This document shows positions 1 through 64,000 of a stretch of DNA of 64,000 nt, piece after piece. The translations under genes were made by a program, and so were the position numbers. Under the pieces are notes generated by a model that worked only from the letters and a program-made list of their open reading frames with translations, was not told the DNA's origin and ran no database searches. The stretch is taken from NCBI RefSeq assembly GCF_964194025.1, contig NC_134470.1, positions 37,014,001-37,078,000 on the forward strand, in the 5' to 3' direction. Position 1 is the stretch's first letter, and each line of letters starts with the position of its first letter. This stretch comes from Convolutriloba macropyga (lineage: Eukaryota).

Positions 1-157
1 TGATAAAAAAAAAACGGATCACGTCATTCAGCTTAACACTCGCTGCCGATTATTTTAATAAATGACGACAAGCATATAATAGCAGCAAAAGAGCTGTGAC
101 AGATCGGCGTGAAAAAAAAACAAAAAGAAAGTCGGAAAGGTACGCCAGATTTTTGTC

Positions 158-309
158 ACTTGAGAGTTACGAAATTCCGAAGACTGTTTGCCCCAAAACT
201 AACCTCAATTAGCCCAAATATCGATTTAAATACTCCACTTGAGAGTTACAAAATTCCGAGGACTGTTTGCCCCAAAACTAACCTCAATTAGCCCAAATAT
301 CGATTTAAA
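158..309. repeat. Tandem duplication, two copies of a ~75-bp unit
   Basis: cacttgagagttac..aaattccga.gactgtttgccccaaaactaacctcaattagcccaaatatcgatttaaa occurs at ~158-230 and ~236-309. Confidence 0.9.
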
Positions 310-2439
310 GAACATTGCTACTATTTATCTAAGACCTAATTAGACACCAAAGGCTCTGAGCCCTGATGTACAATTGTTTTCGCTAATCTGGAACTGCCTT
401 TTCATCAAAATAATATTGCAGACAAACTTTTGAAACTGATGAATCTGATCTTAGTTTAAATAATTTTCCCGGAACTAAGTTGGGGCAAATGGTAAAAAAC
501 TTTTGAAAAGAATTTCCCCTGGGATGGTCCTTAATTGTCAAATCGAAAAGTAGTGACGCAAAATGTACAGCAGTGAAAACTATGGAAAAGAACGAAAAAA
601 TCTCAGAAACAGCTATTTGCCAAGTAATGACATCGCAATCTCTAAGAATTTATTTTGAGCATCATTTAAAAGAAAAGGCCGATCAAAAAACTGGGCATGA
701 AATAGCCAATTTTTATTCAATACCATTTCTTACTGAACTTTAATATAAGAGCGAAAAAATCACGCTGCAAAATCAATCCCTTTGTCATAACATTTCCTCT
801 TTTGGTGTAATCAAAATCACATTGGGAAATAAATTTATGGAATTATGAAAATGGATGAAAAGATCTCAAAATACATATCTGAAAGAGTATCTCAAAATAC
901 CAACTGAAATGATTTTAAAGAACAATAAAATATTGAAATTACTGATTCTGTCCATAATATATGCAAATGGCATAAAACACTCCAGAAAAAAAGGAATTGG
1001 TTATTAAAAAACAAAAACAAGTATTCTTTGAACAAAAAAATGACGTAAACTACTGAATGTATTTTCCCTACGCACAATATTTGTCGAATCTTTTGCAATA
1101 TTAAATGAGCGGCAACCAAGTTGACAAGATGAGCAAATTAAAAATCAATTAAGCGTTTGCTCAAACAAAATAAATAGTTGAATTTTCCGACACTCCCTCA
1201 TCTCATATAAGCTTCAAGTTCTGTATGTATATCAATTCTCTTTCACGGTCTACAAAAAGAGCTGAGCGAGATGCTGAACCGTAAAAAAAATCGAAAATGC
1301 CTTGAAAAAACGCATCAGGGATTTTTCACCATAACAAATTTACCTACAATAATCAAACTAAAATTCGAATTTTTCAATCACAAGCTAAAAAAAAGTTGCA
1401 TAAAGGGATCTCAGAATCAGTCGATTTTGTTATTGGATTATTCAGCAAGTAAGAACAAAAACAAAAGCATCAAGCACTAAGAATTCAAGACAAAAATTAA
1501 AAAAAAACTTAGCCACACTTGATCCGTTTGACAAACATCAGGATTGAAAAAGAAACAAGAAAAATGGACAGGATTCTTTTCCAAGCATCAAATAGTGTTC
1601 TAATTTGGTGTGTAGTTTCAGTTATATTCTAAAATTATACTCGACTCATCTTCTAAATCAAAGGCTAACTGCTTAAATGAACTTTTTTATCTTATTGCAT
1701 TTAGAGTTAATGACTCGGCTTTATCGTCTTATCCGTTTATTTTGATTTTACTCTTTTGCCCTTAGCCGTATTCACTACATTGCGTAATGCAATAGGTTAA
1801 AAAAATCAAAATCTATTGAGAATTCAAAACCCATAAATGAAACAGTGATTCCAAAATCCATCTGGATAATATTGTTAGAAATAAAGGTTATAATTCAGAT
1901 ACTGGTTCGATGCAGAGTATCAATAAATCCATTATTCACTCAACAATAGATAAAAACTTTTACAACTTTCCATTTCTACATTATGCGATACATTCCATAT
2001 TAACCAATAACAATGTATTACATTTGATCTCTTTCATATATCCAGGCAAATATATTCAGGCCGAAAATGTAATCACTTATCGCTGATACTGCGCCGCTAT
2101 AGAAATCTAGAGCATCATGGATTTGAAAAATGCAGAAATTTTTGAACAGCTGAGTCCTCATTTTTCATGTACTCATTGTTAACGTAGTAGCTCCAACAGC
2201 AACCATTGTAGCCATATACTGGCAATAAATTTTTTTTTAAATCTCAACATGTAAATTCGAATAACCCCAAGGTTAAAGTTACATGTTGTAATATTATAAA
2301 TCAAACATACTACATCATTCCCTTGAATAACTAAACAATAATCATAATAAAAAACTAGGGTTCAGTTTCTAGTTCTCGTGAACTATTTTATAAAAAAAAA
2401 CTTTTAAAGCCTTCAATTTTTTTGTCCATTGGAACTCGT

Positions 2440-5411
2440 TCGTGTCTTTTTTGCATCTCTTCCTTTAATTCTTTTTAAAATTTTTTCTTTGATTTTTCCT
2501 TTCTTAGAGCTCTTGGAAGTTTAATCCATTTCCGAACGAAGTTTCTTATAATTGAATTTTGACTCCATTTTGATTTACATTTTGTTGTGATAGAAAAATC
2601 ATATGTACGATTATTAACTTTAATTTCTGAATATTTTTTGGTCTTGTATGTTTGTTTGTTGGACAATATCGAAAAATCTATTTAATGAAGTTTTTGCTAT
2701 TTGGAGTTCTGCGGGAAGTATTTTATTTTCAAGAAGTAGTTTATGAGCACTGTCAAATTTTGTTCGAAACAAGCAAACTTTTATGCCCCATCTAATTTGT
2801 TTGTTTATTCTGTCAATTGAGTAGGACGGCAAACTTTAAAAAAAATATTGCACTAAATTCTAAATGCGATAAAACAAGTGATCTAAAGAGATTTATTCGA
2901 GCCTTTAAAGGTATTTGATTGCGTAACAAATAAATTGATCTGATAGCTAAAGCCATTTTACTGATCACATTATTAAAATGTCTTTGGTATGTCAACTCTT
3001 TTTCAAGAATAACACCTAAGTATCTGCATTCATCTGTTGGTTTCAATGAATGACTATTAAATTCAACGCAATTGACAGTTGGTAACTTTTCACTTTTGAA
3101 AACCATTATTTCCCTTTTCCCTTCATTTAGAGTTAACTTGTTTTGTTTCATCTATTGTTCAGTTTCCATCAATATTTTTTCAGCATTTGCTTCTAAACAC
3201 TGTTCATTTTTTTCATGATAGAAAATTGTGTCATCTGCAAATTGTAATACATTCGAACTTTTCCCTATTTCCTCACCGAAGTCATTTACATAAAGTATGA
3301 ATACTAGTGGTCCTAGTACAGTGCCTAGTGGAACACCATGATTAATAATTGTCCAGTCGGATTCAACTATTCCGCTTCTAACACACTGTTTCCTGTTAAT
3401 TAGAAACGAATTCAATAAGACTCTTGCGTTTTCTCCAAAACAATATTTTTCAATTTTTTGAATAAAACTGTCCAAGGATATTGAGTTAAAAGCTTTCGCT
3501 AAATCCAAAAAGATTGTTAAGACTATGTCTTTTTCCTCAACATAATGATTTATTTTCTCTGTCAGTGCAATTATTGTATTAAGACACGACTTTTGTTTTT
3601 GGAAACCAAATTGCTTTTAATTATTTTATTCATATCTAAATGTTCCGACACTTGCTCCAAGAGAAGTCTTTCAAAAATTTTTGCTAACGTTGGAGTGACC
3701 GAAATTGGTCGATAGTTTTCAGGGTTATGCCTGTCTCCTTTCTTATAGATGGGAGTGACATAGGCTTCTTTTAAAATTTCAGGGAATGTGTTTGCGTTTA
3801 TACACTCATTAATAGCAAACTCTAAATGGGTTCCAATGGACAACATACAATCTTTCAATGCCGAAGGTGGTATATACCCTGGTCCATCTGATTTTTGTGC
3901 TGATAGTTTGTCAATAATTTTGTATAGTTCTCTTCTGGTTACCGGCCTGAAATTGAATTCATTTCCCTTAAAATTAAAAGAAGGCAACTTAGGAGCAATT
4001 ATTTTGCCCTTGTAAAGTCCAAGACGGGCAAAACAATTATTCAAACAGTTAGCAATGCTTTTTTTATCTGATATTACGTTATGGCCCTCTTTCAGCTTTG
4101 CAATTTTTTCTGTCTTATTATTTGCGTTAATTTTGTTCTTGATAAATTTCCATTGTTCTTTTGAAGTTAGGAGATTCTCGAAAAAGTGATTTGTACAATC
4201 GTCAGATGCTTTACGCAATTTTCTATTAACATTGTTTCTAAGTACTTTGTAGCTGCTGAAGAGCTCTTGATTAGGATCTTTTTTCCATTAATTGAATACA
4301 CGATGCTTTTCATTAATGAGACTACGCAGTTCTTTTGATAGCCACTTTGTGCTCTTTTTTTGTTTTCACTTCTATATTTTTCAAAGGTACGTGACTATTT
4401 AAAAACATTTTGGAAAATTTCAATAAATTTATGAAAAATTTCATTTGCTCCAATGATTTTGTACATTAGTGACCGGTCTTGCAAAGCAATATCACGGTAA
4501 AACTTACTTCTTGTGTATCTCTTTTTATCTCGCATTAAAAATTCTGTCTTCTGCTGCTTCCATTCTAATTTCAATGATGATTGATATACAATAGTGAAAT
4601 GATCATTTTCAAGTATTGACTCTATTATATCTGTTTCGAAGATTTGATTTTTAGAGATAAAGCAGTGGTCGATTAAAGAAAATTTTACTCCATTTGTCCA
4701 TGTTGCCTTTTTTGTGTTTACATACTAAAGCCCGTTATCTGCAAGGAAGTTGTTTAGTAATTGTTTCCCAGTTTCTTTAAGTATATTTATGTTGTAATCT
4801 CCAAACAGGATTAGATTGTCAGTGCTAGAGTAAAAATTTGAAATATCTGATGTCATTTCATCAAAGAAGAATTTTGAAAGGTTTACGTTTGAACAATACG
4901 CCACATTTATGAGCAGTTTTTCTTTCAGAGGCTCAGTTACTTCTATCCATAGTGATTCAAAAAAACTCCGGTTGATGGTGTTCAAGTCATTTCTTATTTT
5001 GATTGAAAACTTCTTGGGTATCCATATGCCCACACCTCCCCCTCTTTCCAGTTCAGTCGATGATCTCGGCTGGTGAATAAATTGATGATTACTACTCAAA
5101 AAAGAATCTCGAATAGTATTGTTCACTTTAATCCATGTTTCGGTAACAGCTAGGAAAGACAACTCGTCGATAGTTGTCAAAAAATTTGATAACTTTTCGT
5201 ATTTATTATTTAGGCTTCTACAATTCATGTACCAGAACTTGAGATTATCGTCTGTTCTGTTGTTTTCTTTGTAGTACTGGTCTATTGTTTTCAATTTTTC
5301 TATTTGAGCTGGGCCAGGGTTTGTTTCAATATCTCCACTTTTTTGCAGAATAATTGATATGACGGATAATAAATACGTAATACTGATGAAACGGAACCCT
5401 AGTGAAAACAA
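2440..5411 (-). pseudogene. LINE ORF2 (2A peptide, APE endonuclease, reverse transcriptase), frameshifted
   Basis: APE motifs YMNCRSLNNK, AVTETW, RGGGVGIWI, LFGDYNI; RT motifs NYRPISVTPTLAKIFE, DLAKAF, GVPLGTVLGP, QFADDT, YLGVIL spread over ORFs 4725-5411, 3571-4218, 3152-3508, 2813-3151. Confidence 0.92.
5310..5333 (-). other. 2A-like ribosomal-skipping motif DIETNPGP
   Basis: LQKSGDIETNPGP matches D(V/I)ExNPGP just N-terminal to the APE domain. Confidence 0.85.
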
Positions 5412-5699
5412 ATTATTAAAATAAATCTGACAAAAATTAAATTTTGGTTTTTTAGTATGATTTGAGTGACTTTTGAAAAAAGCAACTTCCCCCCTTTACA
5501 AACAAAGCCTATTATTAAAATCACAAACAAAACTGATGTTTTCTTCAAAAGAAACATTCAACGTTTCTATTAAAGAACTAAGAATTAAGTCACCCAAATG
5601 TATTCGGACTATTGAACTCATTCGGACTATTGAAGTTATTCCATCCCCTTTTGAATGCCAAAAATTTCCATTTTCCTGTTTAGGACGCATTTGTCTCAA

Positions 5700-6056
5700 T
5701 GATATATCGTTTGATGAACAGTTGTAGCCAATAAAAACTGTCTGTTCTTGGCATAAACTTGTTTAGTTTCTTTGTCTTTGTTGCCATCAATAATTTTTGT
5801 CAACATTTTCTCATTTTGTCCTCTCAAAAAAACAATTTCTGACATTGCTTCGTCATATAGGGATTTGCTGTTGTCTAGAGCTGTTTGGAGTTCTGTATTT
5901 GCTTGCTTGTTTTTTTCTAAGTCTTTTTTTTAGTTCTGTTATTTCATCCTGTTGCAAGTTACTAGTATCGAGTGATGATCTTTTGTTCTCTCTTAGTTTT
6001 AGAATTTCTTGAATAAGTTTATCTTTGTTCCATTTCGCTAGAACAGCCGCTTCCAT
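5700..6056 (-). pseudogene. LINE ORF1 relic (coiled-coil, basic)
   Basis: ATG at 6056, heptad-like KDKLIQEILKLRE...EITELKKRL, directly upstream of ORF2; broken by stops and frameshifts. Confidence 0.6.
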
Positions 6057-8318
6057 TTTGTCGCTGGATACACTGGGCTTGGTTATAATACACTAGTGAC
6101 TCATTCTGATAAAAAAAACGGTGAGAAGAAAAAAAAACAACTCAAAACTTTGACCTAAAAAAGACCTGAAAGTGAAACAATTGTTAATTTTTAAAATATT
6201 GGATTGGTCTCACCAGATGAAGAATACTAAAAGAAGTCCCAGATAAGAGTGCCGAATAGTCGATTCCAATTAAGATAATGAATGTCTTGTGATTAGTGCA
6301 AAAAAAAAACTAATAAGTTGTCTTCAGGAAGAAAAAATTCAAAGGTGTATGTATTTGTGAAATTTCTATGCAGCTGATTTACAGCTGCTGACAAAAATTG
6401 AGCTGCTGACAAAAATTGTTTATTTTCTTTCACACTTTTGCTTGTCCTTGACATTTAGATTTGCTTAAACTGCTACTTAAGCTGTTTTCCTGTAATTGAG
6501 CACAAAATAATTAAATAAGAAGTGTTGTAATATTTTCATTACGAATGATGCGATCCCGATAATGATTGAAACTGTGCATGCGTGTTTGTGTAAATTTGTC
6601 ACGGAGACTTGTGCGTACTGATTGCATATCACGCAAGGCTGACTCTACACTTCAGGAAGTTTACCAAAAGAAAACCGTTGATATCAAAGAATTTCAAACA
6701 TTTTCAATTGGATATCCTCATGATTTCTTGACGTGTATGTGACATTAATGTCATATAAGGCAGATAATCAATCTGGCATTTTTCATATATAAACGATTAA
6801 GCAGATCAAAAAGTGGAATGTCAAGACCAATGACTTGAGTCGGATTATGTATAATTGACATCCAGCTAAATTTCTTCGAGATAATGGTTGATCAATGGTT
6901 CGAGCAGATCAATCTTAAGAGTTGATTAAGCTAAAGCTAAGTCCGATCCAGCAGCACATAGCTACTCAATCGGAGTTACCTATAGCTATCCATTCATTAG
7001 GCATTGGTACGGGTGTAGATCTGTAGAGATTGAGATCGATTGCTCCTGTACCGAACGGAATTGCCAATGACAAATTGACAATCTATCCTCTACAATGTCA
7101 ACTGTTCGGAGAGCTAACGTTTAACAGTATGTTCATAACTGATTTGTTGGTATTGCAAACGAAAACAACTTGCTTGTTTCAATCTGGCAAGTCAAAAACG
7201 CTTCACAATATCTTCAAGCGCCGTTCGTGGAAGTAGAGCTAATGGAATTAATTTTCTGCTCATTGTGATTTTCTGCTCAATCTAGCAGCTTCTCCGCGGA
7301 CTCGTTAGAGACAAATTTCTTGTTTTTCACGACCGATAAACCGTCAACGCTCGCGACCTTAAGCAATGAACCCAAGGGCACATAGGGTCTATATTCAGCC
7401 CACGGAAGAAAAGAGCCGAAGAGTTGAAGAATTTACAAAAATGCATAATTCAACGGAAACGTGCAATAATAGTAGACGTCCAAATCTCTCCCTTTGTCAC
7501 TTCCTAACCGCACTCACAAAACCTCGGCCACCAACCCCGCCCCCAAAATTTGGGTTCAATCCCGACTGTCACATACCTTTTTGTCGATCACCAGATATCG
7601 ATGCCTTTAAAACGTGTGGAGAGGCGCTGCAATTTTCTGTTTTTTAACGTGACGCTGTTTTAATTGGAATCGACAATGTGAACAAAGCTGGATGCTCGCC
7701 AGAAGATAGCCGCCATTGATTCCCATAACCTCGATTGGGATTGAAAAAAAAATGGAAAAACAGATTTTTAAAGTGAGAACTAAATTGACTTCATTTTACT
7801 GTAATACATACTCTTGTTACTTAATGAGTGGATAAAGAAGCTAGTCTCAATACCAATAAGCATTGAAATGGCGACTAAGATTTGCAAGAACAAACATCAA
7901 AGGGCATCTAAAATTGTGATTTATCCCGTTTCCAGTTTTGATTCCGTGTTTCGGTACCGACACTGTGTTCTAGATTGCTTTGCTGAGCAGTCAAGGTTTT
8001 AAAACACTTTGAGCAGAAGGAGCGACCAATGGAACTAGCCCAGAGAAATCAAATAGACTAGCAGGCCCGCAAAAGCATCACAAGAAAAACAATTAGAAGA
8101 ATAGGTTTAAAATTGAGATTTTTTTCGTACCAGCTTGGGCTCTAAGCCATGTCCCCCGTTCAACAGCCAGAGGTAGTACGTTACGTTACCGATGTGTTTG
8201 GTTTAGTATATTACCCCAAGTAACACCATTTTTTTAATCAAAGCGTAACTCATATAAAACATTAATCTACATGTTTAAGGTGCGGTAAAGCATGCGAAGT
8301 TGAGGAGCTACAACATGC

Positions 8319-11300
8319 AAAAGAGAAAAGAGAGAAAAGAAAGAGAAAAAGGGTACAAGAGAAATAAAAAAGTGAGAAAAAAGTGAAAGTGAGAAAAGAA
8401 ATTGAAAACTGAGAAAAGAAAGTGAGAAAAGAAAGTGAGAGAAAAAAAGAAGGATAAAAGTGAGAAGACAATGTGAGAAAAGAAAGTGAAAAAAGAAAGT
8501 GAAGCAAAGAGAGCGAGGAAAAGAAATTGAAGAAAAGAAAATGAGAGAAGAAGGGAAGGAAAAAAGTGCGAAGACAAAGTGAGAAAACAAATTGAGAAAA
8601 CAAATTGAGAAAACAACGTGAGAAAAGAAAGTGAAAAAAGTAGGAAAAGAAAGTGAGAAAAGAAAATGAGAAAAGAAAGTGAGAAAACAACGTGAGAAAA
8701 GGAAGTGACAAAAGTGAGAAAAGAAAAATAAGAGAAAAGTGAGAAAACAAAGTGAAAAAGTGAGAAAAGAAAGTGAGAAAACAAAGTGAGAAAAGTGAAA
8801 AAAGAGAGTGAGAAAAGAAAGTGAGAAAAGAAAGTGAAAAAAGAAAGTGAGGAAAAGAGAGTGAGGAAAAGAAATTGAAGAAAAGAAAGTGAGAGAACAA
8901 ATGAAGGAAAAAAGTGCGAAGACAAAGTGAGAAAACAAATTGAGAATACAAAGTGAGAAAACAATGAAAAAAGAAAGTGAAAAAAGTGGGGAAAGAAAAT
9001 GAAGAGAAAATTGAGAAAACAAAGTGGAAAAAAAGTGAGAAATGAAAGTGAGAAAAGAAATTGAGAAACGGAATTGAAAAAAGAAAGCGAGAAAAGAAAG
9101 TGAGAGAAGAAAGTGAGAAGAGAAAGCGAGAAAAGAAAGTGAGAAAAGAAAGTGAGAAAACAAAATGGAAAAAAATGAGAAATGAAAGTGAGAAAAGAAA
9201 ATGAGAAAAGAAAGTGAGAAAACAACGTGAGAAAAGGAAGTGACAAAAGTGAGAAAAGAAAAATAAGAGAAAAGTGAGAAAACAAATTGAGAAAACAAAT
9301 TGAGAAAACAACGTGAGAAAAGAAAGTGAAAAAAGTAGGAAAAGAAAGTGAGAAAAGAAAATGAGAAAAGAAAGTGAGAAAACAACGTGAGAAAAGGAAG
9401 TGACAAAAGTGAGAAAAGAAAAATAAGAGAAAAGTGAGAAAACAAAGTGAAAAAAGTGAGAAAAGAAAGTGAGAAAACAAAGTGAGAAAAGTGAAAAAAG
9501 AGAGTGAGAAAAGAAAGTGAGAAAAGAAAGTGAAAAAAGAAAGTGAGGAAAAGAGAGTGAGGAAAAGAAATTGAAGAAAAGAAAGTGAGAGAACAAATGA
9601 AGGAAAAAAGTGCGAAGACAAAGTGAGAAAACAAATTGAGAATACAAAGTGAGAAAACAATGAAAAAAGAAAGTGAAAAAAGTGGGGAAAGAAAATGAAG
9701 AGAAAATTGAGAAAACAAAGTGGAAAAAAAGTGAGAAATGAAAGTGAGAAAAGAAATTGAGAAACGGAATTGAAAAAAGAAAGCGAGAAAAGAAAGTGAG
9801 AGAAGAAAGTGAGAAGAGAAAGCGAGAAAAGAAAGTGAGAAAACAAAATGGAAAAAAATGAGAAATGAAAGTGAGAAAAGAAAATGAGAAAAGAAAGTGA
9901 GAAAAGAAAGTGAGAAGCGAAAACGAAGAAAAGAAAGCGAAGAGAAGAGTGAGGAAAAAAAGAGTGAAGAAAAGAGTGAAAAAAAGAGTGGAGAAAAGAG
10001 AGTGAAGAAAAGAGTGTGAGAAAAGAAAGTGAGAAGTGAGAAAAGAAAGTAAAAGAAATGAGAAAACAAAGTGAGAAAAGAAAGTGAGAAAAGAAACTGA
10101 GAAAAGAAAACGTAGAAAAGTAATTGAAGAAAAAAGTGAGGAAAACGGTGAAAAGAGTGAAGAAAAAGAGTGAAAACAGAAGAAAAGAGAGTGAAGCAAA
10201 GAGAGTGAAGAAAAGAGAGTGAGAAAAGAAAGTGAGAAAATGAAGTGAGAAAAGAAAATGAGAAAACAAAGTGAGAAAAGAAAGTAAAAAAGAAAGGAAG
10301 GAAAAGTGAGAAGACAAAGTGAGAAAAGAAAGTAAGAAAAATGAGAAAAAGTGAGAAAAGAAAGCGAGAAAAAATAGTGAGAAAAAAAAGTGAGAAAAGA
10401 AGGTGAGAAAAGAAAGTGAGAAAAGAAAGTAAAAAGAAGTGAAAAAAGAAAGGAAGGAAAAGTGAGAAGACAAAGTGAGAAAATAAAGTGAGAAAATAAA
10501 GCGAGAAAATAAAGTGAGAAAAGAAAGTGAAGAAAGAAAGGAAGGAAAAGAGAGGACAAAGTGAGAAAAGAAAGTGAGAAAAATGAGAAAAGAAGGTGAG
10601 AAAAGAAAGTAAAAGGAAGTGAGAAAAGAAATTGAGAAAAAAACTGAGAAAAGAAAGTGAAAAAAAGGAAGGAAAAGTGAGAAGACAAAGTGAGAAAGGA
10701 AAGTGAGAAATGAAAGTGAGAAAAGAAGGTGAGAAAAGAAAGTGAAAAAAAGAAGGAAAAGAGAGAAGACAAAGTGAGAAAAGAAAGTGCGAAAAATGTG
10801 AATGAAAAAGAGAAGAGAAAGCGAGAAAAGAAAGTGAGAAAAGAAAATGAGAAAAGAAAGTGAGAAAAGAAAGCGAGAAAAGAAAGTGAGAAAAGAAAGT
10901 GAGAAAAGAAAGTGAGAAAAGAAAGTGAGAAAAGAAAGTGAGAAACGAAATTGAAAAAAGAAAGCGGGAAAAGAAAGTGAGAAAAGAAAGTAAGAAAAGA
11001 AGTTGAGAAAAGAAATAGAAAAGAAAGTGAGAAAAGAAAGTAAAAAAGAAGTGAAGGAAAAGTGAGAAAATAAAGTGAGAAAAGAAAAAGAAAGAAAGTA
11101 AGAAAATAAAACGAGAAACGAAACTGAGAAACGAAATTGAGAAAAGAAAGTGAGAAAATAAAGTGAGAAAGTGAGAAAAAAAAAGTTAGAAAAAAGGAGA
11201 AAAGAAATTGAGAAACGAAAGTGAGAAAAGAAAGTGAGAAAAGAAAGGGAGAAAAGAAACTGAGAAACGAAATTGAGAAACGAAATTGAGAAACGAAATT

Positions 11301-11832
11301 GAGAAAAGAAAATGAGAAAAGAAAGTGAGCAAAGATAGTGAGAAAAGAAAGTGAGAAAGAAAGTGAGAAAGTGAGAAAAGAAAGTGAGAAAAGAAAGTGA
11401 GAAACGAAATTAAGAAAAGAGAGTGACAAAAGAAAGTGAAAAAAGAAAGTGAGAAAAGAAAGTGAGAAAAGAAAGTGAGAAAAGAAATTGGGAAAAGAAA
11501 GTGAGAAAAGAAAGTGAGAAAAGAAAGTGAGAAAAGAAAGTGAGAAAAGAAAGTGAGAAAAGAAAGTGAGAAAAGAAAGTGAGAAAAGAAAGTGAGAAAA
11601 GAAAGTGAAAAAAGAAAGTGAGAAACGAAAGTGAGAAAAGAAAGTGAGAAACGAAAATGAGAAACGAAATTGAGAAAAAAAGTGAGAAAAGAAAGTGAGA
11701 AAAGAAAGTCAGAAAAGAAAGTGAGAAAAGAAAGTGAGAAAAGAAAGTGAGAAAAGAAAGTGAGAAAAGTAAGTGAGAAAAATAAGTGAGAAAAGAAAGT
11801 GAGAAACGTAAATGAGAAACGAAATTGAGAAA
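8319..11832. repeat. Purine-rich satellite, 13-bp unit GAGAAAAGAAAGT, with ~0.7-kb higher-order duplication
   Basis: Direct tandem repeats; diagnostic variants (gtggggaaagaaaatgaagag, tgcgaagacaaagtg) recur about 696 bp apart. Confidence 0.97.
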
Positions 11833-11838
11833 TGCAAC

Positions 11839-11929
11839 CGTTCAATAGCAACCATAATTTGTTGCTCAAAGTTTTGGATCTCAGCTTTAAAGCTTTGCTG
11901 CAGTCGTTTTATTGGTAAAGCAGTCATTT
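11839..11929 (-). CDS. Candidate further exon of the TBK1-like gene (ubiquitin-like domain region)
   Basis: tttcag acceptor; 91-nt open exon (K)MTALPIKRLQQSFKAEIQNFEQQIMVAIER; phase-compatible with the GTACGT donor at 17762; weak GTTGCA donor. Confidence 0.4.
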
Positions 11930-12284
11930 CTGAAAGTTATGTTTAACAAAGAAAAACGAAGAACGTTTTAGCCAAGAAAAGTGAAGAAGTTTTAGCGAAG
12001 AAAAGTCAGCAGGATAACTGAATTGCAGGATAAGAGTCTGAGACAAGGAAAGAAATCTGAGCAAAACCTCACAAACCTTAAGACCAGTTCAGACCTGCCC
12101 ACCATAATTAATTTTGATCACCAATGGATGCTTACCAAATCATCGGCCATCTGGGATATGCAAAAATAAATGCATTAGGTATAATATTTAAAAAGAACAA
12201 TCAGTATTGCATTAAAGCAACTCAATGTAGTGGTTAACTTCAGTTAAATGTCAACAACTCAAGGTCTCACACGCGTGCACGGAA

Positions 12285-12303
12285 ACACACACACACATAC
12301 ATC

Positions 12304-12334
<31 letters not shown>

Positions 12335-12680
12335 GCAAACAGGTTCACACACAAACACACAAGGATAAAATGCAGTGGTTGTACTCCACGCCATGGTTAA
12401 CTTCAGTTAAATTTTACCAGCTGAAGGTCATAAACACACACACACACAAACACACACACAAACACAGTTAAATAGACGTAAGCGGTCAAGTTAAAAGAAC
12501 GTTCGAAAACAAATCGAACGTTTGAAAACCAAGCAAACGTTCGAAAACTAATCAAACGTTCGAAAACGAATTGAACGTCCCAAAACCGAAAAGAGCAAAA
12601 TGGCCATTTGAATGCCTACGTGTACAAACACACGCGCACACACATACGCATGCACGCTCACGTACACGCACGCACACACA
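12285..12680. repeat. CA-rich microsatellites plus a short ~22-bp tandem repeat (aacgttcgaaaac..., ~12497-12580)
   Basis: Directly visible. Confidence 0.8.
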
Positions 12681-13502
12681 AATAAAACACATTACTCACA
12701 CGCAAGCTGAAACCAAGCCACACGCTGCATGTTTAAGGACCGTTAAAACGTCTGTGAAGATTGGCGCTTAAACATGGTGGCATAGGATGTATGCATTACG
12801 CTAGGCTGAATGTTTAAGGGACGCTAAAACATATGAAGATAGGCGCTTAAACATGGTGGTATACCATTCGAGTTAGAATTAATATATAGATTTTACTTAA
12901 AATGTCAGAAAGCGTCGAAATGAGGTAAAGCGAAACAAATTGTTATTCGACAAAAAAAAGTACAGAGCAGGACAAGTCCTGAAATACAATCCAAACAATT
13001 GAATGAAAAACTTAGACCTTCTCTACCCTAACAGCAGAACAATTGAACATTACCAGCCAAAACGACAAACAATCTCAAAAGCTGAGAAACTAAAATAATA
13101 AAACGAACTAAACAAAAAGCTAATCATTGCCAAAACTCTTCCTTTTACACTAGAAGCCCAATTTGATACATTTAAATATACCCACGCACAAGCCTTAAAA
13201 AAGTTAATTGCCAAAGATAGAAAACCTCAAGAAATACGACAAATGCCTACAAAATAGAAAATTGCAAAATTAAAAAAGATTCTAAATTTTGCAACATTAA
13301 AATCTTCCAAAGCATTTCTTAGTCCAGTGACCCAACTGCAAGATCTAAAAGAGTTTAACTGTTCCGTTCAGATCAATTAACTCACAAAAAGGTAATAATT
13401 TTCGGAAAAATTAAAAACCTAAACCGACAAATGTCGGATGAACGACAGGCAAGACAAAGGGGCTGTCGCCTAAATCAATTTTTTTATTGGTGCAAAAAAC
13501 CT

Positions 13503-13575
13503 TGCCCCGACGTGATTTGAATCGCTGACCTTCTGATCCACAACCAAATGCACTAACCACTGCGCTACGAATCAC
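13503..13575 (-). pseudogene. tRNA-like relic or SINE head (3' half resembles eukaryotic tRNA-Trp)
   Basis: Minus strand gattcgTAGCGCAGTGGttagtgcatttggttgtggatcagaaggtcagcGATTCAAATCacgtcgggg: A-box, degenerate B-box, then T6; stems imperfect. Confidence 0.55.
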
Positions 13576-14340
13576 TTAACTCCGCTATTCTGCAACCGAC
13601 TTTATATTAGCAACTTCGAGCAATAGAGATCACTCAAAAATGAAGAACGAAAGCGTGAAAAAGTCCGTTGAGAAATCAAAGAATCTAGAAGAAAAACGCA
13701 AAACTGTCAAGCAAAAAATTTGCATAAAACAAGACACACATATTTACAATAATTGCTATGAACTTCGTTCAAGAGCAATTAAAAAAATCAAACAATTAAA
13801 AAATTTGCAATATTAAAAATTCCAATGCCACTAGAAAAAATGCAGTGACCTACTATCAAACCCCAGTGGAGCATCTCTGGTCCCCTGAGGCTGGAAATAT
13901 AAAAAAAGTAAAAAAAATTTCAAAATTAGCAAAAATTTGCATAAGTTCTCGTGTTTACATTTATTATGTTTGCAGTACTATAACATTTAGCCCAAAAAAT
14001 TGTCACAAACAGTAATTATATCTTGGGAACGACCTTAATAAATTTTGACTAAAGTCATTTCGAGGACGATAAAAAACAATAACAATTACACAAACGTGAA
14101 AAATTGCACCATTTTAGGCTCAAAAACTCCTCAAAATGCCCTTTTAGCATTGAATTAAGGCGTTCTGAGCAGCTGCGCCACTCTAAGACATTGAAGGACT
14201 ACTAAAGTCGCCTTTGGCCTCTGTAGAAACTCGATGCTCATTGGGCCTTACTTGTTCATCCCGTTTTGAAAGATCAAAGTCATGATCTTTAGCATGATAG
14301 AACGATTATTTAAATGATCGATCGAAGCCATGATAATTTA

Positions 14341-16400
14341 AAAAGTGTAAAAACATATAAATAAGAACATCTTGACAAGTCGTTAAACACAATAACAGAA
14401 TTGGAAAAACACATGGCCGGCAGATTGCCGGAAAATAGCGGCCGTTTACGGGCTAAACGCACATCGGGATTGAAACAGAAAAGAAGAGATTGAAATTGAC
14501 AAAATTTTCCGCAGTTTCAATAATTGTTCGACTTCAGTTCGCAGTTTCAGTTAGATTCTAAACCTATAATTACTTCAGCTTCTAAACTGAAGGGTATTAA
14601 GCTTAATACTACCATCAGCCAGCAATCGCTCTAATGTACTTTGATATCCTAAAGCACTATGACTTAATGACCGAGCTTTATCAGTTTAACCTATCTCTTT
14701 TATATCTGCTCTTATGACATTGATCGTATTCACTACATTGCGTAATTCAATGCGTGAAAGAATTTAGAATCCATTCAGCTGAAACAGTGAGTGAGGTAAG
14801 TCAGAAGTCAATTGTGAAGTTTGACTTATTTGAAACGAAAAACGTGATCAAAAGACAAAGCAAATAAAAAAAGGAGATCACCTAAATAACATTTGAGAGG
14901 CAGACGGCAGCTATTAATTAGAACAACTGTATCAGAAAACTTCATCAGATCAATTGAACAATGCCAGCCAGAAAAACAATCTCGAGAAAGTTGAGAAACT
15001 AAAATGATGAAACAAACTAAACAAAAAGATATTCACTGCTAAAACTTTTCAAACTTTTACCCGGAATGCTAAATTCAATACATTTAAATATACCCATAAA
15101 CCCATGCACGAGCCTTGAAAGAGTTTTATTAGCCATTAAACATACAAAAAAACTCAAGCTATCACAAAAGCGTAAAAAACTGAAAATCGCATAACTTAAA
15201 ATTTTTTAATTTTTAATTTTAAATTTTGCAATTTTGAAAAACTCAAAACTTTTTTGTCTCTGGAGTCTGTCCACTAACCCAACTGTATGAACTAAAAAAG
15301 TTTCAATGGCCCGTGAAGTTCGATAAACTCAGAAAATGTCAAAATATTGCAAATTTCAATGAGTTTGCTAAATTTCGTGAATTTAATATTGTCAGAAATA
15401 AAAAGTGTAAAAACATCTAAATAAGAACATCTTGACTAGTCGTGAAAAACAGTAGAAAGAATTGGAAAAAAACATAGCCGGCAGATTGCCGGGAAATAGC
15501 TGCCGTTGACGGGCTAGACGCACATCAGGATTGAAACAGAAAAGAATAGATTGAAATTGACAAAATTTTCCGCAGTTTCAATAATTGTTCGAATTCAGTG
15601 CGCAGTTTCAGTTAGATTTTAAACCTATACTTTCTTCAGCTTCTAAACTGAAGGGTATTTGGCTTAATACTACTATCAGCTAGCAATCACTCTAACGTAC
15701 TTTGATAACCTAAAGCACTATGACTTAAAGACCGAGCTTTATCGGTTTATCAGCCCTCTTTTGATTTTGATCTTTTGACATTGACCGTATTCACCACATT
15801 GCGTAATTCAATGATTGAAAGAATTTAAAATCCATTAAGTTGAAACAGTGAGTGAAGTAAGTCAGAAGTCAAACATGAAAATTGTGACTCATGTAAAACA
15901 AAAAACGTGATCAAAAGGTAAAGCGAATTGAAAAAAAGGAGAGCGCCTAAATAAAAATTTGAGAGGCTGACAGCGGCTATTAATTAGAACAACTGAATCA
16001 GACAACTGCATCAGATCAATTGAACAATGCAAGCCAGAAAGGCAAACAATCTCGAGAAAGTTGAAACTAAAATGATGAAACATACTAAACAAAAAGATAT
16101 TCACTGCTAAAACTTTTCAAACTTTTACCCTGAATGCTAAATTCGATCCATTTAAATATACCCATTAACCCATTCAGGAGCCTTGAAAGAGTTTTATTGG
16201 TCATGAAAGACACAAAAAAACTCGAGCCATCACAAAAGCGTACAAAACTGGAAATCGCACAACTTAAAATTTTTGAATTTTTTTTATTTTAAATTTTGCG
16301 ATGTTGAAAAACTCAAAACCTTTTTCTCTCTGGAGTCTGCCCAGTAAACCAACTGTATGACCTAAAAAAGTTTCAATGGCCCGTGAAGATCGATAAACTC
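14341..16400. repeat. Old tandem duplication of a ~1060-bp unit
   Basis: aaaagtgtaaaaacat.taaataagaacatcttgac at 14341 and 15401, colinear throughout with many substitutions. Confidence 0.9.
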
Positions 16401-17762
16401 GGAGAAACAGAAGTTCCGAAAATTTGAAAATTCAAAATTAATTTTTAAAAAGTGCAAAAATTCGGGATATTAAAATGCTGACAACCACTCCATTGCCAAT
16501 AAAAACCATGCAGTAACCTATTATTAAACTCTAGAAGAAGTTGCCTGGCCCCTAGCTCACGAAAAACTCATAAAATGCCCAAAACAATTTCAAAAAAAAA
16601 ACTTGAAAAAAAAAGCAAAAATTAGCATCATTTTGCCTGTTTATGCTTGCAGTACCTAAAGATATAGCTCGTTATATGGTCGGAAAACTTTTATCGACAT
16701 TTACAAGCGTCAATTCAAGACTGATAAAAAAACTCGAAAAATGACAGAAAATTGCACCATTTTGGGCTCAAAAACTCCTAAAAATGGCATTTTAACCTTG
16801 AATTAAGGCATTCACAGCAGCTGCACCAGTCTAAGCAGTTGGGAGCAATACTGAAGCCAGCTTTGGGCCTCTAAAGAAACTGAACCTGATTGCCCACTGG
16901 GTCTTGCCTGTTTATCAGGTTTTAAAGCAAGTCATGAAAAATTTGTGAAAACATCTTACAAATAAAAAGGAACTGATCTGAAACAACTAAAAATTAGAAA
17001 TAGTCGTTTACAAACCGAGAACAACTAATAAAAAACTGAGAAAAGGACAGAAAGAAGACAATTTTAAAGCAAAAATAAATGTGATCAAGAAAAGCGGTGG
17101 TATTAAAATTAACTTTTCCAGCTAGTTGATCATAGCTCTCTGTAGCAGAGAAAATTGACTAACTAAACTTAAAATATAGTTTACACCATTGTTGAATTCA
17201 ATATAAAAATTTATCAATATTTCGCACAAATTTTGTCAGCAGACGCATGAGTTTCCATCAACATATCAATTTGCAAACAGGTTCTAACTAAGCATGAAGA
17301 AAGGGAGTTAGTTACTGCATCAGTTCATTGTGAAAGCTTACTACAAAACACTTCGGTTAATACATGGTTAAATCGTGTCGACAGAGTGACGTCACTGAAC
17401 TAAGATGTGACGAAGGAGTAAAATCTTTCATATTTCAAAACAAATTAATTAAGCAAGCTGATCAAAATTGACCAGCTCAATACGCTAAAGCCGAACGGAT
17501 TTGGAATTTGACTAGACAAATACTTGAAATTTTATATAAAAAAGATGGCATAAAAAAACAACAAGCCTCGGAGAGGTCATTAAGCACAAAAAATGCTAGG
17601 AAGTATTGCTGTTTCCACTGATGACTACGTAAATGAGTCTTTTTAACTCCTACTAAAAATGAAATTTGTACTCCAACGAATCATTTTTAATAGAAAAATG
17701 TTCTATCACTAGGATAATGCAGCCTGTCCTATTAAGAGCAATCAGACGAAGTAAAGACGTAC

Positions 17763-18065
17763 TAGTTTTGGAGGCGGACGAGGGGAGAGGATCATCATTA
17801 ATGTGGAGCACTAACCCGTCATTGCTGTTCATGTATATTGGGTCGCATTCAGCTGAGTGAAGCACAAAAGTGTGAATGACCACTTTGCTCAACAGGTTCT
17901 GAACTGTTGAAAAGTATTCTGAAAACTGCCATTTCAGAGCAAACACATTGGCCAAAATATGCTCAACCAGTTCTTTGCAGTTCTCAGATAACCTGCACTC
18001 TTTTGGCAGCGTTTTGGAATAGTTAATTGGCCCCGATTTGTAGAGTTGGCGACCAGATATAACAC
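17763..18065 (-). CDS. TBK1: TBK1/IKK-epsilon-like kinase exon (end of kinase C-lobe, start of ULD)
   Basis: ttttag acceptor, phase matches the previous exon; GVISGRQLYKSGPINYSKTLPKECRLS...HILANVF...WQFSEYF...LLSKVVIHTF resembles TBK1 GAISGVQKAENGPIDWS...VLANILE...ILHRMVIHVF. 3' end ambiguous (donor GTTAGT at 17815 or GTACGT at 17762). Confidence 0.85.
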
Positions 18066-18689
18066 CTAAAACGATCATAAGCATAATCGTTATTCTTTAG
18101 GTAATGTAACCTAATATATTTAGCCTGAAAGACATAGGCAGGACAGGGTTCTTGAAAATACCTACAAACTAAATGGTTTTAAATACTTGCACTCATTCGA
18201 TTTATGCGCTTAACGATATTATTAAAAAATTGATAAAATGTTTTCGTCCAAATTAGCAGAAAAGGAGCCCCTAAATGTAAAGAGCCTCGTGCGCGATTAG
18301 GTCCGAAATTTAAGTATTTTGATGGAATATCAAATTTAAAATTTAACATTAGGCATTTAAGCGAAAATGAGCTTTTTAAAAAGCTTCAGCTTAGCTTGAA
18401 TAACTGACTTTTTTGAAAGCGGCTTCCAATTTTGAAAAACTACACTTACTAACATCAAATCTGTGCTACAGCCAGCGAACCATCCCGAATATCGGCTCAA
18501 TTCCTCATAATATTTTTCTTAATGAGCTTTTTTTTATAAAAAAAAAACATAATTGAAATGAATGCAAGCCCACTAAGGGGGCTTCAAATGACAGCAATAC
18601 AGGTTATTAAATACCACTAAAACCACTAAAGAAAATTTCACCAATTTTGGCGAGCTTTTAATTTGACTTTAGGTAAATTGCCCTTAGGA

Positions 18690-19280
18690 ACGTGGTTAGG
18701 TTGGGGGTTATGTGGGAGGTTGCAGTTTGGGTAGAGATAGGTGTCTCGGGGGTAGGTGGGGTTATTGGGGAGGGGGTTAAGTAGGGGGTTATGTACGCAG
18801 GTGAGGGGATTGGTGGGGGTAGGTACGTGGGGGGGGGGGGGGGGGGGGTTAGTCAGGAGTTTTTGACAGGTAGGTTGTCTACAGATTAGGGCCATGTAAA
18901 AATTTTGTAGAAAACATAGCTGGTAGAATTCAGTAAACGACTCGAAGAGAGGTGCAAAAACTAACTAACCCTACCTATTTCAGAAAAATCAAAACTTAAA
19001 AGCAATATATAGTTGGAAACAACCCATTTTTAGATAGGAGGTGGGGGTTAGGTAGATGGACTGAGGTAGGTAGTTGGAAGGGTTAGGTTGAAGGGGGGTT
19101 AAGCATTAGCTAGTTGGAGGCGGAGGGGGCGTTCCAAGGTGCAAGGGTTTGGTGGCGGATTGGGGGCGTTGATGGGAGGGGTAAGTGGCGGATAGCTAAT
19201 AGGGTGCAGCGGGGGTGGGGGCGTTAGGCAGGGGTGATTGATAGGTAGGTAGTTTGCTCAGTCGTTTAGTTAGGTAAGGC
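18690..19280 (+). repeat. G-rich low-complexity tract (G-quadruplex potential); similar tract at ~60240-60410
   Basis: Numerous G3-G20 runs. Confidence 0.6.
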
Positions 19281-20232
19281 AGGACTGACAAAAATGGGAT
19301 CAAAAAAACTCAAAAAGAATTTTTCATCTTCAATATTACCAGAAGTTTCTAATTACTTTGCATTACAGTCTGAGCTACTGTTAAAGTCCAACGTTCAAAA
19401 ACAGAAGTCAGCTTTATATATTCGAACAAAGTTATACATTCGAAAAAAAATCAAAATTTGAGTCAAGAACAAACCGGCTTCAGTTTAAAAGAAGAAAGCC
19501 ATTAGATTACCAGAAACGTCTCAAGTGTCGTGCACTGAAAGCACTTAACTAATTCTCTTTAACTAAAGAATTAGTAATACCTCTTTCCCTAATTATTTAG
19601 GAATTATTATTGCTCTCACTTGGTCTAATTTTGTCTCTCTACTTGGTGTATTCGATTGTTTTGATGCTTGTGCTGATGTTTTATTGCTTCGCGTTTTCCT
19701 TCTTCCAATCTGACTTGTGCATTTCGTGGCCTGGGACTGTCTGATCTTCTAACTTTGTCAGGTCGGTATGCGTTTCTAATTATTGGGGGAGGGGGGGTTG
19801 GGTGGTGAAAGCAGGGGTAGATAAGTCTAAGGAGTTGGTCGTGGCAGTTAGTTTTGAGCAGGGGATAGAAGGGTTGAAGCTAGGTGGGGGCTGATAGGTA
19901 TGCGGTTGGTCTGTATCTTAGCTAGGAAAAAGAAACTTTTGTGGTATAAAAAATTCTCAAATTGACATTTTCACCTGGAATATTACAGAAGTTCCTTATT
20001 ACTATGAATTAAAAACTAAGCTACTGTTAAAGTCCAAAGTTCGAAAACCAAAGTCAACTTTCAAAAACAGATGTAATTGTTCGAATGGAAAGAAGTCATA
20101 ATTCAAGTCATGAACAAACTTGCTTCAGCTAAACATAACCGACTAAACGTCGGAAGAATTGCTCTCGAACGACTAGTGGGAGCTGTTATCAATTGCAGAC
20201 TGCTTCAGTCGGTGGGGAGGAGGAGGGAGGGA

Positions 20233-20470
20233 GGGGGAGCCTAAATGTGACAAAGAAGTTCAATAGTGGGCCTCAAATAACCACATTAGAGGTTAACATA
20301 TACCGCTATTAAGATTTAAAGTAAAAAATGGTACCAGTTTCGGCGCACTTTTCGGTTGACTTTAAGTATTACATTGCCGCCAATTGAGTTCAGCTGCTTG
20401 ATATTGTGATTGAGAGAGAATTTTAGATCACACAAAAAGTCAAGGGCGTAAAAGTCACTCGAAAAGTCAA
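20233..20470 (+). repeat. Dispersed repeat; second direct copy at ~23260-23508
   Basis: gggggagcctaaatg.gac.aagaagttcaatagtgggc.tcaaataaccacattagagg...aaaagtcaagggcgtaaaagtcactcgaaaagtcaaa is shared. Confidence 0.85.
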
Positions 20471-23400
20471 AATTGTCACGCAAAAATTTTGCATAAAAAG
20501 ACACACACGTTTACAATAATTGCTATGAATTTCGTTCAAGAGCAATTTAAAAAAATGTAACTCCAATACTCCTCTTCGAGTCGTAAAAACCAGTGTAAAA
20601 CCAATATTGCTCTTCAAGTCAGAAATACCTGTGTAATACCATTCTCCTCATCAAGTCATGAAAAGATCAACTTTGTTTGAGAGCACTTAATAATTTTATT
20701 GCTGAACCATCGATTCTGTAAAGTAACAGCCAGTAAACAATCAGTATCAAAAACTTCGACACCAAGTCAGTGCAGCCGCAAAGTAGTTCACTATAAAAAG
20801 GTATCAATTAGCTATGCATCTGACAAGGATCATCTGAGGCTAAGGATCCAGAAGTACGATCAATCTTCAAAAAAATCTATATCAGCTGAATCGAAAACTA
20901 AAATGATCAAACTGCCAAAGGTTTAAATCAGTTTTTGACCAAATTAAAGCAACCAGGAAATGGACTTGGTTGCCCTTTGAAATGTACGACCTTTTTGATC
21001 ATCACAAAGTATTTTAATCGCAGATAAAATTCTACACAATACGAACTTTCCATTTTTGTAACGAAAATCCCTAATCTGAGGAGCAAGAGTTATCCTTAAT
21101 ATGTCCCATCACTCAATTTAGCGTACAATAAAGTCATCCGAAACTTCTGCACTACTAAATTCAATTTTCATCGAGATGCAGTACCTATATCCAAAAAGTA
21201 AAAGCAGAATGATTGGACAGCAGTTATATTATACTTCAACATGTTAATGTTCCTTTTCTTACCTTTTTAAAAATATTTTTATGCAAGATGTAAGTTGTCC
21301 GTAGATTACCTTTTAAAAAATAAATAAACTTGAAATCGACCGGATTGCCAATACACATAGTGATGTCCAATTTAAATGAAATCAAATGTTTCACAATAAA
21401 ATTTCAGTTGAAATTCTTCAAGTGACATGCTCAGTTTGCATTGCTACCTCCTTCTCATTTCTAATTTCAATGCAATTATTCAACTCCCCTCTCACAGGGT
21501 GACTTGGAAAACAGCTTTTAAAAATCTGTAAAATGGGCAAAAAGTATCCTGCACTCTGGCACAAAAGAGCCAATTGGCTCTCCCGTTCGATAGTATTTAC
21601 TGGTTTCCCCTCTTTCTAGGCCAATCAGGAAAGGAATTTGTCAGTCAATAAGACTGTCTTCTCATTCATTGTACGGCAAATCGCAAAATAATTTCCATAA
21701 GGCTCAATTGTGGATTCAATTAGATCGAACGTATTGTGGTTTTCATCACTTCACATCCTTTTCTGTCCATCCTCGAATGTTAGTGATTTCAATTCGAACC
21801 TCATTCTTCTAATTCAAAAGATAAGATGCACGTGAAATGGCGAAACACTTCGCAAAAAATTTTAAGATCTCTGGTCATTGTGTCATTTGCATAAATTAAT
21901 GACATAAGATTAAATTTCAGAGCATGCCCAGGACTTTTGCTGCAATAAGATTTGCCCTCTGAGTATGAAATGGATATCCAACTAGGTAATTTCTAACGGG
22001 CGCCAGACACTAGGATAAACACCGCCTCTTTGCCCGATATTCAGGTATTCTTTTTGTTTGCGGATTACAGTTTCTTTCTGAGCGTAGTACCGAGCAATAC
22101 TGACTGAGTCCCCCAACAAATCAGAAATGAGTCTTTTTCCGCACATGACTCGAATCATTTTGCCTGATAACTTGATTACCATTCCCGTCAATATTTTTGC
22201 TTGTGATTAATTTTGATCAGGCAAAATCGAGAAGTCAGGGGGTAAAATCGTCAATCTAAAGGTCACATGGTTGGACGACCAATCGCAAAAAAAGACCAAC
22301 AGGACCAATATAATACCTACGAACTTGGTGTGACAAAAAGATTGCGAACACTCAAGATTCAAACTATTAATTGATCATCAATTCCACACTGCTTTATTTT
22401 TCATTTGCATAATACGTTTCGACTCAAGCACATCTTTTCTGTCTTAGATCTTACTTGCTCAAATGTTTAAAACTTACTGTTAAGATCGCTCTGCAAAAAT
22501 AATCAGGAGGAACAGATAAAAAAACAAAAACTGCGTGGGGCTATTACTTTTTTTCCGAAACACTGCCGGCAGACTGCAGAAACATGGTGAGGTTGAATCC
22601 AATCACTGCCAATAAAACCTACCAACGAATTCAGAATACGATGCACAAAATTAAATAAATGTTAAAAGAGGAGGCAGACAACGACATTTAACAAATTTAT
22701 TGAATAATTTTATACAAAGACAAATTACATTAAAATTGGTTATAACGCGCATTATCAAGCGTAGGGGAAGGTAATACTACTCTTTTGACGATTACGTAGT
22801 CGATTTCCAAAAAAGCGAGTATACATACTCGAAGTTGTCGGGTTTTTTTTACGACCTATGTCTTAGATTAGAGTTGTAAGCGTGCCTGGAAACGATTGAC
22901 CCTAGGCTAGTTAAGTTATATTTGCTTCAAAATTGGATTTACGTACTCTCACTTTTCAAAGCGTCTTCTTGGGGCTAGCGTGAAAACGTGATCTTTTGTC
23001 GCTGATTTTCACCCCATATGTCACTAGTTTCCACACTATAAGCAACTCTTTCCAAATAACTAAGATAGTGTCAATTAGACCGAAATGAAAGAAGTCCAAT
23101 TGGTGATTTATTTTTGAAATTTCCCACTCAATACAAATTGCGCATTAAGAGGAGAATTAGCAGTTTTTCGATTAGCTAAAACACTGATTATAAGAACAAA
23201 TAAGTGTTTGAATTTGGTCTCACTCAAGTAAATACAAATAAAATTCGGGCAATAAAGTTGGGGGAGCCTAAATGGGACTAAGAAGTTCAATAGTGGGCTT
23301 CAAATAACCACATTAGAGGTTAACATATACCACTATTAAGATTTAAAGTAAAAAATGGCACCAGTTTCGGCGCACTTCATTCGACTTTTAGTATTAAACT

Positions 23401-23586
23401 ATTAAATTCCCGCCATTTGAGTTCGTCTGCTGGAAATTGTGATTACGCGAATTTTAGATTACGCGAAACGCAAAAAGTCAAGGGCGTAAAAGTCACTCGA
23501 AAAGTCAAACGAGAGCAATTAATAAACTTAAAATTAGTTAATTAAGTTCTTGACAAATAATGCTAATAACAAGGCCATTTATTAAC

Positions 23587-23779
23587 CTGATGGCATTTTG
23601 TTCACAATTTCCACATGTTTCGCAGGATTTAAACGGCATCCCTCATAAGGCTCGAAGGGAAGGTGGCCTGTTACTGCGTGAAAAAGAGTCGCACCCAGAC
23701 TCCAGATGTCAACAGAGGCGTCAAAGCACTTCTCAAGAGGGTCTCTGGGATTGTACCATCGAGAGAAAAGTTGGGGGTG
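23587..23779 (-). CDS. TBK1: TBK1/IKK-epsilon-like kinase exon (subdomains VIII-X)
   Basis: AG/GT-bounded, 193 nt; HPQLF...DASVDIWSLGATLFHAVTGHLPFEPYEG...NKMPS. Confidence 0.93.
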
Positions 23780-24244
23780 CTTAAAACAGACAAATGTGTT
23801 CAAAAATCGTGAACAGTACATTTATTAAGTCAGGTCTCTAAGTGAACCATTGAAAAAAAACTTAGAAAAAAACTTAGATTCAAATTACGGCTCATTTTTT
23901 ACTTTATAGGTATCGTAATTTCGGGCTAAAGTTAAGCCGCTTAATTTAACGTATTGGCTGTCATTTAGGTTCTGACAGGCTTTACTATTACTCTTTGCCC
24001 ACGACACAATTCTGTTGCAAAAGGAAATATATTTTAGTCAAAACGGAAAGCTAACCCAAAACTGTGACAAAATTCTACACGAAATATTTCCATGACAGAA
24101 ACAATCTCGAATTAATTATTTTCCTCCATCGGAATAATGAGCAAAGACTTCAAAGAAGCCAATCTGATCGGACTTTTTAAGTACTCTAAGCTGGTTGAAA
24201 CTGTTTGCTTGAAATCATTATTACTTGGAATTTGTTTGACTTAC

Positions 24245-24435
24245 AAGGTACTCGTGCGTTCCATGAATGGACTCGAAGGACTCCTGGTGCTGGAGGAAGC
24301 GGGCAGCACCGAAGTCAGTGATTTTGTAGATGACCTCTTGTCCTCCTTGGGAGTCACGGAGGAACCGCATGATGTTGTTGGGCTTGAAATCCCTGTGCAC
24401 AATGTTCCTCTCTCGCAGGTAATTCCACCCTCTCG
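24245..24435 (-). CDS. TBK1: TBK1/IKK-epsilon-like kinase exon (catalytic loop, DFG, activation loop); not in the ORF track in this frame
   Basis: AG/GT-bounded, 191 nt; [25 protein letters not shown]...[29 protein letters not shown]. The E-x-x-x-S activation loop is TBK1/IKKe-type rather than the S-x-x-x-S of IKKa/b. Confidence 0.95.
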
Positions 24436-25498
24436 CTTAATGTAAATGCAAAAAAATAGACACAAAAAACATGAACCACTAGCAACGGGCTAATTGCTCA
24501 AAACGACCGGCGAGCGATTGCCTTTGGTCGTAGCCCTCTGGGGCTTAGGGATTCAGGCATTAGGGGATTCAAGAGTCAAACCAGGGGCTCTACTCTCGAC
24601 ACGTGGATTGGCTAGGCTTTGGTTGTTGCAGCTACCTTAAGCTTGGGCAACTAGCTCGACTGAATGAGAGGGTGTGGGCAGAGGAAAGAGGAGCATAAGA
24701 AAGGAGGGCAAAAACCACTTAAAATGACCCGCTACACCATGAATTTACATGTCTATACAGTAGAATTTGGCGAGGGGAAGGGACCAAGGGATGAATATCG
24801 TAAAATAAGTCTCTTCAGCAGTTTCGGTGAACCGCACAGTTAGAGATTAGTAGGACTTACATAACTGATCAGTGAGTTTGGGCCCTCAGGCTGTAGCGGT
24901 TTATCACGTCTACAGACAATCAGGCTAATACTATGCTCAGATGAAAAGCATAAAAAGCCTAACTTCACTATAGCAATTGCTAGAAATTTGTTTCAGGGCA
25001 AATAATGACCACAAAACCAATAAAAGAATCGAAAACGGTCCAACAAACTTCGCAAAAAACAGACACCACTAAAATTATTGGCTCAAACATCCTTCCAGAC
25101 GAATTGATCAACATAAAAACTCTGAACTATTAGCAGCCGAAGTTTTCAAACAAACAACCAAGAAACCTAGTTTGATTTCATTCGTTTCTTTGGCTCATTT
25201 AGCAAATGATTTCTTGGGAATAAACGTCAATTAACAACAATTTTGGTTGTTTTTATTTTTCATAGCTCAAGCAAAATGCATAAGCTAAACAAAATGTCAA
25301 TCGCTGCGAATTTCAACAAAAGAAAACAAATGCAGAGTTAGTTAAAACAACGCTACAGGAGATCAAAACAATTATGAACGATTATGCTGCAAGAGCAACA
25401 AAAAGAAAATAAGAGAAAAGGAAGAAAAACGCAATATTAACCCAATATATTGGCAAAAATAGCAGCAGAAACGTCTGCTCAAAAAACTTCTCAAAACC

Positions 25499-25504
25499 CC
25501 ACTG
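25499..25504 (+). repeat. Left target-site duplication CCACTG
   Basis: Identical hexamer at 53249-53254 immediately outside the other TIR. Confidence 0.95.
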
Positions 25505-25615
25505 AGAAGAATACATATGCCGATAGGGTGATATTAGGCACCCAATCAGCACATGCATTCTTCCTCGGTTTTCGGAACCTACCCGACAATGAAATTGTTC
25601 TAATTTTAGAAACAC
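25505..25615 (+). repeat. Left terminal inverted repeat
   Basis: Reverse complement of 53139-53248; 79 of the outer 83 nt identical, looser over the inner ~28 nt. Confidence 0.96.
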
Positions 25616-25616
25616 C

Positions 25617-26676
25617 TCATTTTAGAAAAAAACAAATTAAAACAAGGAGCTGCAACCTCCTCATAATTCCGCCTATATGGTTTACGTGCTTTATGAGGCT
25701 GTTGTTATTTAGAGTTTCAGCCCGTTCGAGGCGACGCAGCAATTGTGAAGGGGCTTCGTCGTCACCAATTTGTTCAGCCTGCTCAACTTCAAGGCCGGCA
25801 AGATCATCTGCCTGCCTTATGATGCTGCGGAACTGATCAACCATTTGCTGTAAAAACAAAAAAACAAAGTATATAAAGAATCCTTTACTAGAACTGTCCG
25901 CATCAGCTTTTCCCAAGACATCAACAACATTAGACAGGATCAAAATGCATTGAAAACTATTTAAGCTCACCCTGTCTCTCTCCTCTGTTTATTCTCCTCG
26001 TGTTGGGTGAAGCATTTCTGTTGGTTGCAGGTAGAGAAAGGAACCGTATTTCAGCGGCCTCACTTTCTTCATATGAGGGAGGTGGATCATCGGACACCCC
26101 GGTATTTTCGAGTGCCTGATTCGACACCTCAGCAGTATTTGGTGACTCAGGCGACGAGAGAAATACTGATTCCTCCAAAACTCTGGCGGCTTCATTCAGC
26201 AAGCCGTCACTGTTGTCATCATACCTTCCAACATGACGGCCCAGGAAAACCTAGGCTTGAGTTAAAGCCTGTCTTTCTCCGTCTCTTGGACATCCATACA
26301 TTCGGAGGAGATGGCAAAACTGCAACAGATTAGAACTGAAAGGCCTCGTATTCGCCCTCTCTTCTTCTTCCAAGGCCATCCGACTATCATCATCATCGTC
26401 CGAGGAAGAGGAGTCTAGAATATACTGCGCACCTCGGCGTCGAGGTCTCAATCTGAGCCTCCTGTTCATGGAAAATGGCTCCTCATCGTCATCTTCCACT
26501 TCTTCCAGAGAATTTTGCGCACTTCCGTTTTCATACACTAGTGCTAACTCATCTCCAATTTCCATTTCCAACTGAGGCGACGGAGGGATAGACACATCAC
26601 TTGCGTTATTGTCCGAGTTAGGATAGTCGACTAACATGGCAGAAGCAGAAATAAAATTTGAGTTGGTGCTCGACAT
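25617..26676 (-). pseudogene. Maverick accessory gene: acidic/disordered protein with PPPSY motif and helical C-terminus, probably spliced
   Basis: Three consecutive minus-strand ORFs; ATG at 26676 preceded by tttag; a 41-nt GT-AG intron at 25848-25888 restores SWEKLMRTVL|QMVDQFRSII. Confidence 0.55.
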
Positions 26677-26883
26677 TCTAAATAACTTTTTGGAAATTTT
26701 TAGGTCTGCATGTTTGTTTATTTTACTGCTTCATTTGTTTTTTTTTCTATTTTTTCTTAGTCTGTCGGATCAACTCCATCCTCTTATCGCAAAAGAAAAA
26801 TTAAATCTAATTTTGATAGCTTGCACAAGTTTTGCAAGAAAAAAATCAACTTTTCAAAGAATTTATTTTCATTGTAGAAATAC

Positions 26884-27322
26884 TTAATTTTCAGCAGCAA
26901 ATTGTAGCAACTCTTCTTCAGTTAGATAAAAAGAAAAAGTTCGGGTCGGTAAATAGATACAGTGAGCAAAGTATAAACAGTACAATGCACACAGTTTACT
27001 TGTCGCTAGCTGTTTGAACAAGGGACGAATTTCGACATATTTAATGGATGTATTTTTTGTAGAGTTTCTGCAGTCTTTTAAAAATACTCGGGAAAACTTC
27101 GTGAAGATCTCGTTTGAAGCAGTCGTAGAAAAGTAGTTGTCCATTACTGTCTGCGATCAAAAGCCAGTGTTCCCAAAAAAAGCAAGATGGTTGATTGTTA
27201 ACAATAACAAATTTGTTTCGCTGAATGAAAGGGAAGTTCTCCGCAGAATAACAGACAAGGTAACGCAGGCTAAGCTCAGAGTGTTTACTGACAAAACGAT
27301 CAATGTCACTGTTGTCAACCAT
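26884..27322 (-). pseudogene. Adenain-like cysteine (capsid maturation) protease
   Basis: IVNN...EHWLL (His), FYDCF (Asp), and after a frameshift QLATSKLCALYCLYF (Gln, Cys); start overlaps the capsid stop. Confidence 0.9.
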
Positions 27323-28678
27323 TGTATATTGCTGAGTTTTTGATAACTTCTCTATTGCAATTAACCAAAGCAACAGATTGACGTTCAGCCATAAGTATGA
27401 CTCTAATGGGTTGCTTGGTTGGTGTTTTGAATTTGAATTCGATCCCCAACCGGGCACCAGTAAGTTCTGGGCGGATTGTGCTGTCCCGTAAGTTGGAATC
27501 GGCTGTAAGATTGAAAATCAACGCAAAATGATTGGCAAAGTTATCTAGAGTAATTCCGTTGCCGCCAACAGAATGACCCAAGGCCGTCATTGTTGTGTGG
27601 TAGAGACGGACGTGGCTTTTAGAGATATCAATGGGTGTGCCACCTACTTGCGATCCTTCTCGTGTGACCCTCACTGAACTCAAATTAAAGTCCTCGAAAT
27701 TGAAAGGATTAGATTTGTACGTTCCGGTGAAAGACTTCTCTGGTACCAAGACCACAACCAATTTGCAAGCTGGAGCTCTATTGAACAAATCATCCTGGTA
27801 ATAAACGCTGGTACCTGTAGTGATTCGAAAAGAAGTAATTGGAGACTCTTGCCACTCAAATTGAGCTGCTTTTTTCTTTAAAGCTCTCTCAAGTGAAATA
27901 ACGGTCTCCGTTCGAAGTTCCAACAAGTGTACAAATAGAAGCATTTAGGACCTTGATTGTGAAACTACTCGCATCTTGACAACCTCCGGGCTGATGCATA
28001 ATGAACTTGTCCAAAGAACGTGTCAGTCTGATCCGAACTTCAACTCCAGGTACCAAATACTTGTCAACACCGTTCAAAAAGTTGTTAGAAATTGTGGAAA
28101 AAGTGTGAAAGCTACGCCCTGAGTTATTTCATACCGTCTGGAAAAAGCATCGTTTTTCAAAGTGTTGAAATCCGAAAGAGCTGGTTCAAAACTATACCAT
28201 TGAGTTGCCATTATGCTCTGCTTGGTTGTCAGGTCGTAACTGAGGTCTGCCTCTAAGATGGACTTAAGGGGGTGCAAATTGCTGGACGAGGAAACCATGG
28301 TGCCATTCAAGAAAACTTCCACATTTTGCCACAAACTATTGGCGATGTTCTTCACGAAAATTGGTAGGAGCTCGCCGTCTGTACCATCACTTTTTTTCTT
28401 CCTAACAGCTGCTTCGCCTGATGATTCTTTAATCAACAATAATTCCATAATTCCATTTTGAGTAAAATGTTGTTTAGATCGGCTACAGTTCCACATATTT
28501 CCGTACGTGGCGCCTGAAATTCAAACTCCAACACTGGGCCATCTGAGTTTCTTGGCGGGAAAATTCGTTTGTCGTAAGCGCAGACAAAATCAGCCAAAAC
28601 TTGACTTGTACCAAAGAGGTCCAACATTGAGCTGGTTGCTGAAACTGGGGGATCGGCATAGGTGAAGGAATGAGACAT
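27315..28678 (-). pseudogene. Major capsid protein (double jelly-roll), frameshifted
   Basis: GPVLEFEF, NSLWQNVEVFLNG, KYLVPGVEVRIRLTRS, FTGTYKSNPFNFEDFNL, NGITLDNF...LIFNLTAD: motifs typical of animal Polinton major capsid proteins. Confidence 0.9.
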
Positions 28679-28691
28679 TGCAATCAATCAG

Positions 28692-29250
28692 TTAGGTAGC
28701 AGCGTCGACGATGGAGGAAAAGAAATCTTGCTTGTTATAGTTCTTCTTTTTTTTCGTTATACGCCTACGGTTTGTTCTCAAGACACGCTTTTTCCTTGTG
28801 GAACGGTTTCTGATCGTTTTTCGTGCGGAGCCTTTTGATTTTCTTCTCTGGTAGCGGAAGCGCTTTTTCTTTGATTTTGTCCTTCTTTTTGTATTGGTAA
28901 TCCGTTTAGGTGTCGATGACAGACGTCGCCCTTTTTCTGTTGAACTTTTTCTTCTCGAGCGACCACTTCCAATTTGTTTTTTTACCGTTTCGCGTAAAGT
29001 TTTTTTCAGGGCAGCTTTTGGTTTTGTACGTCCCTCTATTATCCCTAGCACTTCAGGAGCGGCATATTGTACCAAGTTTTTTGATAAGGGTAGACCGTAT
29101 CGCTTTGCAAGTGGTATCACAAAACTTTTCAAACCGAGACGCAGCGCAGAACCCAGCCCACTGCCGTATTGACGATTTGTTGAACCAGAATAAAAACTAG
29201 AATTTGCTCGGGGAAAAAAGTATGCGATTAGAATGGTAGTTGACGTCCAT
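28692..29250 (-). pseudogene. Basic core-like virion protein with Q-x-G-x-G motifs
   Basis: FYSGSTNRQYGSGLGS upstream of the annotated ORF, an amphipathic segment, QIGSG, then a long K/R-rich tail; located between integrase and capsid genes. Confidence 0.7.
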
Positions 29251-31293
29251 TCAAGAACTGTTTACAAAGAAAAGTTTCTGCCTTTCCCCCGCTGACGGTG
29301 AAGCAAGGCGTTGACAACTGAATCGCTTGACAATCAATATGAGTACTGAACCGCAGGTTGCCTATCAACCCGGTCACAAACGATTTCTTAAGCTGACCAA
29401 TTAACTAGGCCCTCAGCTGCAATGCCTACTTGCTGGCGGCCACGATGTCTATCTTCGTCAAACTTAAAAGCAACTAGTTCAGAAGCATAGAGACGTCCCA
29501 AAATTTCTTTGCCTGTGTTATCATGCAGTACATAGGTTATGGGTTCACTACGATTACGCGGAATGGACACTCTTGCAACAGTAAAGACTTCATCTGTAAA
29601 TCGCTGCTTATAACCTTTCTGGAAGGGTTTTCGCTGAAAAGACAAGCGAACAGTTTGTTTTTTCCTAAAGACTTTTTTCGCCAAAACAGTTTGGGTGGCG
29701 TACGATAACTCTTCATAACTGAATTTGGTCTTTTATCGTAAGCATTGGGACTGTTTTGCAGAACAAGACTCCTAACATGTTCCTTAGAGACGTCTGCGGG
29801 AGCTAAAAGATGCTTGAGTTGACTCGAGCGTTTATCAGCCTCACAAATTGTTGAAGATGACCCAAATAAGTACATGAACCACTTTCTTATAAAAATTTGT
29901 ATAAAAATTTTTCAACGTACGCACAAACCGCTCTGCAATAGCACTTTTCGAATCACCATAAGTGCTATAAACTTCAACTCCTAGCTCCTCACAGTGTTTT
30001 CTAAAGTATCCTTTGAATTCTTTCCCTTGATCTTTCCAAAGTTTTATGGGCACTGATGTTGGTTTGATTTTCTTCTCTGGTAGCGGAAGCGCTTTTTCTT
30101 TGATTTTGTCCTTCTTTTTGTATTGGTAATCCGTTTAGGTGTCGATGACAGACGTCGCCCTTTTTCTGTTGAACTTTTTCTTCTCGAGCGACCACTTCCA
30201 ATTTGTTTTTTACCGTTTCGCGTAAAGTTTTTTTCAGGGCAGCTTTTGGTTTTGTACGTCCCTCTATTATCCCTAGCACTTCAGGAGCGGCATATTGTAC
30301 CAAGTTTTTGGATAAGGGTAGACCGTATCGCTTTGCAAGTGGTATCACAAAACTTTTCAAACCGAGACGCAGCGCAGAACCCAGCCCACTGCCGTATTGA
30401 CGATTTGTTGAACCAGAATAAAAACTAGAATTTGCTCGGGGAAAAAAGTATGCGATTAGAATGGTAGTTGACGTCCATTCAAGAACTGTTTACAAAGAAA
30501 AGTTTCTGCCTTTCCCCCGCTGACGGTGAAGCAAGGCGTTGACAACTGAATCGCTTGACAATCAATATGAGTACTGAACCGCAGGTTGCCTATCAACCCG
30601 GTCACAAACGATTTCTTAAGCTGACCAATTAACTAGGCCCTCAGCTGCAATGCCTACTTGCTGGCGGCCACGATGTCTATCTTCGTCAAACTTAAAAGCA
30701 ACTAGTTCAGAAGCATAGAGACGTCCCAAAATTTCTTTGCCTGTGTTATCATGCAGTACATAGGTTATGGGTTCACTACGATTACGCGGAATGGACACTC
30801 TTGCAACAGTAAAGACTTCACCTGTAAATCGCTGCTTATAACCTTTCTGGAAGGGTTTTCGCTGAAAAGACAAGCGAACAGTTTGTTTTTTCCTAAAGAC
30901 TTTTTTCGCCAAAACAGTTTGGGTGGCGTACGATAACTCTTCATAACTGAATTTGGTCTTTTATCGTAAGCATTGGGACTGTTTTGCAGAACAAGACTCC
31001 TAACATGTTCCTTAGAGACGTCTGCGGGAGCTAAAAGATGCTTGAGTTGACTCGAGCGTTTATCAGCCTCACAAATTGTTGAAGATGACCCAAATAAGTA
31101 CATGAACCACTTTCTTAAAAAAATTTGTATAAAAATTTTTCAACGTACGCACAAACCGCTCTGCAATAGCACTTTTCGAATCACCATAAGTGCTATAAAC
31201 TTCAACTCCTAGCTCCTCACAGTGTTTTCTAAAGTATCCTTTGAATTCTTTCCCTTGATCTTTCCAAAGTTTTATGGGCACTGATGTTGGTTT
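28837..31293. repeat. Internal tandem duplication 1 (~1229 bp: 28837-30065 and 30066-31293)
   Basis: Near-identical copies; junction ggttt|gattttc with TTT microhomology. Confidence 0.95.
29388..30065 (-). pseudogene. Duplicated 3' part of the integrase
   Basis: Copy of 30616-31293 (WKDQGKEF, AERFVRTLK, FQKGYKQRFT). Confidence 0.9.
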
Positions 31294-31720
31294 TTCGATA
31301 TTAATCATCTTTGAAAAAGCTTCAAAAGCTGCCTGAACAGATTTTGATTTCATTGTGCGAACTCGTAGAAAACGTGTTAACACATCAACTGCAATAGAGA
31401 GATACTATACGCCGTCATTTTCCTTTGAAAATTTATTCATAAAAGCGACATCAACGGACCAAATATGAATCACTCCGAGACTTCTGATTTAAGTCTTTTG
31501 AACTTTTGTCTTGCAGCTTTAAACTTTGTATACACTTTACTACTCTCCAAAAACTCGCACTTTCGACAAGGGTAACCCGCTGGCTTTTCTCAAACTGGAA
31601 ATTCCACCATAAGCCGCAGGGTTGTTCAGCGATGTGTAGATTCCTTTCAAGTAACGATACTCAGCTTCTGAGAGTCTCCGCTATTTTACCGGCCTTTTCT
31701 GTCGTTTTAACAGCAACCAT
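30616..31720 (-). pseudogene. Retroviral-like (RVE, DDE) integrase
   Basis: PAAYGG, IWSVDVAFM, AVDVLTRF, WKDQGKEF, KSAIAERFVRTLK, FQKGYKQRFT.EVF, YVLHD.TGKEI.GR.YASEL. Confidence 0.93.
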
Positions 31721-31777
31721 GCTTTCAAGCTTTCAATTCAGTATATAGAAAATATGAGTAGAACAAATCAACAACTA

Positions 31778-32552
31778 TCACTCAAGACTTAGCTTGGATG
31801 AGCTAATTTTATCGTCAATGACTTGCATCGCGCAACTGTTTAGGAGCATGGACTTTAGATGATCAACTTTTTCCTTTGTTATCGGCACCATCAATAATGT
31901 TTCAACAATTTGACGTTCCATCCAATTCAACTTTTTATTATGAATCTGCAAATTCTTAAGAAACTGTATCAGGTTAACAGAATTTGTCATCTCAACTTGA
32001 TCGCCCGACTGAAATGAATTAGATCCGAGGAGTAAGCGATTACTAGATTGGCTGAAAGAAAGACTGGGATTGGAGTCATCAGAGACAAAAGAGCTCGCAT
32101 GCAATAACGTTTCAGCATAGCACCATGTTTTTTCTGACTGTTGATTTTTGGGAGCGTGGACCTCCTTTCTTTTTTCTATACAACTGTTTCAAAGAAGAAC
32201 TGACAATCGATTCTTCCCTAACAGGGTCGAAAGAAGAGTTTCCTTCAAAATTAGTTGACAGGTTGTTTTGTCTGTTGTTGTTAGCAGCTGACTCGCTGTC
32301 GTGCTGGTTCTCTACAGGAGTAATTGAGTAGTTCAACAGTTCTCCGTGATCTTCTTTATTGACATCCGTTGTATTGAAGCTATCTGCTTTTGGGACAGAG
32401 GAATATGACCTTTTGGACTGTGGCTGCATTGCTAGCAAATTTGTATGAATAGCTTTTTTTGGCTCTTCTAGTTCTTTCAGCAACGGAACTAGTGCAAACT
32501 CAATAAACTTTGACGCTGTATTTGACGAGGCCTGCTTTGCTCGATATGACAT
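31778..32552 (-). CDS. Hypothetical Maverick protein(s), possibly one frameshifted gene
   Basis: Adjacent ORFs 32112-32564 and 31778-32104 between ATPase and integrase; no recognised motif. Confidence 0.45.
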
Positions 32553-32608
32553 AACAATAAGCACAAAAAAAATGTTAAATTAGGGGAAAAAATTTTATCG
32601 GATTTAGT

Positions 32609-33680
32609 TCAGCTGCAGTGCATGCAATGTTTAACATTTTGCTGATCAATTTTGCCACCACTCGTTAGTGTGATTGCACAATTTTCGTAAAGTTCACGGA
32701 TCGAACCATGTAATTCGTCATGTAGAAAAGAGCTGTTTTGATGGAGGGTAAAATTGTTCGAAGAGACTTGTGTAAAATCGAAAGAAATGGGTGCATTCCC
32801 CGCGACGAGGCACCGGCTGATTTGACTAGAGTCTAACGACAACTGGCACTGATCACCTGTTTCATTTTCAAAGGAACCACTGACTGCTCTCCTTTGCTTT
32901 GATTGCGTGTCAGATGATACTAAAATATCTTTTTTGCTACATACGGTAGTATTGCAGATGTAGATGCAAAATCTCAGACTATCGGGACATGTGGGTGTCA
33001 AGTCAATTAGGAAATGACCGAGTGGAAGTCTCATGCGATGCTTATAGCAGCTGTTGAAACACAGGCGTTGCAGTATCCAGCTCAAGAGCCTAAGATTTTC
33101 AATTACTTACCAACGCGTGGTGATTTTGTGAGAACGATATGCGTTGCGCTCTTATCAATGGTAACCGAATAAGGACCCTGTTGATAGAGATTGTGTTTAA
33201 TGAAAATTGAGGAGATGTTTTTATGCCTACCGGCTGTCGCCAATGTAGCGAAAACCTTGCTCTCCACAATTTCCTCACCGCAGTCATCAAAAATTAGCAG
33301 CTTTTTCTTTTGTGGGTAGCCTATGTTGCTGTGCTTCTCGGAAATAGCATGAAGCTCACTCAAAATAAGGTCGTCAACACAATATTCGTCGTTGCTAGCA
33401 CCGCTGCTGTTGTTAGTTGTTAAGGGTATTCATGATTGAATTTTTTGACTGAATGCAGCACTTGAATTCTACTGACACTTTTTCCCAAAATCTTCAAAAA
33501 ATCGTAATAAACAGGTCGCCAGTAGCGATAAATGTAAACAATGTGTTCAAAGGTGGTTCGAAAACTCCCTGTAGGACAGTAGGAGCTGATAGCATTGAAA
33601 GGATCAGCTGAGTTTTTCCAGTTCCGGAGCTTCCGCAAACACATAAAAACACGCTCTTTCGTTGATATTAACTTATTCAA
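32609..33680 (-). pseudogene. A32/FtsK-like DNA packaging ATPase
   Basis: Walker A GSSGTGKT (alternate frame near 33615-33635), Walker B LLIFDD, AGRHKNIS, KHNLYQQG, KSPR, GHFLIDLTP. Confidence 0.92.
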
Positions 33681-34470
33681 TACTGCTCATACATGTGGTT
33701 GTCTTGTGCTGCGGAGTGAACGGGGGGTAACAAAAAAGTCAGACAATATGTAATGACCATAAAATATGCAGTTTTTAGCTCACAACTGAGAGTGTCAGAG
33801 GCAGACGACAGCTGGCTACAAGCAATTGAAACCATCACAATTACAAAAAAAATTGAGTATAGAAGGTAGCACGGGTTCTTTCTATTGCACAGCACACAAA
33901 CTCCCAAACATTATGCTGCTGTGAGGTTTTTGATGCTTTAGCATCTTGAATCCTGTCGGCTCCGTCTATTTGGTCAACAGCATCAGCAATGTCAGAATCG
34001 CCAGCTTTACTACCTCTCTGCAACTTTCTAACAACGTGAACTTCAGGGGTTGGCCTCGGAGCAGTCACGAGATAGCCGATACAAGTGCTCAACAAAGTTA
34101 GATACGTCGTATTCTCTTCGCAGAGGAAGGGCGAGGAATGGTGCGTTTCATCACTTGTAGACCCCGCGGTTGCTTTCTTTCGACCCGAGAACCCACTCTT
34201 AGATAACTTGTAGAGATACAAAAAGTTAACAAACACAATCACAATGCATTGTGAAAATCTGTTGATTGGGCCAAAAATAACGAGTGCCAAGTCTTGGTTT
34301 GAATTTTCTTGAACCTTGCAATCTTCAGTTACATTATCTCCGCCCATGTTGTAAAACGTTCTTCCATCGCTCGAATCTGTTGTTTGTTCTTGTACATTAG
34401 ACGGCCGCTGCTGATGATTAGTGTCTTTCATAATTAAAATGAGAGAGCGTGTGCTGAATGGGGTATTCAT
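33677..34470 (-). pseudogene. Putative membrane protein with two similar two-helix hydrophobic modules
   Basis: FSQCIVIVFVNFLYLYKL...YLTLLSTCIGYLVTAP and YSIFFVIVMVSIACSQL...YFMVITYCLTFLLPP in overlapping frames. Confidence 0.5.
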
Positions 34471-34499
34471 TTTGTCTCTTACCCCTATTGGAGAAAAAG

Positions 34500-35760
34500 A
34501 AAAAAACTTCCATTGACATTGATTGACAGATAGATAGATAGATAGACAGATAGATATTGATTAGTATCAAAATGAAAAAAAATAGTAGCCTCAAAAATCC
34601 AAAATTTTGACAGTCAAAAAACCAAAATTTTGACAGAATTTTTGTCTAATTGCATTATCTAATTGATTGCAGTATCATCAATCAGCAGCGTAGTATAATA
34701 ATTCTATTGAGTTTTTTAATTGAGTTGAGTTCAGTTGAGTTGAGTTGAGTTGAGTTGAGTGAGTGAGTTAGTTCGAGTCAAGTGTGTGTGTGTTGAGTTC
34801 AACAAAATGTCAGAGGCAGGCCTCCAAAAGACGAACGCTTTGATGTTGCTGTGCCTGAGGTCTTTTTTGCAGCGGATGATTTGTTGTTGTTTGATCAAAA
34901 AGTTGAAGACTATTTGGACGCAGTGCAGTGGACTGACTGGAGGGATGCACTCTCGTTGTTTTTGACAGTAGAGCTGACGAGTTCAGTTTTGGATATAGTC
35001 ACCCTCCTGCTCCTCTTCCCATTTAAATCTAAGTGGCTGCTTTCCATTGATGTTGTTGTTGCGTTATTTCCTAACAATTCCATATAATTTCCGCACGGCG
35101 TCGCACCGCCCGAAGATTACGCGCCATCCGAAGCCCGAGCAGCGCGTCCGCCGCCGTAGCCCCGCTCGGCGTCGTCCGCGGGCGGCCCTTCGTTCGATCG
35201 GGCAGCGCGTCCGCCATCGGCGCCGTCCGCAGACCGCGCGCCCACGTCGTCCGCGGGCGGTCCGTCGTTCCTCAACTCAGAATTAAAACAACTGCTTTTT
35301 TCTTCCCCTACCTGTTGTTGTTGTTTTTTTTTCTAATCATCTCGTTGTTATCGTTGTTGTGAATAATGTGTTTTTTTCGCTGCAGTTGCAAATGACGGGG
35401 AGCCACCACTTTAGAAATTAGGTGACCAGTCGGGCAAAATACTTGTTTGACACACACACACACACACACACACACGCAGCCAGTCAGTCAATTGAAACCA
35501 GGCAGGAAATTTGTTTGTAACGATTTTTTTGTCTTCAAAGCATCTGAAAAACAAAAGACTTTTTTCTATTGAGAAATACAGGGCCTTTATCGTGAAAATA
35601 AACCAAAAAATTAGTTTATGAAAAAATGATGTATATCACGTCCATCCATCCAACTCATTGTTGACGATCTCCTCATTGCTGTTTTCTTTGCTTTTCTTTT
35701 GCCATAAATACAAAGTTCTATCGAACAAATTAATGTTATCAATCAATCCATCAATCAATC
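34500..35760. promoter_or_regulatory. Internal non-coding region with a CpG island (35090-35280) and GATA, GAGTT and CA microsatellites
   Basis: Abrupt GC/CpG-rich patch with repeats cgtcgtccgcgggcgg x2 and gcagcgcgtccgcc x2, upstream of the structural gene block; regulatory role is inferred. Confidence 0.4.
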
Positions 35761-36129
35761 AACCAACCAACTAAGCAACCATTACAAAAAGGAACTTGAT
35801 AATGAAAAACTGCATAGCTAGGCGTATGATCTAGGTCATTGACAAATATTCTTCTATTAATTATTCTATCAACAACAACAGTATATTTTGAACAATTTCC
35901 CTTGCACAACGAAAAATTAGGAAAATTAGATAGAAACAGCAAAAGAAGCGCCATTTTTAGTAACAAAAGGAGACACAGTACAAAAACAAAAAGAATCCAT
36001 TTTTGTTCTGGCAGCAAAGAAGCGAGCAGCTATAGAAAATAAGTATCAAATGAAAAAAAAATGTAAATAAAAAAATGTAAATTAGTAGCAAGAAATACAA
36101 AAAATAGTGTTTTCCGAAACACCAGCTTA

Positions 36130-38078
36130 ATAGATAGCATCAGCTTCTAATTAACGTCAGTAGTATTGATATTGTCTTCATCATCTTCAGTGTCATCATA
36201 GTAACCATCAGGAACAACAGCTATTACAACAGCTTCTGCCGAGGAGGAAGTAACATTTGTCTTCCATCCCAGTAACTTGTTGTTGGGTATCATTGCTTGA
36301 TCCATCTCCCACGTGTTGGAACACATAGGCTACTCCCGCTGAGGAATTGTTGTTTTCTTCACTCTCTTCTCCAATTGTGTAATTGGAAAGATTTGAAAGA
36401 TCACCAGAGGAATAATGTCGAACGTTTAGAGTGTTATTGGCAGCTCTACCAAATTGACTTTGTTGAAAACGGTTTCACTGCTGCAACTAAGTAGCAGATG
36501 GTGCAGCAGTATATGTCACTGGTGATGGTTGCTGATTTTGCACTCGAAGCGAATGAGTCCGTTCGAGCGGCAGCCGCAAACGGTATCTGCTGTGTGGAAA
36601 GACATGGCCTAGCTGCAACGTGCGACTGATTATCTTCAATGTGCGTTGTTGTTTTGGTTGAAACAATGCTGATTGAAATCCAAAATTGCGTCCGATGCAC
36701 TATCATACTGTGGACAAAAGAACTGAGATGAATTCATTTGGCTGCTGTTTTGCTGTTGTTGTTGTTAAGCGAACCGATTATAAGCATTCTGGAGCTGGTT
36801 TTGAGGCAAAAATGTTGTTGCCGCTTGTCGATAATTGTAGACTTAATTGTAGTAGAAAAGCAGGCTGCCAATGGCTGGCTTCAAACCCCAAATACGATTC
36901 ATTTCTGCTACGGAGAAAGTAGCAATGCTCTTGAAGATTCCTACACGAGAAGCGTCTAACTGTATTGTCAGAAAGAGGTGCCTGCTGCTCACTGGAATTT
37001 GTGTTTCGCAACTCAAATTGCTGATACGCTTAAACACCTCAATATTGGGTTCAAAATGCTGCTGCAAAAGCGGGCTCTGATGTAAAGATACATTGAGGAC
37101 CGAATCTTTTGACCAATCGCGATCAAAGTATTGACTACAAATTGGTAGGAGAGCCATTGAATCTCTCTCTGAAAAGACCAAACCTTGTGTTATGAGCAAG
37201 GCTACCAACCAGTATAAAGTTGCGTGGAGCGCGTGAAAGTCGAGTCAAGAATAAATACTACTTGCCTGCCTTCAATCTTACATTTATGTATTAAACTGTA
37301 TTAAGAAAAGCCAAAGATGTCATAATCTAAATTGCTGTCCAAAAGCACAACACTATTTTACCAAAAATTTTACCTGCAGTTCAAACAGGCACTTGGAACA
37401 GAGAATTGGTGCTCTCTTTGGAAAATATTTGTTCAAGTCAGCATTTGCGTCATATGTAGAACCGAAGAAGTCGAATTGTTCCCCACGCGCAAGAGCACAA
37501 GGTTGTTTATTTTTTTATTGTCCAGCGAACGCAGCATAAACAGAGACGGGACACCACACTTGTATTTGAAAGAACTTGAAGCCTGATCTCATCTCTGACC
37601 TCGGTCGTTGAAAACTGAAATAGTGCTTTACGCGTACTACGGCTTCTTCAAGTTTCCAGTTTGTTGTCACCACTGGTTGGCCATTACTTGTAGATGATTG
37701 GGAGTCATCTCTACAGTATATCATCAAATGAAGATGGTTCTCGCAAAGCTCCGGTGCTTCCTTATTAGTGGACGACATAAGATTGCACCTTTGAGCTGAA
37801 TTTGGAACACGATGTTGATTCTGTGAAATTTTTCGTGTCACACACTCTGCATTTGGAAAACCGCATTGTTTTAGGCAGTTAAAGACATGGGCACCAATCA
37901 CAAACTCAATGTGCTCACGCTGTAGCATTACACAGAACTCCTCCAAAATGTGGTCACATTGCTCTATCGCTCATTTCTCACAATCATTGGTGGGGTGGAA
38001 CACAATATGCGCATAATTCCTGGTGGCACCTTGACGAAACTCCATACCGAAACTCTGAAAAATCAGTGCCCCCTGCAT
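36130..38078 (-). pseudogene. Large accessory gene with an N-terminal HUH-endonuclease-like domain
   Basis: In-frame read-through of the stops at 37971 and 37515 gives YAHIVFHP...FVIGAH...NHLHLMIY...VWCPVSVY; further fragments to ~36130; 3' limit uncertain. Confidence 0.45.
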
Positions 38079-38431
38079 CACAGTTAGTAATAGGTACACA
38101 ATTGAAACTACAAATGAAAACGAACAGAAAAACATATAAGTGCGGTAGTAAGTAATTAAACAATTAGATTTACCTACAACAAGCAAAAATCTAAGTTACA
38201 AAAAATAGCCTCAAAATGGCAGTTCTCTTCATTCAATTCAATCTTTTGTACAGTAAAAAGCAACAAGTACTGTCATCCATAAAGACTAATTCATCAAAAA
38301 TGTTTGCTGGAATACAATACAAAACTCCGAGATATGGTATACAAACATAGAGAGACAGACAGCCATGAGTCTCTGCTTTAAATGATCATCAAGTTCTCCT
38401 CTTCTTTTGCAGGATATGATCAATCAATCAA

Positions 38432-39435
38432 TCAAACAAGTGTTTCAAGGTCTCCATAACTATACAATTGCTTACGAGAAAAAGTTGAATTTGTTGTTGT
38501 AGAAGTGTTATCATCAACACCTGATTTAGATCGCAACCCCTTTTTTCGGGTGCACACTTCCTCGACCAGGCTTCCAAAGTGAGAAGTAGAAGGGTTATTA
38601 TCTCTAAAATGACTTACATTTGCCGGCGTGTCTTTTGAAATTGTGAAAGAATTGTTTCTGTGAACGGAAATTGGTGTATAATAAATGTTTCGAGAGCTTG
38701 TTGGTAAAGAGTGTTTTCTTTCATACAAAACCGGATACTGCATATACTTGTTTGGTCTAATCAGTGGTAAAACTGCAGTCATGTTTTCCCTACTTGCATT
38801 GGAAACCAGGAGATCGGGAGGAACGGAGTGAACTTGCGCAGTAGTCTGGAGAGCTTGGATAGAATTTGAATCGTGTTGCCACCAAGAAGCCGCGGACATT
38901 TCGCCTTGCGTTGTAGCAGAGCAACCACTGCAATTCAACACAGATGAATTTTTGTCTTCTTGCAAGTGTGTTTGCCCGTCCACCGCAACCCCTTTCCCAA
39001 GAACATCGGTCGCCAGTCGGTTTTTCGATTTCCTTTCAACGGCTGACTGAATTTCCTGTTTTCGGGACCATCGGAAATGAGTAGCATCAATGATACAGCA
39101 CACAACGACAGACACCAAAATTATCGAAAGGATGAACAGGAACAATGAAACATTGTTCGCGCGCACAATAGAGCTGACAATAGTGTCATTAATTAGATCT
39201 AAGTCAGCTCTTAGTTGGCCCTTTGGCCCGCAACAAAAAACCCATCAACGCTCATGCAACAGCCCATATTCTTCATTTCACAGGAGTCGACCGCAATGTA
39301 GTGACAAGTCAATTTTTCCAGATAGCTGTTACTTGACCAGTCTGTTACCGTCTCTGAGCTCCAATGTTGAGTGCTGTCTGACTTAGTTTGAGACATAACG
39401 TTCAATAATCTGAAAACAAGACAAAGATTGTGCAT
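38432..39435 (-). pseudogene. Single-pass membrane protein (small Cys-rich ectodomain, TM helix, long S/T-rich tail)
   Basis: ORFs 39211-39444 and 38432-39166 share a frame across a stop; TM LFLFILSIILVSVVVCCII; sequons NDT and NVS before the TM. Confidence 0.55.
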
Positions 39436-39569
39436 GATCTGCAATTTCTGTTAAAAAATAAACAATTGGAGAAAAAAAAGTGTGGAAATTAATACTTCAC
39501 ATTGAAAAAAGAAACAAAAATTAAATTACTGTTACCAGATGCAAACTGGCTACATTAATGTTTGAAGTT

Positions 39570-42500
39570 GGATAAGAAACCATAAGGGACAGATAGCCAG
39601 TATCAGTATCGAAGCAGCGTTTAGTACAAGTTTAGTCATTTTGTTGCAAAACCGTGTTTGAATTTTACCAGTTTTAACGCAACGACGCATTGAGCTAAAT
39701 GGGGAGCGCAGCTCGTGCGCCTCCTGAAGAACCAGTTTTTTGAACGCTTCGATATCGAACGTGTTCTCCGCTGCTCTGTTAATAGTGAGACCTTTGAATT
39801 TAAAAACATTGTATTCAGCAGCTGTTTCATTATGGCGTCTATTTATACAGTAACATTTTGGCCCACCACTAAAAAAAAAATTATCAACCGTGACCGTTTT
39901 GTAAGCTCGTCCGTCATATCACCGAGACAGGAACCGATAGGTATATCCCTATGAGCATCCAAACCAATAACTTGCTCATCAATGTGCATTATACTGTCTG
40001 TATCACAGTATAAAACGTTGTGAGGATTTTTCACTTTCGAAATATGCTGATATAGTATGCTTCGGGCGTGGGAGGTTGTAAAGGCAGCCAAAACAACATT
40101 AGATTTTCTAGGAATACCAGCCGCATCGTTTGGTACTGAAGAAGCATCAAATCTTCTCCCACTAGAGTTGCGTCAATAACGCGAGAAAAATTAGATGTGA
40201 AGTATTTTACGACATCAGGGTAATTGTTGACATACCTCGTCTTTGGCAGGTTCTCACGCATACCAAGATAACCCCAAAAAGAATTGAGAATTTTTGAGAT
40301 GAAACATAAGCCTTCGTTCCGCTCCATATTCTCCTCATTCAGTTTAACCCCCTCTTTGAGTTCAAAGTCGCGCAGAAAGTCTTCTGTGGCTAAAAGTTTC
40401 AGTCTGATCATAGTTAGACTCTATTGGCCACCCACTCGCTTCTGTTTTTATCTTCCAAAAAATGTACTCCCGAAATAAGTTTGATGAGCGTCTTGCAGTG
40501 CTCCATGACCAAATTTCCGACACATCAATAACTCTGTAGCCCCAACGAATCCCTAATCGTAGTTCAACTGTCACAAATGTGCCCCAGAAAGCCCTATCAA
40601 GGTAATCACTGTGCGAGCATTTTGACCCATTGATTGAGATATTTGCCTGCTGGGATTTGTTAGAACTAGTGGTTTCGACGCAATTCCTGCAGAGCGGGAA
40701 AACAGTTTCGCATTATACTTGAAAGGGATAATTGGCAGCCAGAGATTCCTCGGCGGCAGAACAAGACATTTGATTAATCCAAAATATTCTTCATCCAAAA
40801 TTTTTTGTTCAACTTCCGAAGAGGGCTGACAATAAATGCAATCATTCGAACGTGATGCTAGCACTTTTCGTCGCTTAAGACTTAACGGATTTTCCCACAA
40901 ATTTTCATCAAAAACTGGAGCCACAAGCACAAAGTCAGGATGACCAACAGGATAAGGGCAAGACGCGTTAACATATGGGTGCCAGGAACAAATATCAGCA
41001 TACCGAAACTTTTGGTTACACTTCTTTTTGTGCCAACGTGTGCAGAAATTTTCTGTCCCACCGCCAACAAAAGCGTCTCTGGCTTTGAGTGGTGAAAAAA
41101 CTCGCTACTGCTTACCAGTTGTTTCAACTTTGACGTATAAAAGTAGCCGTTAGAAAAAGGAGCAATTTTTGCTGCTTCTTCAAAAGAATGATTGTTAACT
41201 AAATCATTAAATTGCCATTCCCAGATATTTTCAAATGACTCAATAACATAGTTTCAACCATCCGTCATTTTGGCGAAATTTGTTTTCAATTGGAGATTGG
41301 AGAAACTGAAATCTTTCTTGAAAAGTGAAACGAAGCTCTTCCATAGTCATTCCCAATTTCTTATTAAACTCTTTGCGATTTGGATAACATTTGTAGCAGC
41401 CGTGATAATAACAACCAAAAAACTCATAAATAACTGCTCTGTACACAACTTTAGAATCGCTGATCCAATCTTGTTCATCGGAGCGCTATTTTTTCAACAT
41501 GAGACCATCTACACGGAACAGGCCAATTTTTTGCTCTTGAAATTCTCTATCGTTTTTTGAAGCAGAACCACCCAAGGAGTTTGATTTGTAGAACTTGAAT
41601 TCAAAATTCTTGTTTTTTCTCTCCCGGTACGTTCGATCCAGCAGAGCCATTGATTAGCCGGGAACAAAGTTTTCTCCATCGACCGATATCCGTTTCCTTT
41701 TAAAATCACTATAGAGGCTGGAGGCATGAACAATTGTCGGTATATATAGTTACAGGCTGATGCAGCAGTACATGCTAATTGAAAGGGGTCAGTGTTGTTG
41801 CATGTTTTCTTAATCAGTCGTCGAAAAGTGGTAACGCCTTGTTTCAATAATTCAACGTCTGACTGGCAGTATTTTGTTAACTCGAGCTGAAAGTCGTAAA
41901 CTAGCAAGTTTTCCTTGTAAATTACCTATTGCTGTTGATGCCACTGAATGAAGTGATTAAATTCCTCAGTATCTTTTAGGGAATTAACGCCAAACAGACA
42001 ACGCGGCGGGAACTGTGCGGGTAGGAAGGCAAAATCTGGTTCTTGGCATTCTCTTGAATTCTCATGGCACTCTATTGGTAGCGTCCGTGCTGTGCAATTT
42101 GATCCTTGGAGTTTTGAAAGTCTGTCATCTTTCCTACTAATGCAGTGAGGGCAATCAGCGGAAACTATGTTCACTAAGCCGCATTCCTGTCCATTAGGGC
42201 GCGAAGAAATTGTATGAAAAGGTGTTTTACCTTCAAAAGCTGCAGATGAAGTAAGAAAATGGGGGAAATAACCCTTCTCCGTCTCTTCAATATTAAATGT
42301 CTTGGAAAATTTCCGAAGATGGATAGGTATGAACAGGCATGAATCAATTAACCGTTTATTTCGCACTTTGAGTGACAACTTTATTGCCTCTCAGAACAAT
42401 TTTTGGAATGAAACTTTGTTTCTGATATAGCCACTCCAAGATTGGCAGAAAGTCGTACCCACTTCCAAATTGAGCAAGATACCATTCGCACTTTCTGACA

Positions 42501-44220
42501 CGCTCTTTGTTGTCGAACAACCAAAGACAAAAATCGTTAACTGAATTGTAACCAACAAAAGATTCCTCAACTCCTGAAAATGATTTTGCAATCCGAAGAA
42601 CCGTTTTGTGTGCCATCTTTCGTTCGCAGCTCTGATCAGTTTCAATGTCAAAGACCCAAGTTTGTTCGTCTGGCACTGCTTGCTCGGCTTCTTCTTCCTA
42701 TCGCGAGAAGGAAGCGTCAGAACTGGACACTGAATTGAAGAGGTTACTCCTCTTTGATTTTTTGCAGGCAAAATTTCCCTTATCATCATCAACAGTCGTT
42801 CTTTCACCAACAACAGTCTCCAGGGCTGCACGTGCCCATTTTTTGGGGCTCTGTACAAAACACTTGTGTTTCTTTCCTTGTGAGAAATCGTAAAATTGAT
42901 AAGTTGCGCACCGTTTTTTGCTGCATTGATGAGTGGACGCCGAGTGCCGGGAAACAGTAAGATTGCACCCAGGACATTTGTAGAAGTAAGAGCAAATACG
43001 TTGTGTTATATGCGCAACCAAGCTCAGCTGACTCTTCAAAAGTAGTCCACAAGTTTGGCAACGATACGTAGAACACGTCTGTAGTCCAAAAAAATCAGTA
43101 TTGAAAGCAGTAGAAGCCCTGTTTCTGCAGTTTGGCATACGGCACTCTGTGCACGAACTGTGTGCACACAAGTGTTTAACAGTAGGGAATCCTTTATGAC
43201 AAGCATATCAGTAAAACAGAACGCTGAACAGGCCCTTCATTGAAGTGATTACATCAACGTGCTCTGCGTCTGAGTTGTACAACAAATCAATGTGCTTCTC
43301 CTGGCCGTCGTTGAAACTTTTCAAATAAACACCCATGAACTTTGCATCGTACACAGTTATGTTGTAGGGTATTAGACTTACAGTTTTTGCCGACATAGAC
43401 AGATCGTCAAGAGTCCATTTTTTATTCGAGCTGTTTTCGAAATCAATATCTGAATTTGAAAACCGTTTCAGTTTGAATATCAACTGTTTTTTTTTCAAAT
43501 CGTGCTTGTATTTTTTGAAAATTGTTTCCTTGCCTGTTGTAATCCATTATCTGCCAGAGCCATGCCTACGCCTAGTGCTGCTAATAAGCAATTATTTGAT
43601 TCATCTGTATGAATAGATATAACTGATCCCTTCTGTGATATGAAAGTTAGTACGTCGGGGATAGTTCGATTATCAATTCCGCCTATTTTATAGCCACCCA
43701 TTGCAGGTAAAGACACCGATAACACATTCACTTCCATATCGCTACTTATGTCGACCCCTTGTTTGAATTTAAAACACGATCTATTTCATTCAGCACAAGA
43801 ACTGGGTAACTCAGACTTGGACCATTTAGAACCAAGCGTATACGGTGATTAGTGTTTTCGTTTTCACGGTTTAATTCTTCAATGAGGAAATTTATCAATT
43901 GATTAAAAATGTCTTTGACTTTGTCAATTTGTGTTTCAATACCTCGGAAACTGACCTCGAAGTCGCGACTGACCGCTTGTAAGGAGCTCTTTCTTTTCGG
44001 TCTTCGTGTTACTTGATAAAAGGTTGAGTGATCAAAACCACTAACCAAGCTCACCTCTGGTGCATTTGCTACAGTAGCGTTGCTGCTGTTGCCATTAGTG
44101 TGTGTGTTTTCACTTGACAAGATCAGTGTCTGAAAAGAGGTATCAAATTTAGAACCTGATTCTTCAATTAATAGTTTAAGACGACGGTCTGTTTGTGTGG
44201 TTTATAGAGAGAACAATCAT
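39570..44220 (-). pseudogene. Protein-primed family B DNA polymerase (pPolB) with N-terminal OTU-like protease, Cys-rich region and Vsr-like insertion
   Basis: VFDIET, FGSGYDF, IDSCLFIP, EKGYFPH, KYCQSDV, YEFFGCYYHGC, KILNSFWGYLG, AAFTTSHAR, LYCDTDS, LGDMTDE, C-terminal PYGF; many frameshifts. Confidence 0.95.
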
Positions 44221-44472
44221 CAATTTCGAACAGCAATAAAAAAATGTTAAACAGAATTCGTGTTCTACTTTAAGTTGACACAAGAACAAAGTATTGTGTC
44301 ATCATAACATAATTATAAAACTCGAGTACAAAGAGTGAACGCATCAGAAATTACAAATGAAAAAGTTTGTTTGGAAAATGATTTGCGGCATTAAATACAG
44401 CAGCATGGGTGGTAAAAGGATAGAGCAAGTTTTACTTTAAATTTGAAAGCAACAGTTAAAGGCACAATTTAC

Positions 44473-44841
44473 TCATTTGTTGACCGGTTTCTTAACATAT
44501 TTACAGGCAAAAACCGCTACCTTATAAAGAAGACATTCTTTGGCTTCAGATTTGAGGAACCACCAAGACGTAGAAGAACTTCTCCAAGTTTTTGACAGGT
44601 TCGTTCCATCAGATACGTCATGCTGAACCACTGAAAACCAGTCAAAAACTCTTTGATATTTCGGAAGCGAATGAAGTCGTAAACCCTCGTCTCTGAGGCC
44701 TTTTAAAAGCTGCACCGCCCTCACATCGTTCACCTCTTTTAATCGAATACGTTCACTTGCTTCCATTAGTGAATCGTTCCACGCCGCAATACATTTGTCA
44801 AGATAGACAACCCTTTCATCTGCACTGGCGTGTACATTCAT
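44473..44841 (-). CDS. Hypothetical Maverick protein (~122 aa)
   Basis: Intact ORF from ATG 44841, preceded by gtttcag. Confidence 0.55.
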   Translation of the reverse strand: MNVHASADERVVYLDKCIAAWNDSLMEASERIRLKEVNDVRAVQLLKGLRDEGLRLHSLPKYQRVFDWFSVVQHDVSDGTNLSKTWRSSSTSWWFLKSEAKECLLYKVAVFACKYVKKPVNK

Positions 44842-45118
44842 TTCACTGAAACGCAGCAAATACGTTAGAAACCGCAACAACAAAATCAGTTTGATTAACA
44901 ATTGATTGGAAAGATATCATTCGATTCTTTTGAAAAGTCTGCCCAATAGTTGACACGTTTTTTCTCTCAAAAAGCTGCAGGTTTAACCCGGATATAAATT
45001 TAAGTACTTTACTATCAGTAAAAACACTGAACTATACATAAAATCTGAAGGTGAAAGATAGGCAGCTTACAAAAATTATAAACGTTCGAAAAAACGTTAT
45101 AATCTAGTTTATAAACAA

Positions 45119-45535
45119 TCACTCTGGGATCGTCGCTGGTTTCTGTGCCTCATTACGCTGTCTATATTCTTGCGATAAATTGAACGCTCTTAAGCTGAGT
45201 GCTTTTGCGTCGTCATGCATGTCAATTTTTCTGTAACAATCCGCCAGCCTCAAATAAATTCGTTCGAGTGTCTTGTTCAGTCGATTCCATTGAAATAAGG
45301 AAGCGAAACGTCTGATGATTCCCATATGGTAGAGCAAATTTCCAAAAGCCTTTGTGCTTTCCAGGTTTCTCAGAGCTTCTATCCATGTACAGGATCTGTT
45401 ATCTATCGAAATGGTAATTGACTGATGTGACAGCTCCAGTTGACGAAAAGCTATCTCAACTTTTTCGTTAACTTCAACTTCTTTTGAGCATGACGGGTTA
45501 GCAGACATTGCACATGGTTGATTTCCACTCTGCAT
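45119..45535 (-). CDS. Helical protein with a TPR-like motif
   Basis: Intact 138-aa ORF; IYLRLADCYRKIDMHDDAKALSLRAFNL fits a TPR pattern; preceded by tttttcag. Confidence 0.55.
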   Translation of the reverse strand: MQSGNQPCAMSANPSCSKEVEVNEKVEIAFRQLELSHQSITISIDNRSCTWIEALRNLESTKAFGNLLYHMGIIRRFASLFQWNRLNKTLERIYLRLADCYRKIDMHDDAKALSLRAFNLSQEYRQRNEAQKPATIPE

Positions 45536-45916
45536 TTTGTGGTCTGAAAAACAGAGAACTGGCTGAATTGGTGATCTTGTGAGAACATTTGTTTTTTTTT
45601 AATTGAATTTGACACTCATTCATCATAATACTATTAAAGACAAGGTGGTTTTGAATAAACTTGCTTCTTGCAGTTGGTCGTTGAAATTAAAAATAAGGGA
45701 AAAAATTTGGTAGTAAAACAACTAAACATGACTGACTGTCTTAGCATAAGATGAAAAGTAATACACATAAGAAAGAAAAAGCGTACAATAAATTTTTAGA
45801 CATATCAAAATCCGCGCAAGAAAAATGAATTATGGTATGTTGAACATTTTGCTATGCTATGGTTTGGCAGCGAAGAATCAAGTCTACAAGAGTCACATTC
45901 GAGCATGTCAGCATTT

Positions 45917-46689
45917 TCATACAAGTTTCTTATACACTTTTGATCGCCTCTCGTCTTCAATGTTATTGAACAGATCGCTTTTTGCTTCGTACAAAAAACC
46001 AAGCATCCAAAAATAGCGCTTGATGTTATTTGTTTCCGGGGAACCTATGTTTATTTGGAGAAGTAGGCTCTTTAAATTAGCTATCATGAAGTCAAAAGCA
46101 GTATTCAATTTTTCTCGCGTTGCAACATATTTGAACTTCGCATAAAGATCATCACATTGACCCTCTGCGATAGCCTTGAGCATCATGTTGCACAGCAATA
46201 TTTGATTTGTTTGTTTACTGACAACTTTCTTCACTACGTCAATCCCGAACATTTGCGCTATCTGGGTTATTTGAACATTTCCACTACCCTAAACAGAACA
46301 CAATAAAATTATTGAGGCTCAGCAAATTATCGAAGTGATTTGTTTTTTGTATCTTTTAGGGTTCGATACTGCCCATCTCAATACAGTACAGTATATGTCA
46401 TCCTTCAAAACATGGGGTGTTTTTAAAGCTAAAAGCTTCTTATTACCTCGTCAGTAACGTCTTCATCGTCCAAGTCAACAACTTCAGTGGTAGAGCTCGC
46501 TTGTTGGGAGTTGTCGTCGACAGACTCTTCGATTTCAATCCGGTTGGAATTGCCTTCATCATCCTCTAGTGTAACATGAAAACCGTCCGGTTGCCTTGTC
46601 AAACGTGCCCGCTTCACAGCAAGATTAAGGCCGCGACTAAGGTCAATTGCTTCACAACTCACTGCTTCAGAAGAACTGACAGAAGTCAT
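45917..46689 (-). pseudogene. Three-exon accessory gene (acidic N-terminus with AIDLS and VVDLDDED motifs), copy 1
   Basis: Exons 46447-46689, 46331-46402 and 45917-46288 join in phase 0 through 44-nt (GT-AG) and 42-nt (AT-AG, donor apparently mutated) introns. Confidence 0.55.
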
Positions 46690-46949
46690 TGATACTTGTC
46701 TGAAAAACACAGTACTATAAGCTTGTTCAAGGTTTGAAAAAAGGACCAACAATAGCTGGAATGAGGTGACGAGTAAAAGCTGCAAAAAATGTTTTTTATT
46801 TAAAAAACAGTAGCAAACGAATACAAACGTATCGTATATAGGTTGATCAAGGAGAGGAGAATAATAATCAGGTAAGCAATCAATCAGTTGGATCAAAGCT
46901 GTGTGATATCATTCAGACGGTTTCATTTTTTCATATTGGAAGAATTGCT

Positions 46950-47585
46950 CTTCACTATTTGACTAGCTTTGAATTTGACTGGGGATCGCCAAATATCTGC
47001 ATCCTGTTCATTTCTAAATGAGACATCCTCTGTAACAGGGATAGCAAAGTCCTCGGAAAGTCGTCCCCAACTTGAGACTTGGTTTATATTTCACCTTCGT
47101 CGCCGATCGTTTCGCCATTTATTTTGTGTTCAACTTCCACAACTTTCGTCTTCATTTTCTTCCCTTCAACAAAGGCGCTATTGCATCTAATTGCTTCAAG
47201 GGATTGCCAGCTCAAAAGACTCCCGCAGTGCCAAATCTGTCAAGCTCAAGGTGTCACTGGATTTACTACCAATAATTTTTGTGACGTTGATCATTTCGTC
47301 CATTATGAGCTATAAACTCGATTGTCGTGTCCATTTATCAGTTATTGTATTGATTTTTGAATCAACCGTAGTTGTTAGTTTGAAGACCTTAATGTAAGCG
47401 TATACGCTCGTTTCAAATTTTCTGAGCCCGACTCTTACAAATCGGTTGTTTTTTGGATCCAGGTCCCACACGTTATCCGATTTTGATACCCCAAGATCTT
47501 CTTCAGGCGTTATTCCGGTGAAAGGCTGTGCATTTTGTCGCTCGAGGTCACTTTGTTCTTTTCGTTTTCTGATCCAGTGCGCCAT
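46950..47585 (-). pseudogene. PC4/Sub1-like ssDNA-binding protein, copy 1
   Basis: VWDLDPKNNRFVRVGLRKFETSVYAYIKVF...W...SL*LIMDE resembles the PC4 pattern; broken by stops. Confidence 0.4.
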
Positions 47586-47609
47586 TCTAAATTATTGCAA
47601 GCAATGAAA

Positions 47610-48329
47610 CTATGAACTAATTTTTTGAAAGAAAAGTGTTGCGTAGGTACGAACAGCTCCCGTGAAAGGTATCAGTTTCCCAGTATCACTTCGAATTTCA
47701 ATCAAAATATCTTGAATATAGGTTTTATTAACAAGCTTAGCTTGAGTTTTGTCAAAAGAGTGACGATATACAGCTGGATATCCGAAACGGCCTGCGATGG
47801 AGGACTCCACCTTTTCAGGACCGATTTGAGTTGCGTCAGATAAAGGGAAAGATCTCAATAAGGTTGCCTTGGTATTGCCAACAAACTGTGGCTCAATAAT
47901 GTCACGACAAACAAAAGCAAGATGATAAATTGATATCCGTTGGAAAAACTGGCTTATCTTCAAACTGGTTGGTTCCGGAGGAAAGTTTATTATGCGTCTC
48001 CAACGGAGATTTCTCTAATCCTAATATGTATCTGAGATCATCGGTAACATTTGTCAGATGAACACAGTCCTTTCCTTCGCATAGAACAACAAAGCCTTTG
48101 GACGTAAGTTCATTTTTCGGGAAAAACTGAAAACCTTTTTTACTTTATCGAAAATAGATTCTTGTCCTCTGGATGAATAGATTCCTTTTTCCATGTTATC
48201 AATCAATTCGAACACGCTATTGTACAAACATTTAGGAACGCGACAATTTGATAAGTAGATGCCAAGTTTTCCATTGATATAGTAAAATTTACCTTCAACG
48301 ATATTGAAGAACTTTTTTGGGCAAGTTAT
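47610..48329 (-). pseudogene. Minor capsid protein, 5'-truncated duplicate
   Basis: Copy of 50133-50852. Confidence 0.85.
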
Positions 48330-48437
48330 TGAAGAACTTTTTTGGGCACTCAATGGTATGTTGAACATTTTGCTATGCTATGGTTTGGCAGCGAAGAATC
48401 AAGTCTTCAAGAGTCACATTCGAGCATGTCAGCATTT

Positions 48438-49210
48438 TCATACAAGTTTCTTATACACTTTTGATCGCCTCTCGTCTTCAATGTCATTGAACAGATCGCT
48501 TTTTGCTTCGTACAAAAAACCAAGCATCCAAAAATAGCGCTTGATGTTATTTGTTTCCGGGGAACCTATGATTATTTGGAGAAGTAGGCTCTTTAAATTA
48601 GCTATCATGAAGTCAAAAGCAGTATTCAATTTTTCTCGCGTTGCAACATATTTGAACTTCGCATAAAGATCATCACATTGACCCTCTGCGATAGCCTTGA
48701 GCATCATGTTGCACAGCAATATTTGATTTGTTTGTTTACTGACAACTTTCTTCACTACGTCAATCCCGAACATTTGCGCTATCTGGGTTATTTGAACATT
48801 TCCACTACCCTAAACAGAACACAATAAAATTATTGAGGCTCAGCAAATTATCGAAGTGATTTGTTTTTTGTATCTTTTAGGGTTCGATACTGCCCATCTC
48901 AATACAGTACAGTATATGTCATCCTTCAAAACATGGGGTGTTTTTAAAGCTAAAAGCTTCTTATTACCTCGTCAGTAACGTCTTCATCGTCCAAGTCAAC
49001 AACTTCAGTGGTAGAGCTCGCTTGTTGGGAGTTGTCGTCGACAGACTCTTCGATTTCAATCCGGTTGGAATTGCCTTCATCATCCTCTAGTGTAACATGA
49101 AAACCGTCCGGTTGCCTTGTCAAACGTGCCCGCTTCACAGCAAGATTAAGGCCGCGACTAAGGTCAATTGCTTCGCAACTCACTGCTTCAGAAGAACTGA
49201 CAGAAGTCAT
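48438..49210 (-). pseudogene. Three-exon accessory gene, copy 2
   Basis: Duplicate of 45917-46689. Confidence 0.55.
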
Positions 49211-49469
49211 TGATACTTGTCTGAAAAACACAGTACTATAAGCTTGTTCGAGGTTTGAAAAAAGGACCAACAATAGCTGGAATGAGGTGACGAGTAAAAG
49301 CTGCAAAAAATGTTTTTTATTTAAAAAACAGTAGCAAACGAATACAAACGTATCGTATATAGGTTGATCAAGGAGAGGAGAATAATAATCAGGTAGGCAA
49401 TCAATCAGTTGGATCAAAGCTGTGTGATATCATTCAGACGGTTTAAAATTTTTTCATATTGGAAGAATT

Positions 49470-50108
49470 GCTCTTCACTATTTGACTAGCTTTGAATTTG
49501 ACTGGGGATCGCCAAATATCTGCATCCTGTTCATTTCAAAATGAGACATCCTCTGTAACAGGGATAGCAAAGTCCTCGGAAAGTCGTCCCCAACTTGAGA
49601 CTGGGTTTATATTTCACCTTCGTCGCCGATCGTTTCGCCATTTAATTTGTGTTCAACTTCCACAACTTTCGTCTTCATTTTCTTCCCTTCAACAAAGGCG
49701 CTATTGCATCTAATTGCTTCAAGGGATTGCCAGCTCAAAAGACTCCCGCAGTGCCAAATCTGTCAAGCTCAAGGTGTCACTGGATTTACTACCAATAATT
49801 TTTGTGACGTTGATCATTTCGTCCATTGTGAGCTATAAACTCGATTGTCGTGTCCATTTATCAGTTATTGTATTGATTTTTGAATCAACCGTAGTTGTTA
49901 GTTTGATGACCTTAATGTAAGCGTATACGCTCGTTTCAAATTTTCTGAGCCCGACTCTTACAAATCGGTTGTTTTTTGGATCCAGGTCCCACACGTTATC
50001 CGATTTTGATACCTCAAGATCTTCTTCAGGCGTTATTCCGGTGAAAGGCTGTGCATTTTGTCGCTCGAGGTCATTTTCTTCTTTTCGTTTTCTGATCCAG
50101 TGCGCCAT
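49470..50108 (-). pseudogene. PC4/Sub1-like protein, copy 2
   Basis: Duplicate of 46950-47585. Confidence 0.4.
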
Positions 50109-50132
50109 TCTAAATTATTGCAAGCAATGAAA

Positions 50133-51005
50133 CTATGAACTAATTTTTTGAAAGAAAAGTGTTGCGTAGGTACGAACAGCTCCCGTGAAAGGTATGAGTT
50201 TCCCAGTATCACTTCGAATTTCAATCAAAATATCTTGAATATAGGTTTTATTAACAAGCTTAGCTTGAGTTTTGTCAAAAGAGTGACGATATACAGCTGG
50301 ATATCCGAAACGGCCTGCGATGGAGGACTCCACCTTTTCAGGACCGATTTGAGTTGCGTCAGATAAAGGGAAAGATCTCAATAAGGTTGCCTTGGTATTG
50401 CCAACAAACTGTGGCTCAATAATGTCACGACAAACAAAAGCAAGATGATAAATTGATATCCGTTGGAAAAACTGGCTTATCTTCAAACTGATTGGTTCCG
50501 GAGGAAAGTTTATTATGCGTCTCCAACGGAGATTTCTCTAATCCTAATATGTATCTGAGATCATCGGTAACATTTGTCAGATGAACACAGTCCTTTCCTT
50601 CGCATAGAACAACAAAACCTTTGGACGTGAGTTCATTTCTCGGGAAAAACTGAAAACCTTTTTTACTTTATCGAAAATAGATTCTTGTCCTCTGGATGAA
50701 TAGATTCCTTTTTCCATGTTATCAATCAATTCGAACACGCTATTGTACAAACATTTAGGAACGCGACAATTTGATAAGTAGATGCCAAGTTTTCCATTGA
50801 TATAGTAAAATTTACCTTCAACGATATTGAAGAACTTTTTTGGGCAAGTTATGCTAGAGAGGGAAACGGTCCACTGATTATCGTTAAGTTCTAGAGGTGC
50901 ACTGAGTGATGTACGGAAGGACGCAAGTGTATTGTCGGGATAGCAATCAAGCGACGCAATGGATGATAAATCAATCGTAAAGAAACTGTTTTCTAATTTT
51001 GTCAT
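50133..51005 (-). pseudogene. Minor capsid (penton) protein
   Basis: FFTIDLSSIASLDCYPDNTLASFRTSLSAPLEL...WTVSLSSI and DIIEPQFVGNTKATLLRSF...IEIRSDTGKLIPF, typical N- and C-terminal motifs of Polinton minor capsid proteins. Confidence 0.88.
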
Positions 51006-51354
51006 CAAAAGGTTGCAATCACCACTGCCTAAAGTTGGCAAGCACTTCCTCTTTAAAATAATTTTAAAAAACCGCTTATGGCGCAAACTGTGTTTTAATC
51101 AAAATTTTAACTTAATAACAATGTCGGAATGAAGACCAAGATGCTTTTGGATATAAGTTGGATGACACTCCTCCACTTTTTTTCTTCCAATGAGAAACAA
51201 AATTTAGTAGTGCAAGCTAATCTAAAACAAAGTGGAAGGGCTGTTTTTTTAAAAAACGCAAACAAGACCTCGTAAAACGCAAACAAAACGCAAGTAAAAA
51301 TGAGAAATCACTAATTTATTTTTGTTGATGAAAAGCAAAAACAGCGAAAGAACG

Positions 51355-52585
51355 AATTTTACAATTTGTAAAATTGGAGCAAGATATCCCTCCCACGTTA
51401 GAAATAATCCTCTTTTTTAAAATCTGTAAACAGGAGCAATAAATAGAATTTACAATTATTCCGAACGAGGAACATAGTTGAAATTTTACAATTTGTAAAA
51501 AGTGGAAGCTGAGTTTTTTTTACAATTTTTAAAAAAAAATAGAAGCTGAGTTTTTCACAATTTGTAAAAAGTAGAAGTTGAATTTTTACAATTTGTAGAA
51601 AGAGATGCCTAAAAATTTGACAATTTGTGAGAGGAACGTAGTTGAAATTTTACAATTTGTAAAAAGTAGAAGCTGAATTTTTTTTACAATTTGTAAAAAT
51701 TAGAAGCTTAATTTTTTACAATTTGTAAAAAGTAGAAGCTGAATTTTCTTACAATTTGTAAGAACTAAAAAATTACAGCAGCAAGACAAAAATAGGTAAA
51801 ACTTACTCGAATAAACAACAACGCTAGGACAAAATCAAAAATTTCAGTCGAGAAGGAGCAACCAAATGACGGTTAGCAACAGTGAGCAAAATGATTTACT
51901 TGGAGCGAGGCAAAGCTAACCTCAACTTGCTAGTCGATAAAACAACCAATCAGAAAAAGTCTGGAAAAATGATCCACAAAACAAAGCATTAAAGCATAGA
52001 GTTCTATCAGAAAAAGTATCAAAAACGAAAAAAGAGCAAAGAATGAATGAAAAGTAGAGAAAAAATTAACCAATCAGTTTTCTTCGCTAACTCAAATTAA
52101 AATTCGGAAACACAAAACGAATCAACAAAAAGGTTGTTTTCATAGTGAATCAAGTTTCTTACAATTTGTAAAAAAATTTTACATTTTGTAAAAATGAGTT
52201 GATCCGACAGACAGGTATCACGATAAAAAGATTAAGATTTTTACATTTTGTAAAATTTCTTTTACAAATTTTAAAAATTGTGCCTGTTTTAGTTTTTGAA
52301 AGAACTTTCGATTTTCCTTGAAACGATGAAAGTTTTACATTTTGTAAAAAAAATTGCAATAGGTACTGTTTGTTTTCAGAATTTAAAATAATTTTTTAGA
52401 ACTATAATTTTTTTACAATTTGTGAAAATAGTTTACAATTTACGTTTTGTAACATAAACTGATTGTTTTTTAGAATTTGCAATACTATTGAAGAAAAGCA
52501 GTTTTTACAATTTGTAAAAAAATTTACAATTTGTAAAAACAAATTTTATACATTTTGTAAAAATTATTTTACAAAATGTAATTTT
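51355..52585. repeat. Subterminal array of palindromes TTTTACAA-T-TTGTAAAA
   Basis: About 18 exact or variant copies in two clusters (51355-51762 with ~32-bp period; 52157-52585). Confidence 0.85.
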
Positions 52586-53138
52586 TTCTGCAAATATAAG
52601 AAACGCTGACTGTGTGCATGTATCAGTCAGTTGTTGCGTATAAACGCGTGATTGTGTGTGGGAGTGTGTGTGTGTGTGGGTGAGTGGGTAGTGTTGATGG
52701 AGGGGGGTACACATTTTTAGTAACTACTTTTTGATAACTTTTTTGATAATTTTTTAACACGCAGCCTTTTTCAAATACGTAGGTTGAATAAGTTGGGAAT
52801 ACATTTGACTATTTAGAATGAGTAAAATTGTTGAGGCAAAAATACTGTTTTTTGTACGTGAGGATAAAGCGTGTTGATATTAAGAGCTATGACAAATTAA
52901 TGTGCTTGCTCTAACAAACAGGAAGTTATTTTAGCAAACACACATACTCACGCACGCATACACTCATACACAACACAAGCAAACACACATACTCACGCAC
53001 ACATACACTCATACACAACACAAACACAAACGCGCACTCAAAAGGGAACAATACAGCAGCTGAAAAAAGTGGGGGGAATTATGACGCTGTATGTTTTGCT
53101 ATTGAAAAAATTGAAAAAGGAAAATGAATAAGCTTACT

Positions 53139-53248
53139 GTGTCATCTAAAAATAGAACATGATTAGTCGGGTAGGCTCCGAAAACCAAGGAAGAATGCAT
53201 GTGCTGATTGGGTGCCGAGTATCACCCTATCGGCATATGTATTCTTCT
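53139..53248 (-). repeat. Right terminal inverted repeat
   Basis: Reverse complement of 25505-25615; ends ...GTATTCTTCT. Confidence 0.96.
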
Positions 53249-53254
53249 CCACTG
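53249..53254 (+). repeat. Right target-site duplication CCACTG
   Basis: Matches 25499-25504. Confidence 0.95.
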
Positions 53255-53731
53255 TTTTAGCATTTCTGTCCACTAAAAAAATGGAGCACTGTTTTTCAAT
53301 TAAACACAAAACTGCGCCTAACAACTAATGAACGTAGTCTAACAATCTATACAACTTCGTTTGCCTCAATTTCTCGTAATGAGCTGAAAAGATTCAGAGA
53401 AACCAAATTAAATGCCGGGTAATCAGATGAAAGTGAGCTCTTAACTTTCAGAAAAGGAGCAACTTGTCGGAACAACTAGATCTAACAAATACTATGGACA
53501 AAGAGACAAACCAAAAATTATCTAACAATTTGACAAAACTCACCCATACCCATTTTCAAAATGAGAGCTGATGACAGATGAGACAGAACGACAACAATTA
53601 GGAAGAACCATATGAGCGAACTCATAAGAGAAAACACACTGACTAATGTCGGACAAATTACTCTCGAAAGCCAGGCGGGGCAATTTACTTCAGGGGCTGT
53701 TGCATCAATAAATTTTTTTAGTGGTAAAAAA

Positions 53732-53810
53732 ATCCTCTCAGGGAAGGATTCGAAACCCCAGCATCCAGATTCCTGTACAGAAGCATTAAACACGGGGCTA
53801 CGCGTCCCTT
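53732..53810 (-). pseudogene. Degenerate tRNA-like relic
   Basis: Minus strand TAGCCCCGTG...GTTTCGAATCC followed by T7. Confidence 0.35.
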
Positions 53811-54799
53811 GCTACAATTTCCTATGCTACAATGGCTTTTATGCTATCAACAATCTTTACTTCGGAGTGAGAGCAGTTGAGATAACTCAAAAATGAGACA
53901 AGCTTGAATGCTATAGCAAAATGCAAAAACGGCCATCAAAAAATTTTGCATTAAAAAAGACAAGTTTAAAATAATTGCGGCAAGCTTCGTTTGAGAGCAA
54001 TTAAACATAAGCAACCAAATGACTGCAAATGGGTTGGATTCAGCAGTCGCTAGCAAACTATGGCCACTGGGTGACTGAGGGAGGGAGTAAAAACTAATCT
54101 AGAGATAATGTCTGGAGAGATAAGGAGGAGATTATGAGAAGGCGTTCCAAATCAAGAATTTCCCTTTTGACTTTGAATTATGTCCACTCAGCAGTTTCAG
54201 CATTCGCATACTTATAGAGACTAATAAGATTTTTAAGGAACAGGTCAGTGAGTTAATATTTTTAGACTACAGCAGATTATCCTGTTTCTCATGACAAAAG
54301 TCAAGCAAACTCAATTGTTAGATGAAACATCGGTATTTTAAGAAAATCGCATAAAAAGAGCAACAGGACTAATAGAATTGTTAGAAACTCTTTTGTGCTG
54401 CAAAATTCTATTAAAATATCAATAATGGTAGACCGAGTATATCGTAACAAACACTTAGTTTGCTTTTATTTGATTCTTTAATTTTAAATTATATAAAGAT
54501 TTCTATGAAACTCTTGCCTCAAAAAATTTCAAGGGGAAAAATTAAGCAAACTTTTTTAAAGGTCACTTAAAAGAAAGTCCTTCTCCTGAAATTGTAATCG
54601 CTTAACTCGGGGGCGGCGAGCCAATTCCTATATACGTTTACAGTAGTCAAATTAATAAATTAAAGCATCAAAAGCAAGAAAGACGGGCAGCAGAATTATG
54701 AACAAAACAAATATGGGCGTTAGAAATCAAAATGTGGCGATTTTGAATCATTATTTGAAATAAATTCAGAGACACCTAGATCAGCAGCCTCCCTTCTTC

Positions 54800-56460
54800 T
54801 ACAATGGTTCCTATGGATGTACGTACGCCCGGAGGCAGAGTACTTTTGCCCTAATGTAAGCGATCACGTCGAATGCGATTATCCTTCGCTAGTAGTTCAG
54901 CTCCTTGGATTCAAGATATTTGTAGGAATCCGGTATGCTTCTTGGTCAACTCTTGGCATACAGATTAACCGAACAACGCTCTGCTGACAGGTGACTCGAA
55001 GAAGCTCTAAGCTTTGTTGTCTAGTCGAGCTTCGTCTATCTATCTGCGAAGGTTTCAAATTGCAAAATCTGGACACAGGGCTCTATTTCGATATCGCCAA
55101 ACTCATTTAACGGGTTGGCAAAAGAATCATGGATTTCATTGTGTCTGATGTGTGTATAGCCAACTTTTGTTCAAGGCAGAGAGCGCGCTACATTGAAAAT
55201 TTCTCGGCATGCTCACATTGATAGCAATTTCACAAGATCCATATATATATCTAAGGGCAATCCTCATCCATATCTCTAAACTCTCCATTGGTTAGATCGA
55301 GAGGTTCCTTTAGCCAGCATGATGCTCTTTTTTACATAGCCAACTCTAGAGAACGCGCCTCCTTTTCATGATCTTTCAACGCCAATTTTTTCGCTCGTGC
55401 CTGTTCCTAATATTTTACTGAAAATTCCTGATGAAATTCTGCATCATTAGAGTCAAGATACAATAGCGACGCACATATCTGAACGGATCTTTTATTCGTT
55501 TGCCCCGTATTGGCGTGGAAGAATGCTTAGGTCAACGTCTCTAAATCGAAGAGAAATGACCTTCCAATATTTTGTTTTTGGCTTCACGCATCAGACAGTC
55601 AGAACTTTGCGTAGTTGCAATAAAAGTCAATTTATGTTGCAATCCATTCGTAAATGATTTGTATAACTTTTGAGGGGAAACCTTACTATTGGCCGAGTTT
55701 TCTAAGCATGCCGAATAGTTCATTAACTTTTCTGTCATGAAATAATTGCACCTCTTATCAGAACCAATAATTAAAACCGGAAAACGACGATCTTCAATGA
55801 TATCCACATCGACTCCAGGGATATGTTTATTGGCTTTCTGAAATTCCGCTTTTGTAATAAGAAGACATTTGAATAAATTGTAACCAAGCTGCCATGTTAA
55901 TTGAGCTTATCTAGTATAACTCTTACTGATATAAGGCTACCAGCCACGTTACCGTCACCTCCGTACCATTTGAGTAAAATTTTGATCTTCAAGCATGTCG
56001 ATTAGCCGATTTATAGCAACGCCGTACATTGCCATGACTATTGGATCACTTTATGATGTACCCTCTTGGGACTTGATTACCAACTGATCAAAAAAAGGTC
56101 TGATGGCGTCCTATACGAGTTTCTAACAGCCGTATAAAGGATTTTGATGTCTTCGGGGCAAAATCTCCATTTAGCTGTTAAATGCAATCTTGGCTTCAAT
56201 CAGAAAAATAGCTTTGGTACAAAATGGAACGGCAAACGCCGATTTTTTATATAGTTTACGACATATTTGGCGCCGGCTTTGTAACTACATGGGTGCTTTT
56301 CTTGTACATCATCGAGTACGTTGTGATTTTTTCCCTCCAAAATCCCTCTATCGGATGTTGATAGCACACCGCCCTTTGAATCGCTTGAAAGACGACATAA
56401 AGAATTCGATATCTTACCAGACTCCATTTGTTTGTCGAATGCTTTTAATTCATCCACTTC
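54800..56460 (-). mobile_element. Heavily decayed RLE-type non-LTR retrotransposon (CRE-like)
   Basis: Manual translation: GKIS...SKGGVL...EKHP, IEAKIAFNS, SQEGTS*SDPIVMAMYG, KWYGGDGNVAGSL (from WYADD), YTHIRHNEIHD...IEIEP, EARLD. Confidence 0.75.
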
Positions 56461-56627
56461 TCGTTTTCCAATTAATTTCCGTTAAGGCTCCTGAAGTGCC
56501 GTCGTCTCTTTAAACAGGTAAAAACTAAACGACCAAGCTTAGGACAATGGCCCACCAGATAAAGTAAATGCGCAAGCAATTTAGATCACGCACTAATCGT
56601 GCCAAATAAAACAACAGGAAATGTAAA

Positions 56628-57130
56628 CATAGCTGGCAGATTGCCAGAAAATAGCCGCAATAGACTCGTAGATCGGCAGTCTCAAAAAGAAACAGTAAAA
56701 AAGACAGACCAAAAAAAATTGTCTTTTCATTGAAGACTGATATGTTATATTTTGACTAAAAATCTATAAATTGCCGCTGCCTCTATTAGCTGCTCTCAAA
56801 TAACCTTCATTTAGAGTGACAAACACCCATTTGACCTTATCTCTTTGAATTAAAGTAAAAAGTCAATTTCAAAGTGAGGAAGTCATTTTTGAGAGTGAGG
56901 TAAGTCAAGTGTGACCAAAAATTTAATCACGCGATTGAACAAAAAAACTCGCTCCACTAAGAGCGAAAAATGACGTCACGCATGCAATTCAGTTGAAATT
57001 GCATGAACGAATGAACAAAAAGTGGCTGTGACGTCATATGGTCGTAACAAAAATCATGACGACGAAATAAAAAAAAACCAAGAGAAGGCCAATAATAGCC
57101 CCAGCTATCGCTGTGCGGCTATTAATAAAA
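56628..57130 (+). repeat. ~500-bp dispersed repeat family ending in a short hairpin; other copies at ~63155-63703, ~14410-14925, ~15472-15990
   Basis: Shared start g(c/t)cggcagattgc..gaaaatagc, internal agtgaggtaagtca, end aatagcc...ggctattaat. Confidence 0.6.
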
Positions 57131-57327
57131 ACATGTATTCAACAGAACAAATGCAAAACTAAGTTGCAAACACTACAATACAAAATAATCATGAACAATT
57201 CTGGCGCGTAGGACAACAAAAAGAACCTAATTCCAAAAACGTCGGACGAATTGCTCTCGAAGAACTGGCGAGGCAATTAATTTAGAAGGGGGCATGGGCA
57301 AGAGAAAATTTTATGATGCAAAAACTT

Positions 57328-57405
57328 CGGACTAGGCAGAGGCTTGAACCAGCGTCCCACCGGAAGAGAATCCGAGACGCTAACCACTATGCTAAACGGT
57401 CTATG
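57328..57405 (-). pseudogene. Degenerate tRNA-like relic
   Basis: Minus strand TAGCATAGTGG (A-box)...GGTTCAAGCC (B-box), then T5; flanks resemble those at 13503-13575. Confidence 0.45.
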
Positions 57406-57679
57406 CACGATCGGTTTTGTTATTGCAACAGACTCAATTTCTGAATGCTCATAAGTGAAAACATAAACCGACTAAAAAAGACACACGTTTAAAATAGTTG
57501 CTTCAAACTTTGTTCGAGAGCATTTATTGAAAAGCAATTGCTGTAAAGAAAAAAAATCAAAAAGTCAAGCGTGAAAAGGACACTCGAAAATGTGAAAAAG
57601 AAAGAATACGTTATAGAAAAAAAAGTAAAGCAAAAAAATTGCATAAAAAAGACACGTTTACAAGAAATGCTTCAAACTT

Positions 57680-57930
57680 CGAGAGCAATAAGGAGGCAAA
57701 GAAACAAAAATAACCCAAGACATGCGCAAAAAAAGAAGGTTCTACTAAAAAAAACTTTCAAAACTCACTGTTTCAGCATTTCTGTCCAATAAGAATTAGG
57801 CAGCTGTTTTAAATCGAACAAGAAGCTGCGTTTAAAAGCTAAATCAACGTACTCGAAGGTTCTATGCCATTTTGCCTGACTCAGTTTCCGTTAATGAGCT
57901 GCACAGACGCCAAGAACCGGAATCAAATTC
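57680..57930 (+). repeat. Uninterrupted paralogue of the repeat into which the Maverick inserted
   Basis: aaaaaactttcaaaac-tcactg-tttcagcatttctgtcca joins the left and right Maverick flanks with a single target hexamer (57765-57770). Confidence 0.85.
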
Positions 57931-59042
57931 CGCACAAAAGTCAAAAATCTGTGCAACTCCTGGGCGCAGTACAATGCGTGATCAAAAGGCAGTAACAAAA
58001 CTAATAAAAATAGATTGAATGAGTGAAGAGAATGGAAACAAATGTGGCGAAATTTTCATTTGACTTTAGTGGTAGTAAACTGCCACAAAATTTCACCGGC
58101 TAAAAATCATGAATGTGCGACTAATTTAGATTGCGCAAAACAAACAGTCAAGTGGGGGCCTGATCAACAGGATGACTCAAATGGTCGACACTTAATTTTG
58201 TTTCAACTGGACGACAAATCCATGCATTCTCAATTTTAATCCACAATGTAGTCACAAGCATCCATAACGACTAATTTAAACAGGAAAGAAGGAAAAATCA
58301 TATAGTTTACTATAAAATGTCCCTCGCGGGCCATGTCCGTGCCTCAGCGGCCCGTGGGACTCGATATGAATCTATCACAACCGAACGTGTGAGCGCGCCC
58401 GAATCTATCACAACTGGCCCTTCAATTATAAGCGCATATTGATATTTTGCATGTATTAATTAATTCGGTGTCGTCCGTTTGAAACGCCCCCAAGTTAGGT
58501 ACTCAAACTCGCTCAAAAGCCAAAAACAGTCGATAGAAAACCTTGGATAAAAGGTACGCTCGTCTACGAAAATGGCTTCATACTTCGTTCGAGAGCAATT
58601 ACCAACAATTCATTAATTTGAACAATAAATACAAGCCGACAAAAAATCGGATGAGTTGATCTCCAACAACAAGCTTGATCTCAATTTAATTCAGTGCGTA
58701 TAAATCCTTGGATATAACTTTGCTAAAAATCTTCAAATGATGTCTTAGACTTATGGACCCCTGCTGAGTGAAAAAAAAATAAACTAAATTTGGTGCCTTT
58801 TTCATACGACTTAGCACTAAATTCCCGCGAACTGTTCAGCTGCTTAAATTCTGAATGAGAGCAACTTCAATGAGGCAAAAATCGAGAATCACTCAAACGA
58901 TCGAAAGAATGTCCTAAAGTGAAACCATCCACACAAATTTCGCGTGAAGACACGCACGTGTATAACAATTGCTCCAAACTTCCTTCGATAGCAATTTAAA
59001 AATTTCCAAAAAAATTTCCATCAACTGAAAATGAATTCTAAC

Positions 59043-59172
59043 CTGTATCGCGTAATAGGCCTAGGAAGTCCTGCTCCTCAAGCCCGTAGAAGTTCTCTGG
59101 TCGTTGTATGTGGGTCAAAAGACAACCAGACGTACATAGCTCCATTATTAGCACCGGACTTTGACTCACCGC
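59043..59172 (-). CDS. TBK1: TBK1/IKK-epsilon-like kinase exon (subdomain V/hinge)
   Basis: ttccag/gttag-bounded, 130 nt; PVLIMELCTSGCLLTHIQRPENFYGLEEQDFLGLLRDT resembles TBK1 [38 protein letters not shown]; joins in frame to 24435. Confidence 0.92.
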
Positions 59173-60134
59173 CTGGAACAGCAAATAGTCTCCTCTTAAA
59201 CATCTATTCTGTAGAAAGATAAGATTCAAGCATCATTAAGTTATCGTTGCTGCAACCAACGCTTAGAAAAAAACTTTAAATTTATATTGCCTGTTAAAAT
59301 TTATCAAATAAAAAACTTATCATTTGCGGCCTCCTTTACTTAAATCGAAATCTTTCATCTCCAAATAATTTTATTTGAACTAAGCTTTAAAGTGTAGAAG
59401 TCATTTGCTGAGAGTGAATTAAATCATGTCTGATCAAAACAGTATCATGAAGATGACCCTAATTTTATTTACAACAGAAGCCTCATTACACAAAATTTCG
59501 ACTCTCATTACACAAAATTTCGACCTCAAAAGATTGTAATTCAAATCTTTGTTATGTCAAATCTTCGTTGTGAGTCAAGTCACGTATTATCAAAATCTGA
59601 CAACGCAAATGACAAAACTCTTGGTTGTCGAGGAAGCAAATGCAATTGATGAGAGGACAATCATAACAATTGAATTTTCAGCTGTTTTGTATGAACAAAT
59701 GGGTAACAACTTGTTCTTTAACTGTTCTCACTTAGATGCCTTAGAGGCCATAAACAACTTTGCTCAAAGCCAACGAGAGCCAAAAAAAAGGACAATCAAT
59801 GAGAAATAGAATCAAAGAGATTTTGAAGTGGCGCTCAAAGTCAATAAATACAATACTATATCAAAATTGTTAAACACAGCAATTTAACTAGCAATAAAAA
59901 CAAAAATCATAAAAACCCTTGGATAAAAAAATGTTGAAAACGTCAATTAAATCATTAGCTACAGAAAATTATTGGATCAATTATAACTAAATTAGAAAGC
60001 CGATCACTCCTCCCATCATTGACACTAAGTGGCACAACAATTACTCAACTGATGCTTTTTGAGAGCAAACGGCTTCGAAGTCGTTAAAGCAATGAAAACT
60101 TAAAAGAAAAAAAAATAAACCCATCAAAGCAATC

Positions 60135-60222
60135 GACTAACGTCGGGCGAATTGCTCTCAAACGACCGGCAAGCGGTCGGCTTCGTCAGTAGCCAGCCAC
60201 GGTTGTGAGGCTAGCTTTAGCT
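60135..60222 (+). repeat. Dispersed repeat; close copy at ~61858-61950
   Basis: cgactaacgtcgggcgaattgctctcaaac.accggc.agcggt.ggcttcgtcagtagc. Confidence 0.8.
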
Positions 60223-60923
60223 TAATTGAATGGGCGCAAGGTGAGCGCAGCGTGGGGGGGGGGGGGGGTCTGGGGGCAATAGTTGTGGGGGGGGGGGGGG
60301 TCTTTGGCTGCACAGGGCGCTTACGGCCTGAACGATGTGCAGGAGTGGGGATGGGGGTTAAGTGAGGGGGAGGGGCTGATATGGGGGAGTGGGGTTCTGG
60401 TGGAGGGGGGGGTCAACCTCTTAGAACCGCCCTTCATGCCATAAGTATAATTCTCTAAAACAGTTTCTGTGAATCGCATACTTGGAGACCAGGAGCTGAA
60501 AGGCTCTCAGAGAAAGCCTGAAAGGCTTAATGCCCGCTATAAAAATAAGCCAACAAAGTTTCAACGCTTTGGAAACCGTCAACCATCAACTAAAACCACT
60601 TATGCCTCCTCTGAAAGCCAATTAGACGTGTTACAATTAAACAGAATAGTAACAGGTCAACAAAAGAACAACAAATACAGGCAGAATACAAAATCACTCA
60701 TACTTTTAAAACTCAGGTAAAATTTGCAAAAAAACGCACAACGATCAGCTGCGTAATTATGGATTTGAAAAATTGCAACAATTCGCCACTAGAAAATACG
60801 TACATTTCAAATAGGCAACGCGATCACATTCGCCACTCAATTTCAAAAACCATCAACCAGTAAAAACTAGACTTTGGAATGTATTTTGTAAAAAAAATAA
60901 AAACTGGAAACTACTGAAAACAG

Positions 60924-61450
60924 NNNNNNNNNNNNNNNNNNNNNNNNNNNNNNNNNNNNNNNNNNNNNNNNNNNNNNNNNNNNNNNNNNNNNNNNNNNNN
61001 NNNNNNNNNNNNNNNNNNNNNNNNNNNNNNNNNNNNNNNNNNNNNNNNNNNNNNNNNNNNNNNNNNNNNNNNNNNNNNNNNNNNNNNNNNNNNNNNNNNN
61101 NNNNNNNNNNNNNNNNNNNNNNNNNNNNNNNNNNNNNNNNNNNNNNNNNNNNNNNNNNNNNNNNNNNNNNNNNNNNNNNNNNNNNNNNNNNNNNNNNNNN
61201 NNNNNNNNNNNNNNNNNNNNNNNNNNNNNNNNNNNNNNNNNNNNNNNNNNNNNNNNNNNNNNNNNNNNNNNNNNNNNNNNNNNNNNNNNNNNNNNNNNNN
61301 NNNNNNNNNNNNNNNNNNNNNNNNNNNNNNNNNNNNNNNNNNNNNNNNNNNNNNNNNNNNNNNNNNNNNNNNNNNNNNNNNNNNNNNNNNNNNNNNNNNN
61401 NNNNNNNNNNNNNNNNNNNNNNNNNNNNNNNNNNNNNNNNNNNNNNNNNN
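60924..61450. other. Assembly gap (527 N)
   Basis: Run of N. Confidence 1.
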
Positions 61451-64000
61451 NAACCCTCTTCTCAGAAATTGTTTTGTAAGGTCTTTTTCTACTTGTTTTG
61501 GCTGGAGCAAAAGCATCCCTAAAATTTGACTTCCAAAACAAACAAACCCACAAACGTCGCACAAATTGCTTAAAACAGACTGCCAAGCGGTTGCCACGAC
61601 GTCAGTAGCTGGCTGGGGCTTAGAGAAATAGTTAAGGCTAACTGAGAGAAGCGATAGAAAAAGGGGCGCATTGGAAGGACTTAATTGAGGACGGATATGC
61701 CGGTGAGGGGTGTGTGTTGGTTGTTCGGTGTAGGGGGAGAATCGGAAAGTCAGCGCAGGCGTTTGGAAAGTCAGAAGCATCTTACCAAAATTCGAACAAA
61801 AAGACCCAAGGACTAATATAATTGCTACAAATTTTAATCGAGAGAAATTAAATATAACCGACTAACGTCGGGCGAATTGCTCTCAAACAACCGGCGAGCG
61901 GTTGGCTTCGTCAGTAGCTAGCCACGGTTTAGTGAGGCAAGCTTTAGCTTCATTCGACTCTGCAACTTTTAGTTTTCTAACCTTGTTAGTAAATAAATCA
62001 AATAAAAAACTGATATTTTAAAATTTGCAAAATATTGCAAAATTTAAAAGAAAAGCTTCCAGATTTCGCAGTAGAATGTTCAAAACTATTTTTTGTCTTT
62101 GGAGTTACGTCAAGTCTTGAAAAGCTTCGTTGGCCAGTAATGATCGTTAAACTCATAAAAGTCCATTAAAATTCAAATATTTTGAAAACAATCGCAAATT
62201 TTAACAAAATCTTGCTAAAATTCAAAATACTAAAATCTTCAAAACCATTGCATGTCTCAAGAGACTATCCAGTATCCCTATCCAGTATCCCTAAGCTTTA
62301 AATAGTTTCACTGGCTCAAAAAAATCAAACTTGGAACATGATAATAATTTTCCGAAAATATGAAAAATAAATTTTATCAAAAAATTGCTAAGGCTGGAGT
62401 CATTAAAAAATTGATGACCAAACCATTAGCTCTAGAAACTATTCAGCAGTTTATTATCAAACAACGGAGGAGCTCCCTAGGACCCTGGTGCCGGAAAAAA
62501 CGATAAAAAAAATCAAAGATTAAAAATAACTTGAAAAAGTGCAAAATTTTTTTAAAAATTGCTGATATTAAAATCTTGACAAAAATTCTATTACATCTAG
62601 AAGCTATGCAGATAATCAAACCCAACGGGAGGTTTTGTGGCTCTTGAGGCTGGAGAAACCTAAAAAATGACAAAAATTCAAATTGAAAAAAATTGAAAGT
62701 TGCCTAAAAAAGTGCTAAAATTTCTGATAATAAAAGTTGAAAACTAATCCATGGCCAAAAAAAATTTTCAAGTGACTTATTATCAAATCCTTACGGAGGT
62801 TTTGTGTTAGGCTGAAAAACCTGAATATTGACAAAAAAAATGACAAAAAAATTGAAATTGCAAGTTTTGTTAAAAAAAATGCTAAAATTCGTGTTGTTTA
62901 GAAATTATACAGTAACCTATTGTCAAACCCTAGAGGAGGTTCCTTGGTTCTTGAGGCTGAAAAAACCTAAAAAACGACAAAAATGTTCAAAAAAACTTGA
63001 AAGCAAGTTTTATCAAAAAATTGCTAAAATTTGTGACATTAAAAAATTGCAAAACTATTCCATGGCCGATAAAAATTTGTCAGTAACTTATTATCGAACC
63101 CTTTAGGACGTTTTCTGGCCCCTGCGTGTGGAAAGACGTGAAAACCGAAAAGACGGCCGGCCGATTGCAGGAAAACAGCCGCGATAGACGCTTGTGGCCT
63201 ACCATGAATTGAAACAACTAAAGAACTAAGATTGACAGATCGATCACCAGTCCCCTAATGGACCACTTGACCTTTTGGGTTAGATTCGGACTGTCAATTT
63301 TATGACACATACGGTCTATAAGGGCAAAGCCCTAAAAGGCTTTTTCAGAATTGATATTCGAAATCAAAAACTCAGGACTCTAATACTCAAGAATTAGGGC
63401 ATATAAGTTTGGCACTACTTAGATGCACACTATTGATCTTCAACTAGTAAATGTCTAAAAAATTTAAAGTTCCATAAATGAGTTCAGAAGTCATTTTTTA
63501 GTGAGGTAAGTCACGCAATTGACCTAAAAGCAGCAATGACGTCACGAACACAAATTTTAACTACAAAGCAGTAGAAGTCACTGAAGTCATTAAAAAAGTC
63601 AATTCCAAGAAGTCAGGGTAAGACAAAACAAAAATCTGTTAGACGTTAAAAATAGGAGCGCAATAATAGCCGCCTGGAATTGCGAACGCGGTTATTAATA
63701 AATGTCCGCTTGTGCCCCTCGCACATTATGCAGAAGATCTTTAAACTGCATTACAATAACCCAAAATTTCCGTTGTTTCAATTTCATTTCAACTCTCTAA
63801 TTAAGATAACAGAACACCAATAAAAACGAACTCAAGGCAAACCACTGCTGCTCAAGACCTAAATCAGTAAACTGACAGTAATTTAGTACAAAGTCCAACT
63901 AAATCGAGAACCGTATTAAGATAAATTGGAAACAGAAAAAAATTTTGCTAACATTCGAAAAAGAAATCTACCAAATGCCACTATTTATTATCCGAAAAAT

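What the first reader, a model, noticed from the sequence alone, without database searches (positions are those of the whole stretch)
24436..59042. Complete endogenous dsDNA virus-like element in sense orientation inside an intron of a TBK1/IKK-epsilon antiviral kinase gene
Seen: intact in-frame kinase exons on both sides of a 27.7-kb Maverick that makes up most of a 34.6-kb intron, with all element genes on the host's strand. Known: TBK1/IKKe act downstream of STING and RLR sensing. Inference: the many sense acceptors could trap the host donor at 59042, truncating the kinase before its catalytic loop, or host transcription could drive element-derived RNA or small RNA. The insertion site may equally be chance.
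Basis: partly seen in the sequence, partly recalled or inferred. Interest (0 to 1): 0.7.

Follow-up and report, generated by a model that had tools for sequence, protein, structure and literature searches.

The report
Dead Maverick fossil inside TBK1-like intron
A 27.7-kb virus-like Maverick/Polinton transposon does sit, in the same orientation as the host gene, inside an intron of a TBK1/IKK-epsilon-like kinase gene of an unidentified invertebrate, but it is a decayed copy of a family with many copies, all its core genes are broken, and nothing in the sequence suggests it does more than get spliced out.

Summary
On the minus strand, four collinear exons match TBK1/IKKe homologues (aa ~82-335). 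The intron between the hinge exon (ends 59043) and the HRD/DFG exon (starts 24435) is 24436-59042 (34,607 bp), with a GT donor, an AG acceptor and phase 1. Inside lies a 27,744-bp element (25505-53248). It has ~107-nt imperfect TIRs and a perfect 6-bp target-site duplication (CCACTG). All its genes are on the host's strand.

An intact ~26.1-kb relative in the same ENA metagenome assembly served as comparator. It shows that the family carries protein-primed PolB, rve integrase, A32-type ATPase, a double jelly-roll capsid protein, an adenain-like protease and a probable penton. This is a genuine Maverick/Polinton.

"Complete" holds only structurally. All six core genes in the window copy carry frameshifts and/or premature stops (PolB 12+5). 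Two tandem duplications and a terminal deletion are also present. The copy has the most private changes of the three copies compared.

Acceptor-like motifs and AATAAA poly(A) signals show no sense-strand excess. The family has dozens of copies.

Most likely this is an old, inert, chance insertion tolerated in a long intron. The gene-trap and small-RNA ideas are untested and unsupported.

The parts
59043..59172 (-). Host TBK1/IKKe-like exon A (kinase hinge / subdomain V). The acceptor at 59174-59173 is the likeliest; the donor GT is at 59042-59041.
24436..59042 (-). Host intron (34,607 bp, phase 1) that holds the element. It would be about 6.86 kb without the element.
24245..24435 (-). Host exon B: catalytic loop (HRD...N), DFG and activation segment with a Ser at the TBK1 S172-equivalent position.
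23587..23779 (-). Host exon C (kinase C-lobe).
17816..18065 (-). Host exon D (end of the kinase domain and start of the ubiquitin-like domain).
25499..25504 (.). Target-site duplication CCACTG, left copy.
53249..53254 (.). Target-site duplication CCACTG, right copy.
25505..53248 (-). Maverick/Polinton element, 27,744 bp, with termini AGAAGAATAC...GTATTCTTCT. It is a degraded copy.
53145..53248 (.). Terminal inverted repeat at the element's 5' end in gene orientation.
25505..25610 (.). Terminal inverted repeat at the element's 3' end in gene orientation.
50133..51005 (-). Penton-like gene g1 (291 aa in the relative), broken. A second, partial copy at 47610-48329 comes from the 2.5-kb tandem duplication.
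45852..50108 (-). Accessory ORFs g2, g3 and g4. Each is present twice because of the tandem duplication, and all copies are broken.
44473..45588 (-). Small accessory ORFs g5 and g6. Their frames are open over nearly full length, but each differs from the relative by frameshifting indels.
39555..44119 (-). Protein-primed family B DNA polymerase gene (1546 aa in the relative), broken: 12 frameshifting indels and 5 stops.
33681..39435 (-). Accessory ORFs g8, g9, g10, g11 and g12, all broken.
32634..33679 (-). A32/FtsK-type packaging ATPase gene (352 aa in the relative), broken: 9 frameshifting indels, 1 stop, start codon changed.
31778..32552 (-). Conserved ORF g14 (243 aa in the relative), broken.
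29388..31720 (-). rve integrase gene (370 aa in the relative), broken: 6 frameshifting indels, 2 stops, and interrupted by a 1.2-kb tandem duplication that also yields a partial extra copy of g16.
28692..29250 (-). Conserved ORF g16 (189 aa in the relative). One frameshifting indel; the frame is otherwise open.
27315..28678 (-). Double jelly-roll major capsid protein gene (453 aa in the relative), broken: 3 frameshifting indels.
26750..27322 (-). Adenain-like cysteine protease gene (190 aa in the relative), broken: 2 frameshifting indels and 2 stops.
25642..26676 (-). Family-specific ORF g19 (414 aa in the relative), broken. The two small ORFs that follow it in the relative are deleted here.

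Best explanation
This is an old, mutationally dead copy of a Maverick/Polinton family that has many copies in this genome. Shown: it integrated by its integrase, leaving a 6-bp target-site duplication, into a pre-existing ~6.9-kb intron of a TBK1/IKKe-like kinase gene of an unidentified invertebrate. By chance it landed in the same orientation as the gene. Shown: it then decayed (frameshifts, stops, two internal tandem duplications, a terminal deletion). Inferred: it is now carried passively and removed with the intron by normal splicing from 59043 to 24435. It has no role in the kinase's function, and the site carries no meaning with respect to antiviral signalling.
For: Integration is genuine. 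The TIRs and the perfect TSD CCACTG have the same terminal architecture as a relative with TSD CACTTG. Family identity rests on PolB, rve and A32 Pfam hits, a DJR capsid fold, an adenain-like protease and a probable penton. Decay: 94-96% nt identity to an intact relative, with every core gene carrying frameshifts and/or stops. The longest open stretch is 13-49% of the reference length in core genes. Over 7.8 kb the window copy has 4.0% private substitutions and 41 private indel events, against 1.2% and 21 for the intact copy. Copy number: 90%-identity protein clusters of 7-63 members on many contigs of the same assembly. The host exons flanking the intron keep canonical splice sites, compatible phases and the catalytic motifs. 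There is no sense-strand excess of acceptor-like motifs or AATAAA signals.
Against: No transcript, small-RNA or population data could be consulted, so passive splicing is inferred and not shown. Exons for TBK1 aa 1-80 and beyond aa 335 were not found in the window, so it is not proven that the host gene is whole and functional. The internal tandem duplications are 99-100% identical. They are therefore much younger than the rest of the decay, or they are assembly artefacts.
Confidence: 0.8

Rival explanations
1. Gene trap or attenuator. Cryptic acceptors or poly(A) signals of the sense-oriented element capture the donor at 59042. This would yield transcripts that end before the catalytic loop and so lower or modulate TBK1/IKKe output.
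For: The intron lies 12 codons upstream of the HRD motif, so a trapped transcript would encode a catalytically dead N-lobe fragment. The element carries 33 crude acceptor-like motifs, 20 AATAAA and 9 ATTAAA on the sense strand.
Against: The antisense strand has just as many acceptor-like motifs and AATAAA (32 and 21) and more ATTAAA (18). The motif density is no higher than in the native part of the intron, so the orientation adds nothing measurable. The insertion has been tolerated long enough for ~4% private divergence while the flanking exons stayed intact. There are no expression data.
Confidence: 0.07
2. Small-RNA source. Host-driven transcription through the fossil copy feeds a piRNA/siRNA pathway that silences the intact members of the same family.
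For: Intact relatives at 94-96% nt identity exist in the same genome, so RNAs derived from this copy would match them. The copy lies inside a transcription unit.
Against: The copy is in sense orientation, so host read-through yields sense RNA rather than the antisense RNA needed to target element mRNAs (inference from established small-RNA biology). No small-RNA data are available. Dozens of other copies could serve equally well.
Confidence: 0.06
3. Assembly artefact. The contig is chimeric across the element, or the element was collapsed or misplaced from another locus.
For: The family has many copies. The window copy contains two 99-100% identical internal tandem duplications that three other copies lack. 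The source is a metagenome assembly.
Against: A perfect 6-bp TSD flanks the element. The exons on the two sides are consecutive parts of one gene with matching splice phase. The copy carries many private changes not seen in the other copies.
Confidence: 0.03
4. The host kinase locus is itself a partial or pseudogenised paralogue, so the insertion has no bearing on antiviral signalling.
For: No exon for aa 1-80 was found in the unmasked 59.2-64 kb, and none for aa >335 in 1-17.8 kb.
Against: The four exons found are open, have canonical splice sites and keep the HRD, DFG and activation-loop Ser. Introns here are long. The C-terminal scaffold domain is poorly conserved. Part of the upstream region is masked, and the contig extends well beyond the window.
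Confidence: 0.1

Closest known systems
Maverick/Polinton elements of animals (Kapitonov & Jurka 2006 and Pritham et al. 2007, from my own knowledge; vertebrate survey PMC8097293)
   Same: It is 15-30 kb long with TIRs and a 6-bp TSD. It carries protein-primed PolB, rve integrase, A32-type ATPase, adenain-like protease, a DJR major capsid protein and a penton-like protein. It is one of many copies, most of them degraded; in vertebrates 96% of loci are eroded.
   Different: This is a new family. Relatives were found only in unnamed ENA metagenome assemblies, with MCP identity of 24-56% between families. All ~21 ORFs lie on one strand, the penton-like gene sits at the far 5' end, and PolB is long (1546 aa). 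The termini (AGAAGAATAC) differ from the (AG)3 or (AGT)2 end motifs reported for vertebrates. The TIRs are short (~110 nt) and inherently imperfect (91-93% even in the intact copy).
Mavirus and Sputnik virophages (capsid module)
   Same: The predicted MCP fold matches the Sputnik (3j26_A) and mavirus (6g43) MCPs. The g1 model's top hits are the mavirus and Sputnik pentons. The protease is of the adenain type.
   Different: Sequence identity is only 9-13%. The element is integrated in an animal genome, and nothing links it to a giant virus.
Polinton insertions reshaping the C. elegans eri-6/7 locus (PMC11414722)
   Same: A Polinton is inserted within a host defence-pathway gene, which raises the question of effects on host gene structure and expression.
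   Different: There, several insertions caused an inversion and TIR-derived repeats support trans-splicing, with expression data to back it. Here there is a single insertion confined to an intron, no rearrangement of host exons and no expression evidence.
TBK1/IKK-epsilon kinases
   Same: The best PDB matches of three exons are TBK1. Full-length homologues named TBK1 or IKK by their sources (Armadillidium, Atheta, Chamberlinius) align collinearly over aa ~82-335.
   Different: Identity is only 33-60% per exon. The N-terminal and C-terminal parts were not located, and the host species is unknown.

Membership tests
Maverick/Polinton | Protein-primed family B DNA polymerase | tested here: met
   Three pieces of the window copy hit Pfam DNA_pol_B_2. 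The relative has a 1546-aa ORF with the same hit. The window gene is broken.
Maverick/Polinton | Retroviral-type (rve) integrase | tested here: met
   A window piece hits Pfam rve, and so does the 370-aa ORF of the relative. The window gene is broken.
Maverick/Polinton | A32/FtsK-HerA-type packaging ATPase | tested here: met
   Pox_A32 hit on a window piece, 28.6 bits against a cutoff of 22.8. The relative's 352-aa ORF has a weak hit. L010 has a Pox_A32 homologue.
Maverick/Polinton | Double jelly-roll major capsid protein | tested here: met
   The AF2 model of the 453-aa protein has pLDDT 78. Foldseek hits PBCV-1 Vp54 and the Sputnik and mavirus MCPs at E 1e-15 to 1e-12 with TM 0.5-0.6. The window orthologue is 95% nt identical and broken.
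Maverick/Polinton | Single jelly-roll penton (minor capsid) protein | tested here: inconclusive
   The AF2 model of g1 is poor (pLDDT 58). Even so, the top 30 Foldseek hits are all penton proteins (mavirus 6g41 at E 3.6e-5, Sputnik, adenovirus), though with low TM of 0.25-0.32.
Maverick/Polinton | Adenain-like (clan CE) cysteine protease | tested here: met
   His, Asp, Gln and Cys are invariant across four homologues. The profile hits adenovirus proteinase 1avp (E 3.4e-4), SENP1 and ASFV S273R.
Maverick/Polinton | Terminal inverted repeats and a 6-bp target-site duplication | tested here: met
   The TIRs are ~107 nt and 91% identical. The TSD is CCACTG in the window and CACTTG in the relative.
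'Intact' (potentially active) Maverick as defined in PMC8097293 | Uninterrupted core ORFs together with TIRs and a TSD | tested here: not met
   All six core genes carry frameshifts and/or stops. Their longest open stretch is 13-49% of the reference length.
TBK1/IKK-epsilon kinase | Protein kinase catalytic core (HRD loop, DFG, activation-loop Ser) most similar to TBK1 | tested here: met
   Exon B matches TBK1 at E 5e-16, against 1.6e-6 for IKK-beta. Exons A and C also match TBK1 best.
TBK1/IKK-epsilon kinase | Ubiquitin-like domain directly after the kinase domain | tested here: inconclusive
   Exon D aligns to aa ~247-335 of full-length TBK1-type proteins, but no Pfam domain is called on the piece.
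TBK1/IKK-epsilon kinase | N-terminal Gly-rich loop and catalytic Lys, plus the C-terminal scaffold/dimerisation domain | tested here: inconclusive
   Neither was found in the unmasked window. They may lie in the masked stretch, lie outside the window, or be too diverged to detect.

The most novel reading that the evidence does not exclude
The sense-oriented fossil Maverick is not neutral. It supplies cryptic splice or termination sites that create a truncated, kinase-dead N-lobe isoform of the TBK1/IKKe-like protein, or it lowers full-length output. Either would tune antiviral signalling in a host whose genome still carries intact members of the same virus-like family.
Probability: 0.05. Interest if true: 0.6.

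Novelty: new member of a known kind. Interest (0 to 1): 0.22.

Why it matters
As it stands this is an ordinary event: one of dozens of copies of a Maverick family landed in a long intron and decayed there. Two things are modestly useful. First, the family has not been described before. It has apparently intact ~26-kb copies carrying the full Maverick core (the penton only probable) in an unidentified invertebrate, and related families occur in three further metagenome assemblies. That adds to the known diversity of animal Mavericks. Second, the locus is a clean, TSD-defined case of a very large sense-oriented insertion tolerated inside an innate-immunity kinase gene. If host transcript data showed chimeric or truncated isoforms, it would be a natural example of a virus-like element modulating an antiviral kinase, but nothing in the sequence points that way.

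Tried and rejected
1. I considered introns as the cause of the fragmented element ORFs and rejected this. An otherwise collinear relative, 94-96% identical, has long uninterrupted ORFs, so the fragmentation is decay.
2. I considered sequencing error as the cause and think it unlikely. The host exons are clean, the contig is a high-coverage assembly (56x by its name, which I read as that of a long-read metagenome assembler), and the intact relative comes from the same assembly.
3. Two IMG/VR scans with element pieces found no relatives.
4. Pfam found nothing for the accessory ORFs. PDB sequence searches found nothing for g14 or g16, or for the protease as a single sequence. Only the four-sequence profile reached adenain.
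5. The homologue search for g19 found only close family members.
6. TIR divergence cannot be used as a clock, because the TIRs are equally imperfect in the intact copy.
7. I looked for an empty allele or second haplotig; the exon-D ORF occurs on this contig only.
8. An empty-site comparison with the nearest related gene (L012, a different assembly) was inconclusive. Intron DNA shows no similarity, there is no Maverick within 8 kb upstream of its exon B, and its exon A was not found.
9. Searches for further host exons found nothing.
10. Rfam and tRNA scans of the window found nothing.
11. A literature search found no paper linking Mavericks/Polintons with TBK1.


Full report
**Observation**

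The window comes from ENA metagenome assembly ERZ25071359, contig ctg34501_56x_l (148.5 kb); window base 1 is record base 31105. Its only N run is 60924-61451, which I left untouched.

Four exons on the minus strand align collinearly, without gaps in query order, to aa ~82-335 of full-length TBK1/IKKe-type proteins:
- 59172-59043
- 24435-24245
- 23779-23587
- 18065-17816

Those homologues were retrieved with the exon-D piece. Some are named TBK1 or IKK by their sources: Armadillidium vulgare, Atheta coriaria and Chamberlinius; a Solemya velum protein is unnamed.

Against the PDB, exon B (HRD, DFG, activation-loop Ser) matches TBK1 at E 5e-16 and IKK-beta at 1.6e-6. Exons A and C also match TBK1 best.

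All borders are canonical AG/GT with compatible phases. The intron between exons A and B is exactly 24436-59042 (34,607 bp, phase 1) and lies 12 codons before the HRD motif.

**The element**

An inverted-repeat pair bounds a 27.7-kb insert.

I compared the termini with other copies of the family. This places the ends at AGAAGAATAC...GTATTCTTCT, so the element is 25505-53248 (27,744 bp). It is flanked by a perfect 6-bp duplication CCACTG at 25499-25504 and 53249-53254. A relative has the 6-bp duplication CACTTG.

The duplication, together with consecutive exons of one gene on either side, argues strongly against a chimeric assembly.

**Family**

A 270-aa open piece of the element has 86-88% identical homologues in the same assembly.

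One of them lies in an apparently intact copy on contig ctg34188_55x_l. I read that copy as three overlapping loci, L003, L007 and L005, and never joined them. It is ~26.1 kb with about 21 ORFs, all on one strand.

I identified the core genes on this copy and on more distant relatives:
- **PolB:** 1546 aa, Pfam DNA_pol_B_2.
- **Integrase:** rve, 370 aa.
- **ATPase:** A32-type, 352 aa.
- **Major capsid protein:** a 453-aa protein whose AF2 model (pLDDT 78) matches the double jelly-roll capsid proteins of PBCV-1, Sputnik, mavirus and iridoviruses at E 1e-15 to 1e-12.
- **Protease:** a 190-aa protein directly after it, with invariant His, Asp, Gln and Cys. Its profile hits adenovirus proteinase, SENP1 and ASFV S273R.
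- **Probable penton:** a 291-aa protein whose weak model (pLDDT 58) nevertheless retrieves only penton proteins as its top 30 hits.

The window copy itself gives Pfam hits for PolB, rve and Pox_A32. This is a Maverick/Polinton by every defining feature tested, with the penton tentative.

The family has many copies. Protein clusters at 90% identity have 7-63 members on many contigs of the same assembly. Families with 36-56% MCP identity occur in three other ENA assemblies.

**State of the window copy**

The window copy is collinear with the intact relative at 94-96% nt identity within genes, and all matched genes are on the minus strand.

| Gene | Frameshifting indels / stops | Other damage |
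|---|---|---|
| PolB | 12 / 5 | one indel of 30 nt or more; start codon changed |
| ATPase | 9 / 1 | start codon changed |
| Integrase | 6 / 2 | interrupted by a ~1.2-kb tandem duplication |
| MCP | 3 / 0 | |
| Protease | 2 / 2 | |
| Penton-like g1 | 2 / 0 | a second, partial, more damaged copy |
| g9 | 0 / 2 | |
| g10 | 3 / 4 | |
| g19 | 8 / 3 | |

- The remaining accessory ORFs each carry 1-3 frameshifting indels.
- A ~2.5-kb tandem duplication doubles g1 (partly) through g4.
- The two small ORFs at the 3' end of the relative are deleted.
- In the six core genes the longest open stretch is 13-49% of the reference length. Three small ORFs (g5, g6, g16) remain open over nearly their full length.
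- In a three-way comparison over 7.8 kb, the window copy has 4.0% private substitutions and 41 private indel events. The intact copy has 1.2% and 21. Another fragmented copy has 3.1% and 22.
- Both tandem duplications are 99-100% identical between their units and are absent from the three other copies compared. They are therefore recent, or possibly assembly artefacts.

"Complete" is thus true only of the architecture: TIR to TIR, with all core genes represented. The copy is a coding fossil.

**Mechanism**

The best-supported account is an integrase-mediated insertion into a pre-existing ~6.9-kb intron, followed by neutral decay and removal with the intron by ordinary splicing.

Shown:
- The insertion signature.
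- The decay.
- The intact flanking exons.

Inferred:
- Canonical splicing, and the absence of any effect on the host.

| Motif | Element, sense | Element, antisense |
|---|---|---|
| Crude acceptor-like motifs | 33 | 32 |
| AATAAA | 20 | 21 |
| ATTAAA | 9 | 18 |

The acceptor-like density is 1.2 per kb in the element, against 1.6 per kb on the sense strand of the native intron.

Sense orientation also fits the small-RNA idea poorly, because host read-through would yield sense RNA. With dozens of copies in the genome, one copy in some immune gene's intron, in one of two orientations, needs no special explanation.

**Comparison with the literature**

In vertebrates 96% of Maverick loci are eroded, and "intact" elements are defined by uninterrupted ORFs plus TIRs and 6-bp TSDs (PMC8097293). 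The window copy fails the ORF criterion.

The nearest precedent for Polintons affecting a host defence gene is the C. elegans eri-6/7 locus (PMC11414722). There, several insertions rearranged exons, which is not the case here.

No paper in the library links Mavericks/Polintons with TBK1.

**Limits**

- The host species is unidentified. The best named homologues are from a bivalve, an isopod, a millipede and a beetle, at 33-60% identity per exon.
- Exons for aa 1-80 and for aa >335 were not located.
- No alternative haplotig and no informative orthologous empty site was found.
- No expression or population data exist in the tools.

Before I knew that the element's genes were broken, I did the following:
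- My scripts printed stop-free stretches with coordinates inside the element.
- I used such stretches as queries.
- One search printed blastn block bounds between the relative and the window.

From then on only counts and outer gene bounds were printed.

Noticed in passing
window 8406-11832: A 3.4-kb array of a 13-nt unit (AAAGTGAGAAAAG, ~273 copies, 77% matches). It causes the extreme GC and AT skew at 8-12 kb and a spurious 1055-aa ORF on the minus strand, inside or next to the host gene's downstream region.
   Followed up: partly
window 3571-5411 (minus strand): A fragment of a LINE-like retrotransposon: weak Pfam hits to Exo_endo_phos (4725-5411) and RVT_1 (3571-4218). A related RT fragment also lies near the TBK1-like gene of the other assembly (L012 17459-18134).
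   Followed up: partly
L007 7391 onward and L005 up to 14963 (contig ctg34188_55x_l of ERZ25071359): An apparently intact ~26.1-kb member of the same Maverick family. All ~21 ORFs are open and the TSD is CACTTG. PolB of 1546 aa is also full length in at least one more copy (P0118). The family may therefore still have coding-competent copies in this host.
   Followed up: partly
termini of four copies: window 25499-25504 and 53249-53254; L007 7385-7390; L006 ~7373-7378; L004 ~567-572: Three of the four 5' flanking hexamers contain CACT (CCACTG, CACTTG, CACTTC). This may reflect a weak target preference of the integrase, but the sample is far too small to judge.
   Followed up: no
L008 (ERZ26859043), L009 (ERZ25074608), L010 (ERZ25071281): Related Maverick families (MCP 36-54% identical) in other metagenome assemblies share a conserved block: g16-like ORF, then MCP, then a protease overlapping the MCP stop. 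In L009 and L010 the penton-like gene sits just upstream of this block, whereas in the window's family it is at the far 5' end. In L010 the PolB is on the opposite strand.
   Followed up: partly
L012 8191-10300 (ERZ26859043, ctg87290): The nearest TBK1-like gene found elsewhere (53-55% aa identity in exons B and D) has exons C and D fused. The intron between C and D in the window (~5.5 kb) is therefore absent there, which indicates intron gain or loss between the two genes.
   Followed up: no
window 52300-53100: The element's ~2.2-kb 5' region upstream of the first gene (~2.6 kb in the relative) holds no ORF of 100 aa or more. It is AT-rich and contains clusters of short palindromic TTTTACAATTTGTAAAA-like repeats and a 45-nt CA-rich tandem pair. 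These may be regulatory or origin-like sequences of the family.
   Followed up: no

What the first reader, a model, noticed from the sequence alone, without database searches (positions are those of the whole stretch)
25506..25563. Each TIR begins with a ~58-nt imperfect terminal hairpin
25506-25530 pairs with 25539-25563 (21 of 25 Watson-Crick pairs; three of the four mismatches are G-T wobbles on the other strand). The stem, including its mismatches, is identical in both TIRs, and the two TIR differences in this segment lie in the 8-nt loop. A small GGTT-TTCGG-AACC hairpin follows. Protein-primed elements do not need fold-back ends, so this could be paired protein-binding sites or a hairpin origin reminiscent of parvovirus-type termini.
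Basis: partly seen in the sequence, partly recalled or inferred. Interest (0 to 1): 0.7.

Follow-up and report, generated by a model that had tools for sequence, protein, structure and literature searches.

The report
Fold-back ends of protein-primed Polintons
Both ends of this decayed virus-like transposon (a Polinton) begin with DNA predicted to fold back into a hairpin, and most other Polinton families sampled in this animal genome do the same with unrelated sequences, so the hairpin is likely a working end signal in their protein-primed copying rather than a parvovirus-style primer.

Summary
Observation confirmed. 25506-25563 is a 21/25-pair stem (z -5.5 and -8.4) at the very start of both TIRs of a 27.7-kb decayed Polinton (AG...CT ends, 6-bp TSD). 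The stem and its mismatches are shared across the family. The two loop differences are private to this copy, and the small second hairpin is not conserved. Terminal or subterminal fold-backs of unrelated sequence occur in all four polymerase lineages sampled in this genome: strong in 8 of 13 TIR types, weak in 5. One lineage shows 7 doubly changed stem pairs. No flipped end was found among 109, and the family's polymerase keeps a terminal-protein-like and a vOTU domain, so parvovirus-type rolling-hairpin priming is unlikely. Best reading (0.5): a single-strand end structure serving protein-primed replication or end repair, as at Streptomyces telomeres, overlaid on a sequence block shared with the sister family. 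Untested leads: a VSR-fold nuclease inside the polymerase and an unassigned HUH-motif gene. Precedent: a 2026 preprint on protist virophages and PLVs (mostly non-pPolB). This scan noted similar hairpins before on other DNA.

The parts
25505..53248 (.). Decayed Polinton/Maverick, 27,744 bp, termini 5'-AG...CT-3' (family called W here)
   Evidence: TIR pair and TSD; rve, Pox_A32 and DNA_pol_B_2 fragments
25499..25504 (+). Left target-site duplication CCACTG
   Evidence: Same hexamer at 53249-53254; exact 6-bp TSD in 17 of 22 paired family elements, one mismatch in 4, unmatched in 1
25505..25610 (+). Left TIR (core 84 nt 95% complementary to the right TIR; about 106 nt with gaps, 91%)
25505..25510 (+). 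Terminal 3-nt repeat AGAAGA, comparable to the (AGT)2 and (AG)3 end motifs of vertebrate Mavericks; a slide-back role is inferred from recalled knowledge of protein-primed replicons
   Evidence: sequence; PMC8097293 section 7
25506..25530 (.). Outer (terminal) arm of the left fold-back
25531..25538 (.). 8-nt loop; two changes here are private to this end
25539..25563 (.). Inner arm of the left fold-back; the more stable fold is on the - strand, whose 3' end is the terminus
25519..25550 (+). Sequence block shared with sister family S (GCCGATAGG-N5-ACTCG.CA.CCAATCAG); includes CCAATCAG at 25542-25549, which resembles a CCAAT box (label recalled, not tested)
   Evidence: 24 of 32 identical at offset +1
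25567..25579 (+). Small GGTT-TTCGG-AACC hairpin, not conserved in the family
53190..53247 (.). Right fold-back, same stem and mismatches
53145..53248 (-). Right TIR
53249..53254 (+). Right target-site duplication CCACTG
26825..27322 (-). Remnant of a putative maturation-protease gene (assigned by gene position and a His...Cys pattern, recalled; no Pfam hit)
27318..28678 (-). Remnant of the putative major capsid gene (453 aa in a sister copy; assignment by size and position, no family hit), in 2 pieces
29391..31677 (-). rve integrase remnant, in pieces and partly duplicated
32633..33565 (-). A32-like packaging ATPase remnant
37356..38135 (-). Remnant (interrupted by stops) of an unassigned 260-aa gene with an N-H-x-H-hydrophobic (HUH-like) motif, shared with sister family S
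39558..44120 (-). pPolB remnant in 8 pieces; in sister copies 1546-1596 aa with TP-like, vOTU and VSR-fold domains
41240..41485 (-). Piece of the VSR-like nuclease domain (EFFGCYYHGC) within the polymerase remnant

Best explanation
The stem is a conserved fold-back at both termini of a protein-primed Polinton that likely acts on single-stranded DNA as an end signal, predicted to form at the 3' end of a displaced strand. Shown: the element and its family have AG...CT ends and 6-bp TSDs; family polymerases carry TP-like and vOTU domains; the fold-back starts at nt 2 and is more stable on the 3'-end strand; it keeps one fixed orientation; unrelated families have their own fold-backs, and one lineage keeps its outer stem paired through 7 double changes. 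Inferred: strand-displacement synthesis leaves a 22-27 kb single strand with TIRs of only about 76-108 nt in this clade; its 3' end would fold locally, protecting the end and presenting a structured origin to the TP-polymerase without needing a long-range panhandle, and possibly templating repair of lost terminal bases. Inferred origin: the inner arm arose by copy-back of the terminal sequence and was then kept. Inferred overlay: the inner half also holds sequence-specific sites (the block shared with family S), which would explain the mismatches at nt 17 and 21.
For: Fold and strand bias. Family conservation. TIR pairs were found at 41 of 47 polymerase loci of other families. Of 13 TIR types, 7 have z <= -4 in a fixed 130-nt terminal window and an eighth (C) at its 175-nt span, against 1 of 13 for the next 130 nt and 0 of 13 for host flanks. 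They span four polymerase lineages, 24-34% identical or without BLAST similarity. In lineage A/B, 97.4% of cells pair and 7 of 27 outer pairs change on both sides; 0 of 500 shuffles reach the paired percentage or covariation score. The stem reaches nt 1-2 in W, A, B, C, D. The 3'-end strand folds better in W, A, B, C, D, E. TP-like fold (Z 6.7 to the Pol IV little finger; Ser in 72 of 81 rows after helix 2) and OTU fold (Z 9.1; Cys and His in 80 of 81) match the architecture in PMC11071308. Streptomyces telomeres show terminal-protein priming together with 3' fold-backs and templated end repair (PMC5449611, passages).
Against: No molecule was observed folded; all structure is predicted. Five of 13 TIR types (F64, F68, F71, G46, G47) fold only weakly (best z -2.2 to -3.6), and S, most F types and G favour the other strand or neither. 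In S the stem starts at nt 7-8, so it cannot template the last bases. The covariation comes from about four related subfamilies; the count of doubly changed pairs was reached by 45 of 500 shuffles, the shuffle ignores relatedness, and copying between arms gives the same pattern without selection. Within W, stem changes accumulate like loop changes, 48 pair-breaking against 1 double and 2 pair-forming, as expected after insertion, so they give no sign of selection. One metagenome contig end starting AGTAGT has no fold (L263, z +0.9) and another only z -3.3.
Confidence: 0.5

Rival explanations
1. The fold-back is a by-product of copy-back: the nascent strand sometimes turns round and copies itself to its protein-blocked 5' end, leaving an inverted copy of the terminus that is tolerated but has no structural job.
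For: The inner arm ends at the complement of nt 1 in A, B and D and within one inserted base in W. The A/B outer stem changes almost only in pairs, with one single-sided change in 12 rows, as templated copying would give. Some families lack a strong fold.
Against: W keeps outer-stem mismatches at nt 9 and 13 (nt 9 changed in 2 of 56 ends, nt 13 in none), so its arms are not being recopied, yet the stem stands. Folds recur in four lineages with different shapes (simple, branched, G/C-run). S has rebuilt a stem in a different register.
Confidence: 0.22
2. The arms are inverted binding sites on double-stranded DNA (host or element proteins next to the core origin, as recalled for adenovirus ITRs), and the hairpin is only their geometry.
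For: GCCGATAGG and CCAATCAG are kept between W and S at the same distance from the end although their pairing differs. The two are near-inverted copies of one motif, and two of the four mismatches fall inside them.
Against: It does not account for the outer 13 pairs in W, for S's separate 14-15 bp perfect stem, or for 27-bp stems with paired substitutions in A/B. No binding protein was identified; the CCAAT-box label is recalled.
Confidence: 0.15
3. An element-encoded nuclease cuts the folded end for excision or end resolution: the VSR-fold domain at the G.T pairs, the EndoVII domain of other lineages at branched ends, or the HUH-motif protein at the hairpin.
For: W and S polymerases carry a VSR-like domain (pLDDT 88.6; Z 6.1, rmsd 3.2, 104 aligned to Vsr 1cw0; E, D, G, C, H invariant in 77 rows). 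Other lineages carry Endonuclease_7 (over cut-off in 4 of 6 proteins, E 3e-4 and 1.5e-3 in the other two). W has three G.T pairs on one strand. W and S share a gene with N-H-x-H in 14 of 21 aligned homologues.
Against: RAP domains match the model as well or better (Z 7.5, 6.6), so G.T specificity is not shown. S has the same domain but 0-1 G.T pairs. Nick-and-refill would erase the mismatches, which persist. PMC11071308 reads such domains as homing-endonuclease insertions. The HUH-motif protein has no Pfam, PHROG, NCBIfam, PDB or Atlas support, no invariant tyrosine, and no homologue in the fetched stretches of other families.
Confidence: 0.09
4. Parvovirus-type self-priming: the folded 3' end primes synthesis and terminal resolution regenerates the ends.
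For: The 3' end can pair with its last or penultimate base; the A/B fold is 124 nt, like the 125-nt AAV palindrome (PMC11575299); the model is proposed for protist virophages and PLVs.
Against: 0 of 109 ends are flipped; TP-like and vOTU domains are kept; no Rep helicase or recognised Rep nuclease among scanned ORFs. Asymmetric resolution that keeps one orientation (recalled for some parvovirus left ends) is not excluded.
Confidence: 0.04

Closest known systems
Terminal palindromes of endogenous virophages (subtypes 1, 2, 5, 6) and PLV subtype 4 of Halocafeteria seosinensis (bioRxiv 10.64898/2026.07.28.741278; passages and section 7 read; supplements closed)
   Same: Palindromes inside TIRs next to the TSD, about 52 nt, in rve-integrating elements of the same virus group; hairpin priming proposed there.
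   Different: There they go preferentially with non-pPolB replication genes. Here they sit in animal Polintons with TP-vOTU-pPolB, recur in four polymerase lineages, show paired substitutions and fixed orientation.
Polinton/Maverick TIRs (PMC8097293 section 7, passages and part 1 of 43 of its supplement; PMC8502044 passages; PMC10748475 passages)
   Same: AG...CT ends, short terminal repeat motif, 6-bp TSD, TIR length within the reported 46-1447 bp, core genes, VSR domain in pPolB2.
   Different: The words hairpin and palindrome do not occur in the main text of these three papers; the end motif here is AGAAGA.
Streptomyces telomeres with Tpg/Tap (PMC5449611, passages read)
   Same: Terminal-protein priming together with palindromes that fold on the 3' single strand, and templated repair of lost terminal bases.
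   Different: Bacterial end patching after internal initiation, several packed palindromes, unrelated proteins. A working analogy only.
AAV/parvovirus ITR hairpins (PMC11575299, passages read)
   Same: Terminal fold-back able to pair the 3' end.
   Different: Flip and flop orientations define AAV ends; none was found here. The element is integrated dsDNA with its own protein-primed polymerase.

Membership tests
Polinton/Maverick | TIRs with 5'-AG...CT-3' termini | tested here: met
Polinton/Maverick | 6-bp target-site duplication | tested here: met
   CCACTG here; exact in 17 of 22 paired family elements
Polinton/Maverick | Protein-primed B polymerase with TP and vOTU domains | tested here: met
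   PF03175; OTU Z 9.1 and little-finger-like TP fold Z 6.7 in a sister copy; broken in the window copy
Polinton/Maverick | rve integrase and A32-like ATPase | tested here: met
   PF00665 and PF04665 over cut-off in sister copies, fragments in the window
Polinton/Maverick | Double jelly-roll capsid and maturation protease | tested here: inconclusive
   453-aa and 171-aa ORFs at the expected place, no Pfam hit, not folded
VSR-type (pPolB2, group 2) Polintons | VSR-like nuclease domain inside pPolB | tested here: met
   motif, model and Z 6.1 to Vsr; tree groups W and S with oyster, fish and insect homologues
Parvovirus-type rolling-hairpin origin | Terminal palindrome able to pair the 3' end | tested here: met
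   predicted fold
Parvovirus-type rolling-hairpin origin | Flip and flop orientations | tested here: not met
   0 of 56 W ends and 0 of 53 ends of A, B, D, S
Parvovirus-type rolling-hairpin origin | Rep/NS1 HUH nickase with catalytic tyrosine | tested here: inconclusive
   an HUH-like motif gene exists but has no library support and no invariant tyrosine; fold not predicted
Parvovirus-type rolling-hairpin origin | Hairpin-closed or concatemeric replication intermediates | not testable with these tools
   only assembled contigs were available; no joints listed
Streptomyces-type telomere | Tpg/Tap proteins and end patching | not tested
   no search for Tpg/Tap was run; used as a functional analogy only
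Structured RNA (pre-miRNA or other Rfam family) | Match at the gathering score | tested here: not met
   8 weak matches, all far below gathering

The most novel reading that the evidence does not exclude
Animal Polintons generally end in hairpin telomeres that are read on single-stranded DNA by element-encoded structure-specific proteins (the nuclease inserted in pPolB, or a stand-alone HUH-fold protein), and this is how the integrated element is excised or its ends are restored. That would supply the missing excision step of Polintons and join protein priming to hairpin-end biology.
Probability: 0.15. Interest if true: 0.85.

Novelty: new variant of a known kind. Interest (0 to 1): 0.6.

Why it matters
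How Polintons leave the chromosome and restart replication has not been shown experimentally, to my knowledge. A recurrent, orientation-fixed fold-back at the termini gives a short, defined cis-element that can be assayed in vitro with purified domains. It also weakens the suggested link between terminal palindromes and non-pPolB replication, because here they coexist with terminal-protein machinery in four polymerase lineages. Practically, fold-backs help to find Polinton ends in assemblies.

Tried and rejected
Sola-type reading (GAG ends, 4-bp TSD): rejected, family copies give AG ends and 6-bp TSDs. Genome-wide pattern scan for AGAAGAA...TTCTTC: 724 matches against 664 for the control, uninformative. 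Viral contigs: capsid and group-1 polymerase queries found no relative; 11 group-2 loci held no TIR pair. Metagenome contigs: 80 loci kept of 390; those of 4 kb or more were scanned and none gave a TIR pair with TSD; of 11 contig ends starting with AG, one has a 51-nt terminal fold (L220, possibly a simple palindromic repeat), one is borderline (L216), nine have none, and none is a proven terminus. Sequencing runs: no RNA holder listed; contigs of 7 runs showed no fold-back joints, which contigs could hide. No TIR pair at 6 of 47 polymerase loci of other families. A possible third W/S-clade family on C1298 gave no terminus. Foldseek found no significant PDB match for the VSR-like domain; sequence searches of PDB were blank. 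Sigma-70 promoter/terminator scan: not relevant to a eukaryote. Kapitonov and Jurka 2006 was not held and Pritham et al. 2007 was not looked up, so earlier remarks on TIR palindromes there cannot be excluded. Paper searches.

Full report
1. The observation. The stem is as described: 25506-25530 pairs with 25539-25563, 21 of 25 Watson-Crick, with mismatches at element nt 9, 13, 17 and 21. As ssDNA it folds at -12.8 kcal/mol (z -5.5) on the + strand and -18.0 (z -8.4) on the - strand, where three mismatches become G.T pairs; 0 of 200 shuffles fold as well. Only 3 such stems exist in the window, two of them these TIRs, and none in 5 shuffled windows. At the left end the - strand is the one whose 3' end is the terminus; the same holds at the right end by symmetry.

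2. The element. It runs from 25505 to 53248 with AG...CT ends and TSD CCACTG. Two searches of the own genome returned 76 and 77 candidates, 40 scored each; the 60 loci kept hold 61 distinct ends forming 22 paired elements, with an exact 6-bp TSD in 17, one mismatch in 4 and no match in 1. The window copy is decayed: polymerase, integrase and ATPase lie in pieces. Less decayed sister copies carry a 1546-1596 aa pPolB, rve and A32 ATPase. The polymerase N-terminus models well (pLDDT 87.6) as a little-finger-like domain (Z 6.7) followed by an OTU domain (Z 9.1), with Ser in 72 of 81 and Cys and His in 80 of 81 aligned rows, and matches adintovirus and mavirus polymerases in BFVD. This is the TP-vOTU layout described in PMC11071308 (sections 7 and 9 and passages read). 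So the family is equipped for protein priming.

3. Within the family. I compared 56 of the 61 ends with one natural copy (dropped: one with an insertion, one with N, three duplicates). 28 are identical over nt 1-60. The mismatch positions changed 3 times in all. Paired-stem and loop sites change at similar rates (0.021 and 0.027 per site and end), 48 changes break a pair, 1 is double and 2 form a pair: ordinary decay after insertion. No end is closer to the flipped orientation.

4. Other Polinton families of the same genome. I fetched stretches around 47 further polymerase loci, chosen for long frames and varied similarity, so not a random sample, and found TIR pairs at 41. A tree and BLAST table sort them into four lineages: W+S (VSR type), A/B/C+E, D, and F+G, 24-34% identical between group-1 lineages and without BLAST similarity to W/S in the compared segment. 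Termini: A and B begin with a 124-nt fold-back whose outer 27 bp include nt 1; C has a 175-nt branched version; D a 61-nt fold including nt 1; E a 118-nt fold; S a 14-15 bp perfect stem from nt 7-8; F92 a branched fold around a G-run/C-run stem; F64, F68 and F71 the G/C stem plus a short terminal stem; G a repeat array with a weak stem. In a fixed 130-nt window 7 of 13 types reach z <= -4, C reaches -8/-10 only at 175 nt, and five stay between -2.2 and -3.6; the next 130 nt reach -4 in 1 of 13 and host flanks in 0 of 13. The 3'-end strand is more stable in W, A, B, C, D, E but not clearly in S, F or G. In 12 aligned A/B ends 97.4% of cells pair and 7 of 27 outer pairs change on both sides; 0 of 500 shuffles reach the paired percentage or the covariation score, 45 of 500 reach the number of pairs, and the rows are related. 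No flipped end was found among 53 more ends.

5. The sister family S (polymerase about 50% identical). W and S share AGAAGAA and a 32-nt block, 24 of 32 identical at offset +1, against 7 of 38 downstream. In W the two halves of this block pair with each other, which places the mismatches at nt 17 and 21; in S the first half pairs with a different, farther partner. Sequence and structure are therefore both kept, but independently. That is the evidence for binding sites overlaid on a fold.

6. Nuclease leads. W and S polymerases hold a VSR-like domain: some homologues are named G:T-mismatch endonuclease by their source, the motif is in 91 of 120 homologues, five residues are invariant in 77 rows, and the model (pLDDT 88.6) aligns to Vsr at Z 6.1 and to RAP domains at Z 6.6-7.5. 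PMC10748475 reports this domain (passages). Other lineages hold Endonuclease_7. A G.T-cutting role on the W hairpin is attractive but S lacks the G.T pairs and W's mismatches persist. Late in the work, prompted by note e1-9909988, I found a 260-aa gene shared by W and S (33% identical) with 32 relatives in the representative library and N-H-x-H-hydrophobic in 14 of 21 aligned rows. The likeness to HUH nickases is a recalled motif reading; no library supports it, no tyrosine is invariant, its fold was not predicted, and fetched stretches of other families hold no homologue.

7. Mechanism. Most likely (0.5) the fold forms on the 3' end of a displaced single strand and serves as a local structured origin, end cap or repair template within protein-primed replication. 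Streptomyces telomeres show that terminal proteins and 3' fold-backs work together and that a fold-back can template lost terminal bases (PMC5449611, passages). Steps shown: termini, TSD, TP-like and vOTU domains, fold potential, recurrence, fixed orientation. Steps inferred: single-strand intermediate, folding in vivo, recognition, repair. Rivals: copy-back by-product (0.22), duplex binding sites only (0.15), nuclease substrate (0.09), rolling-hairpin priming (0.04).

8. Comparison and novelty. Terminal palindromes are reported for Halocafeteria virophages and PLVs, mostly with non-pPolB replicases (bioRxiv supplements closed and may bear on this). My ten searches showed no paper on fold-back ends of animal pPolB Polintons, and three surveys lack the words hairpin and palindrome in their main text; most listed papers were seen as listings only, and the two founding papers were not read. 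This scan noted similar hairpins earlier, in this genome and others; those notes are unchecked and are not counted as support. Outside this genome I could not test generality: public contigs gave no verified termini. Verdict: real, conserved, a new variant of a known kind; interest 0.6.

Noticed in passing
window 37356-38135 (-); L159:8637-9419; L142:6618-7409: Unassigned 260-aa gene family of VSR-type Polintons with HFxFYP, a Cys-rich insert, N-H-x-H-L-L and WCP[FY]S motifs; 32 relatives, no library name; possible HUH-fold protein.
   Followed up: partly
window 28834-31293 and 45832-50852: Two internal tandem duplications of the element, 1.23 kb (99.7% identical) and 2.5 kb (99.1%), each duplicating gene pieces.
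   Followed up: no
G000:C4:15976302-16002396 (L012, L037): Full-length W element whose flanking hexamers do not match (5 of 6 differ), possibly a recombinant of two insertions or an assembly chimera.
   Followed up: no
G000:C4:79950022-79951521 (L017): 1.5-kb internally deleted W element with both TIRs and a near-exact TSD.
   Followed up: no
G000:C7:53415520-53432470 (L169, L171), G000:C1:81304800-81320570 (L174, L176), G000:C2 L166/L168, G000:C6 L138/L140: Elements whose two ends belong to different TIR subfamilies yet each end is self-paired, or whose one end keeps only part of the fold; suggests recombination between subfamilies and arm-to-arm rather than end-to-end homogenisation.
   Followed up: partly
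L192:6617-6690, L312:3926-4060, L316:4689-4760: Lineage F TIRs contain a G-run-TCCGGA-C-run palindrome with variable run lengths about 25-30 nt from the end.
   Followed up: no
window 51465-52590: AT-rich subterminal repeat array (TTTTACAATTTGTAAAAA units) near the right end, itself able to form a 21/25 stem at 52494.
   Followed up: no
window 8000-12000: Four kilobases of extreme purine skew (GC skew up to 0.87, AT skew up to 0.77) in host DNA.
   Followed up: no
L203:6170-6195 (-): A W end truncated at about nt 4 is preceded by GCATTCTT, the same eight letters as nt 51-58 of the TIR; chance or a template-switch scar.
   Followed up: no
L220:10966-11016: A metagenome contig with a group-2 pPolB ends in a 51-nt fold-back starting with AG; may be a Polinton terminus or a palindromic repeat.
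   Followed up: partly

Follow-up and report, generated by a model that had tools for sequence, protein, structure and literature searches.

Maverick/Polinton elements are recognised by terminal inverted repeats (TIRs), AG...CT ends and a length of 15-40 kb, and their gene expression has barely been described. Operons of up to nine genes are known from Macrostomum lignano, where the trans-splice motif is distinct from the cis motif; the same work cites a rule by which acceptors lacking an upstream donor undergo trans-splicing (PMC8629364, available text). A three-exon leader has been described for the marbled eel adomavirus, in which the used acceptors are located right before LO4-LO7 and the penton resembles adintovirus pentons (10.1101/341131, accessible portion). 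About 30% of transposon Iso-Seq reads in Hydra carry a spliced leader (SL) according to the accessible sections of PMC12220107, and trans-splicing of eri-6/7 in C. elegans is attributed to Polinton TIR repeats in the available text of PMC11414722.

The window analysed here is a stretch of 64,000 nucleotides from Convolutriloba macropyga, a convolutid acoel (GCF_964194025.1 NC_134470.1:37014001-37078000). It contains a decayed Maverick/Polinton copy of 27.7 kb at 25505..53248 on the minus strand, and all genes, exons and splice sites given below are on that strand. The element shows TIRs, AG...CT ends and a length within 15-40 kb. Its TIRs (25504-25587 and 53166-53249) are 84-nt arms of 95% identity, and the same 6 bp occur as a target-site duplication (TSD) at 25499..25504 and 53249..53254, a repeat that was established for the window copy alone. 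Profile searches identified an rve integrase (PF00665, 2.8e-9), an A32-like ATPase (PF04665) and a DNA polymerase B of the protein-primed type (pPolB; PF03175, 1.7e-15 in a sibling and as fragments in the window copy). An adenovirus-type protease was matched (PF00770) in a sister family, family B, and the protein of the present family, family A, is 40% identical to it.

Family A is a multi-copy family with at least 27 matches to its left end across the genome, and the window copy is 91-93% identical to its siblings along most of the element. The right-end gene is missing from the window copy. Family B encodes a TBP-like protein (PF00352, 2.6e-8) and its non-coding DNA cannot be aligned with that of family A; since its copies are 96-100% identical to one another, site conservation within family B is uninformative. 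No relatives from other hosts with DNA were found among viral contigs, and metagenomes gave three distant elements with a two-way gene layout and a capsid identity of 26%, which were left out of the comparisons. The element sits in sense orientation in an intron of a host TBK1/IKK-epsilon-like kinase gene, between the exon at 59043..59172, upstream of the element, and the next one at 24245..24435 (PF00069, 5.8e-13); these exons cover profile positions 88-127 and then 130-191, with phase 1 on both sides.

The initial annotation described a one-direction gene array with splice acceptors just before most start codons and proposed expression from long precursors, through either a shared cis-spliced leader or trans-splicing to a host SL. 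The array itself was confirmed, with all recognisable genes on the minus strand; the only antisense frames of at least 100 codons in less decayed copies measure 109-117 aa and are each located inside another gene. Gene 1 (50133..51005; acceptor G at 51029) is a predicted minor capsid gene that we take to be penton-like; it is broken in the window copy and encodes 291 aa in siblings, and its product is 42% identical to the family B counterpart. The acceptor of gene 2 (acceptor and ATG at 50108..50110, with a duplicate at 47587/47585) lies 22 nt downstream of the gene 1 stop, and the gene encodes 225 aa in siblings. Many acceptors share one six-letter motif, termed hexamer H, which consists of the final six letters in the initial annotation's first acceptor example. 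It is found shortly ahead of the ATG of gene 3 (49210..49221; duplicate at 46700/46689), of a 138-aa gene (45535..45544) and of a 121-aa gene (44841..44846), and ahead of the pPolB gene (39550..44130; PF03175; acceptor G at 44130), which is in many pieces in the window copy while 1294 codons are open in the sibling L028. A 339-aa gene (39396..39448) has two acceptors, one at 39448 and a hexamer H at 39410, with an in-frame ATG after each. The hexamer-H acceptors and ATGs of a 230-aa gene (38045..38055) and a 342-aa gene (37157..37169) have homologous sites in family B.

The ATPase, a 243-aa gene and the integrase (29391..33680, including a 1.23-kb duplication) start without an acceptor, as do the putative major capsid gene and the protease gene (26884..28678), which have a stop/start overlap. 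Between these groups lies a basic core-protein-like gene (28692..29258; acceptor G at 29258, ATG at 29250), presumably pVII-like; its product is 50% identical to that of family B, where the gene likewise has an acceptor. The last gene kept in the window copy (25620..26678) has its acceptor G at 26678 and its ATG at 26676. The putative major capsid, which in a Maverick would be a double-jelly-roll protein, has no Pfam match and 31% identity to a canonical Maverick family of the same genome, and it has further relatives at 45-57%; its feature score was 0.98 to clusters of which 30% have PF21738, with recognition below threshold. Five of ten sibling proteins were matched in the protein collection, none with a named member. 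Gaps between genes in the upstream half are mostly 150-400 nt, the shortest being 22, about 95 and about 110 nt, and canonical poly(A) signals were observed ahead of only about half of the acceptors.

Ten coordinates had been cited as ATG positions, and each proved instead to be the G of an AG. Eight of the ten acceptors are kept in siblings, with the AG present at 51029 in 23/23 copies, at 50110/47587 in 23/23, at 49221/46700 in 25/26, at 45544 in 24/25, at 44846 in 21/23, at 39448 in 14/15, at 29258 in 15/16 and at 26678 in 17/17, but the other two, 38108 and 34485, are not family acceptors. At 38108 the AG occurs in 1/16 copies, and the kept site is 38055 (16/16); at 34485 the T-tract meets the AG only via a deletion in the window copy, 30-50 extra bases being present in the 12 copies inspected. 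Further kept sites beyond the ten are 44130 (identical at the AG in 22/22 copies), 37169 (16/16), 48810 and 51222. Conserved acceptors of upstream and middle genes are located 0-13 nt ahead of the ATG. Acceptor heptamers are 98.2% identical between copies compared with 94.2% for non-coding DNA, although the copies are related by descent and such figures overstate their independence. Homologous genes of families A and B share acceptor sites despite unalignable spacers.

The acceptors also exceed chance in the shuffle comparison that had been suggested for them. TTYAG was observed within 30 nt before the first ATG in 7/20 family A genes (shuffle mean 2.1; 1/500 shuffles reach 7) and in 7/18 family B genes (shuffle mean 2.25; 0/500), and a strict acceptor before an ATG was found in the window copy at 18/448 sense and 2/344 antisense positions (p=0.002). 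The enriched pattern is real, but 'most' start codons overstates it, as the loosest rule finds acceptors for 9/20 genes, or about 11/20 when a second in-frame ATG is admitted. Loose pyrimidine-plus-AG rules match 10-18% of random positions. No acceptor was found before the ATPase, 243-aa, integrase, major capsid or protease genes, and for the major capsid this held by four rules in both families. An annotation-free test, which required an ATG opening at least 80 codons no more than 15 nt after hexamer H, was positive at 14/42 sense sites compared with 0/25 antisense sites (p=0.001) and 0/41 host-flank sites (p=3e-5); a one-letter variant hexamer gave no signal (1/19 sense sites). How far the element stands apart from the genome's canonical Mavericks depends on the rule chosen: two definitions of the acceptor gave p=0.012 and 0.028, two others 0.33 and 0.19, and the annotation-free test p=0.18 with five canonical-family hits.

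The host is equipped for SL addition. Its COX1 matches that of Symsagittifera roscoffensis at 92%, a species in which 30.2% of genes are trans-spliced according to the available part of PMC9911081. The S. roscoffensis SL core has 3,166 matches in the host genome compared with 3 for the reversed control, and 1,297 of these have GT next, many in tandem arrays, so that the host carries about 1,300 predicted SL RNA genes; one of them is predicted to form three stem-loops (z=-4.8). Among 32 dispersed SL-headed retroelement loci, 17 of which have their first ATG no more than 15 nt from the SL, three groups (L157/L124, L129/L126 and L145-146/L141) pair a copy in which the SL stands before hexamer H with a copy in which the SL is joined right after it. 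At the level of DNA, these fossils show that RNA of mobile elements has been trans-spliced by the host at hexamer H. Two loci of the same retroelement group, L125 and L150, have other six-letter spacers ahead of the joint. With host splice sites called by an automatic, error-prone rule, hexamer H was the best-scoring site at 9/30 host start codons and 5/53 internal coding exons (p=0.03), and it made up 7/11 strong near sites of both element families compared with 4/29 strong host cis sites (p=0.004).

The perfect donor at 51801..51806 that the initial annotation placed behind a 17-nt mini-exon has GT in 0/23 other copies; the mini-exon is therefore private to the window copy, and a family-wide cis leader composed of it and donor 51806 is refuted. 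The donor-like site proposed at the inner TIR edge (53132..53137) is kept in family A (GT in 27/28), but no donor of that type was found near the family B TIR. A different arrangement was observed ahead of gene 1, where a predicted ATG-free 5' exon (51116..51221; 112 nt in L011, with a 72-nt counterpart in family B) precedes a predicted short cis-intron (51029..51115). The acceptor of this exon is hexamer H in siblings and its heptamer is identical in 21/21. The donor at 51115 is lost in the window copy and has GT in 20/23 other copies and 18/20 genome-wide; in family B the donor before gene 1 has GT in 17/17 copies, which are 96-100% identical. This full-consensus donor is kept in both families behind the ATG-free exon, and in the loci scanned it is the only non-coding donor of full consensus ahead of or inside the array. 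A second predicted cis-intron of 157-160 nt (48810..48967) joins gene 3 to the next frame in frame, with phase 0 and a stop-free exon 1 in 11/14 copies, and its acceptor is not hexamer H. None of the three acceptors that immediately follow a cis donor is hexamer H.

Expression through splicing is supported for most upstream and middle genes by enrichment, conservation and the second family, but not in the specific cis-leader form first proposed. We consider it probable that host SL trans-splicing resolves most element messages, together with two ordinary cis-introns, and we favour this over a shared cis leader because SL RNA arrays are present in the host genome, as are fossil retroelements trans-spliced at hexamer H. 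Gene packing is what points to long precursors. Transcription may start in the 2-kb left-end region or arrive by read-through from a host gene. The SL would join the ATG-free exon at 51221, and removal of the short cis-intron would then give the minor-capsid mRNA. With the gene-1 donor consumed in this way, the downstream hexamer-H acceptors would have no partner donor and would be trans-spliced by default, so that likely long transcripts would become single-gene mRNAs through SL addition at the acceptors. The ATPase, integrase, major capsid and protease might be expressed from multi-gene messages with re-initiation or from internal promoters.

Traces of these products were sought in the DNA. 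In a low-power search for retroposed spliced copies, the donor-side exon end was found 20 times in family A and 17 times in family B, never joined downstream. Four degenerate patterns for the SL joined to the start behind 28 element acceptors gave 15 matches, none element-derived, again with low power. No SL-core match at up to 4 mismatches was found in the non-SL loci examined for an element-encoded SL-like RNA, and a search of the element with Rfam gave only microsatellite-driven hits below the cut-off. The reads of four sequencing runs cover the window evenly, intergenic DNA included, as DNA runs do.

Several points count against SL trans-splicing. The gene-1 donor occupies, in both families, the very place at which a shared cis leader would be expected to finish, and the preference for hexamer H might reflect no more than acceptor strength, of which distant cis targets would have equal need. 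The rule-dependent contrast with canonical Mavericks, the other spacers at L125 and L150, the error-prone calling of host sites, the relatedness of the copies and the poly(A) signals ahead of only about half of the acceptors stand on the same side. A shared cis leader, in the style of adenovirus late or adomavirus LO messages, would consist of the ATG-free exon, possibly with an exon ending at 53138, alternatively spliced to each acceptor. It would explain the sole non-coding full-consensus donor of the loci scanned, kept in both families despite unalignable non-coding DNA, although that donor has its own acceptor less than 100 nt away and the donor first put forward is private to the window copy. 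The spacing of 22 nt between gene 1 and the gene 2 acceptor fits 3'-coterminal messages, and the marbled eel adomavirus offers a precedent (10.1101/341131, accessible portion). However, no acceptor precedes the major capsid gene, which such leaders mainly serve, and the far acceptors are the host trans-splice hexamer whereas the near cis-paired ones differ. On balance, a shared leader appears rather unlikely.

It is more doubtful still that individual genes or small groups of them are driven by promoters of their own in the 150-400-nt gaps, with a short outron replaced by the SL or a 5' intron removed and no long precursor. Some gaps are too short for this, and a strict one-way array would not be required, as canonical Mavericks of the same genome are two-way, even though most upstream-half gaps would provide room, about half have a poly(A)-like signal and family B encodes a TBP-like protein. 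We regard it as very improbable that the acceptors arose by chance in T-rich intergenic DNA and go unused: copy-specific accidents do account for the cited donor and for two of the ten sites listed with it, and loose rules match many random positions, but the acceptors are enriched over composition-matched shuffles and the opposite strand, are better conserved than adjacent DNA and recur at homologous genes in two families whose spacers cannot be aligned.

If SL trans-splicing is the correct reading, a virus-like DNA element leaves the mRNA maturation of some 15-20 genes to the host SL machinery, in an array longer than the host-type operons of Macrostomum; it would also mean that viral genome layout can be shaped by the RNA processing of the host. 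A further and more tentative suggestion, which we hold with somewhat less than even confidence, is that this acoel Maverick clade rebuilt a whole DNA-virus-like genome into a giant operon resolved by the host SL. Few promoters of its own would then be needed and read-through could allow expression from any host intron entered. No report of an SL-resolved Maverick was found in a literature search, whose reach left out most subscription journals.

The element shares with the Mavericks/Polintons (adintoviruses) of animals its TIRs, 6-bp TSD, pPolB, rve integrase, A32 ATPase, adenovirus-type protease and capsid-like genes. It differs from other Mavericks in being one-way, with the minor capsid gene first and acceptors at many starts, whereas five canonical families from the host genome are compact, with two-way layouts in four of them across the stretches read. 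The words 'splice', 'leader' and 'unidirectional' are absent from the available text of PMC8502044. The Hydra case indicates that mobile elements can use host trans-splicing, but it concerns transposons in bulk, and the accessible sections of PMC12220107 describe no multi-gene Maverick built around the SL. The eri-6/7 case also links Polintons with trans-splicing, but as repeat-mediated joining of two host pre-mRNAs in the available text of PMC11414722, and the term 'spliced leader' is absent from its main text as available. Like the systems with adenovirus tripartite and adomavirus leaders, the element has acceptors shortly ahead of the start codons of penton-like and core-like genes and, preceding the array, an ATG-free exon followed by a donor; it differs in that the major capsid has no acceptor, the polymerase and accessory genes are included and the host trans-splices. 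Co-oriented genes with unpaired acceptors near the ATG are also characteristic of the SL-resolved operons of Macrostomum lignano, nematodes and ascidians, and in the acoel element about half of the genes combine this orientation with unpaired acceptors of the host trans-splice type. A trans-splice motif that differs from the cis motif is a further trait shared with Macrostomum lignano. SL-resolved operons would also be expected to show a poly(A) site close ahead of each downstream acceptor, and in the element canonical signals stand there for about half of them. In contrast to the Macrostomum lignano operons, the acoel array of about 20 genes makes up a mobile, virus-like genome, for which SL addition is probable and the use of one promoter is putative.

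All ten acceptor-like sites that the initial annotation had placed before start codons are present in the window, where each coordinate denotes the G of the AG. Eight of them are kept in other copies (siblings) of the same multi-copy family, family A (14-25 alignments, none of the eight showing more than two exceptions), while those at 38108 and 34485 fail as family acceptors: the former is nearly private (1 of 16 copies) and the T-tract at the latter is due to a deletion in the window copy. Further kept acceptors, overlooked earlier, were found at 51222, 48810, 44130, 39410, 38055 and 37169. The pattern is real but was overstated as preceding most starts, as it covers only about half of the genes and no acceptor was observed before the ATPase, 243-aa gene, integrase, major capsid and protease starts. 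At 35544, about 165 nt ahead of the glutamine-rich gene, an acceptor with hexamer H (the six letters that end the first acceptor example annotated) is kept in 15 of 15 copies, and a frame of two codons directly follows it.

The 27.7-kb element is bounded by inverted repeats (25504-25587 and 53166-53249) with a 6-bp duplication just outside both. Matches to protein-primed polymerase B, A32 ATPase and rve integrase lie in its broken frames, with longer frames and firmer profile matches in the siblings, and by these features it is a Maverick/Polinton. Its left end gave 40 scored matches in the genome, and 26 other copies were sampled (left 10 kb or whole element each); six siblings compared at full length are 91-93% identical to the window copy over most of their length. 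The window copy is decayed, with tandem duplications of 2.52 kb (45832-50900) and 1.23 kb (28834-31300) and a deletion of about 1.35 kb near the lower end (25641) that includes the last gene of the siblings. A capsid search of the genome recovered a sister family, family B (capsid 56% to family A), and several canonical Maverick families (31% capsid identity to the one compared).

Non-coding parts of the element hold other motifs. Arrays of a 17-nt palindromic repeat, possibly protein-binding sites, occupy the left-end non-coding region (window 51480-52600; 1340-2740 in sibling L011) with 6 exact cores in the window copy and 23 in L011, and were not seen in the left end of family B. A CCAAT-box-like motif lies inside both families' terminal inverted repeats (TIRs; window 53205-53215 and 25538-25548; family B locus L032, 2826-2833). 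Family B also encodes a TBP-like protein (PF00352; L033, 5211-5837) behind a hexamer-H acceptor, to which no family A protein matched. Elsewhere in the window, 2813-6092 holds a broken LINE, in which frames for endonuclease and reverse transcriptase were recognised by eye, and 8406-11832 holds a satellite with about 270 copies of a 13-nt unit.

For each gene the longest frame was taken and its first ATG used as the start, with fragments and nested frames removed by hand, and four acceptor rules were scored against dinucleotide shuffles. Family A gave acceptors before 7, 7, 9 and 5 of 20 genes (shuffle means 2.1, 2.9, 4.0 and 0.7) and family B before 7, 6, 7 and 6 of 18 (means 2.3, 3.3, 4.3 and 1.2). 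In family B, two of the four rules were not significant (46/500 and 58/500 shuffles). The canonical families gave 9, 17, 19 and 7 of 61 genes, and the contrast with this set is seen under two of the rules (p=0.012, 0.028) but not under the others (0.33, 0.19). An annotation-free test counted hexamer H where an ATG within 15 nt opens at least 80 codons: this was observed at 7/22 sense sites in family A and 7/20 in family B, at 0/13 and 0/12 antisense sites respectively, at 0/41 sites in host flanks and at 5/30 in canonical families. Eight acceptor heptamers are 98.2% identical among family A copies (1223/1246) versus 94.2% for non-coding DNA, and their AG 98.3% versus 92.2% for other non-coding AG, figures which overstate the certainty because the copies are related. 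Families A and B can be aligned at the DNA level almost only in coding parts, yet both carry acceptors before homologous genes, namely gene 2, the 138-aa gene, the polymerase, two middle genes and the core-like gene. The acceptor pattern is a real, family-level feature. An AG also lies 27-28 nt before the ATPase ATG in four canonical families (L036, L039, L042 and L048), which may stem from an overlapping upstream frame.

The GTAAGT donor annotated at 51806 is not a family donor, as GT was found there in 0/23 other copies. Siblings instead carry this full-consensus donor at the position of 51115, less than 100 nt before the acceptor of gene 1 (predicted minor capsid), with GT in 20 of 23 siblings and in 18 of 20 copies genome-wide; the window copy has lost it. 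It closes a predicted exon that is 112 nt long, lacks an ATG and has hexamer H as its acceptor; family B repeats this arrangement, its exon measuring 72 nt. In the scanned loci no other non-coding full-consensus donor occurs ahead of or within the array, the remainder sitting around the last gene or inside frames. The donor annotated at the TIR edge (53137) is kept in family A (27/28) but has no counterpart in family B. A second cis-intron, 157-160 nt long, is predicted, whose removal would fuse gene 3 in frame with the frame that follows (11 of 14 copies). Where a donor lies shortly upstream of the acceptor, at gene 1 of both families and at the gene 3 intron, the acceptor is other than hexamer H.

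The host is, judged by its sequence, an acoel, with a mitochondrial COX1 92% identical to that of Symsagittifera roscoffensis; capsid-cluster members are labelled Convolutriloba macropyga in one source. Spliced leader (SL) addition has been reported in an acoel (PMC2481426), and 30.2% of S. roscoffensis genes are reported as trans-spliced (PMC9911081). The SL core of that species gave 3,166 matches in this genome versus 3 for a control; 1,297 have GT directly after, many in tandem arrays, and one SL RNA gene folds as three stem-loops, the first of which contains the donor (z=-4.8). The host trans-splices. About 1,900 matches are dispersed (by subtraction), and most of the 32 such loci read (L118-L129, L141-L160) head LINE-like elements, whose PHD and endonuclease matches are weak and below cut-off. 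In 17 of these loci no more than 15 nt separate the SL from the first ATG, and in six hexamer H immediately follows the SL. Three groups pair a copy whose SL lies upstream of hexamer H with a sister copy whose SL is attached right after the hexamer, which constitutes a DNA record of trans-splicing at H; in one group two copies show other spacers. SL-capped RNA seems to be the template from which these SL-headed elements are copied; they may not require a promoter of their own, and their sister copies record successive trans-splicing steps.

Host splice sites were sampled at 83 of 90 loci from three protein families (seven dropped as duplicates or edge cases), using one automatic rule which misplaced some sites. 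It picks hexamer H before 9/30 start codons versus 5/53 internal exons. Among strong sites, hexamer H forms 7 of the 11 near ones in families A and B versus 4 of the 29 host cis ones; among starts, it precedes 7/38 in these two families versus 1/61 in the canonical families.

The layout, enrichment, conservation and host machinery are established parts of the model and, with splicing of the element itself predicted, SL trans-splicing of a precursor probably yields single-gene messages for the hexamer-H genes. The precursor would start at the left end of the element or enter by read-through from a host gene. The SL would join the short ATG-free exon and removal of one cis-intron would give the gene 1 message, while downstream hexamer-H acceptors would receive the SL, presumably because no donor is free, to give single-gene messages. 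The acceptor-less block may be translated by re-initiation behind the core-like gene or expressed from internal promoters. Stop runs in several frames after many genes (window 28690, 38430, 46890 and 35760) and the stop-start overlaps before the ATPase and protease starts are as expected under re-initiation.

A shared cis leader spliced to the downstream acceptors is unlikely. In its favour, the kept donor is placed at the expected end of such a leader, and adomavirus is described as using a leader of three exons, with acceptors ahead of LO4-LO7 (10.1101/341131); it is weakened by the lack of an acceptor before the major capsid gene. Expression from separate promoters is more doubtful still, and chance, set against the shuffles and antisense sites, is a very improbable source of the acceptor sites. 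Trans-splicing, a shared leader and separate promoters can mix.

The element lies in sense direction within an intron of a TBK1/IKK-epsilon-like kinase gene (window 59042-24436), into which it carries more than ten acceptors; this kinase serves innate immunity in other animals. In two sequencing runs compared with the window, a flank contig (25353-25504) continues beyond 25504 into 88 and 445 letters of non-element sequence, a hint of an empty allele, the extension being unmatched to the other flank.

The initial annotation thus described a real family feature with the wrong donor. Literature listings showed no account of an SL-resolved Maverick, and a keyword search of PMC8502044 for splice, leader and unidirectional had no match. 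SLs are reported on transposon RNAs in Hydra (PMC12220107), and trans-splicing driven by Polinton repeats in C. elegans is of a different kind (PMC11414722). In Macrostomum, too, the motif of trans-splice sites is described as distinct from that of cis sites, and acceptors that lack an upstream donor are stated to undergo trans-splicing by default (PMC8629364).

Follow-up and report, generated by a model that had tools for sequence, protein, structure and literature searches.

Our analysis of the window (the whole stretch of 64,000 nucleotides from Convolutriloba macropyga, within which all positions below are counted) identifies a standalone protein, predicted to have the HUH fold, whose gene is conserved near that of the family B DNA polymerase that uses a protein primer (pPolB) in two Polinton families, A and B. 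The metal-binding histidines of this protein are kept and its catalytic tyrosine has apparently been lost, as judged from the alignment of its homologues; we tentatively favor the reading that it is a non-covalent binder of the hairpin ends of its element. As the cutting tyrosine is apparently missing, the protein would likely grip these ends rather than nick them in the usual way. A conserved protein of predicted HUH fold, encoded beside pPolB in elements whose TIRs form hairpins, offers a concrete candidate for recognizing the ends, and bears on how Polintons exit the chromosome and begin to replicate from their termini.

The gene occupies a minus-strand reading frame (38078–37356) that extends slightly beyond the earlier limit of 37373, and its ORF stops after 241 codons in open copies. 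The window copy is a decayed pseudogene: the two in-frame stops that the sequence-only reading had passed over are a TGA at 37973–37971 (codon 36) and a TAA at 37517–37515 (codon 188), and the motifs that it listed (YAHIVFHP, FVIGAH, a Cys-rich insert, HLH at 37736–37728, FKFFQIQV and PVSVYAAF) are all present in the order claimed. The features of the gene are:

37353..38078, minus strand: HUH-fold gene, 241 codons plus stop, with two in-frame stops in the window copy
37995..38009, minus strand: strand 1 with the motif-I-like stretch (codons 24–28; H-F-V-F-Y in the family)
37887..37889, minus strand: His64, where strand 2 ends, from its conservation a candidate third metal ligand; aligns near the SPLH of the RepB family
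37749..37886, minus strand: Cys-rich insert with C68, C72, C79 and C98, a putative Zn site modeled at low pLDDT
37728..37739, minus strand: N-H-L-H (HUH motif II) on strand 3, from model and conservation
37527..37553, minus strand: helix after the last core strand (codons 176–184), holding Tyr181 and codon 183

A DNA search of the same genome returned 24 matches: the window itself, 21 loci at 91–94% nucleotide identity that cover nearly all 771 bases, and two at 71–76%. Among the 50 matches of a protein search, 14 from family A span the protein without a stop; family B consists of 15 near-full-length matches at 35–36% identity (12 without a stop) and two more that are broken. A chance reading frame is excluded, because the 21 loci match so closely and the 14 family-A matches are stop-free. 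Against nine open copies, the window copy has a dN/dS of 0.41–0.48 in eight comparisons and of 0.87 in the ninth; divergence among the open copies is low and, going by their sequences, they are a young burst. Heavily decayed, older family-A-like copies lie at L043 (C1298; 76% nucleotide identity) and L044 (C9; 71%), and two family-B genes that score equally and lie 5.6 kb from each other (C10:9096322 and 9101920) form a tandem duplication inside a copy whose pPolB is truncated.

A search of 1.84 billion representatives of any length returned 20 proteins of 126–309 aa, and profile searches added the homologues P0012 and P0065; all homologue matches, obtained without a length limit, are 126–339 aa long, and none is fused. 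The ten outside homologues that were looked up are ENA/Logan records. Pfam assigned no family to the window protein and gave single weak unrelated matches only for 18 family members; PDB sequence searches yielded zero matches and one weak match, the ESM Atlas no usable match to the protein, and scans of IMG/VR and JGI metagenomes no locus. No RNA holder of the gene is among the matches listed.

As the sequence-only reading had proposed, the gene lies inside a Polinton, a decayed element of 27.7 kb (25505–53248) with the Polinton/Maverick hallmarks: pPolB, rve integrase, packaging ATPase, TIRs and a 6-bp target-site duplication (TSD). The pPolB, A32 ATPase and rve genes were found by Pfam on a sister copy and then mapped to the broken genes of the window. 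The element is laid out as follows:

25499..25504, no strand: left TSD, CCACTG
25505..25587, plus strand: left TIR, starting 5'-AGAAGAA, its first ~60 nt an imperfect hairpin
26765..27322, minus strand: putative cysteine protease remnant, labeled so by its position and a resemblance; no Pfam match
27979..28678, minus strand: putative major capsid gene, N-terminal part, broken, presumed from position; 51% to a family-B 447-aa ORF, no Pfam match
29391..31720, minus strand: rve integrase, broken, partly duplicated (1.23-kb tandem duplication); rve E 1.9e-9 on the sister copy
32633..33680, minus strand: A32-like packaging ATPase, broken; Pfam on the sister copy, Walker A
36150..37157, minus strand: downstream neighbor ORF, broken; 342 aa in the sister copy
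38435..39435, minus strand: 339-aa ORF, family A only, broken; no family match
39640..44120, minus strand: pPolB, broken; PF03175
46926..51005, minus strand: putative minor capsid and PC4-like genes, both labels being presumptive; duplicated in a 2.52-kb tandem repeat
53166..53248, minus strand: right TIR with hairpin
53249..53254, no strand: right TSD, CCACTG

The TIRs of the element are 84 nt long. The putative minor capsid gene gave no Pfam match; the gene after it (46926–47585 and 49446–50108) is common to families A and B (38%) and presumably resembles PC4-type ssDNA binders. The two internal tandem duplications (45832–50900, period ~2.52 kb; 28834–31300, ~1.23 kb) are 99–100% identical and unseen in sister copies, and reflect either recent duplication or an assembly artefact. 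The 339-aa ORF sits between pPolB and the HUH-fold gene in family A, the corresponding gap in family B is ~75 bases, and the downstream neighbors of the two families share their first 24 aa (E 9e-6). A TBP homologue lies two genes past the HUH-fold gene in family B (L067:1393–2019; Pfam E 2.3e-8); Pfam gave no TBP match among the family-A ORFs scanned. In six-frame scans of four elements, the only Walker A within a gene was that of the ATPase (4/4), and the window has one further stray match, flanked by stops; these scans and the end of the ORF after 241 codons agree with the earlier remark that no SF3 helicase Walker A follows the gene.

Models of two different family members share the same beta-alpha-beta-[insert]-beta-alpha-beta-alpha topology, a ferredoxin-like core that carries the HUH on its central strand, with the HxH on strand 3 (E115–121 by DSSP in one model, E102–108 in the other). 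When 48,161 chains were compared with the models, the longest alignments were to HUH domains: AAV5 Rep aligned over 137 and 135 residues, nearly the whole domain, B19 NS1 over 124–129 and RAYT over 127, and non-HUH rows over at most 119 and 112. NS1/Rep proteins made up 12/13 and 10/14 of the named rows in BFVD for the two models. The predicted models and the structural matches support an HUH-like fold, and the protein probably descends from an HUH Rep.

Profile comparison by hhalign places the family closest to the IS200/IS605 TnpA and RAYT transposases, for which we built profiles (best profile-profile score, P 6e-4; probability of the C-terminal half, 76%): HFVFYP pairs with HIVWTP and NHLHLL with DHVHLV (P 6e-4 and 1e-3), scores that were reached by 0/60 column shuffles but by 4/60 and 1/60 block shuffles. 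As PF01719 was not found in the 301 bacterial genomes searched, the Rep_2 set of 14 proteins was taken from plasmid records; its comparison was not significant (27/60 block shuffles reach the score), and a permissive alignment with the same non-significant score is colinear (FVFYP with FLLYP, VIGAH beside ISPLH, NHLH with PHYH and SVYAAF with SVYLYL). The catalytic column of these proteins is Tyr in 14/14 and the column two earlier is Tyr in 7/14. The nucleophile of RepB is Tyr99 and its ligands are His39, Asp42, His55 and His57 (PMC5030251), and the invariant column would correspond to Tyr99. In the register that we infer from the permissive alignment, position 183 would be the catalytic site, Y181 a non-catalytic aromatic and Y28 part of motif I. 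A search of the own genome for an endogenous parvoviral Rep_N or NS1 helicase found none; its controls were silent, which leaves absence unproven.

Conservation was assessed in an alignment of 18 rows, 12 of them near full length (23–49% identity, one pair at 83%) and some of them decayed fragments. On strand 1, H24 is conserved in 14/14 rows and Y28 in 13/14; H64 in 14/16; the insert cysteines C68, C72, C79 and C98 in 14/17, 16/17, 16/16 and 16/16; and motif II (N114, H115 and H117) in 15/17, 16/17 and 14/16, so that the HxH is conserved in the homologues checked. In the C-terminal part, C176 is found in 15/15 rows, G199 and F202 are invariant and K221 is found in 14/15. H64 is a candidate third metal ligand that may instead be a Zn ligand. 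A motif-III YxxK/YxxxK tyrosine is absent as a conserved feature: Tyr occurs at helix positions 178, 181, 183 and 187 in 6/15, 6/15, 0/15 and 4/17 rows, and no helix column is Tyr in more than 6/15. We rejected Y218, in a YFPK stretch, as the YxxK tyrosine (Tyr in 4/15 rows only). Tyr181, put forward earlier as the catalytic residue, is Phe in 4, Trp in 3, Ile in 1 and Cys in 1 of the remaining rows and does not hold up in this role. The sequence-only reading had named non-conservation of the HxH and the tyrosine as grounds against itself, and with Tyr181 in 6/15 rows it is the tyrosine half that we find. Its assignment to a Rep/NS1-type nickase arrangement is supported for the predicted fold, motif order and HxH, and not for the catalytic tyrosine.

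The ends of the element bear on the nicking route. Perfect 6-bp TSDs flank 4/5 elements with both ends found; one family-B copy lacks a TSD, and the right end was not found for one further copy. These duplications point to insertion by the integrase rather than by a nickase, and the TIRs and TSDs contradict insertion of the HUH-transposase type (Y1, Helitron or Replitron), which has neither a TIR nor a 6-bp TSD. The hairpins that had been noted alongside the gene are confirmed in both families, all of the TIRs being from gene-bearing elements: those of the window are imperfect (left −15.7 kcal/mol, z −4.1; right z −3.2), and z was −3.4 for the sister copy and −7.0 for family B, each against 150 approximate dinucleotide shuffles. 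In contigs of four runs the left-end flanks varied, and no strand-changing or end-to-end junction at the left element end was listed in the four contig sets, a weak observation in that contigs drop rare forms. The suggested nicking-based excision or replication route is thus disfavored by integrase-type TSDs and, weakly, by the lack of end-to-end junctions among those listed.

These data allow the alternatives to be weighed. It is quite unlikely that the protein is not HUH and instead a ferredoxin-like metalloprotein of other function with a coincidental HxH: generic folds align over only ~100 core residues, alignments to parvoviral Reps extend over the C-terminal helix-strand-helices as well, most matches from the viral library are Reps, and the IS200/RAYT profiles match motif for motif at the shuffle frequencies given above. 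A canonical nickase whose helix tyrosine drives rolling-hairpin excision or replication would fit the motif order and fold, the Rep-like placement of the helix behind the last core strand, and Tyr181 in family A and five other rows; however, Phe or Trp occupies position 181 in 7/15 rows, among them family B, which is young and has many open copies, Lys is absent at +3/+4, there is no helicase, and the TSDs are of 6 bp. Conservation has largely refuted this model, and we consider it very improbable.

More can be said for a nuclease of HUH fold that is active by way of a non-canonical nucleophile (His24, Tyr28 or a metal-activated water) and would nick TIR hairpins to free or resolve the ends, though we still judge it unlikely. 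Activity is argued for chiefly by the histidines that have been retained: the full His/Asn set, K221, S179 and C176 are kept across 23–49% identity; Tyr28 is the sole near-invariant tyrosine and should, by strand alternation, face the same open side of the sheet as His24; TIR hairpins occur in both families; and the HUH relaxase MobM reportedly uses a His nucleophile. Yet Tyr28 aligns with the tyrosine that Rep_2 proteins have in motif I (FLLYP), a residue other than their nucleophile, the insertion sites are of the integrase type, and no strand-changing joint is listed at an element end in the four contig sets (weak). Less credible to us than a non-HUH identity is an HUH-derived transcription regulator that binds internal promoters and not the termini: TBP lies two genes away in family B, but no match to it was obtained among the family-A ORFs scanned, and such a role leaves the conserved metal histidines unexplained.

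In the non-covalent end binder that we prefer, a rolling-circle Rep would be the ancestor, its helicase left behind; H64, H115 and H117 would bind a divalent metal and the Cys insert would hold Zn. The protein would recognize folded or melted single-stranded TIR DNA and keep the origin open so that pPolB can prime there from the terminal protein, or alternatively pass the ends to the integrase or packaging ATPase. If inert, it would add one more independent case in which a rolling-circle Rep was converted to an origin binder, and would mirror the bidnavirus swap in the opposite direction (a Rep gene into a Polinton vs. pPolB into a parvovirus). An active protein would instead mean HUH chemistry that does without its canonical tyrosine, hence a catalytic variant new to the superfamily, and would supply the enzyme so far missing for freeing or resolving the ends of Polintons in protein-primed replication.

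The proposed role parallels that of the polyoma- and papillomavirus origin-binding domains (E1 and large T), which have lost the HUH histidines and are helicase-fused, whereas our family is standalone, keeps its histidines and lies beside pPolB. The nuclease domains of parvovirus Rep/NS1 (AAV5 Rep 1M55, AAV2 OBD and B19 NS1 7SZY) share 10–13% identity with the family, which in contrast to them lacks the motif-III Tyr/Lys and the SF3 helicase and has its strands 2 and 3 separated by a Cys insert of ~45 residues. The Rep_2 proteins of pMV158/pE194 (RepB OBD) are, like the family, standalone and helicase-free, with an F-x-x-Y-P motif I, a His ending strand 2, the HUH and an aromatic two before the catalytic position; their catalytic column is invariantly Tyr whereas that of the family is never Tyr, and the profile match is not significant. 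IS200/IS605 TnpA and RAYT (Y1) share with it the H-u-u-aromatic-x-P strand 1 and the [DN]-H-u-H-u-u motif, and they bind hairpins, as the family is proposed to do; the family lacks the Y1 helix tyrosine, and it resides in an element with TIRs, TSDs and an integrase.

Inactivated HUH domains serve as origin binders in papovaviruses (PMC13595969), and HUH genes occur in mid-size jelly-roll dsDNA viruses: mriyaviruses (all catalytic motifs, no DNA polymerase; PMC11253617), some rve-bearing Mriya-like PLVs and Zora/VC218 PLVs (10.64898/2026.06.19.733378), and Gulliviroviridae, with circovirus-Rep-like nickases (10.64898/2026.10.13.758929); fowl adenovirus has a captured NS1 (PMC11071296). General background is given in PMC11296320 and PMC5714925. 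Unlike mriyaviruses, the host Polintons have pPolB and their HUH protein misses the tyrosine. The host element shares pPolB, rve, ATPase, AG-starting TIRs and a 6-bp TSD with animal Mavericks/Polintons (adintoviruses), the last being the Maverick signature (PMC8097293), whereas HUH is outside the eight vertebrate core genes. The main text and Fig S2 labels of PMC8502044 name no HUH or nickase, and the literature searched gave no report of such a gene in an animal Polinton with pPolB and integrase; annotation files may already carry a label for it.

A family-B copy at L069–L072 (C8:64327917–64349972) has both TIRs but lacks the 6-bp TSD, and compared with another copy it carries an insertion of 1 kb. 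Outside the Polinton, a 3.6-kb low-complexity tract (8260–11900; extreme GC and AT skew, 0.7–0.9) is open in each of the three frames of the minus strand. Arrays of the near-palindrome TTTTACAATTTGTAAAA lie at 51465–52590, 0.7–1.8 kb inside the right end, and also in sister copies; one 85-nt stretch folds at z −8.4, and the arrays are a second candidate binding site or origin.
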